Source of the DNA: Nageia nagi
Taxonomy: Eukaryota > Plantae > Pinophyta
Length of the DNA: 64,000 nucleotides
Assembly: GCA_050084985.1 (NCBI GenBank)
Contig: JBITNC010000001.1
Coordinates: 171,554,001 to 171,618,000, forward strand
Direction of reading: 5' to 3'
The notes below the pieces were generated by a model. The model was given only the letters and a program-made list of their open reading frames with translations, was not told where the DNA came from and ran no database searches. Of the stretch, positions 1 to 64,000 are shown one piece after another; within the stretch, counting starts at the first letter, position 1, and every line of letters begins with the position of its first letter. The position numbers and the translations under genes were made by a program.

Positions 1-1100
1 AACCCTACCTTTCTTTCCAATTTTGTTTTTGGGATTTTTTAAATTTTTGAAAAATTTTGGAGCTCTCTCATTGGCTGATCCAAATTTTGGGATTTTGATG
101 GAGTAGATCAACTTTTTTTCAAAAACTTGAAACATGAAAGAGATGCAAAATTGGATTTCCCATACTCCTAGAATCAAAAATTTTGATTTTTGAGCAAAAA
201 TGAGGGCTTGCAAGCTAGGTGCAGGTTTTAGGGGCTTTGGCATGTTTTTTGGAAATTTAGAAAATGGGGGAAACAAGCCAAAACCGCCTCCTAGCTTTTT
301 GAGGTGGTAAACTTGATTTTTTTGCAACATTGCAAGAGGCAATTTTGATCTCCTTTGAATTTTGCACCCTACCTCACTTTCCTTTTTTGATTTGACAAAT
401 TTTGGAAAATTTTGAGAAAATTTGGAGCCCTCTCATTGGTCAATCGAAATTTGATCATTTGAGGAGGTAGATTTCATTTTTTTAGGAAAGTCAAATCATC
501 AAACTTGTGTGGAATCCCATCCTACACCCCATCAAGGTCAAAATTTAAAAAAAATTTCAAATTTGGGGCTCAAGAAGGGTAGGCGCAGGTTTTGAGGCAT
601 TTAGGCCATTTTCCAAATTTTGGAATTTGAGGGAAACAAGGCAAAACCAGCGCCTAGCTTTTGAAGGGTCAAAATTTGCCCAATTTCGAAAATTCCAAGA
701 GGAAAGGTGCCTAATTTTTTATTTGCCACCCTACCTCACTCTCAAATTTTCATTTTGACACTTTTGGAATTTTGGAAGACTTGGAGCATTCTCATTGGCT
801 GTCCTTTTGCTCATTTCCCTGTTTTTCTCACTTTTGGTGTAGCAAAACTCGTCGAAATTGCGAACTTGAAAGACCAATTTGATGTAGAATCGCAATCCCC
901 ATGCTCCTGAGCTCAAAAATTGCCATTTCGGATCAACCTAGGCCTCTCAAAAGGTAGGCATAGGTTTTGAGGAGAATGAGCTATTTTTTGAAATTTGACG
1001 AAGAGAAAACTTGGAAAACTCCCCCCTAACTTTTTGGGGGTCAAAAGTTGAGTTTTTTCGAAATTTCCAAGAGTAGAGTGGCCTTAATTTGTCATTTCAC
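1..1100. repeat. Degenerate ~362-bp tandem repeat, about 3 units
   Basis: ACCCTACCT...TTGGAGC.CTCTCATTGG...GGAAACAAG.CAAAACC recurs at about 2, 366 and 728. Confidence 0.8.
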
Positions 1101-2106
1101 ACCACACCTCTCTCTCGGATTTTTATTTCAAGCACTTTGGAACAAACTCATTTTTCGGGCTCAAACCGAAGGTTTTTCGAAGGCCGAAATGCTCATTTCT
1201 TGATCCTGGCCCACAAGGATGCTCAAACTTGTTTCCCTCATTCATCTCGGGCTATACTGTACATTCCCGACCTTCTCCGTCTTTTACAGGCCCAAATTGT
1301 GCATTTCCAGCCATTTTCGGCAATTCTGAGCTCTAAGTATGAATTTCGACCATTTTTGGTTTTTTCGGACATTTCTAAGCTTGAACGGTGAAAAAACGAT
1401 CATTTCTGGCATTTCCAGTATTTCGAGCTCAAATTCTAAATTTCCAACCTTTTTGAACTCAAGATATGCAAAAATGCTCATTTCTGGCCTTTCTGAGCAT
1501 TTTCGAGCACTTTGAGCTCAAACTTGCATTTTTGGTCATGTTTGAGCTTTCTGAGTTCAAATCGTGCAAAAACGCACATTTTCAACATAATGACCACTTT
1601 CGGGCTCAAAATTGACCAAAACACGATTTTCCATGCTATTGACCATTTTCTGGCTCTCCAAGCTCAAAATTGACAAAAACACACTTATTGGTTGTAGATG
1701 CCCTTTCTGGGCTCAATTTGTGCAAAAACACGCATTTTCGTCATCTTAACTGTATTTATTGCTTTCGGGCTCAAACTCGATGAAAAACGCACCTTTTGTC
1801 GTCTTGGCACCTTTGTTGCTCAAACTTGCCAACATGACACCTTTTCCGCCTTGGAGGTCATTCACTCAAAACTCCACTGTCTGGTTGTTGTTGCAATCCA
1901 CAACTCCATCCTCTGAGACACTGCTCGAGACCGAGCCCTAACTTGGCCACTGGCTGAGTTGAACTGTTTCCATGACTATGGGGCATGCTTATCTGCTACT
2001 TTGATCATCTGGCCGTTCTGGGTCTCCATGCTGCCAGTAAGTTGATCATGCCCAAGCAATGTTGCTCATTGCCATTGCAAAAAAAATGGGTCCCCAAAAT
2101 GCTACA
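1..2106 (-). mobile_element. Partial LTR of a Ty3/gypsy element inserted into the protease region of another element
   Basis: Minus strand begins TGTAGCATTTTGGGGACCC at 2106, just where the neighbouring protease frame breaks off. Contains internal tandem repeats. Confidence 0.6.
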
Positions 2107-4241
2107 TCTTGGCACAACAAGTAGCATTCCGATCACCTTAACCTCTGTCTTGTCTAGTTAGGTAACCTTCTTGGGACTTTCAATGATGGGAATGTTTAAC
2201 CTTTTACAAACTTCGTATGGCATAATATTTCCAACCGCTCTGGAGTCCACCATGCAATTATGCAAGTTCTTTCCCGTAATCCTCATTGTTAAAAGAAATG
2301 GCGGTTAATCTCCCTATTCTTTGCCTTTGTGTATAGACGAAGTCTTCGCGTCTATGGGTTTGGATGCTTAAGTGGACTTGGGCAGCCTTTTCTATTTGGA
2401 CTTCGAGGCGAACTTGTTCAGCTCTTACTTGATGGGTTCATATTGCTTATCCATTTGAATCACATGATACACAGAGGAAATCAACTTGGTCTTCTTCAAA
2501 TCTTCAATGAAGCACAAGGCTCACCTTCTTCAATCAACTTCTTGTTTTGAGTCTACCCTTGAGATTGTTCTAACTAAGTAGGTACATGTTTTGGTTGAGC
2601 AGTGGAAGAATATGCCTCCTCCCGACAAGCATAAACATTCTTGACTTGTGGATTCGGGTGAAGAGGAGGAGGATTGACTTGAGAAGTCAAATCTGGTGGA
2701 GTGAACAAGTTGTTCGGATGTGTTGATGTGGTCATGGGAGATTTATCTCTTCTCCGAAAATTGTAAGTAGGTCAGACTAATGTTGGTTGTGCAACATAAA
2801 TTCTTCTTCTACAGCCAAGATAGGATTAGCAGTTGCGTCTTCTAGGAAGAGTAGTTGTGTGGTGTAGACTTCATCATTCATATTGTATGCCTCTGCACCT
2901 ACATCGACCATTTCAGTAAGCATTACTTGGTGTTGGTCAGCTTGAGGAGCAATAGCAACATCTGCACGCACAATCTCCATGTTTTGCATCTCTTGGTGGA
3001 AGACATTCAATGTTGTCTTGAATTCTAGACAGCTTGTTTCATTATGTGCCATCATGGAATGGATATGCACCAATTTGGTATCGACACAATAGGTATGTCA
3101 ACGTTATTGACTTGATTTACACTGTTGTTGTTGTTGACAATCAGGTTAGGTACCCCGTTATTGTTTGCAGCAGTGTTCCAATATCTATTGGGCCTTTGAA
3201 AATTATAAGCTCTAGGCATATCATTCTAATTATTTTGGCCTTGATTGCCTTGATCCCTCTTAATCTACATGATATTGCACATTTATGGCATCATTCTTTC
3301 CAAATTCACCATCGCTTCATTCTTGTTAGGGTCAATGATGGGAGTATTCGAAGTTGTTGAGGCTTTAAGAGTTGCACAAGCAAGAAAGACAGTTAGGGAT
3401 TAGAGTTAATGACATAAGGCAAAGATGGCAGAGCAGAGATAATGGGAGGAATAGCCAAAGCATTTGTTGTACTAGCAACAACAGTTTGTAAATGTCGGTA
3501 ATAGGGTAACATCTGATTCAGATGAATGGCATTGGTAGACATAGGAAAGCTTGGCAAGGTTAGGCCATTTACACTTTGCATTTTAGCATCGTAATTGCAT
3601 GCGTTTGGGTATTGAAGAGCAGGTGTCATGCTATCAAATGGATCTCCAGCAAAAGGCTGGGATGAAAATCGTTGTTCAACCTTGACAACTTCCCCATAGG
3701 CCTCTGCTAGAGTTGTGACATTTCCTTCTCTGAAAAACAAAAGCAAAGATTAAAGGATTCAAAGCCCCAAAATAAACTTGTAATGTTATACCTTGATTAA
3801 TATTACTTGGGGAATCAATCTAGAGTAAGCTTTCTAAAATATAGCATCGAATGCACGGACAAGTTCTCTAGGTTGTTGCTTCGTTGCAGCAAATTAATGG
3901 TACAACACTAATGGGTCAATGGACATTTTGAATTGACTGAAAAATGCTACCTGAAGTTTATCCCAAGAAGTGATGGACCCATATGGTATGCTAACGTACC
4001 AATCGAGGGCTTGATCATCCAATGAGAGTAAGAAGAGTTGGCAAGCCACATCTTCATGAGTTACGTTCAATTTGGCCATAGATTCTTTTTATAAATTGAT
4101 GTCCTCTTCTGTTGTTCGAGTGCCATCAACCTTGAATTTAGTGATATTTTGAATGGCATTCTTAGGCATGGCATGTTGTTGACCTAGACAATTGATGGGT
4201 GTCCCCTGTCACCAAGGCATGGGTGGTACAGGTTGTGCCAT
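2107..4241 (-). pseudogene. Decayed Tat/Athila-type gypsy gag-protease
   Basis: Gag: HEDVACQLFLLSLDDQALDWYVSIPYGSITSWDKLQVAFFSQF (3894-4079). Aspartic protease: PPFLLTMRITGKNLHNCMVDSRAVGNIMPYEVCKRL (about 2190-2305). Several stops; truncated at 2107. Confidence 0.85.
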
Positions 4242-4467
4242 TGTTGCAAACTAGATAGGGATTTGAACAATAGGTATAGGACCGAGAGTTGTGCATATTA
4301 TGGAGAGTAATTGAGAGGTAGTATCAATATGAGGCAATTGCCCCGAGGTAAAGGAATCAAACCCTTTCGACTAGGGAAGTATCATGCTCCCAATGGCTAA
4401 ACTCGCCAGATGTGATGTCCCCCTTGTATTATTGTAATTGATTTTGGAATCCAACAGATTCCCCTTT

Positions 4468-5440
4468 TGTAACATATTTTATTATTGCATTGTACTTTCA
4501 ATTGTAGCTTGGGATAGAAGACTTAATGGGTCAATGGACCCCATTGTGAGCCCCAAGTGGGACGTTGGCCCATGATGATACTTAGCCCCACCGCATGACC
4601 TCTAGACCCAAGTTAGGCATGCATGGCACTTTAGATCCCCACGCTGGTATTTATGGCTCTTGGTTACCAACATTGGGCATGCCTGACCCTAGGCCCCCAC
4701 GTTGGACATTCTGGGCCCTCAGGAGGCTAACATTGGATTAGAGGAGCCAAGTAATGACTCCTAGGTGAGATCAAGATCTAGTAAAGTGTTATATAAGGCG
4801 TTGGAGCCTCATAGTTGGATATACAAAATATTATTATTATCTTTGATACCATCCTGTGGACAAGAGTCTTAGCGCTAAGCGAACCCCTAGGTGTAGCATC
4901 TAGGAGGATTAGCAAACTGAGGGATCCTGTTAGTCTACAATATTGGTGAGGCACCCTTGCCCATCCAATGGTATTCCAAAGTTGCGCTTCTACCTTTAGT
5001 GGTTTCCAGGATCAGAGGAGGGCTCCTTCGCTGGAGAGGATTCAGGTTCTGAGGGAGCAAGACTGTCCTATCCATCCATCCAGTTTGAGGATACACATTG
5101 TGCCCTAGTTGGCTCCTTTGATGCCAATATTAGCCCTATTGGGCCTGGTATTGTATTGTTGCTACATTCATATCTTATATACAACCATTGGGCAGTTCGA
5201 TCTCCATTTTACCTTGTATACTTGTCTGTGTTTGCATCGTTGGGTTATTATTGTGCATGTATGCTTGTGTAAGCCATACGTTGGCATTATAAGGATTTCA
5301 ATATTGATATATGCTAGTTGAGGCCAAACGTTGGCAATATTGTGCTGTGTTTGCTTATTTCGGATGCCCTAGACCAGACGTTGGGGTTTATTTGGTTGAA
5401 TTTGTTAATTTGCACTTGAGTTTGTAGTTGGATCTTTACA
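4468..5440 (+). mobile_element. LTR-like fragment (TGTAA...TTACA), related to 7226-8567
   Basis: TG..CA inverted termini, TATATAAGG near 4790, and shared blocks with 7226-8567 (ATGGACCCCA.TGTGAG; CCATCC.ATGG.ATTCC; GCTTCTACCTT.AGTGGT). No TSD found. Confidence 0.6.
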
Positions 5441-6441
5441 GACATGCGCTCAAGGCAGAAGGCCGTCCAAGTTGAGCTCGAAGTGAAATTTGGTTAAGGC
5501 ACGGAATCTTCAAACTAGCATCCAACTAGAACAAGGCCAAGAGGGTAGGTGCATGGTTTCAAAAGACAAAATCTTGACTTTTTGAAGCATGCACTTGACC
5601 CAGGGAGACACCAGTTCAAGAAAAATGTGAAAATTTGGCTAAATTCCACTTGCTAAGGCCCTGAAATAGGTCAAACTAGGCAAGAGCAACCCAACGCATG
5701 CCTCAAAAAGATAAAATCTTGTCTTTCTGGGACATGCACTCAAGCTAGCACGATTAGAGCGTTGGACGTACATTTCAAAAAGACAATCTTGTATTTTTGG
5801 AGCATGCGCCTGGCCTATGAGGAGTCCTTGAAACGTTCAAAGTTGAAATATGGCAAACCCAAGAAAAGACATATGGATGATGCAAGGTCAAAATGGACAA
5901 GTTGAAATGTCAGAACGGCATGCATGCAAAGGACAAGACCCTCCAAGTTGAGCGCATGATTCCAAAAGACAAAATTTGACTTTCTGTAGCATGCTCCCAA
6001 ATTTGGCTAGTAGGACGGATTCAAAGTGCGTGGAACTTACACTGAGCCATGAGGATTCAATTCCCAATACCTTGTCCAAGTCCATGAATATGCATGTGTT
6101 GATCTAATCCTTGTGCCCATGATCTTTCCACTACTTTTATTTTTATTTATTTTACACTTTCTTTACACAATTTTCGCACCCATTTGTTTTTCTTTAAGCA
6201 TTTTTAGAAACAATCTTGCCTAGCTACGAATATAAATTCGAGTCCCTTGATCCACAAATGACATTTGTGTTGGTGGTAGCTTCAAACATCTCAGTCGTTT
6301 CTTGATTCTTACTCTCGCAAACCAAGGAGGAATAACCTTTGGGGTAACCCATCCCCATAGTGGGAAGGGGTAATGCCCTTTCACCTAAGGTGTTGGCATA
6401 TTTCTCATAATCTTAGGGTAGGAAAGAAAAACACCCCAACA
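5441..6441 (+). mobile_element. 3' part of an LTR (family C), homologous to the inverted copy starting at 18894
   Basis: Ends GGTAGGAAAGAAAAACACCCCAACA, the reverse complement of 18894-18918. Shares AAAAGACAAAAT/TTGTCTTT motifs with 21100-21540. Confidence 0.7.
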
Positions 6442-8737
6442 CGTAGAAAATTGCATGCCCACTAATAGCCTAGATGGTTGCATCAAAAATTCTCTTTACT
6501 ACAAACTATTCCTTGATCTTCTTATATATAGCATATTCCCATTCATCATTCCTCATGTAATAATGCCTGAATTTGTTGTGATACCACCACTTGGGATAAA
6601 CATTCGACACTAGGGTATTTTTCTTCTCCAACTCCCTTAAACCTGAATCTGATTTAGACCTACATTTGCCATGTAGTAATAAATAGACCAAGTAGGAATT
6701 CATATAAAATTTTCTAAATGAACCCAAATAAGCTAATTGATGGTGCAAAGCATCATTGATTACTTTGCTCCATCATATAGCCCTCCTGGAGCTAATAAAT
6801 TACAACCAATGTCTTATGTAGTCTCCCGGCTTAGTAGTGTTGTCAAGGAACTCCACAAACTGGGCTTCAATATATTCATCTCCATATCTTCTCCACTCGA
6901 AGGCAGCTTCAATCCTTGTTGGAATGAAGTCCATGATTACATTTCCCTCGGTATCCAAAAGAATCCTCTTGTCTAGTTTACAGTGCTTGGCCACTTTGTA
7001 ACACAAATTAGGAAAAGCAACAGCAAATGCCATCATGGTAGCATTAAACAACCCACAAGAGTGGATAATCTCATCTTGTAAATTTTCCTCGCTGATATCA
7101 GTGATGGATGCAATGGTCTGAACAAGATCAATGTTACCCCAGTTAATGTCACCAACAAAGGTGAATCTTATGGCGTCCCATTTGAGCCAATGATAAATTA
7201 TATCATGGTCTCTTTGTATTCTAGGTGTTGTTCATGTTCATGTTGTATATGTGTAACTCAAGAGGGAGCTTATGGTCTATGGACCCCACTGTGAGACCAG
7301 AGTCCCTTTGAGTAGTGATGTTGTGTGTTGTGATCGATACTCCTGGATTATGGAAATCCCAATGTAGTGTTGTATGTGTGGGTAATCTCGGATTGTGGGA
7401 ATCCATGTAACATCCCATTTCAGAAGGTAGAGTTCGCCACAAGTCTTGGAGAGTTTGTATGATTGGTTCTTTGGATAGGGCATCTTGTGGGAAACGTTTT
7501 GACAGGTCACACGACATGGTTTCATCAAGAGACGAAGCAGTTATGGGCTCTTGGAGTTCACCAGTCGGACCAATCTTCCACTTCATGGCCACCCACAGAA
7601 ATCTTTGAACAGCTCTATATTGACCCCTTGAAATGTGACGTCCCACTCCTTGGAATGTGAGTATGTTGTGATGTGTATTCAATGCATGTAGCAATAGTAA
7701 TGGGACCATTTGTCTAAGCTATGATGCATGATTCCAAGGCATTGCATATCTAGCCATTGGATCTTGTGATTACAGGTATCCCTAGACAACATTGGAATAG
7801 AGAGGCATGCGCATGATTCCTAGGTGAGATCTAGGAGAGACTATATATTGAGGATGGAGCTCCATGATGAGGTTAGATATTGATTATACTTCTTCTATAC
7901 AGAACCTGATCGGGCATACAAGTCTTGGCAGTGTTAAGCATTATTCCTAGACGGCATTTAGAGGGATGACAAGGTTAGGAGCCTGGCACTCTACGACTTA
8001 GGTGGGTCACCTAGTCCATCCGATGGCATTCCGAGGGTGAGCTTCTACCTTCAGTGGTCGCCAGGGTTCAAGGAGGCTCCTTCACAGAAGAAGATTCGGA
8101 GTCTAAGGGAGTGAGTCTTTCCTATGGTGTTCGGCATGCAGCGGGTTTGGAATCCTAGATCTAGATATTGTGATCCTCATTGTACCCCATACCATTCCAT
8201 AATAAAATACAGCTTGTGTCTCTCTCCATTGTGTTGTGCATTGTTTATGTATGTGTGTGTCTCTTGTATACTGGTGTTGGAAGCTTGTTCTGGCTCCATA
8301 TTGTTGTGTCACCATCGTCGGTAATTTTGTGTTGTGCATTGTTGCTGGAAGGCTTTCATGGGGTTTGCAAAGTGTTGGGAAAGCCCTAGGGGCTGACATC
8401 AGCATTGGGTGGATCTCATTTGTTGTTGTGTGTTATCCGGGAGCCCTAGGAGACCCACGTTGGTGCATTGAGGTGTTTGTATGCCCTAAAGGGCAATCGT
8501 TGGGTGTTTGAGGGCTAGAGAAGCCCTAGCTTGGTTTGTTTTTGCTGAGGGTAATTTTGGAACATCACAAATCTCCCTTTGAATGTGGCACAGGGAGCTC
8601 TGGTTTCTCTCATTCTTGAAATTCTATCTAACTATCTTTGAGAAGCCTTTCCATCTAATCTTTTATCACATGCCTCTCAAACAGCTGATCTGGAGCTTCT
8701 TGGATTTGGATGGGGTAGACTTTGCCCTGGAACTCAT
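6442..8737 (-). pseudogene. Accessory-ORF copy D (uncharacterised LTR-borne protein), split by the 7226-8567 insertion and truncated at 6442
   Basis: ATG at 8737 gives MSSRAKSTPSKSKKLQ. Left of the insertion: GDINWGNIDL...AFPNLCYKVAKH...IEAAFEW...QLAYLGSFRKFYMNSYLVYLLLHGK...YPKWW...NDEWEYAIYKKIK, colinear with 10901-12031. Confidence 0.8.
7226..8567 (+). mobile_element. Solo-LTR-like insertion
   Basis: TGTTGTTC...GAACATCA imperfect inverted termini, CTATATATTG near 7841, homology to 4468-5440. It interrupts accessory ORF D. No clear TSD. Confidence 0.6.
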
Positions 8738-9179
8738 ACTAAATCAACAAGTATATTTTGAAACTAGCTACAGAAAATGGACTGAAAACCCCTTTTATAG
8801 AGGATGCATGGAGTGTGAATGTTTGGCGCACTGCATGGGCGCCACTTGTTCATTAGGTATTTTCACTTTTGGCTATCCACCACTTAGTCAAATTTTAAGT
8901 CAGTTTCTCTAGGGCACACCGATTTGAAAGGGTGCTTTTTCACTGTGTGAAAACCTTGCGCCTGGATACTGTTGACATTCCAACACACCCCTCCTCTTGT
9001 TTTTTTTTGCAAAAGGATAAGGGGACCCTCAATTCAAAAGCAGGAAGCTTCAGAAAATCTCACCCAAACAGCATTTTGATCAGTGATGGAAGAAAGTTGT
9101 TCAGGATAGCCCAAAGTGCAACTTTAAAATCAGCTAGAAAGCTTCCTTAAGAAAAATAAGCACTTTCTGAGGAACTCAT

Positions 9180-10900
9180 GCATAGGAACAGGTGTGAAAT
9201 CCAAAAATGGCTAAGCCCAAGGTTGGTCGCACATTGCAAGAAAGATACACTTTTATGGAATGGCACAACCACCCTTTCAAACAAGTTTCAGCATCTAAAA
9301 GTGATTAAGTCCTCAAATTTTCCATTTTTTGAGGGTGTTCGCATGGTTTCTAATAGTTGCAAAATCATCTTCCTTTAACCATGCGACCACTTGGGCAACC
9401 TAGAAGCATAAAATTGGCTAAAGTGCTGGAAATTCTCTTCCTAAGGGCGTTTGCACTATTCAAATTGGTTGAAAATCCATCTTTTCGTGGACCACCCTCA
9501 TTAAAACGTTGCATATGCCTTAGCCACATTCGGCCCTCACCTAAACCAAATGGACGAAGACACTTGGCAAGAAAGCTAATATATAAGAGAAGGCCACCAA
9601 GTTCCTTTGTCGCTTTCATTTTGCAGCCCAAGAGGTGTTCGCAAGGTTTCTAAAAGTCACATGTCCATCATTCTTAAACCGTGCAACCACAGTCACATGT
9701 CCATCATTCTTAAACCGTGCAACCACACTCCTTTCAAAGTTTTGAGTTCAAAAATTGACTAAGTGTTGGGAAAAGGACTCATCAAAGGCGTTCGCATGAT
9801 TTCAAAAAGTAGAATTTCTATCTTTGTCCGAGCATGCGACCACCTCTCCTAGACATTAAGCATGCATTGAAACGGCTTGTCTCAAGTTCATTTGGCCTCC
9901 ATTCCGACCAACCCAACATGGACACTTGTCAAAAGGAAAACTATAAAAGCAAGTCTTGTTTTAACTTTCACCAAGTTAATCTTGGCCTCTAAAGTGGTCG
10001 CATGATCCATAAAAGTCATCATTGCATCTTGTTGAAGGCATGCGACCACCCCTTTCCTACGTTTGCACACAAATGATTGCATGGTTTCATAGAGTCATGA
10101 TTGCATCTTTTGAGGAAGGCCCAACCACCTTTTTGCATCTCCAAAATCAACTAAGTATCAAGTCCAAATTGTTCTAAGGATGTTCTGGTTTTTACAAATT
10201 GAGGCTACATATCTTCAAAGGCATGCAACCACCTTCCTCTTGCATTACAAAGGACATTTGTCAAAGAGGTTGCTTTTCTTCCTTGAAATGTTGCAATCTG
10301 GCAATCCAAAGCAGCTACAAAAGAGAAGAAGGGTGACTTAGTCAAAATTGTCGTTCCATTATTGTCATAGTGTTGGTCGCACGATTTCAAAAAATCACAT
10401 TTCCATCATTCTTACACCGTGCGACCATCTCCTTCTTGCATCCTTGTTCGCATTGTCATAATCTATTGCACCATTTTGTCTTGCATTAACTCATTTTACA
10501 AATTGGTCGCATTGTCCCTAGAAGATGACGTCCATCATTATGAATGCACGCGACCACCTTTTTGCATTTAAGACATTTTAGTAGCATTCATTTGGTCGTA
10601 AAATAGACCCATGCATTTTGTTACCTTTTTGTGGTCCCACCATTCATTTAAGTTAGAATTCATTTGCATTTCGAAAAAGGGATCACTGGTCGGCCAAAGT
10701 CCATGCACTCATACACTAAAATTAAGTTGTAAACGACGTTGCATGTAGGAAGAAGTCGATCACCTTGTTATCATTACCATCCAAGTCTCTTATTCTCATA
10801 TAAAGGCATACAGGCCTATTAGGCATAACACCTTTCTTGCATTACACCTAACATTTGTTAGAGTTAGTTGCTACTAACTCGGTTTCTTTGCAGGTTAAAG
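9180..10900 (+). repeat. LTR-like non-coding region with a dispersed GCGACCAC/GTGGTCGC motif array upstream of accessory ORF E
   Basis: About 12 copies of (T)GCGACCAC or TGGTCGC between 9220 and 10600. Exact 36-bp tandem duplication at 9655-9726. Confidence 0.65.
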
Positions 10901-12498
10901 ATGGCAAAGATCAATTCTAAGCTAAGCAAATCCAAGAAGCTGCAATTAGCCAAATTGACTGAGCGCAATCAGATAGAGTTCATGAAAGAAAACCCCAAAG
11001 ATCCCTTGAAGCAAGCCAAATTCAAAAATAATTTTACCAACGTCCGGGATACCAATTGGTCTACCACTAACCCAATTCGGACACTCCAAGCTATTGGGGA
11101 GTTAGACAAATTCCAAATCCTTAAAGAAGTAGTATGCACGTCTGGGTTGGCAACTGCTAACTTAATCCCTTTTGTTGTACCTTTTCCAAAACTCTGCTAC
11201 GAAGTAGGCAGACATGCCAACTTCAAATATCGAGCCCTCTATGACACCAATGAAAATAAGATCCTAGATTTCTCTCCTTCGGGGATTGAGGCCTTTAAGT
11301 GGAGTAGTGAAGGGGTCGTGTATATGGAGAGAGATTCTTTGGAATATTATGAGAAGTCTCCACAAGCTGCAAGTCTTATTAGAAACTAGATCGAAGAGGA
11401 AAGCAAAGGATTCACAGGAAACAAATTGTTAAATGCAAAAAGGCAAAACTTCTACCTCACGGTGTCTAGGATCATTAGCATGTTATCTAGGGCCACTGGC
11501 AAAGAAGACGACTTCAAGTTTCGGAGGTAGTTTACCGGATTCATTGTTGTGATCAGGAACCAGCAGAGAATAAGGTGGAGCAAGGTGATTAGTGACTCCC
11601 TCTTATTCCAATTAGCTCACACTGGCTCCTCAAGAATATTCTGTATGAATTCCTATCTAGTCTTCCTTCTCATCCATGGCAAAAATAGAAAATCAGCCCA
11701 TGCAGACATTGAGATCTTTAACAGTCCAGAGAAGCCTATATGGAGAGCTTACCCCAAGTGGTGGTTAAAGTCCAGATGGGACTATTATGTCATGAAAAAT
11801 GATGGGTGGGAGTTCAGAATCTATAAAGAAATCAAGGGGAGGCAAATGGTGAAAAAGATCTCCGATTCAGCTGTTGAGGCCATTCGAGGGCATGCTGACT
11901 ATTTTCTAAAAGACCCCGCACATACCTACATTTGGGTCTATGGCTCCGAAGTCAAACCTTATCTTTTGCCTCGATATGCCAACAACCGCCTCATCCTTAT
12001 GGAGTTCTATAGGCAATTGTTGTCTTTATAGGAAAATGTATGGAAGAAGAAAAATGCTACAACCGATCTCCCCATTTCAATCGGGGATCACACTTGCTCA
12101 ACTTGGCAAGAGGCTAAGGAGATGGACAAAGAATTATCCTACAACCACTTCATTGAGGAGGAGGCAACCTCCCACTATGATCCTGAAGGAAGAATTCAGT
12201 GCTTCTATAAGCGGGCGTTCAAGAACCCTATGAACTATGAGAATTGACCTCTTGGAGACAAAGAAAGATATAGGAACAAGAGGGAAGAGAAGCAGATTCA
12301 AAAGGTCCATTAGATCTTAATTGTTGAGGGACGTATTGATAGAAGGATTCAGAACCTAAACGATCCCCGGGACATCTCAACCGACAAATCTACCTCCTCG
12401 TCAAGAGTGAGAAGACACCAAGGAAGAACAAAAGAGCACACCACTTTGGGTGGGGCTGAGTCCAGGATTCACACTGTGGTCAAGGAAATTACCAAGGA
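10901..12498 (+). pseudogene. Accessory-ORF copy E (best-preserved copy, 3'-truncated by a copia LTR)
   Basis: MAKINSKLSKSKKLQ...DTNW...FPKLCYEVGRH...WSKVISDSLLFQL...MNSYLVFLLIHGK...YPKWW...DGWEFRIYKEIKG...YIWVYGSEVKPYLLPRYANNRLILMEF, with a few in-frame stops. Preceded by TACTAAC-TCGGTTTCTTTGCAG. Confidence 0.8.
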
Positions 12499-13072
12499 TG
12501 TTGCCATCATGAAAGAAACTAGGTACCTAGATTTCCCTCTCCAACAACTTGAAGATGCCATACTGAAGGACGTCCCCATGATTGATAGAATTGAAGGATT
12601 CCATAAACCTAGATTTCTTGCATTTTCTCCAACAAATCTAACTAAGAACAAATCATTCACACAAATAAGAACACACAATGTATAGTAGTTCTTCTAACTC
12701 TTGGGAGTACTTCCACTTTGAACCATCTCTTCTATTACTTCTCATAAGAGAACTCTCCTACAAATTTTCAAAAATTCTTCTACAAGAATTCTTCTACAAA
12801 GCTCTTACAAGAGCATTCCTATAACGCTACACAACTAGCATTTTCATGCTCCTACAAGTTACATAATGAAAAGGGTACCTCTTTATTTATAAGAAGAAAC
12901 TCACCCTTTAACCTTCTTTTTACCCAAGGGTAAAGTTAAAGATGTTTCTATATTTATTCATCTTTCTATATTATTCTCTTAATGTTTTAAGGTATCTTTA
13001 GATACTTTAAGCATTAAGTGAATTTACATTAAAGAGAAATATTACATTACAATTTCCAACACTCTCCCTTAA
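12499..13072 (-). mobile_element. 3' LTR (12499-13061) plus PPT of a truncated, probably Ty1/copia element
   Basis: Minus strand: TTAAGGGAGAG (PPT) directly followed by TGTTGGAAATTG, then TATAAATAAAGAGG, ending GGCAACA at 12499. Confidence 0.65.
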
Positions 13073-13289
13073 TGCAATATTGGGTAGAGAGTCAATTAGA
13101 CAGAGAAAGAGTAAGAGAGAGTTCTCCTCCATAGAGATGCAAGTGGAGTTGAGAACTTTTGACATCTTTGAGAAAGTAATAGAATATATATGATTCTACA
13201 ATGGCTCAACAACTTCACCATTTTAACAAATTGTTTTACAATACAATCATTAACCAAAAAATGGTTTCTTTGTACAAGAGCAATTGTTC

Positions 13290-14340
13290 AACATGTTGAT
13301 ATGATGAGCTTGAATTATATTTCCAAAATCTAGGTGCATCAAAAATAATGAGTGCTTTTCACCCCTTGGAAAACATGCGCCTGGGCCCAAGATGCAAGAT
13401 TTCATACTTAGACAAAGATCCTGGGTCCCAAAGATGCATGTCCAAGAGGCTGGCGCACCAAAATGGATGGGTGCTTTTTCATCCCTTGAAAAATATGCAC
13501 ACAACTTTCATGTTGCGTTAAATGGTGCAAATCAAGTAAAACTCTAAGAAAAATGATTCAAAAATGTCTCTTAGAATGACGCGCACCAATTTCAATTGCT
13601 GCTTCCCTTTAATGCATGCAAAACTTAACACATAATGGAGCAATTTGACCAAAATGTATACATAATGAAGTTGACCCCCTTTTTATAGCCTGTGCGCTCA
13701 TATGGGCAGGTGTCACATGCTAACAGGTGCAAATGAAGGTCCAATGCATGGTGAAACACTTGTTTGGCTCATAATGAATGTTCCAGAATTTTGACACTTA
13801 ACCAATATTCATGCACCTGAAGGGTAGGCGCACCATTTTGGGTGAGTGCTTTTTCACTCCCCAAAAACCATGCACTCAAGCTTTTTCCCATAAAAAATGC
13901 TAAGTGTTAGAAATACTTCATTCCCTTGGACGCACCTTTTCAAGAGGGTGCTTTTTCACTATGTGAAAACCATGCGCCCAAGTCCAAAACTTCTCAAAAA
14001 TAACCAGAATGATATGCAATGAGGAGAATGCCATGTTTTGACAATGAGAAGCAAACTAGACATGAAAAATGCAGATTTAAAACATGAAAATGAAAGAGTT
14101 AACCATGATGAGTGCAATGTAACATTGGGCACACCATTTTTGGTGAGTGCAAAAGCACTCACTCAAAATCATGAGCCTAAGAGGAAAAGTGGCTTTTGGG
14201 ACTTGTTCAACAAAATTATGCAATTTTATCACTTTTCTTCTTGTTTTCGTTTGAGACTCATGCATATGACTTTAAAAATTTTCATACCTTGCTTTTCAGT
14301 TGCATGAGGGTCCTCGAAAATGCAAAATTTTTGGGGGTGT
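13290..14340 (-). mobile_element. LTR fragment related to 8800-9170 (upstream region of accessory ORF D)
   Basis: GGGTGCTTTTTCACT.TGTGAAAACC.TGCGCC at about 13946 matches about 8930. GTGCTTTTTCA and GCGCAC recur. Confidence 0.55.
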
Positions 14341-14907
14341 TGTGTAGGCACGACACCAAGATGTCTCCCAAGGCTGGTGCAAGTCTCAAGATGGCTCTCC
14401 TAGCACTAGGTCTGGAAGGCTCTCCAAGTTTGACGCAATCTCTCCAAGTGCGTGTAAGTGCGAATAGGCCACTTCTAGGCTAAGGAGCAGCTCTAATCCT
14501 TGTAAAGAAGAGAGGGGAGCAGGCCCAACTCCAAGATGATCCAAGGTCGAATGCAAACTGATGATGTCTCCTTGTGATCACAATCCTTGCTTATATAGAT
14601 GTCCAAAATTGCAATAAATGTCTCCCAAAGGCAGCCAACTAGGAGAGGAGAAATAATAAAACATAGAGTGGCTCCTAAGTCTCCCAAGATGGCCGACTAC
14701 GCATGGGAGCATAACCTCTTAAAATGGCCCTTTTATTTGGCTCTAGCAAATACATAATTTGCTCTTATTGAGCACTGCCCTTTGAGGCACAAATATAAAT
14801 ATGAAAGTAAATAATTTGACAAATAAAAGACTCTTAATCTTAATACTAAAAGTCAAAGTGAATAAATGAGGGGTGACGTCTAGATGTCCCAAATTGGGGA
14901 CATTACA
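14341..14907 (-). mobile_element. Short gypsy-type LTR (about 567 bp)
   Basis: Minus strand starts TGTAATGTCCCCAATTTGGGACATC and ends CCTACACA; CTATATAAGC internal. No TSD seen. Confidence 0.6.
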
Positions 14908-15467
14908 AAATTCTATTGAGTTCAGGCATGAGTATCAGAACACCAATATTCAGGGACCCAAATCCTAAAGCATCAATGTTCAGGATTTCCTAGAGATGTT
15001 TCAAACATTATCAATGGTATATGTGTTTATGCTCCCAACATCTATAAGGAATATTAAGTATATACTTCTGCATTGATTATTTATTCGGCCTGTAGAATTC
15101 TTTTTTCCTATCATCCTAGGTTTGGAATGATCCTTTTCAGCATGTTTTTGGACTCTCTTTCAGACAGTATTTTATTTGCGCCTTCTACTTTTCAATTACC
15201 AACATAACAACAAAAATGTAAAAGAAAATATAACTATGTTATGAAATATGATATCAAATATTTTATTTTGAGGAGGAACTATTTGTTATGGAGATTATAC
15301 TGTCAACAATTCAATAATGAGAAGGACAAGTACTAACAACTCAGGAATATAGTGAACTCAGTTTAATAGCAACCAAAGCATCATGAAAAGAGGATTGCAA
15401 GAGAGACATTTTTTTCAGAAAAACACAAATATAATTAGATAATGTAATTTTGAAAATATGCACTCAC

Positions 15468-15781
15468 CCAACAATGTAGATTCTCAGGTAGACAACAGAG
15501 TCGAGACCTGCATGCTCAATAAGCTCAGAATCAGGCATTTTCAGAGCCTCTGGAATCCAGTTTAGAAATTTGAGATATGTTCTCAAATCTAAATTTATAA
15601 ATCTCCCTCCTGATGTCCCCACATGTCTTGGGCTGTCCCTCAATCCTTTCAGATACCATTTTGGGAAGTAAATCCTATCATTTATAGGCTGTAATCTAAG
15701 AAATGCAAATGCCAACAAGAATATGAAGGCACTGAGAATGTTTATTCCTGCAGCAAATCCAATATCCTCCAGTGTTGCCAT
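15468..15781 (-). CDS. OSCA1: First coding exon of an OSCA1/CSC1-like (ERD4/TMEM63 family) hyperosmolality-gated, mechanosensitive Ca2+-permeable channel
   Basis: Translation MATLEDIGFAAGINILSAFIFLLAFAFLRLQPINDRIYFPKWYLKGLRDSP...FLNWIPEALKMPDSELIEHAGLDSVVYLRIYIVG matches the plant OSCA1/CSC1 N-terminus. ATG at 15781; the exon ends in phase 2 at GG|GTGAGT (donor 15467-15462). No internal stops. Confidence 0.95.
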
Positions 15782-18700
15782 CAACTGCAATTATAATGAC
15801 CCCTGAAACATCAACAATGCTATTACAGTACTGTTTTTTTTTCCAAAAAAAAAAGCAAAATATAGGGAAACTATATTAAAATTTAAAACAAAATTTACAC
15901 AAGCATCCTCCACCAAGCAACCCACTTTTATAAGGAACAGGCTTTATAAAAAATAACAAATAGGATTGTCACCAGGAAGAACAATAAAAGACAATTCATC
16001 TTCACATAGAAAAGAATACTAGCAAAATGAAACTGTCCATTGAAAGCACAGATGGACTAAAATCCTGTCAAGTAAGATTCTTATGTAAAAAGCAAGTGTA
16101 TGTATACAATTACAAAGGAGTGTACTTAATATGAAACAAAAAGGCAAGCAATAAGTTCAGTAAAGGAACCAAAAAAGATATCAAGAATAATTAGAACAAA
16201 CAGATGTGTAAATAAATGGAGAAGGCTGATCTTCTACACTTTAAAAAAAGCCAAGAGGAAAAAGCGTCTAATTTTCAAAGGAAACCAATACAACTCTTGC
16301 ATGATACAGGAGTAGAACTGAAAAAGAAACAAATATAAGGATTCAAATTCTTTATTCCGTAAACCAACAAATCTGCAAGATATTAAAGTTTACTACAATA
16401 ATCCTTCAGTGAAAAATGTGGAAATTCAATTTCAGACTTGAAAACAGGTCTGCAGAAGTACATGGATCAATAGCTATTACACACAACCCAAATATCCATC
16501 ATTGGTTGTACTTAATAACCACCCAACCCAAATCCACAACTTCCCTAGAAGAATACAGTTAGAAGAACTTTTGATTAGCTTTGGGCTTCCTTCAAGTCTC
16601 TAAGCATGGCAGGTTAGTTTGCCTGAAGTCAATAACATTAGAGGAAAAGAGGGGAAAATTAGCAAGATACTTTATTAGCTCGAGATGGTACAACGATGAG
16701 AAGTGTGGTTGTTACTTGGTTGCTGCATGTTCTAACACTCCTAAGGACTTCGCTTGTACCTATCTGATTTTGTGTGCAACCTTATCATCTCTTACCTATC
16801 CAATTAAGGGCAATGAGATTTTCCCTATTAGTATTGTACATAATGTTAGCAAGAGTGCACATGGGGCCAACCATCCAAGGGCAGTTCTACCACAATCTTT
16901 TCCTCTTTATCAAAAAAGGAGAAAGAATAATATTCATGCCCTACTACTACAAATTTGGTCATGGAAGCACATTGTCGTCCTTCATCCACTTCTTCCTCTC
17001 TCGATAGATGACATCGAGTGGGCTCCTCCTAACTTCAAAAAGGAAGCCCAAAGCATAGAGCATTAGAGAGAATTATCTTAAAGGCACGGGATGAGGTGTT
17101 TTTGATGCCTCAAAGAGAGTGAAGACTTGAAAGGTGGAAAAGTGTCAAGATCCAAGCCAAGACCACTTTTGAAGAGCAAGGGAGAAAATTCGCATCATTC
17201 TGGGTCTTACAAGGATCAAGAAGCAAATTCGCACCATTCTAAGGTCTTACAAGACAAAAATGACATATTTGCACCTCAAAAGGGTTTTACAGGACAAAAG
17301 GGAGAAATTCACACCATTTGAGGGTTTTAAGATCTTAAGATTATTTAGGTGCAACAAGCACGCTTAATCGCACATCTTTAGGGTCTAAAAAAAGTAAGAT
17401 TTGGTTTTGGTGTGCAATTGAAAATGTAAAATCAGAGTGAGATGAAAATTGAGCTCGAGTGAATCAATTCTAATATGTTTAAAAGCTCAAGGAATGATAT
17501 AGCATCATTTCAAAGTCTTAAAGAGGGCCAAGGACTAGTTCACACCTCAAGGAAGTCTTAAAAAATCAAATTCACATCTTTTGGTTGTCTTACAAGGCAA
17601 ATCACGCCTAGCCGCATGTTTTTGGGTCTTAAAACTTCAAAAAATTTAAAGGTGCGAATAAGGAGAAAGTCGCATGTTTTGGTGATCCAACCTTGATTCC
17701 TTCTATTGGAGAGAAGTATCTTGAAGATTCTTCTTCTATGTTTGAGGAGAGCATGTTATTAAATTCTTCCTTGAATGATATGGATATTGATATGCTCGAT
17801 TCTTCTATTGATCATTTGAAGACTATAAAAATTGATGATTGTACATGTGTTGAAGGGGATTCTTAGATGATTCCTCTTATGTAGAGAAGGATGCTCCTTT
17901 TGGCACTTTTATGAGTAAGAAGGGACTCTCTCATTGGCACTTTCTATGTATCTCTCCTAATAATGAAAGGCTTGTTAGTATTTATCTTGCTCGAAGTGTT
18001 CTTATTAATAAGCATGTAGATCATATTCAAAACCACTATTCTTCCTAGTTTTTGATGACTACTTCCATTGCATTTGTAAAATTTGGAGGTTCATTAAATA
18101 CAACTTGTGAAGACAATTTGGAGGTTCATTGATTACAACTTGTGAGGACAATTATCATATTGATTATGGTTCTCCTCAATAACTTTGTGGCTACACTTTT
18201 TCATTTGACCTTGGTAAAACTAGTAAGATTACTTTGGAGTTCTTTGACATTATCAAGAGGTAAATATTTGATGTAATGCCATCTGCTTAAATCTCAAGCA
18301 AATAAGATATCTAATATATACTATTTGATTATTATTATTATTATTATATATATGAGAAATTCTTATATAAGTAGGAACCCTAATGTATTCACATATAAGG
18401 GGTTGCCTCCTTTTATGAAAAATCTTTTTACCTAAAAAGGGTTAAATGGGATATATTAATACCACCAACCCTCTCATCTTCTCATATGGATTGTAATAAA
18501 GAGTTTAATATTTTTATAAGTTAAGAGCACTTTAGAGTTGTGGCCCACCAAATCAAGTGTTAATATATCTCTTTACTATTATTTATTTGCTCTTACCTTA
18601 GGTGTTCATTTTTGGATACCCTATAAAATCCTACTTGGTGGATCCTATAGGCACCAAAGATTGTAGTGAAGAAACAAAAAGCATTTTTAAGTTGGTATAC

Positions 18701-18893
18701 TAATTGTGCATAAGCTATACTAAATCTCGAGCAATTCAAAAAACCAATTAACTATTTTTTATTCCATTTTCTCCTTTTTTCAACTGTAATATAGCATAAA
18801 TTTGTTTTTGCACTGTTAGTTGATACTCACAAATAATCATGTTTAACTAACACATACATAACCATCAACATTCCCATAGCAATTTGTTGTGCT

Positions 18894-21544
18894 TGTTGGG
18901 GTGTTTTTCTTTCCTACCCTGGAGTAGTGAGAAAAATGCCAACACCTCAGGTGAAGGAACGTGACTCCCTCCCGCTATGGGGACTGAGTACCCCAAAGGT
19001 TAGCTTCACAACTTGGTGAGGATAACTTAGGGAATGGCTGAGATGTTTGAAGCTGCCACCAACATGAATATCATGTGTGGATTCAAGGACTCGAATTGTC
19101 TTTGTAGCCAGTCTAGATTGTTTCTGGAAAATGCTAAAGGGAAATAGGGGTGCGAAAATCGCGGAAAAAAGTGTAAAATAAAGAAAATAAAAAAATGAAA
19201 AATTGGTGGAAAGATCATGGGTAGTAGGATGCAACTATAGGCATGCGTACTCACGAGCTTGGGATAAAGTCCTCAAGAGTCGACTTGCTGGGTCTCGACG
19301 TAGGTTCCACGCACCCTCAATCCATTCCACTAGCTAACAACACAACTAGTCTAGTGGAAGGAGCATGAAGTTGTGGCAAGGATGGAATAGGATGAGTGAA
19401 GGTGACACTCAACAATCCGGGTGAAGTTCCTACTATGGCTGAGATGTTTGAAGTTGCCACCAACATGAATATCATGTGTGGATTCAAGGACTCGAATTGT
19501 CTTTGTAGCCAATCTAGTTTTTTCTGGAAAATGTTAAAGGGAAATTAGGGTGCATAAATCGTGAAAAAAAGTGTAAAATAAAGAAAATAAAAAAGTGAAA
19601 AATTGGTGGAAAGACCGTGGGTAGTAGGATGCAACTGTAGGCATGCATACTCATGGGCTTGGGATAAGGTCCTCAAGAGTCGACTTGCTGGGTCTCAACG
19701 TAGGTTCCACACACCCTCAATCCGTTCCACTAGCCAACAACACGACTAGTCTAGTGGAAGAAGTGTGAAGCTATGGCAAGGATGGAATAGGATGGGTGAA
19801 GGTGACACTCAACAATCCGGGTGAAGTTCCTACTATGAGCGACATCAACAAGACATCTTGAGGTATCCAAACCTAAGACTGCAAATGACAAAATATCACG
19901 AACCAGATGTTAATCAACCACTTCATAAAATATACAAGCATTCTCTTGTCCATCCCAACTGGAATTTACAAGATGCACCAAGTGATTAAAAATCAACACA
20001 AAGCAGTGATAGAACAAACTAGACAACACTGTCAATCATTCATTCAAATTTGACATTATAGAATGAGAAGCATTTCGTCACAATTACATATACATACACC
20101 ACATTTAACAACTTAGAGAATTTTTGGTCTGGCAAGCAAAAGTTCCTTTCAATTGTTAAAAGTGTCAATCCCCCTTACAAATGAATCAAAATGGGGTATT
20201 AATAGTATTTTGGAGCAACCACTGTGTTGCCCTAACCTTAATTACGAGTTTCAAGAAAATAAGATGCGGTCCAATAATAATACACCAGATGGCATTACAA
20301 GATTTATTCCAACACTTGTGGGAGCAAATCCTCATCCGTCACAAGGCTGTACAAAATTTAATAAGTCTTTGAGATCCAAATTTAAAAATAAAATTGCAAT
20401 AAAATAACATAAAATAAAGCTAATTGTTGTGCCTGCAACATCACGCCTTGATTCTTCGATCTATTCCTGTTGGTCCACCTTCTCTGTCTCTGCTACACAA
20501 TGCCTCTCTTCTAACTCCTTGGCGAGCTTGGTGACATCTTATCCGCTCCACCCCAGTGGATTTGACTTAATCAGTTTTCGTCTTAAAGGTATGAACCTCC
20601 AAGTCTTGCGGGTTCTCTAGGTCTTTGTTCAAGGAAACTCTAGTGACAGAAATTGTATTGTTCACCTTAAACACAAACCTACTCACATAGTGAGTGTCTG
20701 TAGATTTGTCTCTTGCTCTCAGGCTGGGATCCATGTGCAGTGATCTCATTAAGGCTACGATGTCAACGTTGTGCTTCTATCTTGGCAAGGCATCGCCAGT
20801 GGTCATGCCTCTCTTTGTCTTGCCTCCTTGCTTTGGTGCCTCGGGGTTCGGTTCAGCCCTTTTGGTGCACATTATGAGGTGTAGGATAATTTGAATTTGA
20901 AAAAATGAGCTCCTCAAGATGGTGTTTATAGGCAAATTTTGGTTTCCAAGAAACCCTAGTCAGCTAGGCATGAAAGGAATTGATCTTGGCCATTCAGATG
21001 GCCAACTTCGAGATGTGTTCACGCTCAAAATTCCATGCCTGATTGTTGGAGACCGGACGTGGGGGTTTTGAGGCTCTTCCAGGGTTGGTGCATGTCCAGA
21101 AAAGACAAAATTTTGTCTTTCTAGAACATTCACTCAACCTGACGATGCATGCTCTTCGCCCATTGTTTTCCTGTGTTCCCCACTCGTCTGTCTCAACCTT
21201 TTATGCTCAAGATGAAACCTGAACTTGCCTGTTTTGCGTTTTCTAGTGTCCCAACTTGCCGATTTTGCCCAACGAATTGACCCAAAGGCTCCTTCAAGCC
21301 TGGCGCATGATTCCAAAAGATAAGATTTTGTCCTTTTGAAACATGCTCCAAGTTCTCCGGCTGCTCCAGTCTGGGCACATGGTCCAAAAGTCAAGATTTT
21401 GTCTTCCTAAAGCATGTGCTAGGTTGTAGGTAGCCAGATTTGCTTCGTTTTGGTCTTCTGCTCCCGAGATTTAGCCAAATATTCAAATTCACCCTGTCCT
21501 GGTGTCTTCCCAAGCTTGGCGCATGTTCCCAAAAGTCATGAATT
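18894..21544 (-). mobile_element. Family C LTR fragment inside the putative 5'-UTR intron
   Basis: TGTTGGGGTGTTTTTCTTTCCTACCC at 18894 is the inverted end of 5441-6441. Homology extends through 19250 and 21100-21540. Confidence 0.7.
19034..19834. repeat. ~400-bp tandem duplication (two units)
   Basis: ATGGCTGAGATGTTTGAAG.TGCCACCAACATG at 19034 and 19435. Both units end GGTGAAGTTCCTACT; ATG microhomology at the junctions. Confidence 0.92.
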
Positions 21545-23068
21545 TGTAACATGTTTCAAAATCTTGAAGTTTCAATGCCTCTCCAAGATGTGAAATGGTG
21601 AAATCTTGTGCCTCAAGTCACATGTTCTCAAGTCTTGAAACTCAACATCCATTTTAGTGTGAATTTCCCTTCTTCCATTCCAAGTCCAATCGTATCATTT
21701 TCCATCTTAGAATCTAACATCCATTTTTGTGAGGAAATCTAGGAAAGCTATTTGCAAGCCACAAAATAACATCCAAATGAAGGTCATCCACCCAAAATTG
21801 GCCAAGCTAACTCTATTGGTTTGTTGCAACAAGTATTCTTTCAAATTGGAGATGAATTATTTCAAAGAAACAAAGAGATGAAAAGATGAAGGTCTGCAAA
21901 GACTTCCTTTCTTTCATCATGATCGAACAGAGAATACTGGGGGAAGAAATTCAAATTTGATGGCCCAAATAAAAGACTATGGATCAGAGAGCAGAAGTTG
22001 ATTTGAAGGACTTCTTTGAAGATGGTGGAATTATGAGAGATGAAAACAAGATCATGAGAAGAATTTAAGACACAATGGGTGGATTTGTCAACATTACAAG
22101 CCTGAGTGGACAAAGAGAAAGAAATATCAAAGACTGGAAAAGACTCCATAGTAGTTCCAAGTTATAACTCGAAGAGCTCAAAATTGGGTTAAACCAGGCT
22201 GTGCTTTGGTGAAAGAAGATTCAAAGGAAGGATTATAATTCTCACCAAGGCATGAAGATTAAATGAAGCGGACGAAAGCTTGATATTTAACACACAGTGG
22301 GACAAATTTGAACTAATCAATATAAAGTAAAGAAGTGCCTGTTAGGAGTTTCAACAGTCCATAGGCTTTGATGGCGAGGCTGTGATCTTGAAAACAACAT
22401 CTGCTTTAATGTCCAAACATTGAAGTGACCTTACAGGGTGACTGCTTGTTTGAGGATTATATTGTCATGATATCTAAAGATTTAATATTCAAAGTTCACC
22501 AATTTGGCAATATTTAATTTTTAGCAGGATGTAAATGATCTAACTAGAGTTATTATAATTTTGCCCAGACATAAGAATGAGCAGAACGAATTAAATCTTT
22601 TAGAATTGACTTGTGATTGATTATTTGCAACTTCACTGCATTTTTTAACATAACTCCATAAACAATAACTTATAATTGATTACATTAAGTTTTGTACTAA
22701 GCTTTTAAGTTTTTCTTTGCAGAATAAAAATAAGCAATTCAGTAGTCCTTGTGTTGAGGCTCCAAAAACAATAAATGAGAAATGTTTACATCATACTATG
22801 TTTTTGCTCATTTTCCATTAAAAAAATAAATAAATAAAACAAACTAGTAGCCTTTATCATAATTTAATATTGGATTTGTATCCATCTCTTAAATAAGAAC
22901 AAAGTAGCCCTTTTTGAGTTGTATCTGCATTATTTTGGTGTGCAGTGACGAACTTTTCTACTAAGAAATGCTTTACTAAAGTCCTTCTTGACAGTTTTAT
23001 ATAAGTTGAAGGTTGTTATGAATATTCATGTCCATCCAACAACAAAAAATCTGATTGGTTATGCTCAG

Positions 23069-23207
23069 TTAAAAACCCACTGATTATGTTTTTTTTTTTA
23101 AAACTCATAGATATATAATTACTTCTTGATCTAAAACTCTTAAAAACCCACTGATTGTGTTTTTTTTGCAAAACTCAGATATATAATTACTTCTTGATCT
23201 AAAACTC
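23069..23207. repeat. ~70-bp tandem duplication
   Basis: TTAAAAACCCACTGATT.TGTTTTTT...GATATATAATTACTTCTTGATCTAAAACTC present twice. Confidence 0.9.
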
Positions 23208-23414
23208 CTGTAACACACCAAACTTAATGATCATCACTGCCCTTAAGCATTGTTTTACTTTTCTATGTACAATTTGTTATAGAATAATTTACTTGCTAAA
23301 ACATGACTTGGAGTTTTGACGAAGAAATTGCTACAAGATTAGAATGCTGAGAGAGAATGTCCACACTCATACCATGAAAAACTACTTGATTGTGAAGTTG
23401 ATGGCTTAATGATA

Positions 23415-24329
23415 TGTAATGTCCTCAATTTTGAGAAAACTTGTTGAAGGCATAACTTTCTTCAGAATCCATGGATTGCCGACTTGTCTTCTAAAATGGA
23501 TAGAGAATCTCATGTCAATCGTTTTGATAGGTCACATGACATGTTTTTGTCAAGATACGAGGAAGATATGGACTTTTGAAGATTCGACCTTGAAGCCAGT
23601 TTCTACTATCACACACGCAGGACCCGCTTTATTAATATTGTATTTAGTGGCATTTGTCACTTAAAATTAATGGTTTGGCTCTATGAGAGGTATTAGGAGT
23701 AAATTTTATTTAGATTAGGAGTCTTTGTTATTTTATAATAAAAGAGGATCATGTTTGTAATAAAGAAATATATTATTCTTTAATTGTCCAACGTCTAGCT
23801 TAGAAGGAGTTATTTGTCAATTAAGAGTTACTTTATTTCTGGGTTGGGTCCGCCACCCACAAATTAGAATTAGACTTCTCCTAGCTCACTATAAAAGGGA
23901 AGTGAGCACCTTATTTGAAGACATCATCATTGTGCATTTGATATTTGATCTTTTGGAGTTAGGTTTGCTCGCCTTTCTTCCTTCTATAGTCTAGGGCTGC
24001 TCCTTAACCTAGAAGTGGCAAATTCGCTATTATTGACAATTGAAAAGCTTGCACCATACTAAAGAGTCATTTTAGCACTTGCGCTAGCCTTTAGGAGATC
24101 TTGGGAGCCTTGCGCCAACCCTCCTAAGCACTAGGAGTGTTGCGCCAACCTTTGGGAGTCTTGTTGTGCATTTTGGGAGTCCTGAGCGATGCCCTAGAAT
24201 TTGTTACAGACCTGCATTTAATTCTTCGTTATTGTATATGATATTTTGGCTCACATATTGAGTCCTTGTGTGGATGAATGCTCTTTCATTACTATTGTAC
24301 TGTTATCAATATTTATGGATAGGAACGCA
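23415..24329 (+). mobile_element. Solo LTR (about 915 bp)
   Basis: TGTAATGTCC start, CTATAAAAGGG at about 23890, end GGATAGGAACGCA. Flanks TGATA/TGAGA (4 of 5 TSD match). Confidence 0.6.
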
Positions 24330-25056
24330 TGAGAATTAAAGTGTTTTGGAAGCCTAATTTTGTTACATAACAAATCTGCGTTTGTACCCTAATTTTGATG
24401 GTTTCGCATGACATACGAACATTACTTTTGTTATATATAAAATCTGATTACTGTTGCGATAATTCAGTCTTGAAAGCATCATTAAGTGAATTAAAACATT
24501 TACAGTTTTGCCATAGTTGATGAATGAATGTGGAATTCGAATAAGTGAATTGTACATGTTTAGCTTAAACCCTAGAAAAACTCATTACATGATAGATGTG
24601 TGTCTATATATAATATAATCGTGAAAACACACAATTCACTGTTTCTGCAAATTTTTGAGGAAGCCGATAATTCAATTATATATTTTAAGAATGGCAAAAT
24701 TTTACAACTCTGATATATTGAATTACATTCTGTACAAAGCAAAAATGACGAATCCAATGACTTGAATTATTTTAAGAATGCTTTTTTTTAGCTTACCCTA
24801 AAAACTTTATTAGAAAATTAAATGAAAAATATCCTGTGGGAAAGATACAAACCTCAAATTTAATGACTTAATAGGAATTTTAAAAATATGAAATAAAGTT
24901 CCGAGAGAGAATCTTCAATCAAACGCACACAATATTTAGATCACACAAAGACTAATTTACCATAAAGCTAAATTTCAAAACTCTATCTTAAAGCCAAATT
25001 AACACTGAAATACATTTATTTTCCGCAGTCAAACAAAAAGCTAAAAAAGCACTTAC

Positions 25057-25650
25057 AGAATTTAATCAGCTGATTTTGCTGCAATTTCCTGAGGCGCTTC
25101 CCAGTTAATTCATCCACATTAAGCCATTATTAGTGGAATACAAAAGTTTATATTTGCCTCAAAAGTTAAAACCTAAAGGCTTCTAATATGCCACGGAAAT
25201 CCCATTCATACGGCTACTTCATTCACACAGAGCCTACTCAATAGGCCTTCCTCTGTCCAATTCGGCGAATTTCCATTAATTTTACGATAAAATTCTTTGA
25301 AATAGGCTACAAAATCGGAAAGGGAGACGAAAGGTTTTTCAAGTTTGAATTCAGGTGGAGATATTAGAATGAAATTCATCTTCTCGCGGACAAAAAAAGG
25401 GATTTCTCCGAACAAAGCGCCAAATAGTAGCATATTTCTTTCCGCCAAAGCGAGACGAAATGGCTCTTCGATGCAGCAAATTGATATGAAAATGATGATC
25501 GCTTGGCAATACTTTGTTGTCATTATATGCGAGCTCATTGTCATAACAGGCCAAGAAATGGCATGGCTTTTCGTATTTAAATCGTCCAGGCATCATCCTC
25601 TGTATTTAGTTGAGAAAGCACCGGTAGCAATAGACTCTTTATTGTGGTTA
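25057..25650 (-). promoter_or_regulatory. Putative non-coding first exon and promoter of the OSCA gene (CpG-retaining unique sequence)
   Basis: Dense CpG (ttcggcgaa, ctcgcgga, agcgcc, tccgcc, agcgagacg, atcgc, accgg) against CpG-depleted repeats. Bounded by a GTAAGT donor; TATA-like CATATAAT on the minus strand near 25525. Confidence 0.5.
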
Positions 25651-25999
25651 ACTCAAATCTCTATAACTAGAGATGGGTTAAAATAAAAATTCATTTTAAA
25701 AAAAATATCTAAATATATATTATTTATGTATTTAAATTATTGTTTCTTGTAAAATTAAGATTTATAATAATATTATTTATCTTGATTGAAAATTAGATGG
25801 TAATGATAATCAAATATTAAATATCATCAATAATTTTTCAATTTTTTTATATTATCATATAGAAAAGTATTTTTTCTCTATTACTTGTTATTTTAAATAT
25901 TTAAAATATTTATCTCAAATTAAGTTAGATCGATGCTTTTAAATAAGGATATGTGTATTTTTAATAATCAAATTGCATAGTTATGTTACACTTACAAGG

Positions 26000-28223
26000 A
26001 AGTTAAAGTTGAAGTTGTTTTACATGCCATCTTAGTGTTTTATATTTTTTACCACCTTTTCATGGTGAATGAAACCATAATGTGGTACCAAATGAAACCA
26101 TGCATTTACTACCACACAGTTGCATTAACTTTATCTTTGGTGAGCTAGTTGCCTTTTAATATGGTTGTTACTCAAATAACAACTTTATTGTATGTTGAAG
26201 CTACTAGAGTGAACCATGGCACCAAGGAAACACCCATGGAAGTTTGTCTTGAAAGTTTATCACGAGGTAATTCTTCCTCTTTATCTGTTGTCATTCCTTT
26301 GAAGGAAATTAACTCTACATGCAATGGTTAGAGGATTGTACTCCGATATGATATTTCCCAAATCTTGAATGACTCCCTCATTTGCAATTGGATATAGATG
26401 ACCTAGCATCCTTATGGAATCAAAGTAAATAATATTCAAAACCTATCAAGGGATTTTTCCATTTTTCAGTTTATTGACCCAAAAAGTGTCAAGGTTATTC
26501 TTAGTTGAGGATCCTTGTATGTCTATAGTACTTTACTTATTTTTCAATATTGGTCCTAGGACCTTATTATCCCTAATGATATCTCCCTTAAAGTCCCAAT
26601 GTGGGTAGAGTTTCCAACACTTCCTTTACCCTTGTGGATCATCCCTTCAAAACTTAGTTGAGCTAATAAGAGCATATTTTTGCATGGAACATAATAATTT
26701 TTATGCAATTCTTCCCCACTATCACATCTACTTCAAATAGACCTCTTAAAGTATCTTAAGAAGCATATAGACTTGTAAGTGGATGACACCACCATCTAAC
26801 AAAGGTTGGTGTACATTAAATTATCAAACACTTACTACAAGTGTCAATTTGCAATCCATAAGATTAAGGATTATCCATTTATGGAGGGGAATTTCAAACC
26901 TTGAATCCTGGTAGTTCTATCTCCTGCTCCAATAACCCCTAAATATGCAAACAATGAAGGTCATGAAAAATGGACCATTATGACTAATAGTAAGAATAAG
27001 AATGAAAAATAACTTGTTCAAATGATAATGCAAAATAAAATGTCAACTTCCCCAACACCAAGGAGTTATCTCCTCTTGTTGTAATCCCTATGCTCTTAAC
27101 TCCTCGTATATATCCTATTATAGCCCCTTATGCAAACTTACCTTCACCTTTAATGCTTCCTTTATCTTTCAATGCTCTGGTTTTCCTAAGGTCAAAATAA
27201 ATCGATCTTAAGGAAATAGGCATACTTGTACATCATTGGCTATCCAACAATCTCATAGTCCATCTCATGATGGAGCTCTTGTACCTTTGGAGAAGCAACA
27301 TCAAATGGAATTCCTTTGATATAACCATGACCACTTTGTTTTCAATATGTTACAATCTCTTACATCCCTGGAAGACTTCAATGGGAATATGATCCTTGAT
27401 CATATACCATGATTTTTTATCATGTAATATATATGGATAAATGGACCTAGTCTGCAACTATATGATTTGAAGTGAAATTTATAATATCACTAACTAACAT
27501 GGAAATCTACACTTTCTTTGTCTCTAAGAAGTTCAAGTTTTTTACTTTACTTTGTAAAATACTTATATTTTGATATGGCTAAGTAACCACTTTATAACAC
27601 TAATCATACTCTTAATAAAAGAGGAAGCTATCACTTTCATGGAACCTTGAATGTATTCATATTTTAAACCAAGTAGTCTAGGTCCTTTTGTAAATTGAGG
27701 GGTAACCATTTAGAATTATCAACATATATGCCTCATATTATGCACCATATCAATGCACTCTTTAGCATTAGATTTCTTTCTCCTTATCGCATATAGTTTG
27801 GACTCTATGTGGTGGCCTTAAAATGATTAAAAGAGTATCTAATAAAATTGGTCATCTTCTAATATGTTGGAAGTGGATAAGTGAGAGGCATGGTATCTCA
27901 TACAAAATAAATAGGGGCTTTATGATCCTAATGCATGTTTTTCATTAAACAATTTATCCAACTCACTTTGGTTCAGATGTTCCAACTTTCAAATTGGACA
28001 TGATTGAATTTTGTAGCATTTGGACATAGCCATATTGATAGAATAATCCAACTTCTAATTCCATCAAGCATTGCCTTCTTTCCCTTTTTTGAAGCCATCC
28101 TTAACAACATGCTTTGTGATCATGATCCCATTATTTTTTTTCATTATGAATCATATAGCCCCTCATGGCCCTTCATCTCCCAATTTTACTTAAACACGTC
28201 CTCCATCATTTGACTATGATGTG
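26000..28223 (+). mobile_element. Decayed L1 LINE, 5' part (ORF1 and APE endonuclease remnants)
   Basis: ORF1-like KVPMWVEFPTLPLPLW (about 26590) and zinc-knuckle remnant YKCQFAIHKIKD (about 26835). Endonuclease remnant SHIDR...CDHDPI...FYLNTS (28028-28200). Confidence 0.7.
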
Positions 28224-31200
28224 TGTTACCACCCAATTTTTTATCAATAAAATTTTGCAACTTTTTCTTCAATTTAGGTATCTAGAAAAAGTTTTGTTGT
28301 TTATTTTAATTAAATAAAAAACTAAAAATTAAATAATTCAAAATTAAAAAATAAGATTTGTCAAGACCATAATCTTTTATCACAAAAATAGTTTAGACCT
28401 TTGGGTAGTATCTTTCACTTTAGAAGCAAGTGTATATTCTGAACATTAGAATGGAATTCGGTTGTTATGAAATCGTTGAATACCATCCTCTAAGTTTGAT
28501 CACAAGCATCTACCCTAAACACAAGTGGAACTCAATCCTACTCAACCGTTGAATGACGAGCATCAAAATCTCTCTTTCAAAGTAAAGTGCTCATTCCAGA
28601 TATTGAAAAGTGGAAGTTGGTTCTCATCATGACCTGAAAACCCAAATGATCTTACTTTTCGAAATCAAAGTTAATTAGGATGAATTTTAACTATCTTTTT
28701 ATTTCCTTTATCGCATCCTATTAGAAATCAACCTGGCAGCGACTAAACATTTTTTCTTGGTTACATCGGCTTAAGTTTCAACTTAGCACGATTGAATATT
28801 CTTCTTCAGTCAAATCTTCTAGACTCAAAACATGAAGTGATAAAGGCTTTTGCTTGGATGCATGTGCTTGATGGTCAATCCGAGGCCACTGGTCGTGAAG
28901 AATTTGATGTTAACTTGACTCATTTGAAGTCATTCGCTTGTTGCTCTTCTACCATCTGATCTATAGGGAAACATTAACTCGATCACTGCCATGTGTCCCT
29001 TCATGCCATTCCTACCTATAAATAGTTAGAACCGCCCTTCATTTTTCACTAAGTGCTTCATCCATCCCTTAGTCGGATCTCGTAGACTTCCTAGCTAGAG
29101 CGACTAAGTGATTGTTGTGTTTGCACCGAGTTGAGCTGTTAGCAAGAGCAATCGTCATTATTGTAGGGTGTTGAAAATTGATCTGCAGTGACTAAGAGAC
29201 TTTGTTATCACCTCCACTCCTTGTGACCTGCTTTGAGCTGACTAAGAGATCAAGATCCATGGGACTTAGTCGTATAAGATCTTCCTTTCCTTTGATAGAT
29301 TATCTTGCACATTCATTTGAAGTGACTAACTGAAATCGAACCTTACTTCGAAGCGAGTAAGTCATATATTTGTCGCATTAGGTTAGAATCCACCTTATAA
29401 CAACTAAGCATTGTATTTATCGCACCAGTTTTTCTTCTAACCCATAATGACCAAACACATTCAAAAACACTCTAACATTTAATGTTTGCATTGAATTGAA
29501 GTTCATCTCAAAAGCTACTTAAAGGTTTAGTTGTCGCATGATTTCAAGTTCATCTCAAAGCAACTAAGGCATATTGAAGTCACATCATATTGACATTCAG
29601 CTCGAAGCGATCATGCACTTCATTGGTCACATCATTTTAAACTTCATTTCAAAGGGACTTAGCCAAAATTTACTAGTTGCACCACCTATGTTTTTGACTT
29701 GATGCAATTAAAGGAAAATAAGTAATTTTGATAAAATTACACTTTTCATCTTATCTTGAAATGATGGTTAACTTAATTTTTTTTCTTTTTTCAAGATAAA
29801 CAATTAAAGAATGATATCGATGGCTATTCTCGGCTCACCAAGAGTAGTTTTGTTGAATTAAAGGAAGATGGCAAAACAAAGCAGAGGGCCTAATATTATA
29901 ATAGACTTGAGAACATCAAAGATCCTAAGTGAAATCATATTGATTTGATTTTTATGATTAGAGAGGCTGATGGGATTCTAGAAGAGGTAAAAGAGAAAGA
30001 TATCTTTCATTCTTTAGGACTTTTCATGGTTGTAGAGTCCTGGAAGTTGCATAACATACAAACTTTGAAAACCAAGTTGTAAATGATGCTGATGAAAATA
30101 TAATTGTAGACCTAACTAAAGAAGCCATTGAAAAAGCTATCAGTTGGTCCAACAGGGGTGTCATTTTCATCCAAAAAGATGTTGATCTAAAGTACGAAGA
30201 ATACAATAACAAACATAAGCCCAATGATTTCATCCGATATCTATTGAAACCAGAGCATCATGGTTTAGATCACCAAGCTATCATGAAAGTGTGGAGATGT
30301 TTATTTCATGATACCATAAACAAAGCCATCAGTTTATTATGTAGAATTTTGGGAAAATCTATTGGTATCCATTTTTAGGACTTATTTAGTTTTCTATACA
30401 AATTCAACAAAGGGGAGAGCATCTGGTGGAGTTAGGTTATCAGTGACGAGATGATCATTCAGCTAAAGGAAGTGAAGAAAAGGAGCTTCTTTTATATGTC
30501 ATATTTGGTCTTTTTGTTATTGAAGGGAAAGAATTGACCTCAAGCCCATGGAATCAAAAAGATCATTTTTAATTGGAAAGATACTATCTATATATCCTAC
30601 CCTAAATTTTATAAGACTGAGGAATGGAGTTATATCCAAATGAGGATTGATGAATGGGAATATGTGATTATCAAGGAGATGAAAAGGGCCTAGCATATCC
30701 TTAGGATTTCCATTGAAGCTTGTAACTTTTTGAAAAGGTTTGTTAATTTTCACCTTGAGGAATTTGATAACTCTTATATCAGATATTTTAGTGTAGATGT
30801 GGCTCCTCTCAAATTGCCATGTTATCTAAGTGATAGAATGGTGTTTATAGAATTTATCAAACAAGCTTTCTATTTTCATGAAAAATTTGCCAAGGAGAAG
30901 AAATAGGCACCAATAAAGATGCCTATCACCTTATCTTGGTATTTTTGCAATAATTGGTTGGAAGTGGAGAGCATCAAGTGTGAAATTGCATGATATAATT
31001 TTGAAAGACATGCATTGAAAATGAATTATGATCCAACTGAAGTGGTTGATAGGTTTTATTAGAAATTTCATACAAATTATAAACATCACTCCCTCAGCCA
31101 CCTGAAAAAATTCAGAAATGTGCGCTCAGAGGTAGAGATTCAAAGGATCCCAGAATAATTGGCATAGGAGGAGAGGGAGAAAAGGAAAGGAACATCAAGA

Positions 31201-34200
31201 GGTGAAAGCCATAGAAGCCGCCCACAATAGTCTGAAGCTCAACAAATAGTTGAGCAAGATTTTACTAAAGATCCAAATTTCAATTAGTTTGGCTCAATGT
31301 AAGGAGGTGATGTATTGAAAATAATAAATACATCCAAGATTGTACATGTAAAGTCTTATTTTGAGAGTGGAGAAAGTAGTCATATCGTTGCACCTAATGG
31401 GAACTCTTCTTCTAGTAGTAGTTCTTTAGAGAGTTTTGATGATGAAAATTGATCAAAATTAAGCAATAATGACATAAGGTCAAGGATTCATAGTGTTGAA
31501 AGGGAGTATGAATAATCTGATGATAGTGAAGGAAATGACGAAGAACAAGTTGGAGAAATATTCGAAGAATATTAAGACCCTTTCCCAACTACTGACACCC
31601 ACACTAAAGGAGAAGAGGAGTTTGTAATTATCATAGACTGCAAAGAAGAAGGAGAAATTAAGGAAAATGGACCTATTCCTCATGAGGGTTCTTCTAACTT
31701 GGATTTAATTGCTACTTATTCTTCCTCCATCCTAAAGGTGTCACATCAATAGGGAATGATTTCACATTTTCCAACACAATAGGCCATGAAGGGGTCTACA
31801 CAAACTATGAAATGCCTGACTAAAAGATCTAATGTAAAGAAAGTTTCTACTCCTCATAAAAGCTCTATTTCATAGAAATCTGCATCCAAACAGTCATATA
31901 GAGCACTCAAAGGGAATGACAATGATGATGATGATGATGATGATGAAGAGAATGAGAAAAGGAGGAAGAAGAGAAAACAAGATGAGCATGAAAAATAAAT
32001 TATCACAGTTGACGATAACACTACCCTTGATTAGCTTAGCTCAAAATATCTTTTGAATAATATAGATATTGATGCATATTTGAAGAGGCTTGAAGAAATC
32101 AATAGTGGAAACAAAGGGGAAGAAGAAACAGAGGCAATAGGAGGAAGCTGCCCCTATTACTTAGAAATTATTAATTATTGTAGAGTTTAGGAAGGAGACC
32201 CTATGAGTTAGCAAACTTTCAACCAATGTCAAAAAGCCCAAATATAAGAGGTAGATAAACATTAACACTATGGAGTATGATATTAAGCCTCTAGGTATTG
32301 AATCTAATGCATACATTGTTGATCAAGTTACCAAGAATTTGACAAAGTTAGCTCAAGAGAAAGAGTCAAAGGTTAATAAACTCAAGAGCGAGATGAAAAA
32401 AACCTCTAACGAGTTTAATGAAATGGGAGTTGATAAAGAAGAATTGAAATCTAAATATAAAAAAGGTTTTGAGTTCAAGAAGAGGATCAACAAGTTGATT
32501 AAGAAAGCAACCTAAGTATTTTCGAATGCCTATCATGATCTTGTTTATCTTGATAACATAAATTTTTTAGTTATATAGCGTTGAGGCTGACATTAGTAAA
32601 TATGCAAATTAATGGATGGTAGAAGTGGAAAACGTTGTAAGAATTGAGCATGAAGTTATCAATAATGAGAAATTGCTAAATTTTTACAAAGAATTTTTGT
32701 TCCTTTTTGATTGGTTGTCAAATGCAAAACTCAGATGCAAAGCATTCAAGGATAACTCTAATGAGGTTTATAAGGAAAATCAAGATATTATTGATTTGGT
32801 TGATATTTCAACCCTGAATGTATCAAGTTAATAGACAAGCAATAATGAAATCAAAGAAAGCTTGAGGGAACTCCTAAAGAAAAAGTGGAAATCAAAAGAT
32901 TCAGAGGAAATTCTTGGATTGTATGCATGTTCTCTCTTGGATCAACTAGGTTAAAATATCACATCAAAAGATTACAAATTGGGAAATAAGGTAGATGATA
33001 TGTCAATATCAGGGGTTATTGGAAGGATGTGATAAAGTTCATAATTTCTCAGGGTGAGATATCAAGGCAAAGGTCGTAGAGATGATAACTTTATTCCCCC
33101 CTCAATCATTAGCAAGTTGAAGAGTAGTTTATTATATTTGTTCTCGATAGCATTGTAAAAGGAATTAAGGGTGTTAGAAAATTTTTGTCCCCTTAATTTT
33201 CAGAGTTAGTCAAATTTTTGTATATTATTTTTCAAACTTAATCTCTTTTTGGGTTAGGTTTTTAGACTTAGCCAAATTTTGATGGTTCTAAAATTAGGGT
33301 TTTAAAAATTAGGATTTCCAAAGAAGTTAGGGTTTTGTTTTAAACCTAACTACTTTTGAGTACTATTTAAAGGTGAAGGAGCCTCATTTGTAACTCTCTC
33401 TCTGGCATTCTGAATATTGAAAGTTGCACTTTGAAGCTTCTATAATATAAGATAGTATTGTAATATAAGATGGTATCTTTTACAGCCTGCTTATGTATGT
33501 TTATTTCTTTGATACTTATTTGAGTAATTAGATGAATTTCAAGTCTACGTAATAATTAATTTCCTATACCTAGATAATTTTATCTTTTTATGAACTTAAA
33601 AAGCAATCAGCGTTTGAGTTCGTGAAAGAAATATGATGTATTATTCAAGCTACGTAGTATAATACCTCATCCAAGAAACTAAGTTTTTGTGAATAAGAAC
33701 TAAAAGAGACTAAGTACAAGATGATCTACTTTGAGTTTATCACTTCTTACTTATAACTTGATTAACTTGGGCAAGAATTCTTCAAATTGGTTAAAATGTT
33801 CAAGTGATTGTTTACTTTTCTGGAATTAGTGAAATGATCATTTAATTCAAGGTTAAGGAAAGTTGTGATAGAAATAAACTAAATCTTTGCACATTCAAAG
33901 GAAAAGATGAAAAATATATAAAAAAACCCACTTCATAAGTGAAAATATGCTTATGTGAAACATATTACTATCTTCCTCGTAACTTGGATAACTCAAGCAA
34001 GTCTAATGCAACCGAGTTACAAACATTAAGTAATTGCTTACTTTTCTAGAACTAGTGGGGCAAGTATTTAATCTAAGTATGGGAAATATTGTGAGAAAAA
34101 TAACATAAGCCTTGACATAATCTATTAGCACTAAACAAACACATCAAGGACCATCTTGTTAAAAAGAGAATCTTAGATTTCTACTATCCCCTTTTTCTTC

Positions 34201-34222
34201 TAATAAGAAAAAGTGGTTAACA
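28224..34222 (+). repeat. 5' LTR (5,999 bp)
   Basis: TG...CA termini; colinear with 41867-47564; followed by the PBS. Confidence 0.93.
29796..33158 (+). pseudogene. Accessory ORF inside the 5' LTR (about 1,100 codons, decayed)
   Basis: Colinear with 43141-46514 and homologous to 10901-12031 (W.S.VIS, SYLVFLLL.GK, YPKF, DEWEY.I.KE.KG, LP.Y..DR..F.EF, NYDP). Acidic/low-complexity middle and K/E-rich coiled-coil-like end. Confidence 0.8.
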
Positions 34223-34226
34223 TTAT

Positions 34227-34245
34227 TGGCGAGTCTGTTGGGGAT
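34227..34245 (+). promoter_or_regulatory. Primer-binding site, tRNA-Arg-like
   Basis: TGGCGAGTCTGTTGGGGAT 4 nt after the LTR; close to the Ogre/Tat TGGCGACTC(C/T)(A/G)CTGGGGA type. Confidence 0.75.
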
Positions 34246-34403
34246 GCAAGTCAAGAATCTACCCTTTGGCTAGTTGAGGTTAGCTTGGTGAGTTTGAACT
34301 AATTTAGTCACTTGGGAATTGTTATAAGTGCAAAAAAACATCAAAATTTACTCTTTTTTGAAAAGAGAACTTAAAAAAAGGATAAAAATAATTTTGAAAG
34401 AAT

Positions 34404-35232
34404 ATGGTGAATCATCATCCTAACTCTGCAAGATAACATGCTTTATATAACCAACAAGTTAGAAGGATTCAAGAAGAAATAAGAAATAAAATGCTTTTCT
34501 TCAATGAAATGATTTTCAATACTTTGGCTCAAAGTGAATTTGAGGTATTAACAAGAGCAAAAGAAATATACCTCCCTTATGCACTTCAAGTTGAGAATAA
34601 GAAAATTAGGAGAACTTTCCTTGAAAGAACCTTTTGGAGTGAAACAAATTTAGAAGTATCGAGATCAATTGAATCTTTGGGCACATTTGATAAAGGAAAG
34701 ATAGATATTTTAGGATACCATATATAATCAGATGATGAATCGAATAGGGAAGATCTGGTAGAGTTCAAGACCAACTTCTTTTTACTAATTGAGACAAGCC
34801 TAGTACAATTATCTTCATAATCTTTAGTTGCTATAGGTATTAATAATCTTTGTTTAATTATTAGAGAATCCATTTTAATCCCCCAAATTTTTGAAATCTT
34901 ATCAAAGGAATTGTTGATTAGAAGTTAAGAGAGAACTCTAACATTAGAGAATAAATGAAGTAACCAAATTATTAGAAGAGACGCATATCTTTTGCAAGTC
35001 AAGTAAGAAATTAAGACATAGCTTGTTGATAACCAAGAGAAGAATAAAAGTATTTTTATTGAACAAATCTTGGGAATTAGTGGATATCTAATAGGCAATA
35101 GTGATTTGAAAGAAGAATTAGAAAATTTAAAGTCAAAATGTATTCTTGACATTGAAATTCAACCTTTCACATTCAATTCAATAATTTCTTTAAGAAGAAG
35201 TCAAAGTTTGACAATAGTCATCAATTTTTGAT
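34404..35232 (+). pseudogene. Extra ORF upstream of gag (uncharacterised)
   Basis: ATG at 34404 is in frame with NKMLFFNEMIFNTLAQSEF...IRRTFLERTFWSETNLEVS. Homologous frame on the minus strand at about 50800-51400. Confidence 0.6.
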
Positions 35233-36750
35233 TTGTCCAAACTAACAAGCCCTTCCAAAAGAACAATTCAATGCTCAGGATTAGTTGAAACAAGTGCTTG
35301 GAATCTTGGCCCTACAGAACTAGAAAGATATTTACGAAGGATTCAAAGGGAATGGACAAATACAGACCCAAATACCACACTTATTGAAACAAGAATCCCT
35401 ACTCCTATAAGAAGTATATCACTTGAAGAATATGAGATCAATATTATAGGATCTAAACTAGATATAGAAGCTTTTGAAATGGTTGAAAGAAATAAAAGAC
35501 TTTCACTACCATGGGAAAATAACTCTGTACCTTTGATTTTACAAGGGGAAAAACACAATCTCCTTAAAGAAACTAGAGATCTTCCTCATTTTTCAGAAGA
35601 TCAATCTAGTAATACAATAGAAGAACATCTTGAAAACTTAAACACTTTTTGTGAAGTAAATGGAGTTGAATATGAATATGTTGCAATACGTATGCTTGTT
35701 AAAACTCTCATAGATTCAACACTACAATAGTATAATTTCCTCCCTATTGGATCAATTTCAAGTTGGGATAATCTATCAGATGCATTTCTATTAAGATTCA
35801 AAAGTCGAGTGTTAGGAACAAAATTAATCAATGAAACTTCACACATGAAGAAAAGAGATAGAGAGTTTGTTCCACGACTCACAAATCATTTCAATAAATT
35901 TTTTTAGAGAATTCCAATAAATTTAGCCTACCACATTCCAGAATGCAATGGATGAAGCAATCGGACATGAAGAATTTATGATTGCATTAGAAAAAATTAA
36001 GAGAAATAAAACTTTTGAATCAAGAAAATGGAACATTGAATCATCTAGTAAATAAGATAAAAGCAAAGCTCTTTAACAAAAATAGGTTGAAAATGAATTA
36101 TTGAGGAAATTAGCTAATATGACTATTCAACAAACTCAAAATACACAACATGGATTCAGACCTCAATAGAACTTCAAAAAATTTCCAAATCAGAATAGAG
36201 GGGATTTCAAGGATGAGAAGAAGACATTACTTGTTCCTATGGATAGACCATAATGTTCAAACCCAAACCCCTATTGTAATCTCTATAAGTATGAACATGA
36301 TCCTAACATTTGTATTACTATTAATATATTATAGGAGATGCTTGCAGAAAATGAAGTACTATTCGGAAATAGTGACCTAATCGAACAAGGAGAATCTAAT
36401 TTACTCTTGGAAGAAAATAATGAAGATACTATAAAGAACTTATTTCAAAATAGTATTCAACATTCCAAATGTTATACCATGATGACAAGATCCCAGGCCA
36501 ATCTTTAAGCCCAACCATAGGATAAAATCAAAAGAAATCTAGACTGAGGAAAATAAGAATGATTCGCTTAGTTTAAAATATAGTGTAGTCAAAGCTCTAT
36601 CCAAAAACATGACCAATATTTCCATCTTGAAAATCTTGCAGAGCGACCCTCAGGATATGAAAGAACTCTCATACGTAATTAAACCTTCCAAAACATGTGT
36701 AAATCTGATCATGGGAAAGGTCACCATTGAAGAACATGTTTATGTAGCTG
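35233..36750 (+). pseudogene. gag (decayed)
   Basis: LPHFSEDQSSNTIEEHL...VEYEYVAIRMLVKTL...LPIGSISSWDNLSDAFL. Zn-knuckle-like PYCNLYKYEHDPNIC near 36270. Confidence 0.8.
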
Positions 36751-36758
36751 AATAGAAA

Positions 36759-37110
36759 TTGGCCAGATTGTCCTCATTCTATATGTCTCTTTGGGTAAAC
36801 AAAAAAAAGTTGTGTAATTGCATATTAGATTCAGGAGCTATAGATAACATTATGCCATTGAAAGTTTCTCAGATTTTGAAATTGAATTTTACTGAATGTA
36901 AAGATTCCTTTTTTCAAATGGATTCTTCTAATGTAAAGATAGTCGATAAAGTCAAAGATATCATCATCAATCTATCATAATTTCCATCCAAGATTTTATG
37001 AGTATCCTAGTAGTCGATATGCCTATTGCTTATGGAATGCTATTGGGAAGATAGTTTGCAATGATTATGGGTGGTATGATTTCTTTAGACTGGACTTTGC
37101 ATAGATCCTG
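36759..37110 (+). pseudogene. Aspartic protease domain
   Basis: LCNCILDSGAIDNIMPL...YGMLLGR. Confidence 0.88.
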
Positions 37111-37317
37111 ATTGAGGATACATTGCAAATCCTTAAACCCAAAGCAAAACAAATATGGATGGTTGTTACTAAAGAAAATAGGATTGAAGGAAACACTCAA
37201 GAAAATCCCTTTCATGAGGTTAACCTACAAGAGAACCAATCAATGGAATTGTTTCAAGACATGGAAATTAGTTCATATCAAGCTATCGAGGAGGAACTCA
37301 AGAGGTAGATAAATATC

Positions 37318-37720
37318 ATGAGCTTAAATGATGTTTGGAAAATGTATTTCGATGATAGTAAATGTAGAGAAGGGAATAAAGCAGGTGTCATTTTTATCTC
37401 TCCTAATGGGGCAAAGAAAGTTTTTTCAATAAGATTGAGTTTTCACTACACCAATAATATTGCTGAATATGAAGCCTTATATCAGGGTTTGAACATAGCA
37501 AAGAAATAATATAGATTCAAAATTTGGTATGTTTCAGGAATGCAAAGTTAATTGTCAAGCAAGTTAAAAAATAGTTTCAGACTAAAAGCCCCAAGTTGCG
37601 ATCATATAGATACCTTATATGGGACATGATTGGAACCTTTGATTCTTTCAATATAACTACTATCCCTTGAAATCAAAATTCTCAAGTAGATTCTTTAGCT
37701 ATATCAACTTTTATGATAAA
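37318..37720 (+). pseudogene. Archaeal-type RNase H (aRH) located between PR and RT
   Basis: WKMYFDDS...AGVIFISPNG...RLSFHYTNNIAEYEALYQGL...NSQVDSLA. Confidence 0.88.
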
Positions 37721-38079
37721 GCTAAACCCTTCTCTTGGATTGGGGCACTATCATATCAAATTACTTTTCAAACCAGCCATACTAGAAAATATTAAGCATT
37801 GGCAAGTTTTTGATTTTGATAAGCAACTTTTACAATTTTTGCCATGCACAAAAGAATATTCATTAGGCTTTGTGGAATCAGATAAAATCTTATAGTTGGA
37901 TGAAAATAGAATACCCTAGTAATTATTGGGTTAGAAAACCTCTATGATCAAAATGATCATTTTAGTTGTAAAAACATGGTCAAAGAGATATCTAAATCAA
38001 CAACTTTTAATTTGAATCCAAATAGAACACCAAAAGAAATCCTAATTGGCACTAGATGCACCTTAAATGAAAGAGAGGA

Positions 38080-39430
38080 ATTGATTGAAACATTCAAAAG
38101 GTTTAAGAAATTTTTTTCTTGGAACTATTATGATCTTAAAGGGTTCAAAAAATATGTTTTCTAGCATATTATTGCATTGAAGGATAATTCTAAACCTTTC
38201 AAATAAAAAATTCAATGTTTTAATCCAAAAATCGAAGGAATGATTAAAAAGGAAGTTGAAAAAATGTTGTCATTAGATATTATTTATCCAATTAGGAATT
38301 CCTATTGGATAGCCAACATTATTCCCGTTCAAAAGAAAAATGGAGACATTAGAATATGTATTGACTTTTAGACTCTCAACTTGGCATCCATTAAAGATAA
38401 CTATCAATTACATATGATGGACCACATTTTGTAGACTATCAATGGCTCATAAATATTTTCTCTACTAGAAAATTATTCTGGTTATAATCAAATTTGGGTT
38501 GCAAAGGAAGATCGTTTCAAAATAACATTCACCAATCCTTGGGGTACTTTTGCATACAAAAGGATTCCATTTTGATTGACCAATGCAGGAGCTACTGTTC
38601 AAAGAGTTTTGGACTTTGCTTTTAAAGATGTGATCAACAAGATTATTGTTATATACCTGGATGATATGAAAATTTTCTCGAAGTGAAGAGAAGACCATGT
38701 GAAACATGTTATTCAGGTACTAGAAGTATGTAAAGAATTTGGGATATCATTAAACCTGAAGAAATCTATTTTCAAGGTGACTGAGGGGAAACTCTTAGGC
38801 ACATCGTCTCTAGAGATGGAACTCATATTGATTAGAAGAGGTAATTACTATCAAGAAAATCCCTTTCCCAATAAGAAGAAGCTTTACAATCTTTTTTCAA
38901 AAAGGTTAGTTTCTTAAGAAGATTTATCTTAGATTTTGCAGAAATTGTATTTCCTCTAAATAAGATGTTAACACAAAATGTTGAAATCAAGTGGTCTAAT
39001 GAAGGGAAACTAGCTATTGAAAACATCAAATAAGCTCTTACAAGCACTCCTACTATGGTGCAACCTGATTTCAGTAATATTTTAAGATGTATACTCACAC
39101 ATTGGATCATACTATTTGTTTAATATTAACATAAGTAAATGATACAAATGAAGAACATCCGATTGCTTTCATGAGCCATTCTCTAAAAAGTGCAAAAGAG
39201 AAGTAAACCTTCCTAGAAAAACAAGTGTTCACTGTAGTCAAGGTAGTCATGAATTTCAAAGTTTATATCTTTGGGCTATAGATTACTATATTTTTACTAG
39301 ATCCAATTGTAAAAACTATTTTGACATAGAAATAATTAGGCATTCTCAAAGGATATTGGATAGCTAAAATTTAGGAATTCAAATTAGTTTTCAAGCCAGT
39401 TAAGTTGGTCAGAGGAAAAGGAATATGCAA
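38080..39430 (+). pseudogene. Reverse transcriptase and gypsy RNase H
   Basis: VQKKNGDIRICIDF, FSGYNQI-like, PF.LTNAGATVQR, IYLDD (38651-38665), EHPIAFMS, KPVKLVRGKG. Confidence 0.9.
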
Positions 39431-39649
39431 ACTTATTACAAATATTTCTCCCATAGAATATGATAAATAGGTACAAGCATAATTATCACATATAGCAATG
39501 GAAACTAGTTCGATGATATATCAGTGTGCCTAAAGACTGGGCATCCACCAACACATCTATCATTCAATGCAAAAGGAGCTTTGAAAATGAAATCTTGGAA
39601 GTATTGTTTGAATGATAATGTTCTTTTTCAAAAATAATTTGATAGTATT

Positions 39650-40620
39650 TTGTTAAGATGTGTTGAAAATAACCAAATTCTAAAAATCCTTAAAGATTTT
39701 CATAATGGAGTATGTGGTGGAAATTTTGCTCCTACCAAAACTACATATAAAATAATTAGGGTTGGATACTATTGGAATACTATGTTTAGAGACTATAATA
39801 AATATTTTCATTATTGTATAGAGTGTCAAAAATTTGCTGGCAGAGAGAAGTTTAGAATTGCCCCTTTGAAACCAATTATAGCTAATGCCCAATTTGCAAA
39901 ATGGGGTATTGATTTTGTAGGCCCAATCAAACCTTTGTTCAGTAAAGTACATATGTTTATCCTTATAGCTACTAATTATTTCACTAAGTGGGTAGAAGCT
40001 ATACCTACTTTTTGAGCAACCTCTGCAATCGTTATCAACTTCCTTATGAAAAATATGTATTCTAGATTTGGTATTCCCATTAGAATTGTCACTGATAATG
40101 CTATATGCTTCAATTGTATTGAAATGACCAATCATTGTCTTGAATATAATGTCCAAATCTAACTAGTATAAGATTATTACCCACAAGGAAATGGTCTCGC
40201 TAAATCATCAAACAAGAATTTGAGATGAATCATTTCTAGAATCCTTTGCCTTAATTGAGAAATTGGCATAATAAACTAGATTTTTCCCTTTGGGTAGATT
40301 GATTCACACCAAAAGAAGCAACTAAGTGCTCTTTGTTCTATATGGTTTATAGTAGAGAATAAGTTCTTTCGATCCAACTAGAGATTCCTAGCTTGAAATT
40401 AATGGTAAATATCAAATAAGATGAATCGGTAATAAAATCTAGTTGTGGAATAGTTGTCATGAAGACAAGGGTAAGCATAAGAAGTTCAACTCTTTATGGT
40501 TGGGACCTTATAAGATTTTTTAAAAAAATCTCAAATCATACTTGTACCATTTGTGATGGTGACTTGTATGTTTTCTCAATTACTTATAATATCATACATC
40601 TAAAAAAATTCTTTTCACAA
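39650..40620 (+). pseudogene. Integrase with GPY/F motif
   Basis: FHNGVCGG...GYYW...CIECQKF; WGIDFVGP; [10 protein letters not shown]; RFGIPIRIVTDN; YYPQGNGLA; KFNSLWLGPYKI. Confidence 0.9.
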
Positions 40621-41866
40621 GGCATAAATGAATGAAGGATCGAGGATGTTATCCTTAAAAAGTTAGACTAGATCATTAGTCCAAACGTTCCTTGTACATC
40701 ATGTATATATATTAAAACAAAAAATGTGTATTTTCAATGATTAAATTTTGATCAAGTTAATATTTTAAGATTTATTTATCCTTTCAAGCTTTTATACTAG
40801 TGTTCTTGCATAATTTTTCAAACAAGAGAGGTTTTTATGAGATAGTTTTCTTGGAAGTTAGTCTATTTACTTTTTGACCATAAAAGAACTTAAGGTTTCT
40901 TCTAAGTTGTTAATCTTTAAAATTCCTAAGACTCAATTTTATAAGATTGGACCCTAAAAAGAGATTGATGATATAAGAGAATTGAATAAGTCTTATGAGT
41001 AATACTAAGATAATAATGATTTTTCATTGATCTCCTTCTCAATCTAGCTATGAGAATTTGAAATGCTGGAATGGATGATGAAAGTTTTATTTCTTTCCAA
41101 ATTTATTTTGTTGATTATGGTAAGACTAATAATATAAAATATAAAAAAAGGAATAATTACAAATAAAAAAAAGGAAAAACGAAGAAAAAGAATGATGAAA
41201 ATTATTCTTAGCACTCAAAGAAACTCCATCGGGGCTATAAACGCTTGTTTATAGTGTGAGCAATTATTTGAAATCAGAGGTATCCCTACCAAGGCTATAA
41301 ATGCCTTCTAGAAGTAGAGGAAATGCCCTATATAAACAAGTACCAAGGATGTATGTAGGTAAATCGTACATAGGGATGAAGTACCATAAAAGAAAGGTTG
41401 GATTGATATAAAAAGTTACATTCCGAGTTCAATATTAGCAATGATGATTGCATAGTTTATTATCATGATCTTTGGAGATTATTTTTATAATAGTGTTCCC
41501 AGATAATTTATTTGATTAAATTATACTTTCTATTTCTTTTTAAGGATTATCCAATCAATTATTTATCAAGAGGATTAGGAAGATTGCAATGAAGGAGATT
41601 CTTGAGAAACTTTTTAAGTTGATGGATTATAGGATAATTTTTTAAGTTCCCCACATCTCATAAAAAAATTCCATTATTCTATAGCTATTCAAGAGAATGA
41701 CCAAAAATTACTAGGAAGGATTTCTTATTTCCAAAGTCTAAATATTTTCTTCTTCTAATCATGATCACCATGTTTTTTTTTCTTTGTGTAAATAATATGG
41801 CTTTGGTAACTAGAGATGATAGGATATTTTGTCTCACCAAGGCAAGACATCCCCAAATAGAGCCAA

Positions 41867-44800
41867 TGTTACCACCCAATGTTTGATTAATAAATGTTTT
41901 CTACTTTTTTCTCAATTTAGGTATCTAGGAAAAGTTTTATTATTTGTTTTAATTAAAAAAACATCTAAAAATTAAATAATCAAAAATCCAAAAATAATGA
42001 CTTATCAATACCACATGTTTTTATCACAAAATAGTTTGGACCATTAGGTAGTGTCTTTCACTATAGAGGCAAGTGCATATTATAAACATTAGTATGGAAG
42101 TTGATTTTTATGAAACTATTGAATGCCATCATCTAAGTTTGATTATAAGCACCTACCCTAGCCACGAGTGGAACTCGGTACTACTCAACCATTGAATGAT
42201 GAACATTGAAATCTCTCTTTCAAAGCTAAGTGCTCATTCTAGACACTGAAAAGTGTAAGTCGGTTCTCATCATGAACTAGAAACCAAAATGATCTTAGTT
42301 TTCAAAATTAGAGCTAATAATGATGAATTTTGATTATCTTTTTGTTTCCTTTTTTGCATCTACTTAGAAATCAACCTGGTAGATACTAGGCACTTTTCCA
42401 TCCCTTAGTTGAAGCTTGTAAACTTCCTAGCTAGAGCGACTAAGTGATAATGGTGTTTGCATAGAGTTGACCTATTAGCAAGAGTGACTATCATTGTTGT
42501 AGGATGTTGAATATTGATATGTAGCAACTAAGAGACTCCATTATCATCTCCACTCCTTATGACCTACATCCAAACAAGAGATCAAGGTCCATGGGACTTA
42601 GTCAGATCAAACCTTCCTTTCCTTTGTTGCATTATCTTGCACATTCATTTAAAGTGACTAACTAAAATTGAAACTTAATTTAAAGTAACTAAGTAATACA
42701 TTTATCACATTTGGTTAGAACCCACCTTACAATGACTAAGCATTGTATTTTTCATACCAATTTTTCTTCTGACCATAGTAACCAAACACATTCTAAAAAC
42801 TCTAACATTTGGTTGTCGCACTGAATTGAAGTGCATCTCAAAGTGACTTAAATGTTTAGTTTTTGCATGATTTTGAGTTCATCTCAAAGTGACTAATTTA
42901 TATTAAAGTTGCATCATATTGATAATCAATTGTAAGTGACCATGCACTTCATTTGTCACATCATTTTAAACTTCATTTCAAAGGACTTAGCCAAATTTTA
43001 CTAGTCGCACCCACATATGTTTTTAACTTGATGCGACTAAAGGAAAATGAGTAATTTTGAGAAAATATTTTTTTGATAAAATTACACTTTTCATCTTATC
43101 TCAAAATGATGGTTAACTTAATTTTCATCTATTTTTCAAGGTGAGCAAGTCAAAGAAATACACCAATGGTTATTGCCGACTCACCAAGAGTAGTTTAATT
43201 GAATTGAACAAAGATGGGAAAATAAAGCAAAGGGCTCGATATTATGATAGAATTGAGAACATCAAAGATATTAAGTGGAATCATACTGATTTAGTTTTTA
43301 TAATCAAAGAGGCTGATGGGATTTTAGAAGAGGTCAAAGAGAAAGATATCCTCCATTCTTCAAGACTTTTCAAGGATGCAGTTATTCATTTTCTATGACT
43401 TTTCAAGAATTAGTCCTAGAAGTTGCAAAACATACAAAATTTGAAAACAAAGTTGTAAATGATGTTGATGTAAACATAATTGTAGACCTTACCAAAGAAG
43501 GCATTGAAGAAGCTATGGGTTGGTCCAATAGGGGTGTCATTTTCATCCAAAATGATGTTAATCAAAGAATGAAGAATACAATAACAAACATAGGCCCAAT
43601 GATTTCATACGATCTCTATTGAAACCAGAGCATCATGGTTTAGCTTACCAAGCTATCATGATAGTGCAGAGATGTTTATTTTATGAAACAACAAATAAAG
43701 CCATTAGTTTCTTATGTAGAATTTTGGTTAAATCTATTGATATCTGGTTTGATAAGGACTTGTTTAGTTTCCTATACAAATTCAATAAAAGGGAGAGCAT
43801 CTAGTGGAGTAAGGTTATCATTAATGAGATGATCAACCAGTTAAAGGAAGTGAGGATAACAAGGAGATTCTTTTATTTTTTCATATTTGGTATTTTTATT
43901 ACTGAAGGGTAAGAATCAACCTCATACCCATGGCATCAAAAAGGTTATCTTTAATCAGATGGCTACTATCTATATGGCCTACTCCAAATTTCATAAGGTT
44001 GAAGAATGGAGTTATATCCAAATGAGGATTGATGAATGGTAATATGCGATTATTAAGGAGATGAAAATGACCTAACATGTCCCTATGATTTCCATCGAAG
44101 CTTATGAATTGTTGAAAAGGTTTATTGATTTTTACCTTGAGTAATTTGATAAATATTATATCAAAGTTTTTGGTGTAGATATGGCTCCTCTGAAATTACC
44201 ACATTACCTGAGTGATAGAATGGTTTTTCTATAATTTATCAAACAAGCTTCCTATTTTCATGAAAATTTTGCCAAGGAGAAGAAATAGGCAACAATCAAG
44301 ATGTCTATCACCCTATCTTGGTATTGTTGCAATAATTGGTTGGAAGCGAAGATCATTAAGTGTGAAATTAAAAGATATAGTTTTGAAAGACTATTGAAAA
44401 TGAATTATGATCCAACTAGAGTGGTTGATAGGTTTTATTAGAAATTTTATACAAATTATAAACATCACTCCCTCGACCACCTAGAGAAATTTTGAAATGT
44501 GCGCTCAGAGCTAGAGACTCAAAGGATCTCAAAATAATTGGTACAGGAGGAGGGGAGAAAATGAAAGGAACATCAAGAGGTAAAAGCCATAAAAGCCCCC
44601 CATAATAGTCTCAATAAACATTTAAGCATGATTTTACTAAATATCTAAATTTCAATCCATTCGGCTAAATGCAAGGAGTTAATGTCTTGAAAATAATAAA
44701 TACATCCAAGATTGTACACATAAAGTCTCATTTTGAGAGTGGAAAAAGTAGTCATGTTGTTGCACCTGGTGAGAACTCTTATTCTAGTAGTAGTTATTTG

Positions 44801-47564
44801 GAGAGTTTTGATAATGACCACTGATCAAAATCAAGCAAAAATGATACAAGGTTAAGGAGTCATAGTTTTGAAAGGGAGGAGAAACAATCTGATAAAGATG
44901 AAGGAAATGAAGAAGAATAGGTTGAAGAAATATCCGAAGAATATCAAGACCTTTATTGACACCCACAATGAAGGAGAAGAGGAGTTTGTAAATATCATAG
45001 AATTCAAAGAAGAAGGAGAAATCAAGGAAAATGCACCTATTCCTCATGAGGGTTCATCTAGCTTGGATTTAATTGCTACTTATTCTTTCTCCACCTTAGA
45101 GGTGCCAAATCAAGAAGGAATGATTTCAGATATTCCAACACAAAAGGCCATGAAGGGGTCTACAAAAACTATGGATTGATTGATTAAAAGGTTTGAGGCA
45201 AAGAAAGATTCCATTCCTCATAAAAGATCTATTTCATAGAAATCTTCATCGAAATAGTCATCTAGAGTAGTTGGAGGGAATGACGGTTGTGGTGATGATG
45301 ATGATGAAGAAAATGAGAAAATAAGGAAGAAGAGAAAACAAGATGAACATGAAAAATAAATTATCATAGTTTATGATAACACTACCCTTGATTAGCTTAA
45401 CTCAAAAAATATTTTTAAGAATATAGATATTTATGCCTATTTGAAGAGGCTTGAAGAAATTAACAACGAAAGCAAAGGGGAAGAAGAAATAGAGGACACA
45501 TATGAGGAAGTTACCCTAATTTCTCAAGAATTACCAATTGTTGTAGAGTTTAGAAAGGAGACCCTATGCATTAGAAAACTTTCAACCAATGTTAGAAAGG
45601 CCAAATATAAGAGGTAGATAACCATGGAGTATGACATTGGGCCTCTAGGTATTGAATCCAATGCATACATCATTGATCATGGTACCAAGAATTTGACAAA
45701 GTTAGCTCAAGATAAAGAGTCAGAGGTTAATAAAATCAAGATCAAGATGAAGAAAAAATTTAATGATATTGGAAAAATGGGAGTTAATAAAGAAGAATTG
45801 AAATCTAGATATAAAAGAGGTTGTGAGTTCGAGAAGAGAATCAATAAGTTGATAGAGAAAGCAACCCGAGTTTTCCCAAATGCCTATCATGACCTTGTTT
45901 ATCTTGATAACATGAATTTTTTAGTTATATGGTGTTGAAGATGACATAAAAAAATATGCATATTAGTGGATGTAAGAAGTGTAAAATGTTGCAAGAATTG
46001 AGCATGAAGTTATCAATGATGAGAAATTGCTAATTTTTTATAAAGAATTTTCATTTCTTTTTGATTGGTTGTCAAATGCAAAACTCATATGCAAATCATT
46101 CAATGATAAATTCAATGAGGTTTATAAATAAAATCAACATATTATTAATTTGGTTGATTTTTCAACCTTGAATGAATCAAGTTAATGGAGAAGCGATAAT
46201 GAAGTCAAAGAAAGCTTGAGGGAACTCCTAGAGAAAAAGTTGAAATTAGAAGATTCAGAGGAAGTTTTTAGATCGTATGAGCATTATCTCTCTTGGATTT
46301 CCCATGTTAAAATAACACATCAAAAGATTACAAATTGGGAAATAGAGCAGATGATATGTCAATATCAGGGGTTATTGTAAGGATGCGATAGAGTTTGTAA
46401 TTTCTTAAGGAGAGATATCAAGGCAAAGGTTGTAGAGATGATAGCTTTATTTCCCCCTCAATCATCAATAAGTTGAAGATTAGTTTATTATTTTTTTTCC
46501 CAATAGCATTGTAAAAGTAATTAAGAGTGTTAGAAAAATTTTTTCCCCTTAATTTCCAAATATAGTTAAAGTTTTGTGTCTTATTTTCTAGACTTAGTTT
46601 CTTTTTGGGTTGGCTAGTTTTCAGACTTAGCCAAATTTTGATGGTTCTAAAATTAAGGTTTTAAAAATTAGGGTTTCTAAAGAAGTTATGGTTTTGTTTT
46701 AAACCTAAGTACTTTTTAGTAGCACTTAAAGGTGAAGGAGCCTCATTTGCAACTCTCTCTCTGGCACTCTAAATTCTAAAAATTGCACTCTGAAGCTTCT
46801 ATAATATAAGATAGTATCTTTTGCATCTTGTATATGTATGCTTGTTTTTTTATACTTATTTGAGGGATGATATGAATTTAAAGTATATGCAATAATTAAT
46901 TTCTTATACCTAGATAATGTTATCTTTTTACAAACTTAAAAAGCAATTAACATTTGAGTTAATGAAAGAAATATGATGTATTATTCAAGCTACATAGTAT
47001 AATACCTCATTAAAGAAACTAAGTTTTTCATCAATAAGAAGTAAAAGAGACTAAGTGCAAGATGATCTACTTTGAGTTTTTCACTTCTTACTTATAACTT
47101 GATTAACTTGGGCAAGAATTCTTCAGCTTGGTTAAAATGGTTAAGTGATTGTTTACTTTTCTAGAATTAGTGGAATGATCATTTAAGTCAAGGGTAAGAA
47201 AAATTGTGATGGAAATAAACTAAGTCTTAGCACATTAAGAGGAAAAGGTGAAAAAAAGTTAAAAAGAAATTCATTTCATAAGTGAAAAGATACTTATGTC
47301 AAACATATTACTATCTTCCTCATAACTTGGATAACTCGAGCAAGTCTAAGGCAATTGAGTTACAAACATTAAGTAATTGCTTACTTTTCTGGAACTAGTG
47401 GGAAAAGTATTAATCTAAGCATAGGAAAGATTGTGAGAAAAACAACATAAGCCTTGAAAAAATATATTAGCACTAAGAAAACATAATGAGGACCACCTCA
47501 TTAAAAGGAGGATCTTAGATCCCTACTGTCCCCTTTTTCTTCAAACAAGAAAAAGTGGTTAACA
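41867..47564 (+). repeat. 3' LTR (5,698 bp)
   Basis: TG...CA termini; preceded by degenerate PPT AAATAGAGCCAA; lacks about 300 bp present in the 5' LTR. Confidence 0.93.
43141..46514 (+). pseudogene. Accessory ORF inside the 3' LTR (about 1,100 codons, decayed)
   Basis: ORF-track pieces SKSKKYTNGYCRL...DIKWNHTDL, FQELVLEVAKH...IEEAMGWSNRG, MEYDIGPLGIESNAY... Confidence 0.8.
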
Positions 47565-47569
47565 ATGTG

Positions 47570-48900
47570 TCACATTTACAGGGTCTGGAACTAACTCCCT
47601 AGCCTAATAGAGATCAAGGATGGATAGAATGGTGGAAGATGTTATATTTTATATGATTACTCTATTTTGTAGCTTTAGGAGAAATATGGTCAAACTTCAA
47701 TAATACTCTAATATAATGCTAAAATTATAGCTTGCTCAAGTTGTCCTTCTCTTGGAAGCATGTCTACTCATCTAGTCTCTTCAAGTTCATGTTACAAGTC
47801 TACATTATGAGTTCAAGATTTTTATATATGTGAAAATCAATGTGCTCATATTTGAGCCCATATCCACTAGTTAAAAGTTGATGATAAATTATCTAAGGAT
47901 TTTTTCAAAAATCTCCATTGACCTCAATAGGCTACATAATTTTGAGCTATTTAAGAGGTAAGAGAAAGATTCATCACTTTTTCAAATATTAGTGAATATT
48001 TTATCAAGCATTATTGATAGTTTTTTTTTGTAAGTATTCATGCTTAAGTATGATAAAGCATTATATGCCTATTTATAAGTGGTTCTATAGAGGATATTGA
48101 GCACCCAATAAGAAACATACAATAAGATGAGTTGTTTGAATTATTATCCCAAATGGATAATGATAAAGCCCCTAGATTGGATGTATTTCCTTATGAATTC
48201 TACAATGTATTATAGGATGTGATGGAATTTGAATTTTATTGTGTCTACCAAGAAGATATGATTAATGACTCTCTAATATATTCAATCAATAAAGGAAACA
48301 TTAAATTTATCCCCAAGCTATGGGAGCAAAAGCTCATCACCAATTGGGGACCATTCACCTTATTTAATATGAGCTTTAAAATCATTACCAAGGCCTTAGC
48401 ACTAAGGCTTTGCCTGTTGCTTCCATTTTTATTCAAACTAGAGAAAATATAGTTCATTCACAATAACTTCATCTTGCACAATATGTTAGCCATCTAAGAA
48501 GGAATGGAATGGGATAGGATCACCCAAAAAAATACTATCTATATCAAAATTATCATTGATAAAGCCTATAATTGAATTAAATGGAATTTCATTTGACCAT
48601 GCTTTAGGATCTAGGTTTTTGGATTAGCTTCATGAAGACTATTTGAATATTATTTCAGGATGCTTCAGTAGTACTCACCCTTAACAATACATACACAAAG
48701 GATTTTGTTTTTAATTAGATAAGGTTTCCTAATGGAATCCTCCTTATATTTTTTAGTCGTAGAAGCCTTTAACTATCTACTAGCTAACCAACCATCCATG
48801 GCATAATCAAGGGCATCTTACTTCCTAACAATAAGGAGCAACTTATAGATGAGTAATTTGTTAGTTATTCCTTCTTGATAATTAGAAAAGAGAAGTTAGC
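47570..48900 (+). mobile_element. Decayed L1 LINE, 3' part (ORF2 linker and reverse transcriptase remnant)
   Basis: DKAPRLDVFPYEFY (KAPGPDGF-like), INKGNIKFIPK, NWGPFTLFNMSFKIITKALALRL (NWRPISLLN.SYKI-like), DKAYN (KAYD-like). Continues from the left part across the TSD. Confidence 0.8.
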
Positions 48901-50744
48901 ATGAGATATTTCTAGTCAATAATTAAAAAAAATAACAATAAAAGAAGACTTGGAAAATAAGTAAACTAGTTTATTAATGACTGGTGACTCATTTATTTAA
49001 CGATAAAACATAATAATTAGAAATTAAAGTACAAAGTTAAGAATTAATGACTTTGTAATGATATAACATTAACATAATCAAATAAGATTGAGAAAGATAG
49101 ATGAAATGTTAATTTGAATCACCATCCTAATGGAAGAAGAATCACCATCTTAAACACAAATCACCACATCTATTTAACAAAAAATAAAGCATATAAAAAA
49201 ATCTAAAATAAAAGAAAGTTTGCAGTGGTATGAGAAAGAATATAGAAAATTGATTATACAAATGTGTCTTTAGATTATAAAATATATCATGTATTAGTCA
49301 CTTAGATTATATTGTAAGAATTGTTAGATCCCTATTGGTGACTTGTAATTTCTAATATATTAATACAAATCATACCTCCATTACTTTAAATCATTATATG
49401 TTCAATTTCTATTGATATAATTAAATTTTTATTTTATCTTTTTGACTACCTCATTTTCTCATATGTAAGAAAGAACCCTAACAATCAAATCCTTTTATAT
49501 CATAAAACTAGTCAATAATTCTATTGTTGAGACTCCTATAGATAGAGACATGAGGTCTCCATGAATCTTGGAAGAGAATTATAAGATAGTTCCCTTTAAA
49601 CCTTCAAATAGATCTATTGAAATTTGGTTCTCTAACCAAATCAACCAATTTGTGAAGTGTGTGATTCATGAATGGAAGTTACATATACTTCTAGGTTGAG
49701 TTTCCATAAGTATTCTACAATTGACTCATTAAATAACTAAAAGTTGCCACTACTATTGTAAATTTCTAAAATTAAATGGGACAAGGAACTCCTGATTCAT
49801 TTGAAAATCCCTAAACAATATTGGGTCAAAAATGTTTATAATTGGGTTGATAATACACTAGATATACATGCCATTGAATTTGCATTACAAGATTAGGTGT
49901 CTTATGATGTCAAGAAAGAAATATTCTTTAGAGTTTTGAGGAAATATTTTCTTAAAAATTTACATTAGATTTGGAAATGCTACCTGATAAAAGATGGAGG
50001 TACTCCTAATGCTTTATTCCACTTATAAGGGAGGAAGGCATCATGGGTTGAGGAGAGAACCTAGAGAATAAAGAAAATTTAAAGAAATGGTAAAAATGAT
50101 GTTATAGTAATTAGTATGGAAGGATGTGATAGTTATACAATAAAGATTTAAAAAGAAGAAAATCAAGGACAAGCTAGATAGGAAGCAAGGATACCAAAAT
50201 AGGAAGAGGAGAAGAGGAGGAAGTAAAATGGAAAAGAAAGGAGAAATAAAAAGATGCTAAGAAAAAGTATGATGATTTCTTATGGAATGAACAATGTAAA
50301 ATAAGAGAAAAATAAAATCTATAAAAGGAAATATTTAAAAAGAAGGAAAGGGATCCCTTATCGATAGAAGGGACCTCCTTTGATCCACTATACATAACTA
50401 GTAAAAATCTATACGAATTGATAGAAAATCTGATTATAAAATTTAAGAATGATTAAGTTAAGAAGTAAAGAGATATTTCAAGCTAGCGGAAGATAATTGT
50501 GGGAAAATGAATTCGATCATTGAATAATTATGTAAATATTTGGAAGAACTTTTCATGATAATTTTTAATTATAGCTCCCTAATAATTTATGATAGATTCC
50601 ATGACATTATCCTCCTAAGGGTAGTTCAGTTCATGACACCAACATTGAGACTCATTGAACATTTTATAATCCTAATGCTTGCATTATTGGCCTTTTGATT
50701 ATCTTAATGTTGACATAATGAGCACACAAATCACTCCTCTACAC

Positions 50745-53700
50745 CGCTAGATCAAGTCACTACAAGATTGGTGGTCTTGCACCACTTCAACCCTTCCATG
50801 ATTATAGATAGTAGGTATAGTGCTAATACAATGTCATGATTTCTATTTTGCTCCTCAAAAGATAAATTTCTTTATATGATTATGATTTCACATTCTTTGT
50901 TCACAATTTCAACAATATTTTTAATTATTGTAGAAGAGATTGATTTACAAATTATAGCATAAATTTAATTGTTAACTCCAATCAACATTAATTTGGGTAA
51001 TAACTTATCTAGATTTCTTTCAAAAGGTAATAGGAAACTGACAATGCAATCAACAATATCTTCCCTCTTAGATTCTCCTTCATATTTGGTATGGTATTCA
51101 CTTGTTATTTCAAGCACTTATTCTTCAAAAATTCCTTGAGGTATAAATAATATCGACACTTCAAAATTTGCTTCACTCTTGAATAACCTCTTATGAAATA
51201 GTCTCTTAATACTTTGATTAATAAGTTGTTCAGAAGGATATAGGTGTCTTTCTTGAAGTCTTATTAAATTTTTAGTCTAACTTATTGATAATATGTTAAG
51301 AATTTATTGGTTGAAAAAGATAATTTTGTTTTTAAATTTTGAATAGATTTTATCAACTATGAGAGCTCTTTCAATAGGGTGAGATCTTGGTAATTCCATG
51401 AAAAATCATCTCACCTTTCATTCCTTTTCTAAATATCTTTTCCAAAAAGAGTTAATTTTGAAGGTTTTTATTTGCACTTTTAAAAAATTTCCTGAGTGAC
51501 TAACAAGTATAGTCATCAACCCAAATTCACTTGTAAAAAATAGTAGCTTTCCCAACAAAGTCACCATTTTTTTAACCACTTTTTCTTATATAAGAAAAAG
51601 GGTAAAGTGATTAAACAATCCTCCTTTTTAACAAGGTGTTCCTCAAATAATATCAATATTCTTCTTCAACTAGATAATAAAAAATGATTCATTTATAAAA
51701 ATTCAACTAAAAACTATCCTTTTCCACTTTATAAATGGTTAGAAAAAGAAGTTTAATTTAACCTAGCTTCAAAGCTTACCAAGTCAAATAATAAAAGTAA
51801 TACCAGATAGATTAAAATGGCAATGATAGTTACCTTTTATCAATATATAATTTCAAATAAATATTGATTAATTAGTATTAATCTTCATCAACACTTATAA
51901 ACTTTGTTGCAATGCTTGTAAAAATCTTAAGAGGAAAAACAATCACATGCAATGCCAATTTACTAATTGAATTGTAAATAAAACGTACATGCAATAGTAA
52001 TATCAAAATAATGACAACATGAAAGCAATCAAATTCTTCTTTTATTAATTCTTAGTCTTCAAAAATACATCAGCTTCTTACATAGCAAGAGAGTGTTAAA
52101 AAAAATATTTTCCTTCTTTTATAATAATTGGGGAGTAGGTGAAACAACTTGACTCTTTGCCTACCCTATTTCAATTTCAAAAATATCTCCTTAATTTTTG
52201 GAGGTCCTCTTCAACTTCCTTCTAACCTAACTCAAATGAAAACTGACTAACTCTAATGGTCAACTAACTATATATTATATAAAAAAAATTATTTTCTCAA
52301 AATACAAATTCCTTTCGCTATCCAAGGTGTACCACATGTGAGTCAACATATTTCAAAGGAAAATCAATCCTCCTTTGCATGCATCCAAACCAACTGAATT
52401 CTAAAACCTCATCTAAGGGGTACAACATGAGTCATGAAAGCTTCATCAAATTAGCAAGATTATTCTACAAAATCTTTTCTTGCAAATTTTTATCAAAGCC
52501 ACACTATTGAAGAATTGCATGTTTCTAGTTTCTAGTACGATATTTAATTTTTCATGTATAGCTCCAAATTTTAATACCATTGAACTACATTTCACTTCAG
52601 TTATTGGAAACCATCCATAAAATAAAAATAATTTATTACAAATACTGATTTATTGTACTATGTTATTTGGAAATTTTTTCCTTCCATCTTGAACAAACTT
52701 TACATTTGCTTCCTAGATCTCATTTTTTGTCACTATCTTCTTATTCATGTCCTTTATCTCTTTTCTCATCACAAAAAACTAAGTCAAAAATCATAAGCAA
52801 TATCAAAAGTGGAAAGTAATTGGGAAATAAGAGCTTGAGCCTTTTAGAAGAATTATTATCCTTTTTAATAGTTTCACTTTATGATGTTATCATCTACATT
52901 TAAGGCTTTCCAACCTTTTCCCTACATTTGCTCTTACTTTAATTCTTTTTCCAATTCTTTGACCATTTTCTTATACCTTTTAATCAATTTTTGCATATTA
53001 TACATGGAAAATTTTCACATATAACCATTTATATATTCATTTATTCACTCAATGTCTACTTTATCTATATGAATTTTCAAATTTATTGTGTCCTTTGGTC
53101 ACTTTTGATTTCTATATATTTTTTTGGAGAAGATTATTACATCTTCTTTAATCCTTGGAAATCTTTAGAAGAGTTTTGGTGATCTTGAAGGTGTTAGTAT
53201 CTTTTCCTTATTCTTTTCATCTGCATCATCACCATCACTTTCACTCATATATTTTAGGCTTTGTAAATAGGCATTTAAGTCTTCCTTCTAACCAAGTTTC
53301 ATCATTGATTTTTTGAGCAGCATGTGATTGTGTTATAGGAATAATCTACTTCTTTGAAATTAGATCATGTTTAGTTTACTTTATTTTATTTATTATTTAT
53401 AAGATTTATTCATTGCTATTATCACCATCTCTTGACCCACCTACACCTAGGCTTTGATCCTTAATACCATTGGGAGTACTTGCATTGCTTTTGATATAAT
53501 TTGGCTTTTTTGGAAAAGATTTTGTTTTGATTATTTGGATCTTTGAATTGATGATGAATATATTCCTAAGTATGCATACGTATAATAACTTCATTTGGAT
53601 TAATTTATCCTTCCTCCTCTTCATCATATATATATTCAATGTTGATGTCTTTATTATCATCATCCTTAGTCCTCATTCTTAATGAGATACCCAGACTCGA

Positions 53701-56250
53701 AGAACTTCACGATCGACTTGATCCTTCACCATATGAAGAACTACCTTCCTCTTCATTTTTATTTGCTTGAGATTCATTTTACCCTTGATATATTATTGGA
53801 GATTAGACTTCATTAGGTATTTATTGTCCAACTTATTTCTCATTGAAGGCTTGCATGACTTCATTGACTAACTCCATAGTTCCACCATCTTAAGGAGATT
53901 ATTTTGGTGCATACATATCTTGCATCAAATCTATTACATTAATATTTTTCATGGTATTGAATTCATCAATTTCAATAACTTAATTGGATGATTCTCTAAT
54001 TGGATCCCTTACATGGAGAGGTAGAGGGGGCATTATAAGAATTTCAAAATTAGTAGGAGAAGAAGGAATAACATCTATCTTATCTTTATTACTTTCCTTC
54101 TCTTAATCTTCTTTTATTTTTCTAGAAACCTCAATTAATTCAATATTTAAAATTGCTATTTCTTTACTACATTAATCTTGCCAAGAGAGTAGTTTTCAAG
54201 TTCATCAACCATTATTTTAGCCTCTACGCAATAGCTACATGCAGAATACCCCAAGTTGAAAGGAAGCCTTATCATCCTATATTTTTTTCTCAATAAGTGT
54301 TCATACCCATACTTTATTTTCCTCATGAATTCAAAAACCATCATCTTGTTACTTACATATTTGGGTAGTTTCACTGGTTCTAGATCAACCCCATAAACAC
54401 AAATATAGAATACATTTGGATCCTCTAAGTAAAAGTATGTAAATTCATTGATAGCTTTCTTATATCCTTTTAACATCCTCTATAAAACACTAGGTCCCTT
54501 TAACTCATTGCAGATTGCATACTTTCATTTATCATTTCTCATCTTGACATCTTCCAACTTATTTTTCAAATTCCACTTGGGATAGGTTAAATATATGGGA
54601 ATGATAGGATTCCTAATCTTGTTCACTATACCACAATATTTAGTTTTATTATTACCATGTAACATTAGGTAAACAAAATTAGTATTCATATAAAATTGAA
54701 ATGTTTCTCTCATAGAGGTGAGTTTCTTGATTAAGGTATTACTGACTACTAAACTCCATTCGAGCATCTTTACATAACCTATATTGAGCAAGGAATATAA
54801 GAGGTATTTTTTAACCTTACATCTAAGTCTTTTCCAAGCCCTTGACTTAGAAAGCTCAACAAGATTGTGGTGCTATCTTGGAATCAAACTTTGTTTTCCA
54901 CCAACATCTTAAAATGATCAAGATCTTTGTATTCTAATTTCAAAAAGTTTGTAATTAGTTTTTTTTTTTCCTTAGGACCTTACAATAATTTACCTTAGAT
55001 TAGTCTTCTATGTATTCAAGACCTTTGTTAGACTAGCTAAAGTAATCTTTAATACCTTTGGGGTTCAAATATTCTATGAAATTACCTATGCAATATTTGA
55101 TAATTGTACTTTCAAAGTTGATTTGACAATGACTTCAAGGGCCAACTCTAAAAATCATATAACAAAAGGAAATATGATAAATTTGAAGAAACTTGGAGAA
55201 TATACCATATCATTTTGCTTCTCCTCTTAACTATGTTTGTCTATATCTTTGTAAATATTTTATGAAGCATTGTGACTCCATTTTTTATCTCTATTATTCT
55301 TTTATACATCATCAAATATTGCTTCTTATTTCAAGATTCCCTCCTTTTGTATCTCAATCAAAGTTACTTTCATCAATCTCTTTTTCACTTGATCTCTTTA
55401 AGAACTCATTCTGCATAATGAAAATATGGGTCAAAATTTTCATAAGATGAACCTTTATTTTCTTTTATTCATACTCAAATTTTTGTTAATGAAAAAAGAT
55501 GCAATTTTGTTTTTAATAGGTCATTTGGATCAAAATCAAAAAAATATTTTAAAACCATTATTTATTCTAAGTTGGATCAACAAGGTTGTTGATAAATTCC
55601 AATTCACATTAACATTGAATCTTCCGATATGACCTATTTTGTTCAAAGAGTTCGTTAAGCATCATTCAAGACTTAGTTTTTTAATTGGATCTAAACTTAA
55701 TAGTTTTTTAATTGGATCTAAACTTAATATTGATGAAATTTGAAAGTTATTATTTAGTTTCCAATTCTAAAATAAGAAGGTTAGGTTGACAGTCTTGTTA
55801 ACAAACATCAATTTGTGTCATCATTATCGTTACAAATTTGACTTTAATCCCTTGAGAAATTTCTTTAAGTCATGATAAAGTTTCATTATTCTAGGTTGAT
55901 TTTAAAACATATTTATCAACATTGTGATATTTTTTACATACTGTTACTTGGATATGACTAAGTTATTCTTTGGAAAGACTTAAGTCCCAAAATAGTCGGT
56001 TGGGTCAACTTCATCCTTTACATTTTACATTTTTCTTTCTTATCATCATTTTTGATCCAACCCATGTCTTATCCTTGTAAAATATATTTTAGGTATTCAT
56101 AGTTGTTAAAATCATTATTATTGGAAATCAATATCAGAAAACTTCAAATTTCATCCTAATATTTTAGTTTTGGACCTGTAGACTCTAAATAATACAATAG
56201 TATAAGTAATTAGGGGAATTAATACAGACACTATTTGGTCTATTTGTTTT
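50745..56250 (-). mobile_element. Older truncated relative of the giant-LTR element (5' LTR part, PBS, extra ORF)
   Basis: Minus strand AAGAAAAAGTGGTTAAAA (LTR end, about 51570), PBS TGGTGACTTTGTTGGGAA (51566-51549), then the extra-ORF homologue NKIIFFNQ...IKRLFHKRLFKSEANFEVS. Confidence 0.75.
52150..55409 (-). pseudogene. Accessory-ORF copy F inside the LTR of the minus-strand element
   Basis: TTATGCAG|AATGAGTTCT start at 55409; EWSLVVSNTL...FYMNTNFVYLMLHG...YPKW...MRNDK; YICVYGVDLEPVKLPKYVSNKMMVFEF. 3' boundary approximate. Confidence 0.75.
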
Positions 56251-57409
56251 TTGACATAAAGTAGGAATATGACAATAGATGATTAAGCATATAGGTTCAT
56301 TTCATTAACATGCATATTCAATTGATTAAAGAAAGTGATACATCAAGAATACGCAATATAACGTACATAAGCATAGCATCGATGCCCTAGTAATAGTATG
56401 CCACTAACATTGCGTTAAGGATAAAACTAAATATGCAACAAATGTTAAAATAACAATCAAATAAATTATTTATCAATATAATGAAAGTGTGATAATGCTT
56501 GAGATAAGAGATTCACTTATTATAGATAAGAAGACCTTGCAAAGGTTTACTTTGCAAATGATGCTCGAGTCTTTGGTTCTCTATTTGATCTTCAGTTGAT
56601 AGAAGCCTTGGGTTTGCTATAATCTATCCCTTATCTAATCTCCTCCTAATGATAATCCCACCATTCATATTTTTGTGTCTTGAATGCCTTTATATAGGGA
56701 TGCTTCTATTATAGGATTTGACCCTTCGTACATGCCATAAGGGTCAAATAAATGGCATACACCTTTCTTATACATTTTTAATCCCTTTTTAAATGATATA
56801 TTATTAAGGGATTAAAATGATTTATTAACTACATAAAGGTTCATTTTGAGGTGTCTACATTTGCCCCTCTTTGGATGTGTGATTGAAGTAATGAAATTAC
56901 ATGTCCAAAGAAGAAGTGTATCCAGGATATAGAAGAAATTTTTTTGATCTTTTTGCTGATACTAATTGAATGATGATGAGGGTCCTTATGCTGCCCCCCT
57001 TTTGACTTGGGTTCCCTAAGAAAGATCCTTATGTGAACTAGCCAAGGCAAATTCTATTGAAGAAGCTATATTTAGGAATATTGTTTGGATGATATTTGGT
57101 TGAATGTAGAAATCCATATCCAAGGTTGGAGATGGAAGATATGATGCACCTCCTTTATACTATTTCAATCATGAATTTGGATATTTAATTATGTTAGATA
57201 CTCAGGAAGCTGATGCACTTATGTCCATACCTCAAAACAAAGAGGTGATGATTTAGATGAGTGGAAATGGAAATGAAATGTATGTCACTAGCATCCTAAA
57301 AGATAGTGACCATGGTGTTGGTGCCCTATTGTTGGCTGTGTTTCCTGCTAGAGTTGAGAACCTACAATGATATGTTAGTCATAAAATCATAGGACAGATG
57401 TAGAATAAG

Positions 57410-58090
57410 CTACATCATCCATCAGAGATGATCCAATATCAGTAACTTACTTATAGTTGCATCATCGATTTATCTTTTAAGTGAGTGAACTCTGACTAAA
57501 CATGTGATTGGCCATCGGTGATCATACATTTGTATGTCTATGATCTAAAAATATTATGCTTTAGATTGGTTTAAAGAAAAAACCATATGGATACACAACA
57601 AAATATATCATCCATTAGAGATAATCGAATATCAACAAATTATTAATGAATTTATAGTTGATTTACTTTTAAGTGAGTGAACTGTCACTAGCTATGTCGA
57701 TGGCCATCAACAATCATATATTTATATGTCTATGATCTGAAGATAATATGCTTTGAATAGGTTCAAAGTAAGAATCATATGGATACACAACAAAATGCAT
57801 TGTCCATTAGAGATGATCCAATGTCAACAAATTTCTTATGGCTGCTATGTCGATAGCCATCAACGATCACATGTTTATATGTCTATGATATAAAGAAAAT
57901 ATGCTTTGGATAGGTTCAAAGTAAGTACCATATGGATACAAAGCAAAATGCATCATCCATTGGAGATGATACAATGTCAACAAATTTCTCATAGCTATAT
58001 CATTGGTTTACTTTTAAGTGAGTGAAATCTCACTAGCCATGCTGATGGCCATCAGTGATCATACATTTATATGTCTATGATCTAAAGACA
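57410..58090. repeat. ~190-bp tandem array (about 3.5 units, third unit shortened)
   Basis: TCCATTAGAGATGATCCAAT and ATGTCTATGAT, with TTTTAAGTGAGTGAA and ATATGGATAC in most units, recur from about 57417, 57609, 57801 and 57954. Confidence 0.88.
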
Positions 58091-59889
58091 TTAGGCATGT
58101 AAAGCAAGGATGAAATAAATATAATATTTATAATATGCTAAGCTAGATTGATAAAATATCATATAGAATATGCCAAAATTTTCACTCATGGGGGACCATG
58201 GCTAAATATTTTATTAGTATTCTCCTAATACTATGCTCTCGAATAATTATTCATGGATAAATAATGGAAGCACAAAGGGAGAATCTTAAAACATACCTGA
58301 TATTCAAACCTATAATGGTATAGAAAATTGAATTTTGCTTAATTTTTTACAAAGGAAGTACACTATTGATGCCCTAAAATCAATCAATGTATGTCATTGA
58401 TGTCATATTATTCTTTGAATTTTGCTAAAATAAAATTATTTTGGCTTTTGTTAATCAAAGTTTATTGATTCATCATACTTGTAGCTTAATATGAAATTGC
58501 CCCCAACTGATGCTAAAAAGGGTGTAAGGGAAGCCATCTTGTCACATAAATTAAATCCAAATCCACCATGTCATCATTCAACATGTGGAGGAGAACAAAG
58601 TTGTTTAGAGCTACAAGAAATGTAACATAGAATGTAGAGTGAAGTCTAGAAGGGGAGATAATACCTCTTCGATTTGCATATTTCTCCATGCCGACCATAG
58701 GCCATGCAAAAGATGCTGATTTATTCACTTGGCATGCATCAATTCCTATTAAAAAGTATCAACCTTTCCAAATACAAAATTAACTCACTTAATAACATCA
58801 AATGAAAATACAATACCTGTACCTAATGATGGAAGCATAATTTCTATACCAATCCTCATGCTAGGAAGTTACCATTAAGGTGAAGTACAGGAGGGTATTT
58901 AATTTTTGATTAACTCATGCATTAATACACCATTGATGCCCTGATGATATTACACCACCAACTTTGTGAAATAAGTGGAGCAAGCCATCCAATTAAGCAA
59001 TGGCTTCATATGTCACTGAATCTTGCAAATATCATGGACTTGTGGCTACTTGGGAGCAACCTTCTTGAAGATAGAATTTTACCCTACTAAATGGCTAAGA
59101 TCAAGTATTCATAATCTAATTTTTTTAGTTCTATATCATAGAAAAGTATCTACTATCATATGAAAAACTAGAAATTGATGGAAATGAAAAGGGCACATTG
59201 GAAACTCACCTAAATAGCAAATTAGCACGCTGTCGATGCCCTAAACTTAGTATAAATTTTAATGAAAAATTCAAATGATACAACTTTACCTAAGATATGT
59301 GGACATCATTTGAATAAATTCTGAGCATAAATTAGATCAAACATCCATCAATAGCACATATAACTCAAAGAAATGGATGCCTCTGACATCATGCAAATGG
59401 TAATTTTTAGTGCTTGAGAAAGAACAGGAGGGATTTAAAATTTTTTCATGGCAAATGAGCCCTCCACATAAATATTTTAGGATTTGTATGCATAAAAAGA
59501 GGTAATACCATAATCTGAAGCCCCAAATTCAACTTATAAAATCAAATTTTTATAAAAAATATGTCATTTTGACTTTGATGCCCTTACCATTTGGAGCCTT
59601 GACAAGTAGGCATTAACCTCCTCCTAGATTGATTGAGTTTGCCACCCTACCGTAAATGGTGCACTATTAGAGTGTCCATTACATCCATAGTTTGAGTGCA
59701 TTGAGTAGGAGGATGCCCATATAGGACCTATGACTATATAGTGATGGCTAATATCGACTAATGGAGTACTAATCGACCAATTACCAAGAGGATAGGTCAT
59801 CTAGCAAAGTATCTCCCTAGTCTACCATTCGAGCATGCAGTAAGTAGACTCAAATTTGATATATTATATTTTTATTATCAACACAGGTA

Positions 59890-61290
59890 GAGGATGGAGT
59901 AATAGACCAAATGGTACCTTACAGGATCATAAGGGGTTGATCTGAGGTGGGCCTATGAGGATCATAGCTTTGGATTTAGCTCGATATTTCCCATGAACTC
60001 AACAATCAGATGATATTTTAGATTGATGCAAGCTAGGGGAGCTTGCTTATGCAAGGATAGTGCAAGTAGACACTTCCCTTCTCATAGCCTTGGCTAAGAG
60101 ATGGTACCAGAATTGCTGCACATTTCACCTTCCCATAGGTGTGATGATAGTGACTCTAAGGGATGTATATCATATTTAGGATATACCCATCAGAGATGGT
60201 GTGGTGTGGTAGCATGTGGTATAGCCATGGTTTGTTGGATAGGTCCACTTGGTGGGTATAGGTCACCACAATCCATGGAGGCATGAAGGAGGTAGATGGA
60301 TGGCCTACAGGTGTTTGATATAGTGTGGATATGCTATGCAAACTATGTATGGCATGATGATGCATGCCATTTGGCATGGGTTAGATAGTCCCACTTATTC
60401 CAAACTTGATGAAATATTATGGAGCCATATCATCCAAAGTGTGTGCTAAGGTAGTTTGGGGTATTATAACCTATTCCCATTATGTCCCCAGTATACTAGA
60501 GATACCATGTAGAATAGGATGTACCTACTAATGTTGTAGATATGCCAACATGAACAGATGGATGGGGAGAGCCATAGGATCTAGATTCCCTAATAAATGT
60601 GATGCAAGTACCAAGGGTTGCCCTCGACTATGTAGGATGGTGGGCAGGAGTGCACCAAGGCCCATTGGGATTGGATGAGGTAGAGAGTAGTAATGATGGT
60701 GAAGTTGCAAGCCAAGCATTAGAGGAGGAGGATCAAATGCATGTGGATAATCTAATCAATGATGGGCCCCCATTAGTAAAGGGTATCAAGGTATTAGCGA
60801 TAGTTTCCCCTACCACAAGTAAGAAAGACTCAACTTATAGCTTTGTGATTTTCAAATAAATTGGTTAATGGGAGACTAACAACTATCATGTTTGATATGA
60901 AAGAGGATTTAGATACTCATGTACCTACCTTGGAGGTAGAGTTGGTCACAGTGAAGGCTACACTAGCAGTGAGAGATGCAGAGGTTATTTTACTATCATA
61001 GATAGTGAAGAGCCTCCAAGATGGGTTCATGATGCCCCCACCAGATTAGCAATGGGATTTTCTACAAAGTCAACATGATCAAATCACAACATAGGTCCAA
61101 GAGATATCCAAGCTATAGGCCAAGTTTTCAAGGTCCAAGACCCTCTTAGAGACTCATGGAATCATGGATAGTGGTATCTCAGGTGGAGTCTCTATCTTGG
61201 GTGCAAGTGTATGCAATGGAAGGAGGGTATGCTCAAGGAGTGATGTCTCCAATAGTGGGGCTAGTTCCCATCCATAGTGGTGGATGATGT
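59890..61290 (+). pseudogene. Aminotransferase-like plant mobile domain (PMD, MAIN/MAIL-like) ORF, decayed
   Basis: From 60060: VQVDTSLLIALAKRWYQNCCTFHLPIGVMIVTLRDVYHI*DIPI, matching the PMD hallmark ALxERW...TFHLPxGEMTxTLEDVxxIL. ORF limits approximate. Confidence 0.8.
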
Positions 61291-62099
61291 AGGGCTAAGG
61301 CCCATGTATATCTATTTTGTACAAAATTTTGACTTTGAGATATATATATGATTCATTATTTATGGAATCAACATGCTTTGTTTTTTTGTGTGTTATATTT
61401 AGATGGTTGACATTGGACACACACATAGGCACAATGAACCGTAAAAACTAACTCACTAATAGTAAAACATGCTAAATACACACACATTATGTTATGTATA
61501 ATTGATAATGAGCATAAGACATGTACACAAATTGAAATGACACACAACCTAAAGGAACCAAATGTACCTTGGAGACACTAGTAAAGGACGTGAATGTGTG
61601 TATGAGCATATATGTCATGACACAACACCCAGGATCAACCTAGAGACTAAGACACAATGTTTAGAATGATAAAAAGTAAATTTAAACATTTTGTCTCAAG
61701 AAAATCACAATGTAGGAATCCCAAAATAGAGATAAAAGGCCATTGGCACTATGCATAGAGATGAGTTGGATCCCTATATTATGGACATTAGAGGGAAATG
61801 ATAGATACAAATAAGATAAATCACTAGATTGGTGTAAGAAAAAAGATACAAAAATACCATAGCTACTAATATACACTGATTATGATATCTAAAAGAGATA
61901 AAGGAAAACCTTATGTACTTGGGCAGTTTTCACCACCCAAATACACTTCACAGAGGCATGAACAAAAAGAGGCACTTTTGTAGTAGTCATCCCTATGTTG
62001 TTGGCACCCTGAAAGCAATAATTCATGCTACTAGTGCCACACTATTTGATTCCATTCCTATTCCTATTTAGAGGAGGATGCTTGTATGCATGAGTGTTA

Positions 62100-63994
62100 G
62101 CTAAAAAATAATGTAAAGTATGGGAAACACTTACTATATCGGTGCACCCTTGATATTATGAAGAAGGTGTGGGATTATTGAATACCCCTAGCTATGCATT
62201 ATTTAGGTGTACAGGTCCCACCTGGTTAGCCAACTTTGTATCCATCCTGATTGCTCCATTATTAATGAAATCCTATATAAAGTTATGAAAAGTCTTGCAA
62301 TCCCAAGTTAGATGACCAGGTACCCTATGATAATTGCAAAATTCTTCATAGTGAAAATTTTTAGGCACACCATTAGTAAACTTAGGTTAAACAATAGGAG
62401 GAAATTCAAGTAGTTCCTCATCTAATAATACATTCAAAATATTAACAACACTATTAGTCAAAAGAGTATATTGGTGAGTATGTTTGGGTGGAGAAATACC
62501 TCATTTTTTGCATGTATCATTATTTGCTTCAATCTTGGTGTGATTTTCAGTAATAAGTTTTGTAGGTGAAGCATGATCAACATGTTTCATAGCACTCAAT
62601 TTTTTAATGCATGGTTCTTCTTTAGTAACAATGTCAATCATATCTCCTAAAGACATATCATGATTAGAAATGAAAAATAGCTTATATATAGGTAAGAGAC
62701 CATCCACAAAAATATGCTTGAGTTTGTGTTCATCCATGGTAATTTTACTAGCAATTTTTTTCCATAACTTCACAAAATCCTTCATTTATTGGTTAGGGAG
62801 TTGTTTAATTTTACACAATTCGTTAAGATAAACCTTCTTAGTAATGTTGTAACCATAATCATGTAAAAATATGTGAATCAAATCCTCATACCTATCAATG
62901 CTACTTTTAAGAAGGTGGAAGTACCATTTTAGATCCTCATCCTTCAAACTGTAAAAAAACAACTTAGCCAACAAATCTTGGTCATGCATATATTCAGTAG
63001 CTTCTTCATGAAATTTACGAATATGCATCCTAGGATCTTGCATACCATCAAACTTAGTAAATTTGAAATTCTTTTTTCAAGGGATTATTTTGGGAAGAAT
63101 TATATCAGTAAGGGATCTTTTTAAACATGAAAGGAAATCATCCTCACCACTCATAATGTTGTTAGGTCCTACATTGGTATTTAAGGATGGTGGTGGAGGA
63201 GGTTGTTGGATATTGTTTGGTGTTTGATGTGGAGTATATTTCAAAATAGGAAACTCATTAGTATGATTAACCTTATCCTAATCAAGTTCATGCAATACCC
63301 CTACCAAAATTTCCAATTATTCATATGGAGGTTGTTTATGCTAATTAGTATTTTCTTGGATATCTGTAATGATACCTACTTTAATCTTATGCTCCTCAAG
63401 AGTCTAAGTTGGTTGTAGCTTAAAGGTTTCTCTAATAAATTCGATAAGTTGTTGTTTAACAAGAGTTTTAATCTCATCATTAGGTAAAAGAATTTGAGTT
63501 TTACCTTTGTTTTCCCTATCGAAGTAATGTGGATTAAGGATCAAACTATTGTAAGATTCTTCTTCTTCATACTTAAGTTCTAATTGATCATCACTTCTGG
63601 AAACATATTCCTCTTGCAATGGCTATTCTAACTCAGTATCAAGCATTAGTTCAAGCTTTGCTCCATTAGGATATACATTGCCCACATTATGGTGAAAGTT
63701 GACCATGCTGCCTGCATTATGCATTTCATGTGTAGGTTGAAGATGTTTCAAATATTCCTTATAGAGGAACAAACTATCTTCTAATTCTATAGCTTTTGAA
63801 TTATTATCAAGAAAATTTGCATTGATAAAGTATAATAGAAGCATTATTACAAATACAAAATTATATCCTTTCTTTATTAAATAACACCTTTTGAATGGAT
63901 CAAGCATGGAAGGGAATCCTATCAAGATCAAGGAGTTCATCATCATCAAAGGGTTACGGATTAGGAGACAAATTATCCAAGTTGCTAGGGTCAA
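62100..63994 (-). pseudogene. gag of the pol-less element
   Basis: One frame from 63994 to 62501 with stops: FTKFDGMQDPRMHIRKF...LLAKLFFYSLKDEDLKWYFHL. Zn knuckle FCNYHRVPGHLTWDC near 62300-62340. Confidence 0.85.
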
Positions 63995-64000
63995 ATATAG

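Follow-up and report, generated by a model that had tools for sequence, protein, structure and literature searches.

A 64,000-nucleotide stretch of the Nageia nagi genome (positions 171,554,001 to 171,618,000 of contig JBITNC010000001.1, hereafter the window) raises the question of what a protein family that recurs in it five times is, where its gene resides, and what its product might do.

One protein family in five decayed copies

A first-pass annotation had assigned five copies, listed here with the coordinates of the present analysis, to a single uncharacterised family.

6454..8737, minus strand: ORF copy 1 (N-terminal piece, unrelated insert, core at 7168-6454)
10901..12498, plus strand: ORF copy 2, in better condition than the others (a single frame; its first 458 codons hold 3 stops)
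29796..33158, plus strand: ORF copy 3 (conserved core, acidic linker and coiled-coil-like tail, with stops and frameshifts)
43141..46514, plus strand: ORF copy 4, decayed
52150..55409, minus strand: ORF copy 5, in the 5′ LTR of a related truncated element

All 11 domain matches of profile A3, built from 126 database relatives with the window sequence excluded, fell inside these copies (best i-E 3e-72, 6e-150, 5e-88, 6e-50 and 7e-40 for copies 1 to 5, respectively), and the same search of the reversed sequence gave 0 matches, confirming one family. Copies of different elements share 28-37% amino-acid identity in tblastn, and DNA similarity between elements was absent or confined to short patches, as the first pass had noted; copies 3 and 4 are 84.6% identical in nucleotides over 3.4 kb. 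The ordered motifs described earlier keep their order in all copies but are incomplete, with 7, 9, 8, 7 and 5 of the 10 patterns tested found in copies 1 to 5 (the count for copy 4 includes one off-register LP.Y match). The acidic segment and coiled-coil-like tail were likewise recovered in copies 3 and 5, but tblastx detected no similarity between the two C-terminal tails (best E 4.3). All five copies are broken within the window.

Profile-detectable homology in copy 1 is confined to 7168-6454. Its N-terminal SKSKK piece (8710) lies about 1.5 kb upstream of the core with unrelated sequence between them, a TATA-like match is present at 8800, 63 bp upstream, and the copy is cut at 6454 by the terminus of another LTR. 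LTR ends were looked for around copies 1 and 2 and not found; copy 2 has many 80-99% identical relatives in contigs of two DNA runs, in which LTR ends are not resolved. LTR-like relatives without the ORF occur at 5443-6454 and 18895-21550, and a Pfam scan detected a plant-type OSCA/CSC1-like exon in the window.

The gene lies inside the LTRs of a TatII-type retrotransposon

The count of five copies was refined by the finding that copies 3 and 4 represent the 5′ and 3′ LTR of a single Ty3/gypsy insertion, with the following features.

28219..28223, plus strand: left target-site duplication, ATGTG
28224..34222, plus strand: 5′ LTR, 5,999 bp, holding ORF copy 3 (TG..CA ends, short inverted terminal repeat)
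29016..29024, plus strand: TATA-like match, the sole one in the 5′ LTR, ~780 bp upstream of the ORF
34227..34244, plus strand: primer-binding site (PBS), 4 nt past the 5′ LTR (1 match, 0 in 100 shuffles)
35218..35850, plus strand: gag remnant (tblastn E 2e-10 to 3816-4220)
37309..37506, plus strand: archaeal-type RNase H (aRH; RVT_3), upstream of RT (E 1.6e-4; marginal, 22 bits vs a cut-off of 21.6)
38330..38800, plus strand: reverse transcriptase (RT; RVT_1 E 6e-19)
39069..39332, plus strand: gypsy RNase H (RT_RNaseH E 4e-11)
39668..40177, plus strand: integrase, zinc finger and core (Integrase_H2C2 E 5.5e-10; rve E 3.6e-5)
41845..41866, minus strand: PBS-like stretch, inverted, at the expected polypurine-tract position
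41867..47564, plus strand: 3′ LTR, 5,698 bp, holding ORF copy 4
47565..47569, plus strand: right target-site duplication, ATGTG

The element is 19.3 kb long. Its two 6-kb repeats share TG..CA termini at start and end, differ by a K2P distance of 0.158, and are flanked by a perfect 5-bp duplication. The PBS is of what we take to be the tRNA-Arg type. The gag remnant itself gave no direct Pfam match, while its counterpart at 3816-4220 matched Retrotrans_gag (E 8e-5); Pfam confirmed no protease in the element. The domain order gag-aRH-RT-RH-INT is that of TatII, aRH ahead of RT being given as the defining trait of TatI/TatII (PMC6317226), and by itself would suggest a gymnosperm host. The LTR ends, PBS, target-site duplication and domain order place the gene, with near certainty, inside the LTRs of a TatII-type Ty3/gypsy retrotransposon. 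More speculatively, the inverted PBS might stand in for the polypurine tract in these elements, plus-strand synthesis then starting from a tRNA.

The arrangement recurs around copy 5, downstream of which lies the following feature.

51549..51600, minus strand: LTR 3′ end and decayed PBS

This LTR end is the same as in the copy 3/4 element, and the leader after the PBS is 61% identical to 34147-34966. In a metagenome scan, 11 of 68 candidate stretches were confirmed as relatives, mostly on short contigs, and none of the 11 contained a whole element; two scans of viral_contigs yielded no relative. On contig L004 an integrase occupies 2-667, the LTR begins at 1764 and the ORF follows from 2644, and L008 has the same LTR start next to a different 4-nt flank, so a distant metagenome family likewise holds the gene just inside its LTR start, the only LTR end visible there. 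Contig L010 gives weak support only, because its inverted duplications look like assembly artefacts.

It is very improbable that the gene normally lies outside the LTR and that an internal extra-ORF region, recombined or duplicated in tandem, gave rise to the 6-kb repeats in this one element. Such an origin would accommodate copies 1 and 2 with no located LTR ends, the ORF-less LTR-like stretches, and contigs L004 and L008, in which the LTR start is the only visible end. However, both repeats start and stop at the same TG..CA termini, the first is followed by the PBS, and the perfect duplication lies outside; internal copies of the LTR termini were searched for in the element and none were found; and the layout recurs in other families, at copy 5 and in L004/L008.

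Purifying selection on an accessory protein

Among intact relatives, dN/dS was 0.035-0.122 in nine of ten pairs, the tenth being saturated, and 0.083 for the L010-L011 pair, bearing out the earlier proposal of past purifying selection on an accessory protein. Between elements of the window (n = 9 pairs), dN/dS was 0.13-0.38 in seven pairs, not near 1, and saturated in two. Pairs across the two deep subfamilies gave 0.26-1.0 or were saturated and are uninformative at 12-21% identity, and the value for the 5′ and 3′ LTR pair, 0.53, fits neutral decay (simulated 95% range 0.47-1.01).

Gag and pol identities were rejected by Pfam scans. An env-like identity was rejected as well, since no transmembrane segment was found in three relatives, P0002, P0074 and the L005 ORF (maximum Kyte-Doolittle 19-residue window 1.2-1.5). 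The protein is thus neither gag, pol nor a transmembrane env, in agreement with the first-pass annotation.

Predicted fold of the core

The fold was modelled with AlphaFold on P0002, a relative 44% identical to copy 2, rather than on a window copy. The predicted layout comprises a core of ~300 residues (core models with pLDDT about 90), a second, apparently folded part spanning residues 330-495 or so, an acidic disordered linker and a coiled-coil tail. Two VIA searches were performed, both with models of this one relative. In the first, the top match was DNA-bound VANC21 (9lnk_A; Z 6.7, 229 residues aligned, rmsd 4.6), and the other 49 among the matches listed were coiled-coil helices. In the second, two of 48,161 chains reached Z ≥ 2: VANC21 bound to DNA (Z 6.8, 236 of 302 residues aligned, rmsd 4.7 Å) and a second chain at 2.0. 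The VANC21 match, at 7% identity and with Z under the VIA caution level of 8, would be the sole clear structural match of the predicted core.

Other searches returned less. No Pfam family, including DUF1985, DUF287 and PMD, reached significance in the window copies or their relatives. Foldseek against BFVD and PDB gave no match at E ≤ 0.001, and VANC21 was not among its matches listed. Three profiles run against PDB sequences gave no significant match and missed VANC21. With P0002 as query the ESM Atlas returned nothing usable, while a 20%-identical relative pointed to DUF1985 (0.86) and PMD (0.84), both below 0.9 and taken as leads only. VANC has been linked structurally to MAIN/PMD (PMC13547354; 10.1101/2024.09.27.615353).

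Because VANC21 was the sole clear VIA match and the weak Atlas leads point the same way, the protein probably belongs, as a distant relative, to the PMD/DUF1985 fold rather than to a new one; extra ORFs of this kind are already known in Tat elements. The term uncharacterised holds as far as significant Pfam domains go, but the novelty is lowered by the structural link, which also supports the remote PMD-type similarity that the first pass had raised. The alternative that the VANC21 match reflects a mere common helical arrangement, in which case the protein would have a new, unrelated fold and might serve as a structural or movement accessory, would agree with the lack of Pfam, Foldseek and PDB-sequence matches and with a Z below 8. 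We consider it unlikely, as the match spans 236 of 302 residues and stands alone among the 48,161 chains, a separate method applied to a distant relative pointed to DUF1985/PMD, and VANC21, too, serves a plant transposon as an accessory protein.

A possible anti-silencing role

Because the predicted fold resembles VANC21, the protein likely binds the DNA of its own element and possibly shields it from silencing. A PMD/DUF1985-fold protein acting like VANC would bind short motifs that recur within its own LTR, and this binding would keep the retrotransposon family from being silenced. The only TATA-like box of the 5′ LTR sits in a ~300-bp stretch absent from the 3′ LTR; with this single box upstream of the gene, and if it acts as a promoter, LTR transcripts would have the gene as their first cistron, and any LTR, whether 5′, 3′ or solo, would form a self-contained promoter-plus-gene cassette.

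Repeated motifs in U3 are common among LTRs generally. Family-specific 7-mer arrays were found in six of nine upstream regions vs none of four control regions, three of the six belonging to one family (L003/L004/L008). The array of copy 2 lies directly in the window.

9200..10860, plus strand: short-motif array upstream of copy 2, GCGACCA nine times in both orientations (0 of 200 shuffles)

No array was detectable upstream of copies 3, 4 and 5. VANC targets short motifs arranged in tandem, and these arrays vary from one family to the next (PMC5735166).

Judging from the modelled fold, the protein probably binds DNA sequence-specifically. By analogy with VANC it may counter host silencing, a step to which we give somewhat less than an even chance; because the host silencing-related proteins MAIN and MAIL1 have the same fold, the fold is compatible with either direction of effect. 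For the explanation as a whole, namely that the LTR gene encodes a VANC-like DNA-binding protein that keeps its own family unsilenced, the chances appear about even. More tentatively, gymnosperm TatII LTRs might hold a VANC-like, sequence-specific anti-silencing cassette of promoter, target-motif array and gene, duplicated per insertion and surviving in solo LTRs.

A possible though less favoured alternative is a PMD-like nucleic-acid binder that serves the replication cycle and not chromatin. It would act in transactivation, in integration targeting, in nuclear import, or as a chaperone for strand transfers, which with a 6-kb LTR would have to extend over several kilobases. The LTR architecture and purifying selection fit it as well, reviews propose that plant extra ORFs have regulatory accessory functions and are located in the nucleus (PMC7264820; PMC11963269), and a PMD with a coiled coil is the usual design of Tat extra ORFs (PMC4408406). 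Against it, the single structural match is a sequence-specific anti-silencing factor, and the motif arrays vary among families.

Comparison with known systems

Protein-coding genes inside or overlapping retroviral LTRs are exemplified by MMTV sag and HIV nef. Those encode unrelated proteins in U3 and measure about 1 kb or less, whereas the gene described here is about 3.4 kb and lies downstream of the only TATA-like box.

VANC21 and other VANC proteins (DUF1985, PF09331) belong to the Arabidopsis VANDAL Mutator-like DNA transposons and are described as dicot-specific (PMC13547354). The present family is, like them (PMC13547354), an accessory gene of a plant transposon with a coiled-coil region; it would share their core fold as predicted and, in some families, has candidate family-specific short-motif arrays in non-coding DNA. 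It differs in its location in a retrotransposon LTR and not a Mutator-like DNA transposon, in its low identity with no Pfam DUF1985 or DUF287 match, and in that DNA binding is here predicted. The PMD (PF10536) extra ORFs of TatIII/Ogre share the Tat-clade setting and the combination of globular domain and coiled coil (PMC4408406), and both they and host MAIN/MAIL1 would share the fold as linked through VANC, with the Atlas lead to PMD; unlike them, the window family has no Pfam PMD match. TatIII/Ogre extra ORFs are described from the internal region, in antisense at 3′ or in sense at 5′, whereas the present gene is sense and inside the LTR.

The element agrees with the TatII lineage of REXdb in its aRH ahead of RT and its 5-bp duplication, but is longer (19.3 kb vs the 8.3-18.1 kb in the portion of REXdb available) and has a PBS that is not of the dominant tRNA-Asp/Asn type. 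In that portion, 23% of 27 TatII elements have a sense extra ORF on the 5′ side and 26% have one on the 3′ side, the pattern that a gene present in each LTR would produce; its text and tables on TatII neither place extra ORFs in the LTR nor give them any domain. Lineage II was reported to have no extra ORF in a study whose LTR search reached only 2,000 bp (PMC4408406). In the literature searched for ORFs inside plant LTRs, together with the same portion of REXdb, no such description was found; what appears new is the position of the gene inside the LTR of a lineage reported without extra ORFs or without known domains in them.

A conserved 3.4-kb LTR gene departs from the textbook picture of plants, in which extra ORFs are internal (PMC7264820). 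LTR finders capped at 2 kb would miss such elements, and LTRs of 6 kb would require multi-kilobase strand transfers. The link to VANC21 makes the function of Tat extra ORFs directly testable, with a candidate protein and candidate motif arrays at hand. If the anti-silencing reading is true, solo LTRs could provide the factor in trans, the family would represent, beyond the flowering plants, the equivalent of VANC in a retrotransposon, and it could help account for the persistent build-up of LTRs in giant conifer genomes. The LTR location of the gene, the TatII domain order and the function hinted at by the fold were all additions to the first-pass annotation.

Five copies of one protein family

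The first-pass annotation had claimed that one protein family recurs five times in the window with its motifs in order, and both points held. A profile built from 126 database relatives gave 11 window matches, all within five intervals (copies 1 to 5: 6454-8737(-), 10901-12498(+), 29796-33158(+), 43141-46514(+) and 52150-55409(-)), and none in the reversed sequence used as control; each copy contained 5 to 9 of the 10 motif patterns. Every copy carries disabling stops or frameshifts; the best preserved is copy 2 (one frame, 458 codons, 3 stops). Unrelated sequence interrupts copy 1, which an LTR terminus truncates at 6454, and no relatedness was detectable between the copy 3 and copy 5 tails. 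Adjoining the downstream side of copy 2, 12580-13400 is repeated at very high copy number in two related DNA runs, and a 153/192-bp tandem array (57383-58141) lies upstream of copy 5.

Database searches yielded 186 representative relatives (E<=0.001), to which a profile search added 37 matches; those with a source name are annotated as hypothetical, and intact forms reach 1,010-1,120 residues. Pfam scans returned no family match, and by sequence the family belongs to neither DUF1985 nor PMD (PF10536).

The accessory gene is real and under selection. The proposed dN/dS comparison gave 0.035-0.122 in nine of ten pairs of intact relatives, the tenth being saturated, and 0.083 between the genes of metagenome contigs L010 and L011. 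Of nine window pairs from separate elements, seven gave 0.13-0.38, their dS being close to saturation, and dN/dS across deep subfamilies was uninformative. Copy 3 versus copy 4 gave 0.53, within the neutral simulation range (0.47-1.01), as expected once the element had inserted.

Location of the gene within the LTRs

Copies 3 and 4 lie in the following repeats:

28224-34222 and 41867-47564: LTR pair, direct repeat, 84%

The direct repeat is an LTR pair: TG..CA termini are identical at the start and end of both, a PBS lies 4 nt past the first LTR (1 match; 0 in 100 shuffles), and ATGTG stands on either side of the element. The internal region reads gag (recognised by similarity), archaeal-type RNase H (aRH), RT, RH and integrase, an order assigned in PMC6317226 to TatI (club-moss) and TatII (gymnosperm); on this order, the host is probably a gymnosperm. 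Copies 3 and 4 are in sense orientation, 1.3-1.6 kb from the LTR start and ~1.05 kb from its end. Copy 5 is followed downstream by the same LTR end, then a decayed PBS and related leader. Contig L004 belongs to a distant family that shares ~15% identity with copies 3 and 4; its integrase is followed by an LTR start at 1764, after which comes the ORF. The same LTR start is present in L008, where a different 4-base sequence flanks it. For copies 1 and 2, no LTR ends could be located.

The LTRs differ by 0.158 (K2P), or roughly 35 million years at a conifer rate of ~2.2e-9 substitutions per site per year. LTR-like stretches at 5443-6454(+) and 18895-21550(-) match the upstream and downstream flanks of the L010/L011 genes with the gene absent, and are probable deletion derivatives. 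An imperfect inverted repeat (~420-bp, 59%) occupies 40704-41794, between integrase and the 3′ LTR.

No polypurine tract was present within 40 nt before the LTR, the longest purine runs being 4 (window 3′ LTR) and 5 (L004). In its place, an inverted PBS-like sequence occurs at window 41845-41866 and L004 1744-1763, although the two families are distant; as good a score is reached by 0.1% and 0.8% of the 26-mers in the window. For two pine families, PMC3762812 mentions a PBS adjoining the 3′ LTR. The inverted stretch may indicate that a tRNA primes the plus strand.

Predicted fold

The AlphaFold2 model of P0002, a database relative 44% identical to copy 2, was confident to ~residue 495 and disordered thereafter; its 302-residue core modelled alone reached pLDDT 90 and pTM 0.89. 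The suggested Foldseek check with the AlphaFold model gave no match. In an exhaustive structure search (VIA), the full model ranked VANC21, a transposon anti-silencing protein (DUF1985), bound to target DNA, first (Z 6.7). With the core, VANC21 was the only clear match among 48,161 chains (Z 6.8, rmsd 4.7 over 236 aligned residues at 7% identity), the second-best chain scoring Z 2.0. The search tool cautions that Z under 8 may mean a common arrangement, but this match is isolated and spans most of the domain. ESM Atlas gave no match with P0002; for a 20%-identical relative it listed DUF1985 (0.86) and PMD (0.84) below unnamed clusters, a lead only. PMC13547354 and bioRxiv 10.1101/2024.09.27.615353 report a common fold for VANC/DUF1985 and MAIN/PMD. 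Taken together, a remote kinship of the family with PMD/DUF1985 is probable, in line with the PMD-type similarity first raised as a possibility.

Comparison with known elements and proposed role

Retroviral genes in the LTR include MMTV sag and HIV nef. Plant extra ORFs are treated as internal-region features in PMC7264820, whereas the gene here is within the LTR. In PMC4408406, PMD and PMD-coiled-coil ORFs are described for other Tat lineages, and lineage II, under a 2,000-bp LTR length limit, is described as without an extra ORF. Among 27 TatII elements, 23% had 5′ and 26% had 3′ sense ORFs (PMC6317226), with no domain match listed for TatII; a single gene present in both LTRs would explain both classes. 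No LTR-internal gene was found in the parts consulted of PMC3485330, PMC2633040, PMC3762812 and PMC11963269, or in a wider search of the plant literature; earlier descriptions may exist, e.g. in the survey behind REXdb, and would reduce the novelty. The general kind is known (a Tat extra ORF, with a predicted PMD/VANC-like fold); its place within the LTR is unusual. An LTR-internal gene with this predicted fold offers a specific function hypothesis open to testing.

The sole TATA-like match in the 5′ LTR sits upstream of the gene, and such matches also precede copies 1, 2 and 5 and the L010 and L011 genes. If this match is the promoter, the gene would lie in R or U5 as first cistron of the transcript, every LTR would be a promoter-plus-gene cassette, and the first strand transfer would be ~5 kb long.

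According to PMC5735166, VANC proteins bind 8-9-base motifs, which build up as tandem repeats in the non-coding parts of their own family, and bring about methylation loss. Significant family-specific 7-mer arrays were found in 6 of 9 upstream regions (copy 2, L011, L005 and L003/L004/L008, the last three one family) and in none of 4 control regions; none was found upstream of copies 3, 4 and 5. A VANC-like anti-silencing role through LTR binding is tentatively taken as the single most likely mechanism, at somewhat less than even odds; the main rival gives the same fold a replication or regulatory role.

Other window features were as follows:

3816-4220 (-): gag remnant of another element (domain scan)
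15467-15790 (-): host gene fragment, RSN1_TM domain (OSCA/CSC1-type channel), E 4e-19
25209-25592 (-): 128-codon open frame, no Pfam match
62789-63076 (-): gag remnant of another element (domain scan)

Follow-up and report, generated by a model that had tools for sequence, protein, structure and literature searches.

An Accessory Gene Remnant inside Both 6-kb LTRs of a Probable TatII-Type Ty3/Gypsy Retrotransposon from Nageia nagi

The window analysed here, a 64,000-nucleotide stretch of the Nageia nagi genome, contains a decayed 19.3 kb Ty3/gypsy retrotransposon that fits the TatII type in its domain order and carries a broken accessory gene inside both of its 6-kb long terminal repeats (LTRs). 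The architecture is real and unusual, a variant of the extra open reading frames (ORFs) of Tat elements, and is known from old pseudogenes in one window. Combined with the predictions described below, it yields a tentative reading with a reasonable chance of being correct, in which the LTR gene of a TatII-type element, likely located in U3, encoded a VANC/PMD-like DNA-binding product directed against silencing.

Element Boundaries and Age

Self-comparison of the window gave one long direct repeat, with the following features at and around its ends:

28219..28223, + strand: target-site duplication (TSD) ATGTG, left copy, 5 bp, from alignment of the LTR ends
28224..34222, + strand: 5′ LTR (LTR1), 5,999 bp, TGTTA..TAACA, from self-comparison and global alignment
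34187..34222, + strand: conserved inverted repeat at the LTR 3′ end, CTTTTTCTT..AAGAAAAAG, common to a second element of the window
34227..34244, + strand: PBS-like site starting TGGCGAG, 5 nt past LTR1
41852..41866, + strand: PPT position before LTR2, degenerate, purines at 9 of 15 positions
41867..47564, + strand: 3′ LTR (LTR2), 5,698 bp, TGTTA..TAACA, from self-comparison and global alignment
47565..47569, + strand: TSD ATGTG, right copy, 5 bp, from alignment of the LTR ends

These 6-kb repeats are genuine LTRs of an old retrotransposon. Aligning them, a check proposed in the initial annotation, confirmed a TG..CA pair of about 6 kb with ATGTG on both outer sides; the PBS that the annotation had placed is matched by the PBS-like site 5 nt past LTR1, while its PPT is degenerate. 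The two LTRs share 4,842 identical bases of 5,623 aligned (86.1%, global alignment), a K2P distance of 0.156. At a conifer substitution rate of 2.2e-9 per site per year this corresponds to insertion about 35 My ago, an age that deamination would raise and conversion would lower. CG and CHG words are underrepresented, with observed/expected ratios of 0.15-0.47.

Gag-Pol and Lineage

The internal region contains a decayed polyprotein preceded by an extra frame:

34380..35210, + strand: extra frame, decayed, lying between PBS and gag; the second element has a homologous frame
35218..40450, + strand: decayed gag-pol, from Pfam and minimum-cost path
within 35218..40450, + strand: gag, Pfam E 0.011
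37363-37700, + strand: aRH, RVT_3/RNase_H matches, E 3e-4 and 0.031
38330-38767, + strand: RT, RVT_1, E 1.7e-17
39126-39332, + strand: RH, Pfam RT_RNaseH
39668-40177, + strand: integrase, Pfam

The Pfam search covered 21 pieces of the element read with X, 10 of them from the LTRs. No protease match was obtained in the gag-pol pieces, and a DSG motif near 36800 is presumably the protease; with the protease placed by this motif, the domain order is PR-aRH-RT-RH-INT. Judged by its RT-RH-INT order, the element is a Ty3/gypsy retrotransposon, and the position of aRH between protease and RT fits TatII of gymnosperms. The PBS-like site, which has a homologous counterpart in the second element, looks to us more like an Arg primer site. 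The dominant PBS is tRNA-Asp or tRNA-Asn in TatII and Arg in TatIII (PMC6317226, table), and aRH between protease and RT is described as the mark of TatI of club-mosses and TatII of gymnosperms (PMC6317226). Neither strand of the 1.3 kb that separates integrase from PPT scores as coding; thus the usual site of 3′ extra ORFs is empty, and the extra gene lies beyond the PPT.

Decay of the LTR-Borne Gene

Each LTR contains one copy of the same coding remnant:

29798..33158, + strand: LTR-borne ORF remnant, copy 1 (start also given as 29796), about 1,120 codons, broken
43141..46514, + strand: LTR-borne ORF remnant, copy 2, broken

The initial annotation had located this remnant correctly in both LTRs and had described it as a whole gene; what is present is a remnant of about 1,100 codons that is broken in both copies, with no stop-free stretch above 107 codons in either LTR. 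Over 1,085 aligned codons there are 34 in-frame stops in LTR1 and 30 in LTR2, against 217 and 220 stops per 2,164 codons in the other two frames; each of the six segments was given its fewest-stop frame, and the choice is uncertain for two short segments. The minimum-cost path requires 33 stops and 3 frame changes in LTR1 and 29 stops and 4 frame changes in LTR2. The resulting densities of 2.95 and 2.58 stops per 100 codons compare with 2.4-2.7 in gag-pol (5-7 frame changes) and 4.3-5.7 in three non-coding controls, all by the same method. The LTR gene is therefore a pseudogene here, eroded to the same degree as gag-pol, and this equal decay suggests that both were kept up until a similar time.

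Differences between the two LTR copies number 159, 137 and 148 at codon positions 1, 2 and 3, an even spread as neutral decay predicts, and no selection on the two copies after insertion was seen. Over 969 codons, both LTRs share eleven stops, and one frame change near 32570 is shared as well; a rough estimate of parallel deamination predicts 2.7 shared stops (P 1e-4, or 0.02 if the expectation is doubled). Either the copy that moved already carried lesions, or homogenisation made the LTRs alike once the element had inserted. A search for short tracts of gene conversion between the two LTRs was negative (the longest identical run was 45, with a permutation P of 0.62); a mild gradient was seen (P 0.049). 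Intra-element conversion is reported as common in Norway spruce (PMC5751070).

Further Family Copies and a Second Element

The window holds five copies of the family, including those of the two LTRs. Flanking elements were annotated by similarity to the main element's own pieces:

6368-7168, − strand: family locus
10901..12667, + strand: best-preserved family copy of the window (family locus at 10904-12667), 5 stops, no frame change, GCGACCA cluster upstream
51570..56176, − strand: second, diverged element with ORF homolog, LTR 3′ end and PBS-like site
54162-55086, − strand: family locus

In the second element the ORF homolog runs from about 55409 on the minus strand, with 28-33% amino acid identity in the N-domain, and the LTR 3′ end follows at 51570, 3.8 kb past the homolog's start. 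Its LTR end, PBS and leader are 71% identical to those at LTR1 over 242 bp (E 6e-18), and after the PBS-like site at 51566 comes a pre-gag frame (51357-50794) with 37% identity. The 5′ part of this LTR is apparently cut by a nested LTR (~56859-56177). The succession of ORF, LTR end and PBS is thus found at two of the four family loci in the window, the other two being uninformative. As the second element is independent and deeply diverged and has the same order, the location of the gene in the LTR is probably a lineage trait. A third PBS at about 4409, with a family fragment 2 kb upstream, was discounted, the fragment being interrupted by other repeats.

Searches of metagenomes with the query P0032 found no locus. 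The LTR-end motif retrieved 99 loci from viral sequences, none similar to the element, and one locus from metagenomes that matched in the motif only.

Protein Family and Predicted Function

By sequence similarity, the LTR gene, to which the initial annotation had assigned no identity, belongs to a conserved protein family. Its N-terminal 366 residues have 62 representative homologs at E ≤ 0.001 (best 2e-49), all of 488 aa or shorter; one of 20 looked up is named, a Taxus chinensis hypothetical protein. Protein identity between the other family copies of the window and the LTR copy is about 30%, while hardly any similarity is left at the DNA level, which would point to long purifying selection. 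Word-indexed protein searches found nothing for the LTR piece, only itself for P0032, and nine unnamed matches for alignment A3; the ESM Atlas gave no usable match for P0032 or P0053.

Simple proxies divide the product into an ordered globular N-domain (to ~31170), a middle of acidic character and low order that includes the basic patch KRRKKRK, and a charged, heptad-like C-terminal part. No transmembrane segment was found in the LTR ORF (best 19-residue hydropathy 1.18 over six pieces). The 10 LTR pieces had no meaningful Pfam match, and neither PMD (PF10536) nor the VANC domain DUF1985 appeared in them at E ≤ 0.1 or in eight family members at E ≤ 10. The top structural match of two predicted models is VANC21 (PDB 9lnk), over 190-199 residues, the other matches among those listed covering 98 residues or fewer. 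This match is weak (7% identity, low Z). Foldseek returned nothing at E ≤ 0.001 from the PDB or a viral library, VANC21 was absent from its candidates on a second look, and a sequence profile against PDB chains gave three matches, the best at E 0.8.

The VANC21 match is accompanied by short motifs clustered near the gene:

28739..29568, strand not assigned: GACTAA(G)-type short motif cluster in the non-coding 5′ part of LTR1, candidate binding sites

GACTAA occurs seven times in the 5′ part of LTR1 (0.95 expected) and ACTAAG eight times (0.85 expected). The z values of 6-10 there compare with 4.4-7.0 for the best 6-mer of control regions; clustering is modest in the LTR and strong for GCGACCA upstream of the copy at 10901. 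The models and motifs form a weak but coherent functional lead, from which a product of the anti-silencing, VANC/PMD-like type appears possible, though doubtful. Such a protein would bind, through its N-domain, the short motif clustered in the 5′ part of its own LTR, would oligomerise through the C-terminal coiled coil, and is predicted to help the element resist silencing.

Promoter Candidates and Origin of the Long LTR

Four further features of LTR1 bear on how the gene may have been expressed and how it came to lie there:

28754..29060, strand not assigned: LTR1-specific piece, 307 bp, absent from LTR2, containing the TATA-like box at 29016
29016..29024, + strand: TATA-like CTATAAATA, candidate LTR-gene promoter, from motif scan of LTR1
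33157..33176, + strand: purine run (13 of 15) then TGTTA, possible relic PPT and start of an older, shorter LTR
33364..33371, + strand: TATA-like TATTTAAA, candidate genomic-RNA promoter, from motif scan of LTR1

The ORF probably sits in U3, a placement drawn from TATA-like motifs with two candidates. The initial annotation had derived it from the motif at 33364, downstream of the ORF; this is present in LTR1, whereas the same scan gave no TATA-like match at the LTR2 equivalent, and the box at 29016, some 780 bp before the ORF, had been overlooked. A pyrimidine tract followed by AG, resembling a splice acceptor, precedes the ORF in both LTRs, the copy at 10901 and the second element. Most simply, the gene would have had a spliced transcript of its own within U3, with a TATA-type promoter and 5′ intron, and the genomic RNA would start near 33390; alternatively, the gene may have been expressed by splicing of the genomic RNA into the 3′ LTR.

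The TGTTA at 33172 lies 14 bp beyond the ORF end, and purine content as high as that preceding it is found at 2 of the 183 TGTTA sites of the window (12 of 15 purines at the LTR2 equivalent). This relic-like PPT suggests that U3 grew through an upstream shift of plus-strand priming; with low confidence, a cassette at the env position may have become part of U3 in this way. The passenger account weighed below likewise finds its strongest support in this purine run and TGTTA. A search for an internal short-LTR pair in LTR1 showed no collinear match between its 5′ and 3′ parts (best 41 bp, E 0.018).

Alternative Explanations

A later segmental duplication in place of an LTR pair would be consistent with the weak PPT before LTR2 and with the stops common to both copies, but is extremely improbable; the initial annotation had also judged it unlikely. 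TG/CA, TSD, PBS and PPT positions match at all four repeat ends, two random 5-mers of the window agree with a probability of only 0.0018, and every one of these ends falls on a TSD, PBS or PPT-like site. It is also unlikely that the family's usual LTRs are the ~1-kb unit at 33172-34222, with the ORF lying internally where env would be and carried here as a passenger of one-off long LTRs made by upstream-PPT priming or template switching. The purine run and TGTTA after the ORF do open a unit running from TGTTA to TAACA that has a TATA-like box of its own, and the shared lesions would fit a gene that was already damaged; the TSD, however, borders the long LTRs and not the short unit, and the second element, its ORF only ~30% identical, also has the ORF upstream of LTR end and PBS, with no comparable relic evident.

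Were the box at 29016 instead the genomic promoter, the ORF would fall in R/U5 as a first cistron, outside U3. We consider this quite unlikely: CTATAAATA is a good TATA match and the 33364 motif is unmatched in LTR2, but this arrangement would need minus-strand strong-stop DNA of about 5.2 kb and would place 1,100 codons before gag, and the site resembling a splice acceptor that three family members have ahead of the ORF speaks for a transcript of its own. With regard to function, it is somewhat unlikely that the gene, once functional, encoded another accessory factor (for RNA export, as a particle or integration helper, or env-like) and that the VANC resemblance reflects a common helical arrangement, since the two models share the same top match (190-199 residues against 98 or fewer among the matches listed), no transmembrane-like stretch is present, and PMD is known in Tat extra ORFs.

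Comparison with Known Systems and Significance

The element resembles TatII, the gymnosperm group of PMC6317226 that equals lineage II of PMC4408406, in the position of aRH between protease and RT, the 5-bp TSD and the large size. At 19.3 kb it exceeds the listed TatII maximum of 18,138 bp, and its 6-kb LTRs exceed the "up to about 5 kb" given (PMC6317226). Excerpts of that paper do not mention an extra ORF within the LTR, as found here in both, and those of PMC4408406 describe lineages I and II as seemingly without extra ORFs. In the TatII table of PMC6317226, 23% of 27 elements have sense extra ORFs upstream of the polyprotein and 26% downstream; these near-equal counts may represent LTR-borne ORFs in an unrecognised layout. 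The extra ORFs of TatIII/Ogre, like the gene here, combine a globular N-domain with a coiled-coil C-part on a Tat element, but they are 3′ antisense or 5′ sense (PMC4408406) rather than in both LTRs, and carry PMD, to which the LTR family has no Pfam match. VANC21 of VANDAL21 from Arabidopsis, the top match of both models, is likewise an accessory gene product, and clusters of short motifs lie in the non-coding DNA of its element as well. VANDAL21 is a Mutator-like DNA transposon of dicots, whereas the element here is a retrotransposon linked to it by model, and its motifs are dispersed and do not form a reported tandem array.

The sag gene of MMTV, shorter than the ~1,100-codon ORF here, is similar to the probable layout here but belongs to an animal retrovirus, its protein and role being unrelated to the LTR gene. 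It lies mostly in U3, is doubled with the LTR, is retained in solo LTRs and is transcribed from several promoters (PMC4667437). ORF0 of Retrosat2, RIRE3 and RIRE8, grass elements of the Tekay lineage, is also a sense extra ORF in elements with LTRs above 3 kb, but is single, upstream of gag-pol and from a different lineage (PMC3485330). Additional ORFs of plant elements are treated as internal-region genes (review PMC7264820), and a literature search covering few subscription papers found no description of a plant element with a gene inside both LTRs.

Plant LTRs are regarded as non-coding; an LTR-borne gene of 1,100 codons would account for unusually long LTRs and may account for the near-equal numbers of 5′ and 3′ extra ORFs in TatII. 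LTR length limits in annotation pipelines would mis-call such elements. It is conceivable, although on balance unlikely, that a gymnosperm Tat lineage carries a full anti-silencing module in U3, with a separately promoted gene of VANC/PMD fold and its own target motifs. If so, each retrotransposition would copy the gene twice and each solo LTR would retain it, although solo LTRs are reported as under-represented in conifers (PMC5751070), and in genomes that are giant and heavily methylated, LTRs alone could be the source of an anti-silencing factor that acts in trans and is specific to the family. If the VANC/PMD resemblance is true, an unnamed and apparently abundant family would gain a testable role in the persistence of retrotransposons in the genomes of gymnosperms, and the range of VANC-like systems would reach from dicot DNA transposons to retroelements.

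Additional family copies and element remnants

10901-12667, plus strand: least-decayed copy in the window of the protein family carried in both LTRs of the main element (5 stops, no frame changes)
6368-7168: family fragment, broken up near 6442
2179-4414, minus strand: start of another Tat-like element
34380-35210 (main element) and 51357-50794 (second element): second decayed extra frame, between the PBS and gag
56859-56177, minus strand: LTR-like unit of ~680 bp (TGTAGAC..GTCTACA), preceded by a purine tract

The copy at 10901-12667 has database relatives at 72-83% identity and appears to be truncated near 12600 by a different repeat; ten GCGACCA sites fall within 8000-11999. Pieces resembling exons of a putative host membrane-protein gene, possibly OSCA/ERD4-like, were read from the translation at ~14300-17300 (minus strand). 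The 6368-7168 fragment lies near the Tat-like element start, in which an LTR end, GGGGGACATCACA, is followed by a PBS-like TGGCGAG and then by gag-like and protease-like matches.

Repeats elsewhere include a ~370-bp sequence present as two or three divergent copies (2-1142; 67-71% identity), a 400-bp tandem duplication (19034-19837; 92%) with an inverted occurrence at 6003-6454, and tandem arrays of 192-bp and 153-bp periodicity (57411-58096).

The extra frame preceding gag, present in both elements, had no Pfam match; its best fit is to the sense strand, yet the antisense strand also contains few stops. The LTR-like unit is apparently nested within the LTR of the second element, the diverged minus-strand relative.
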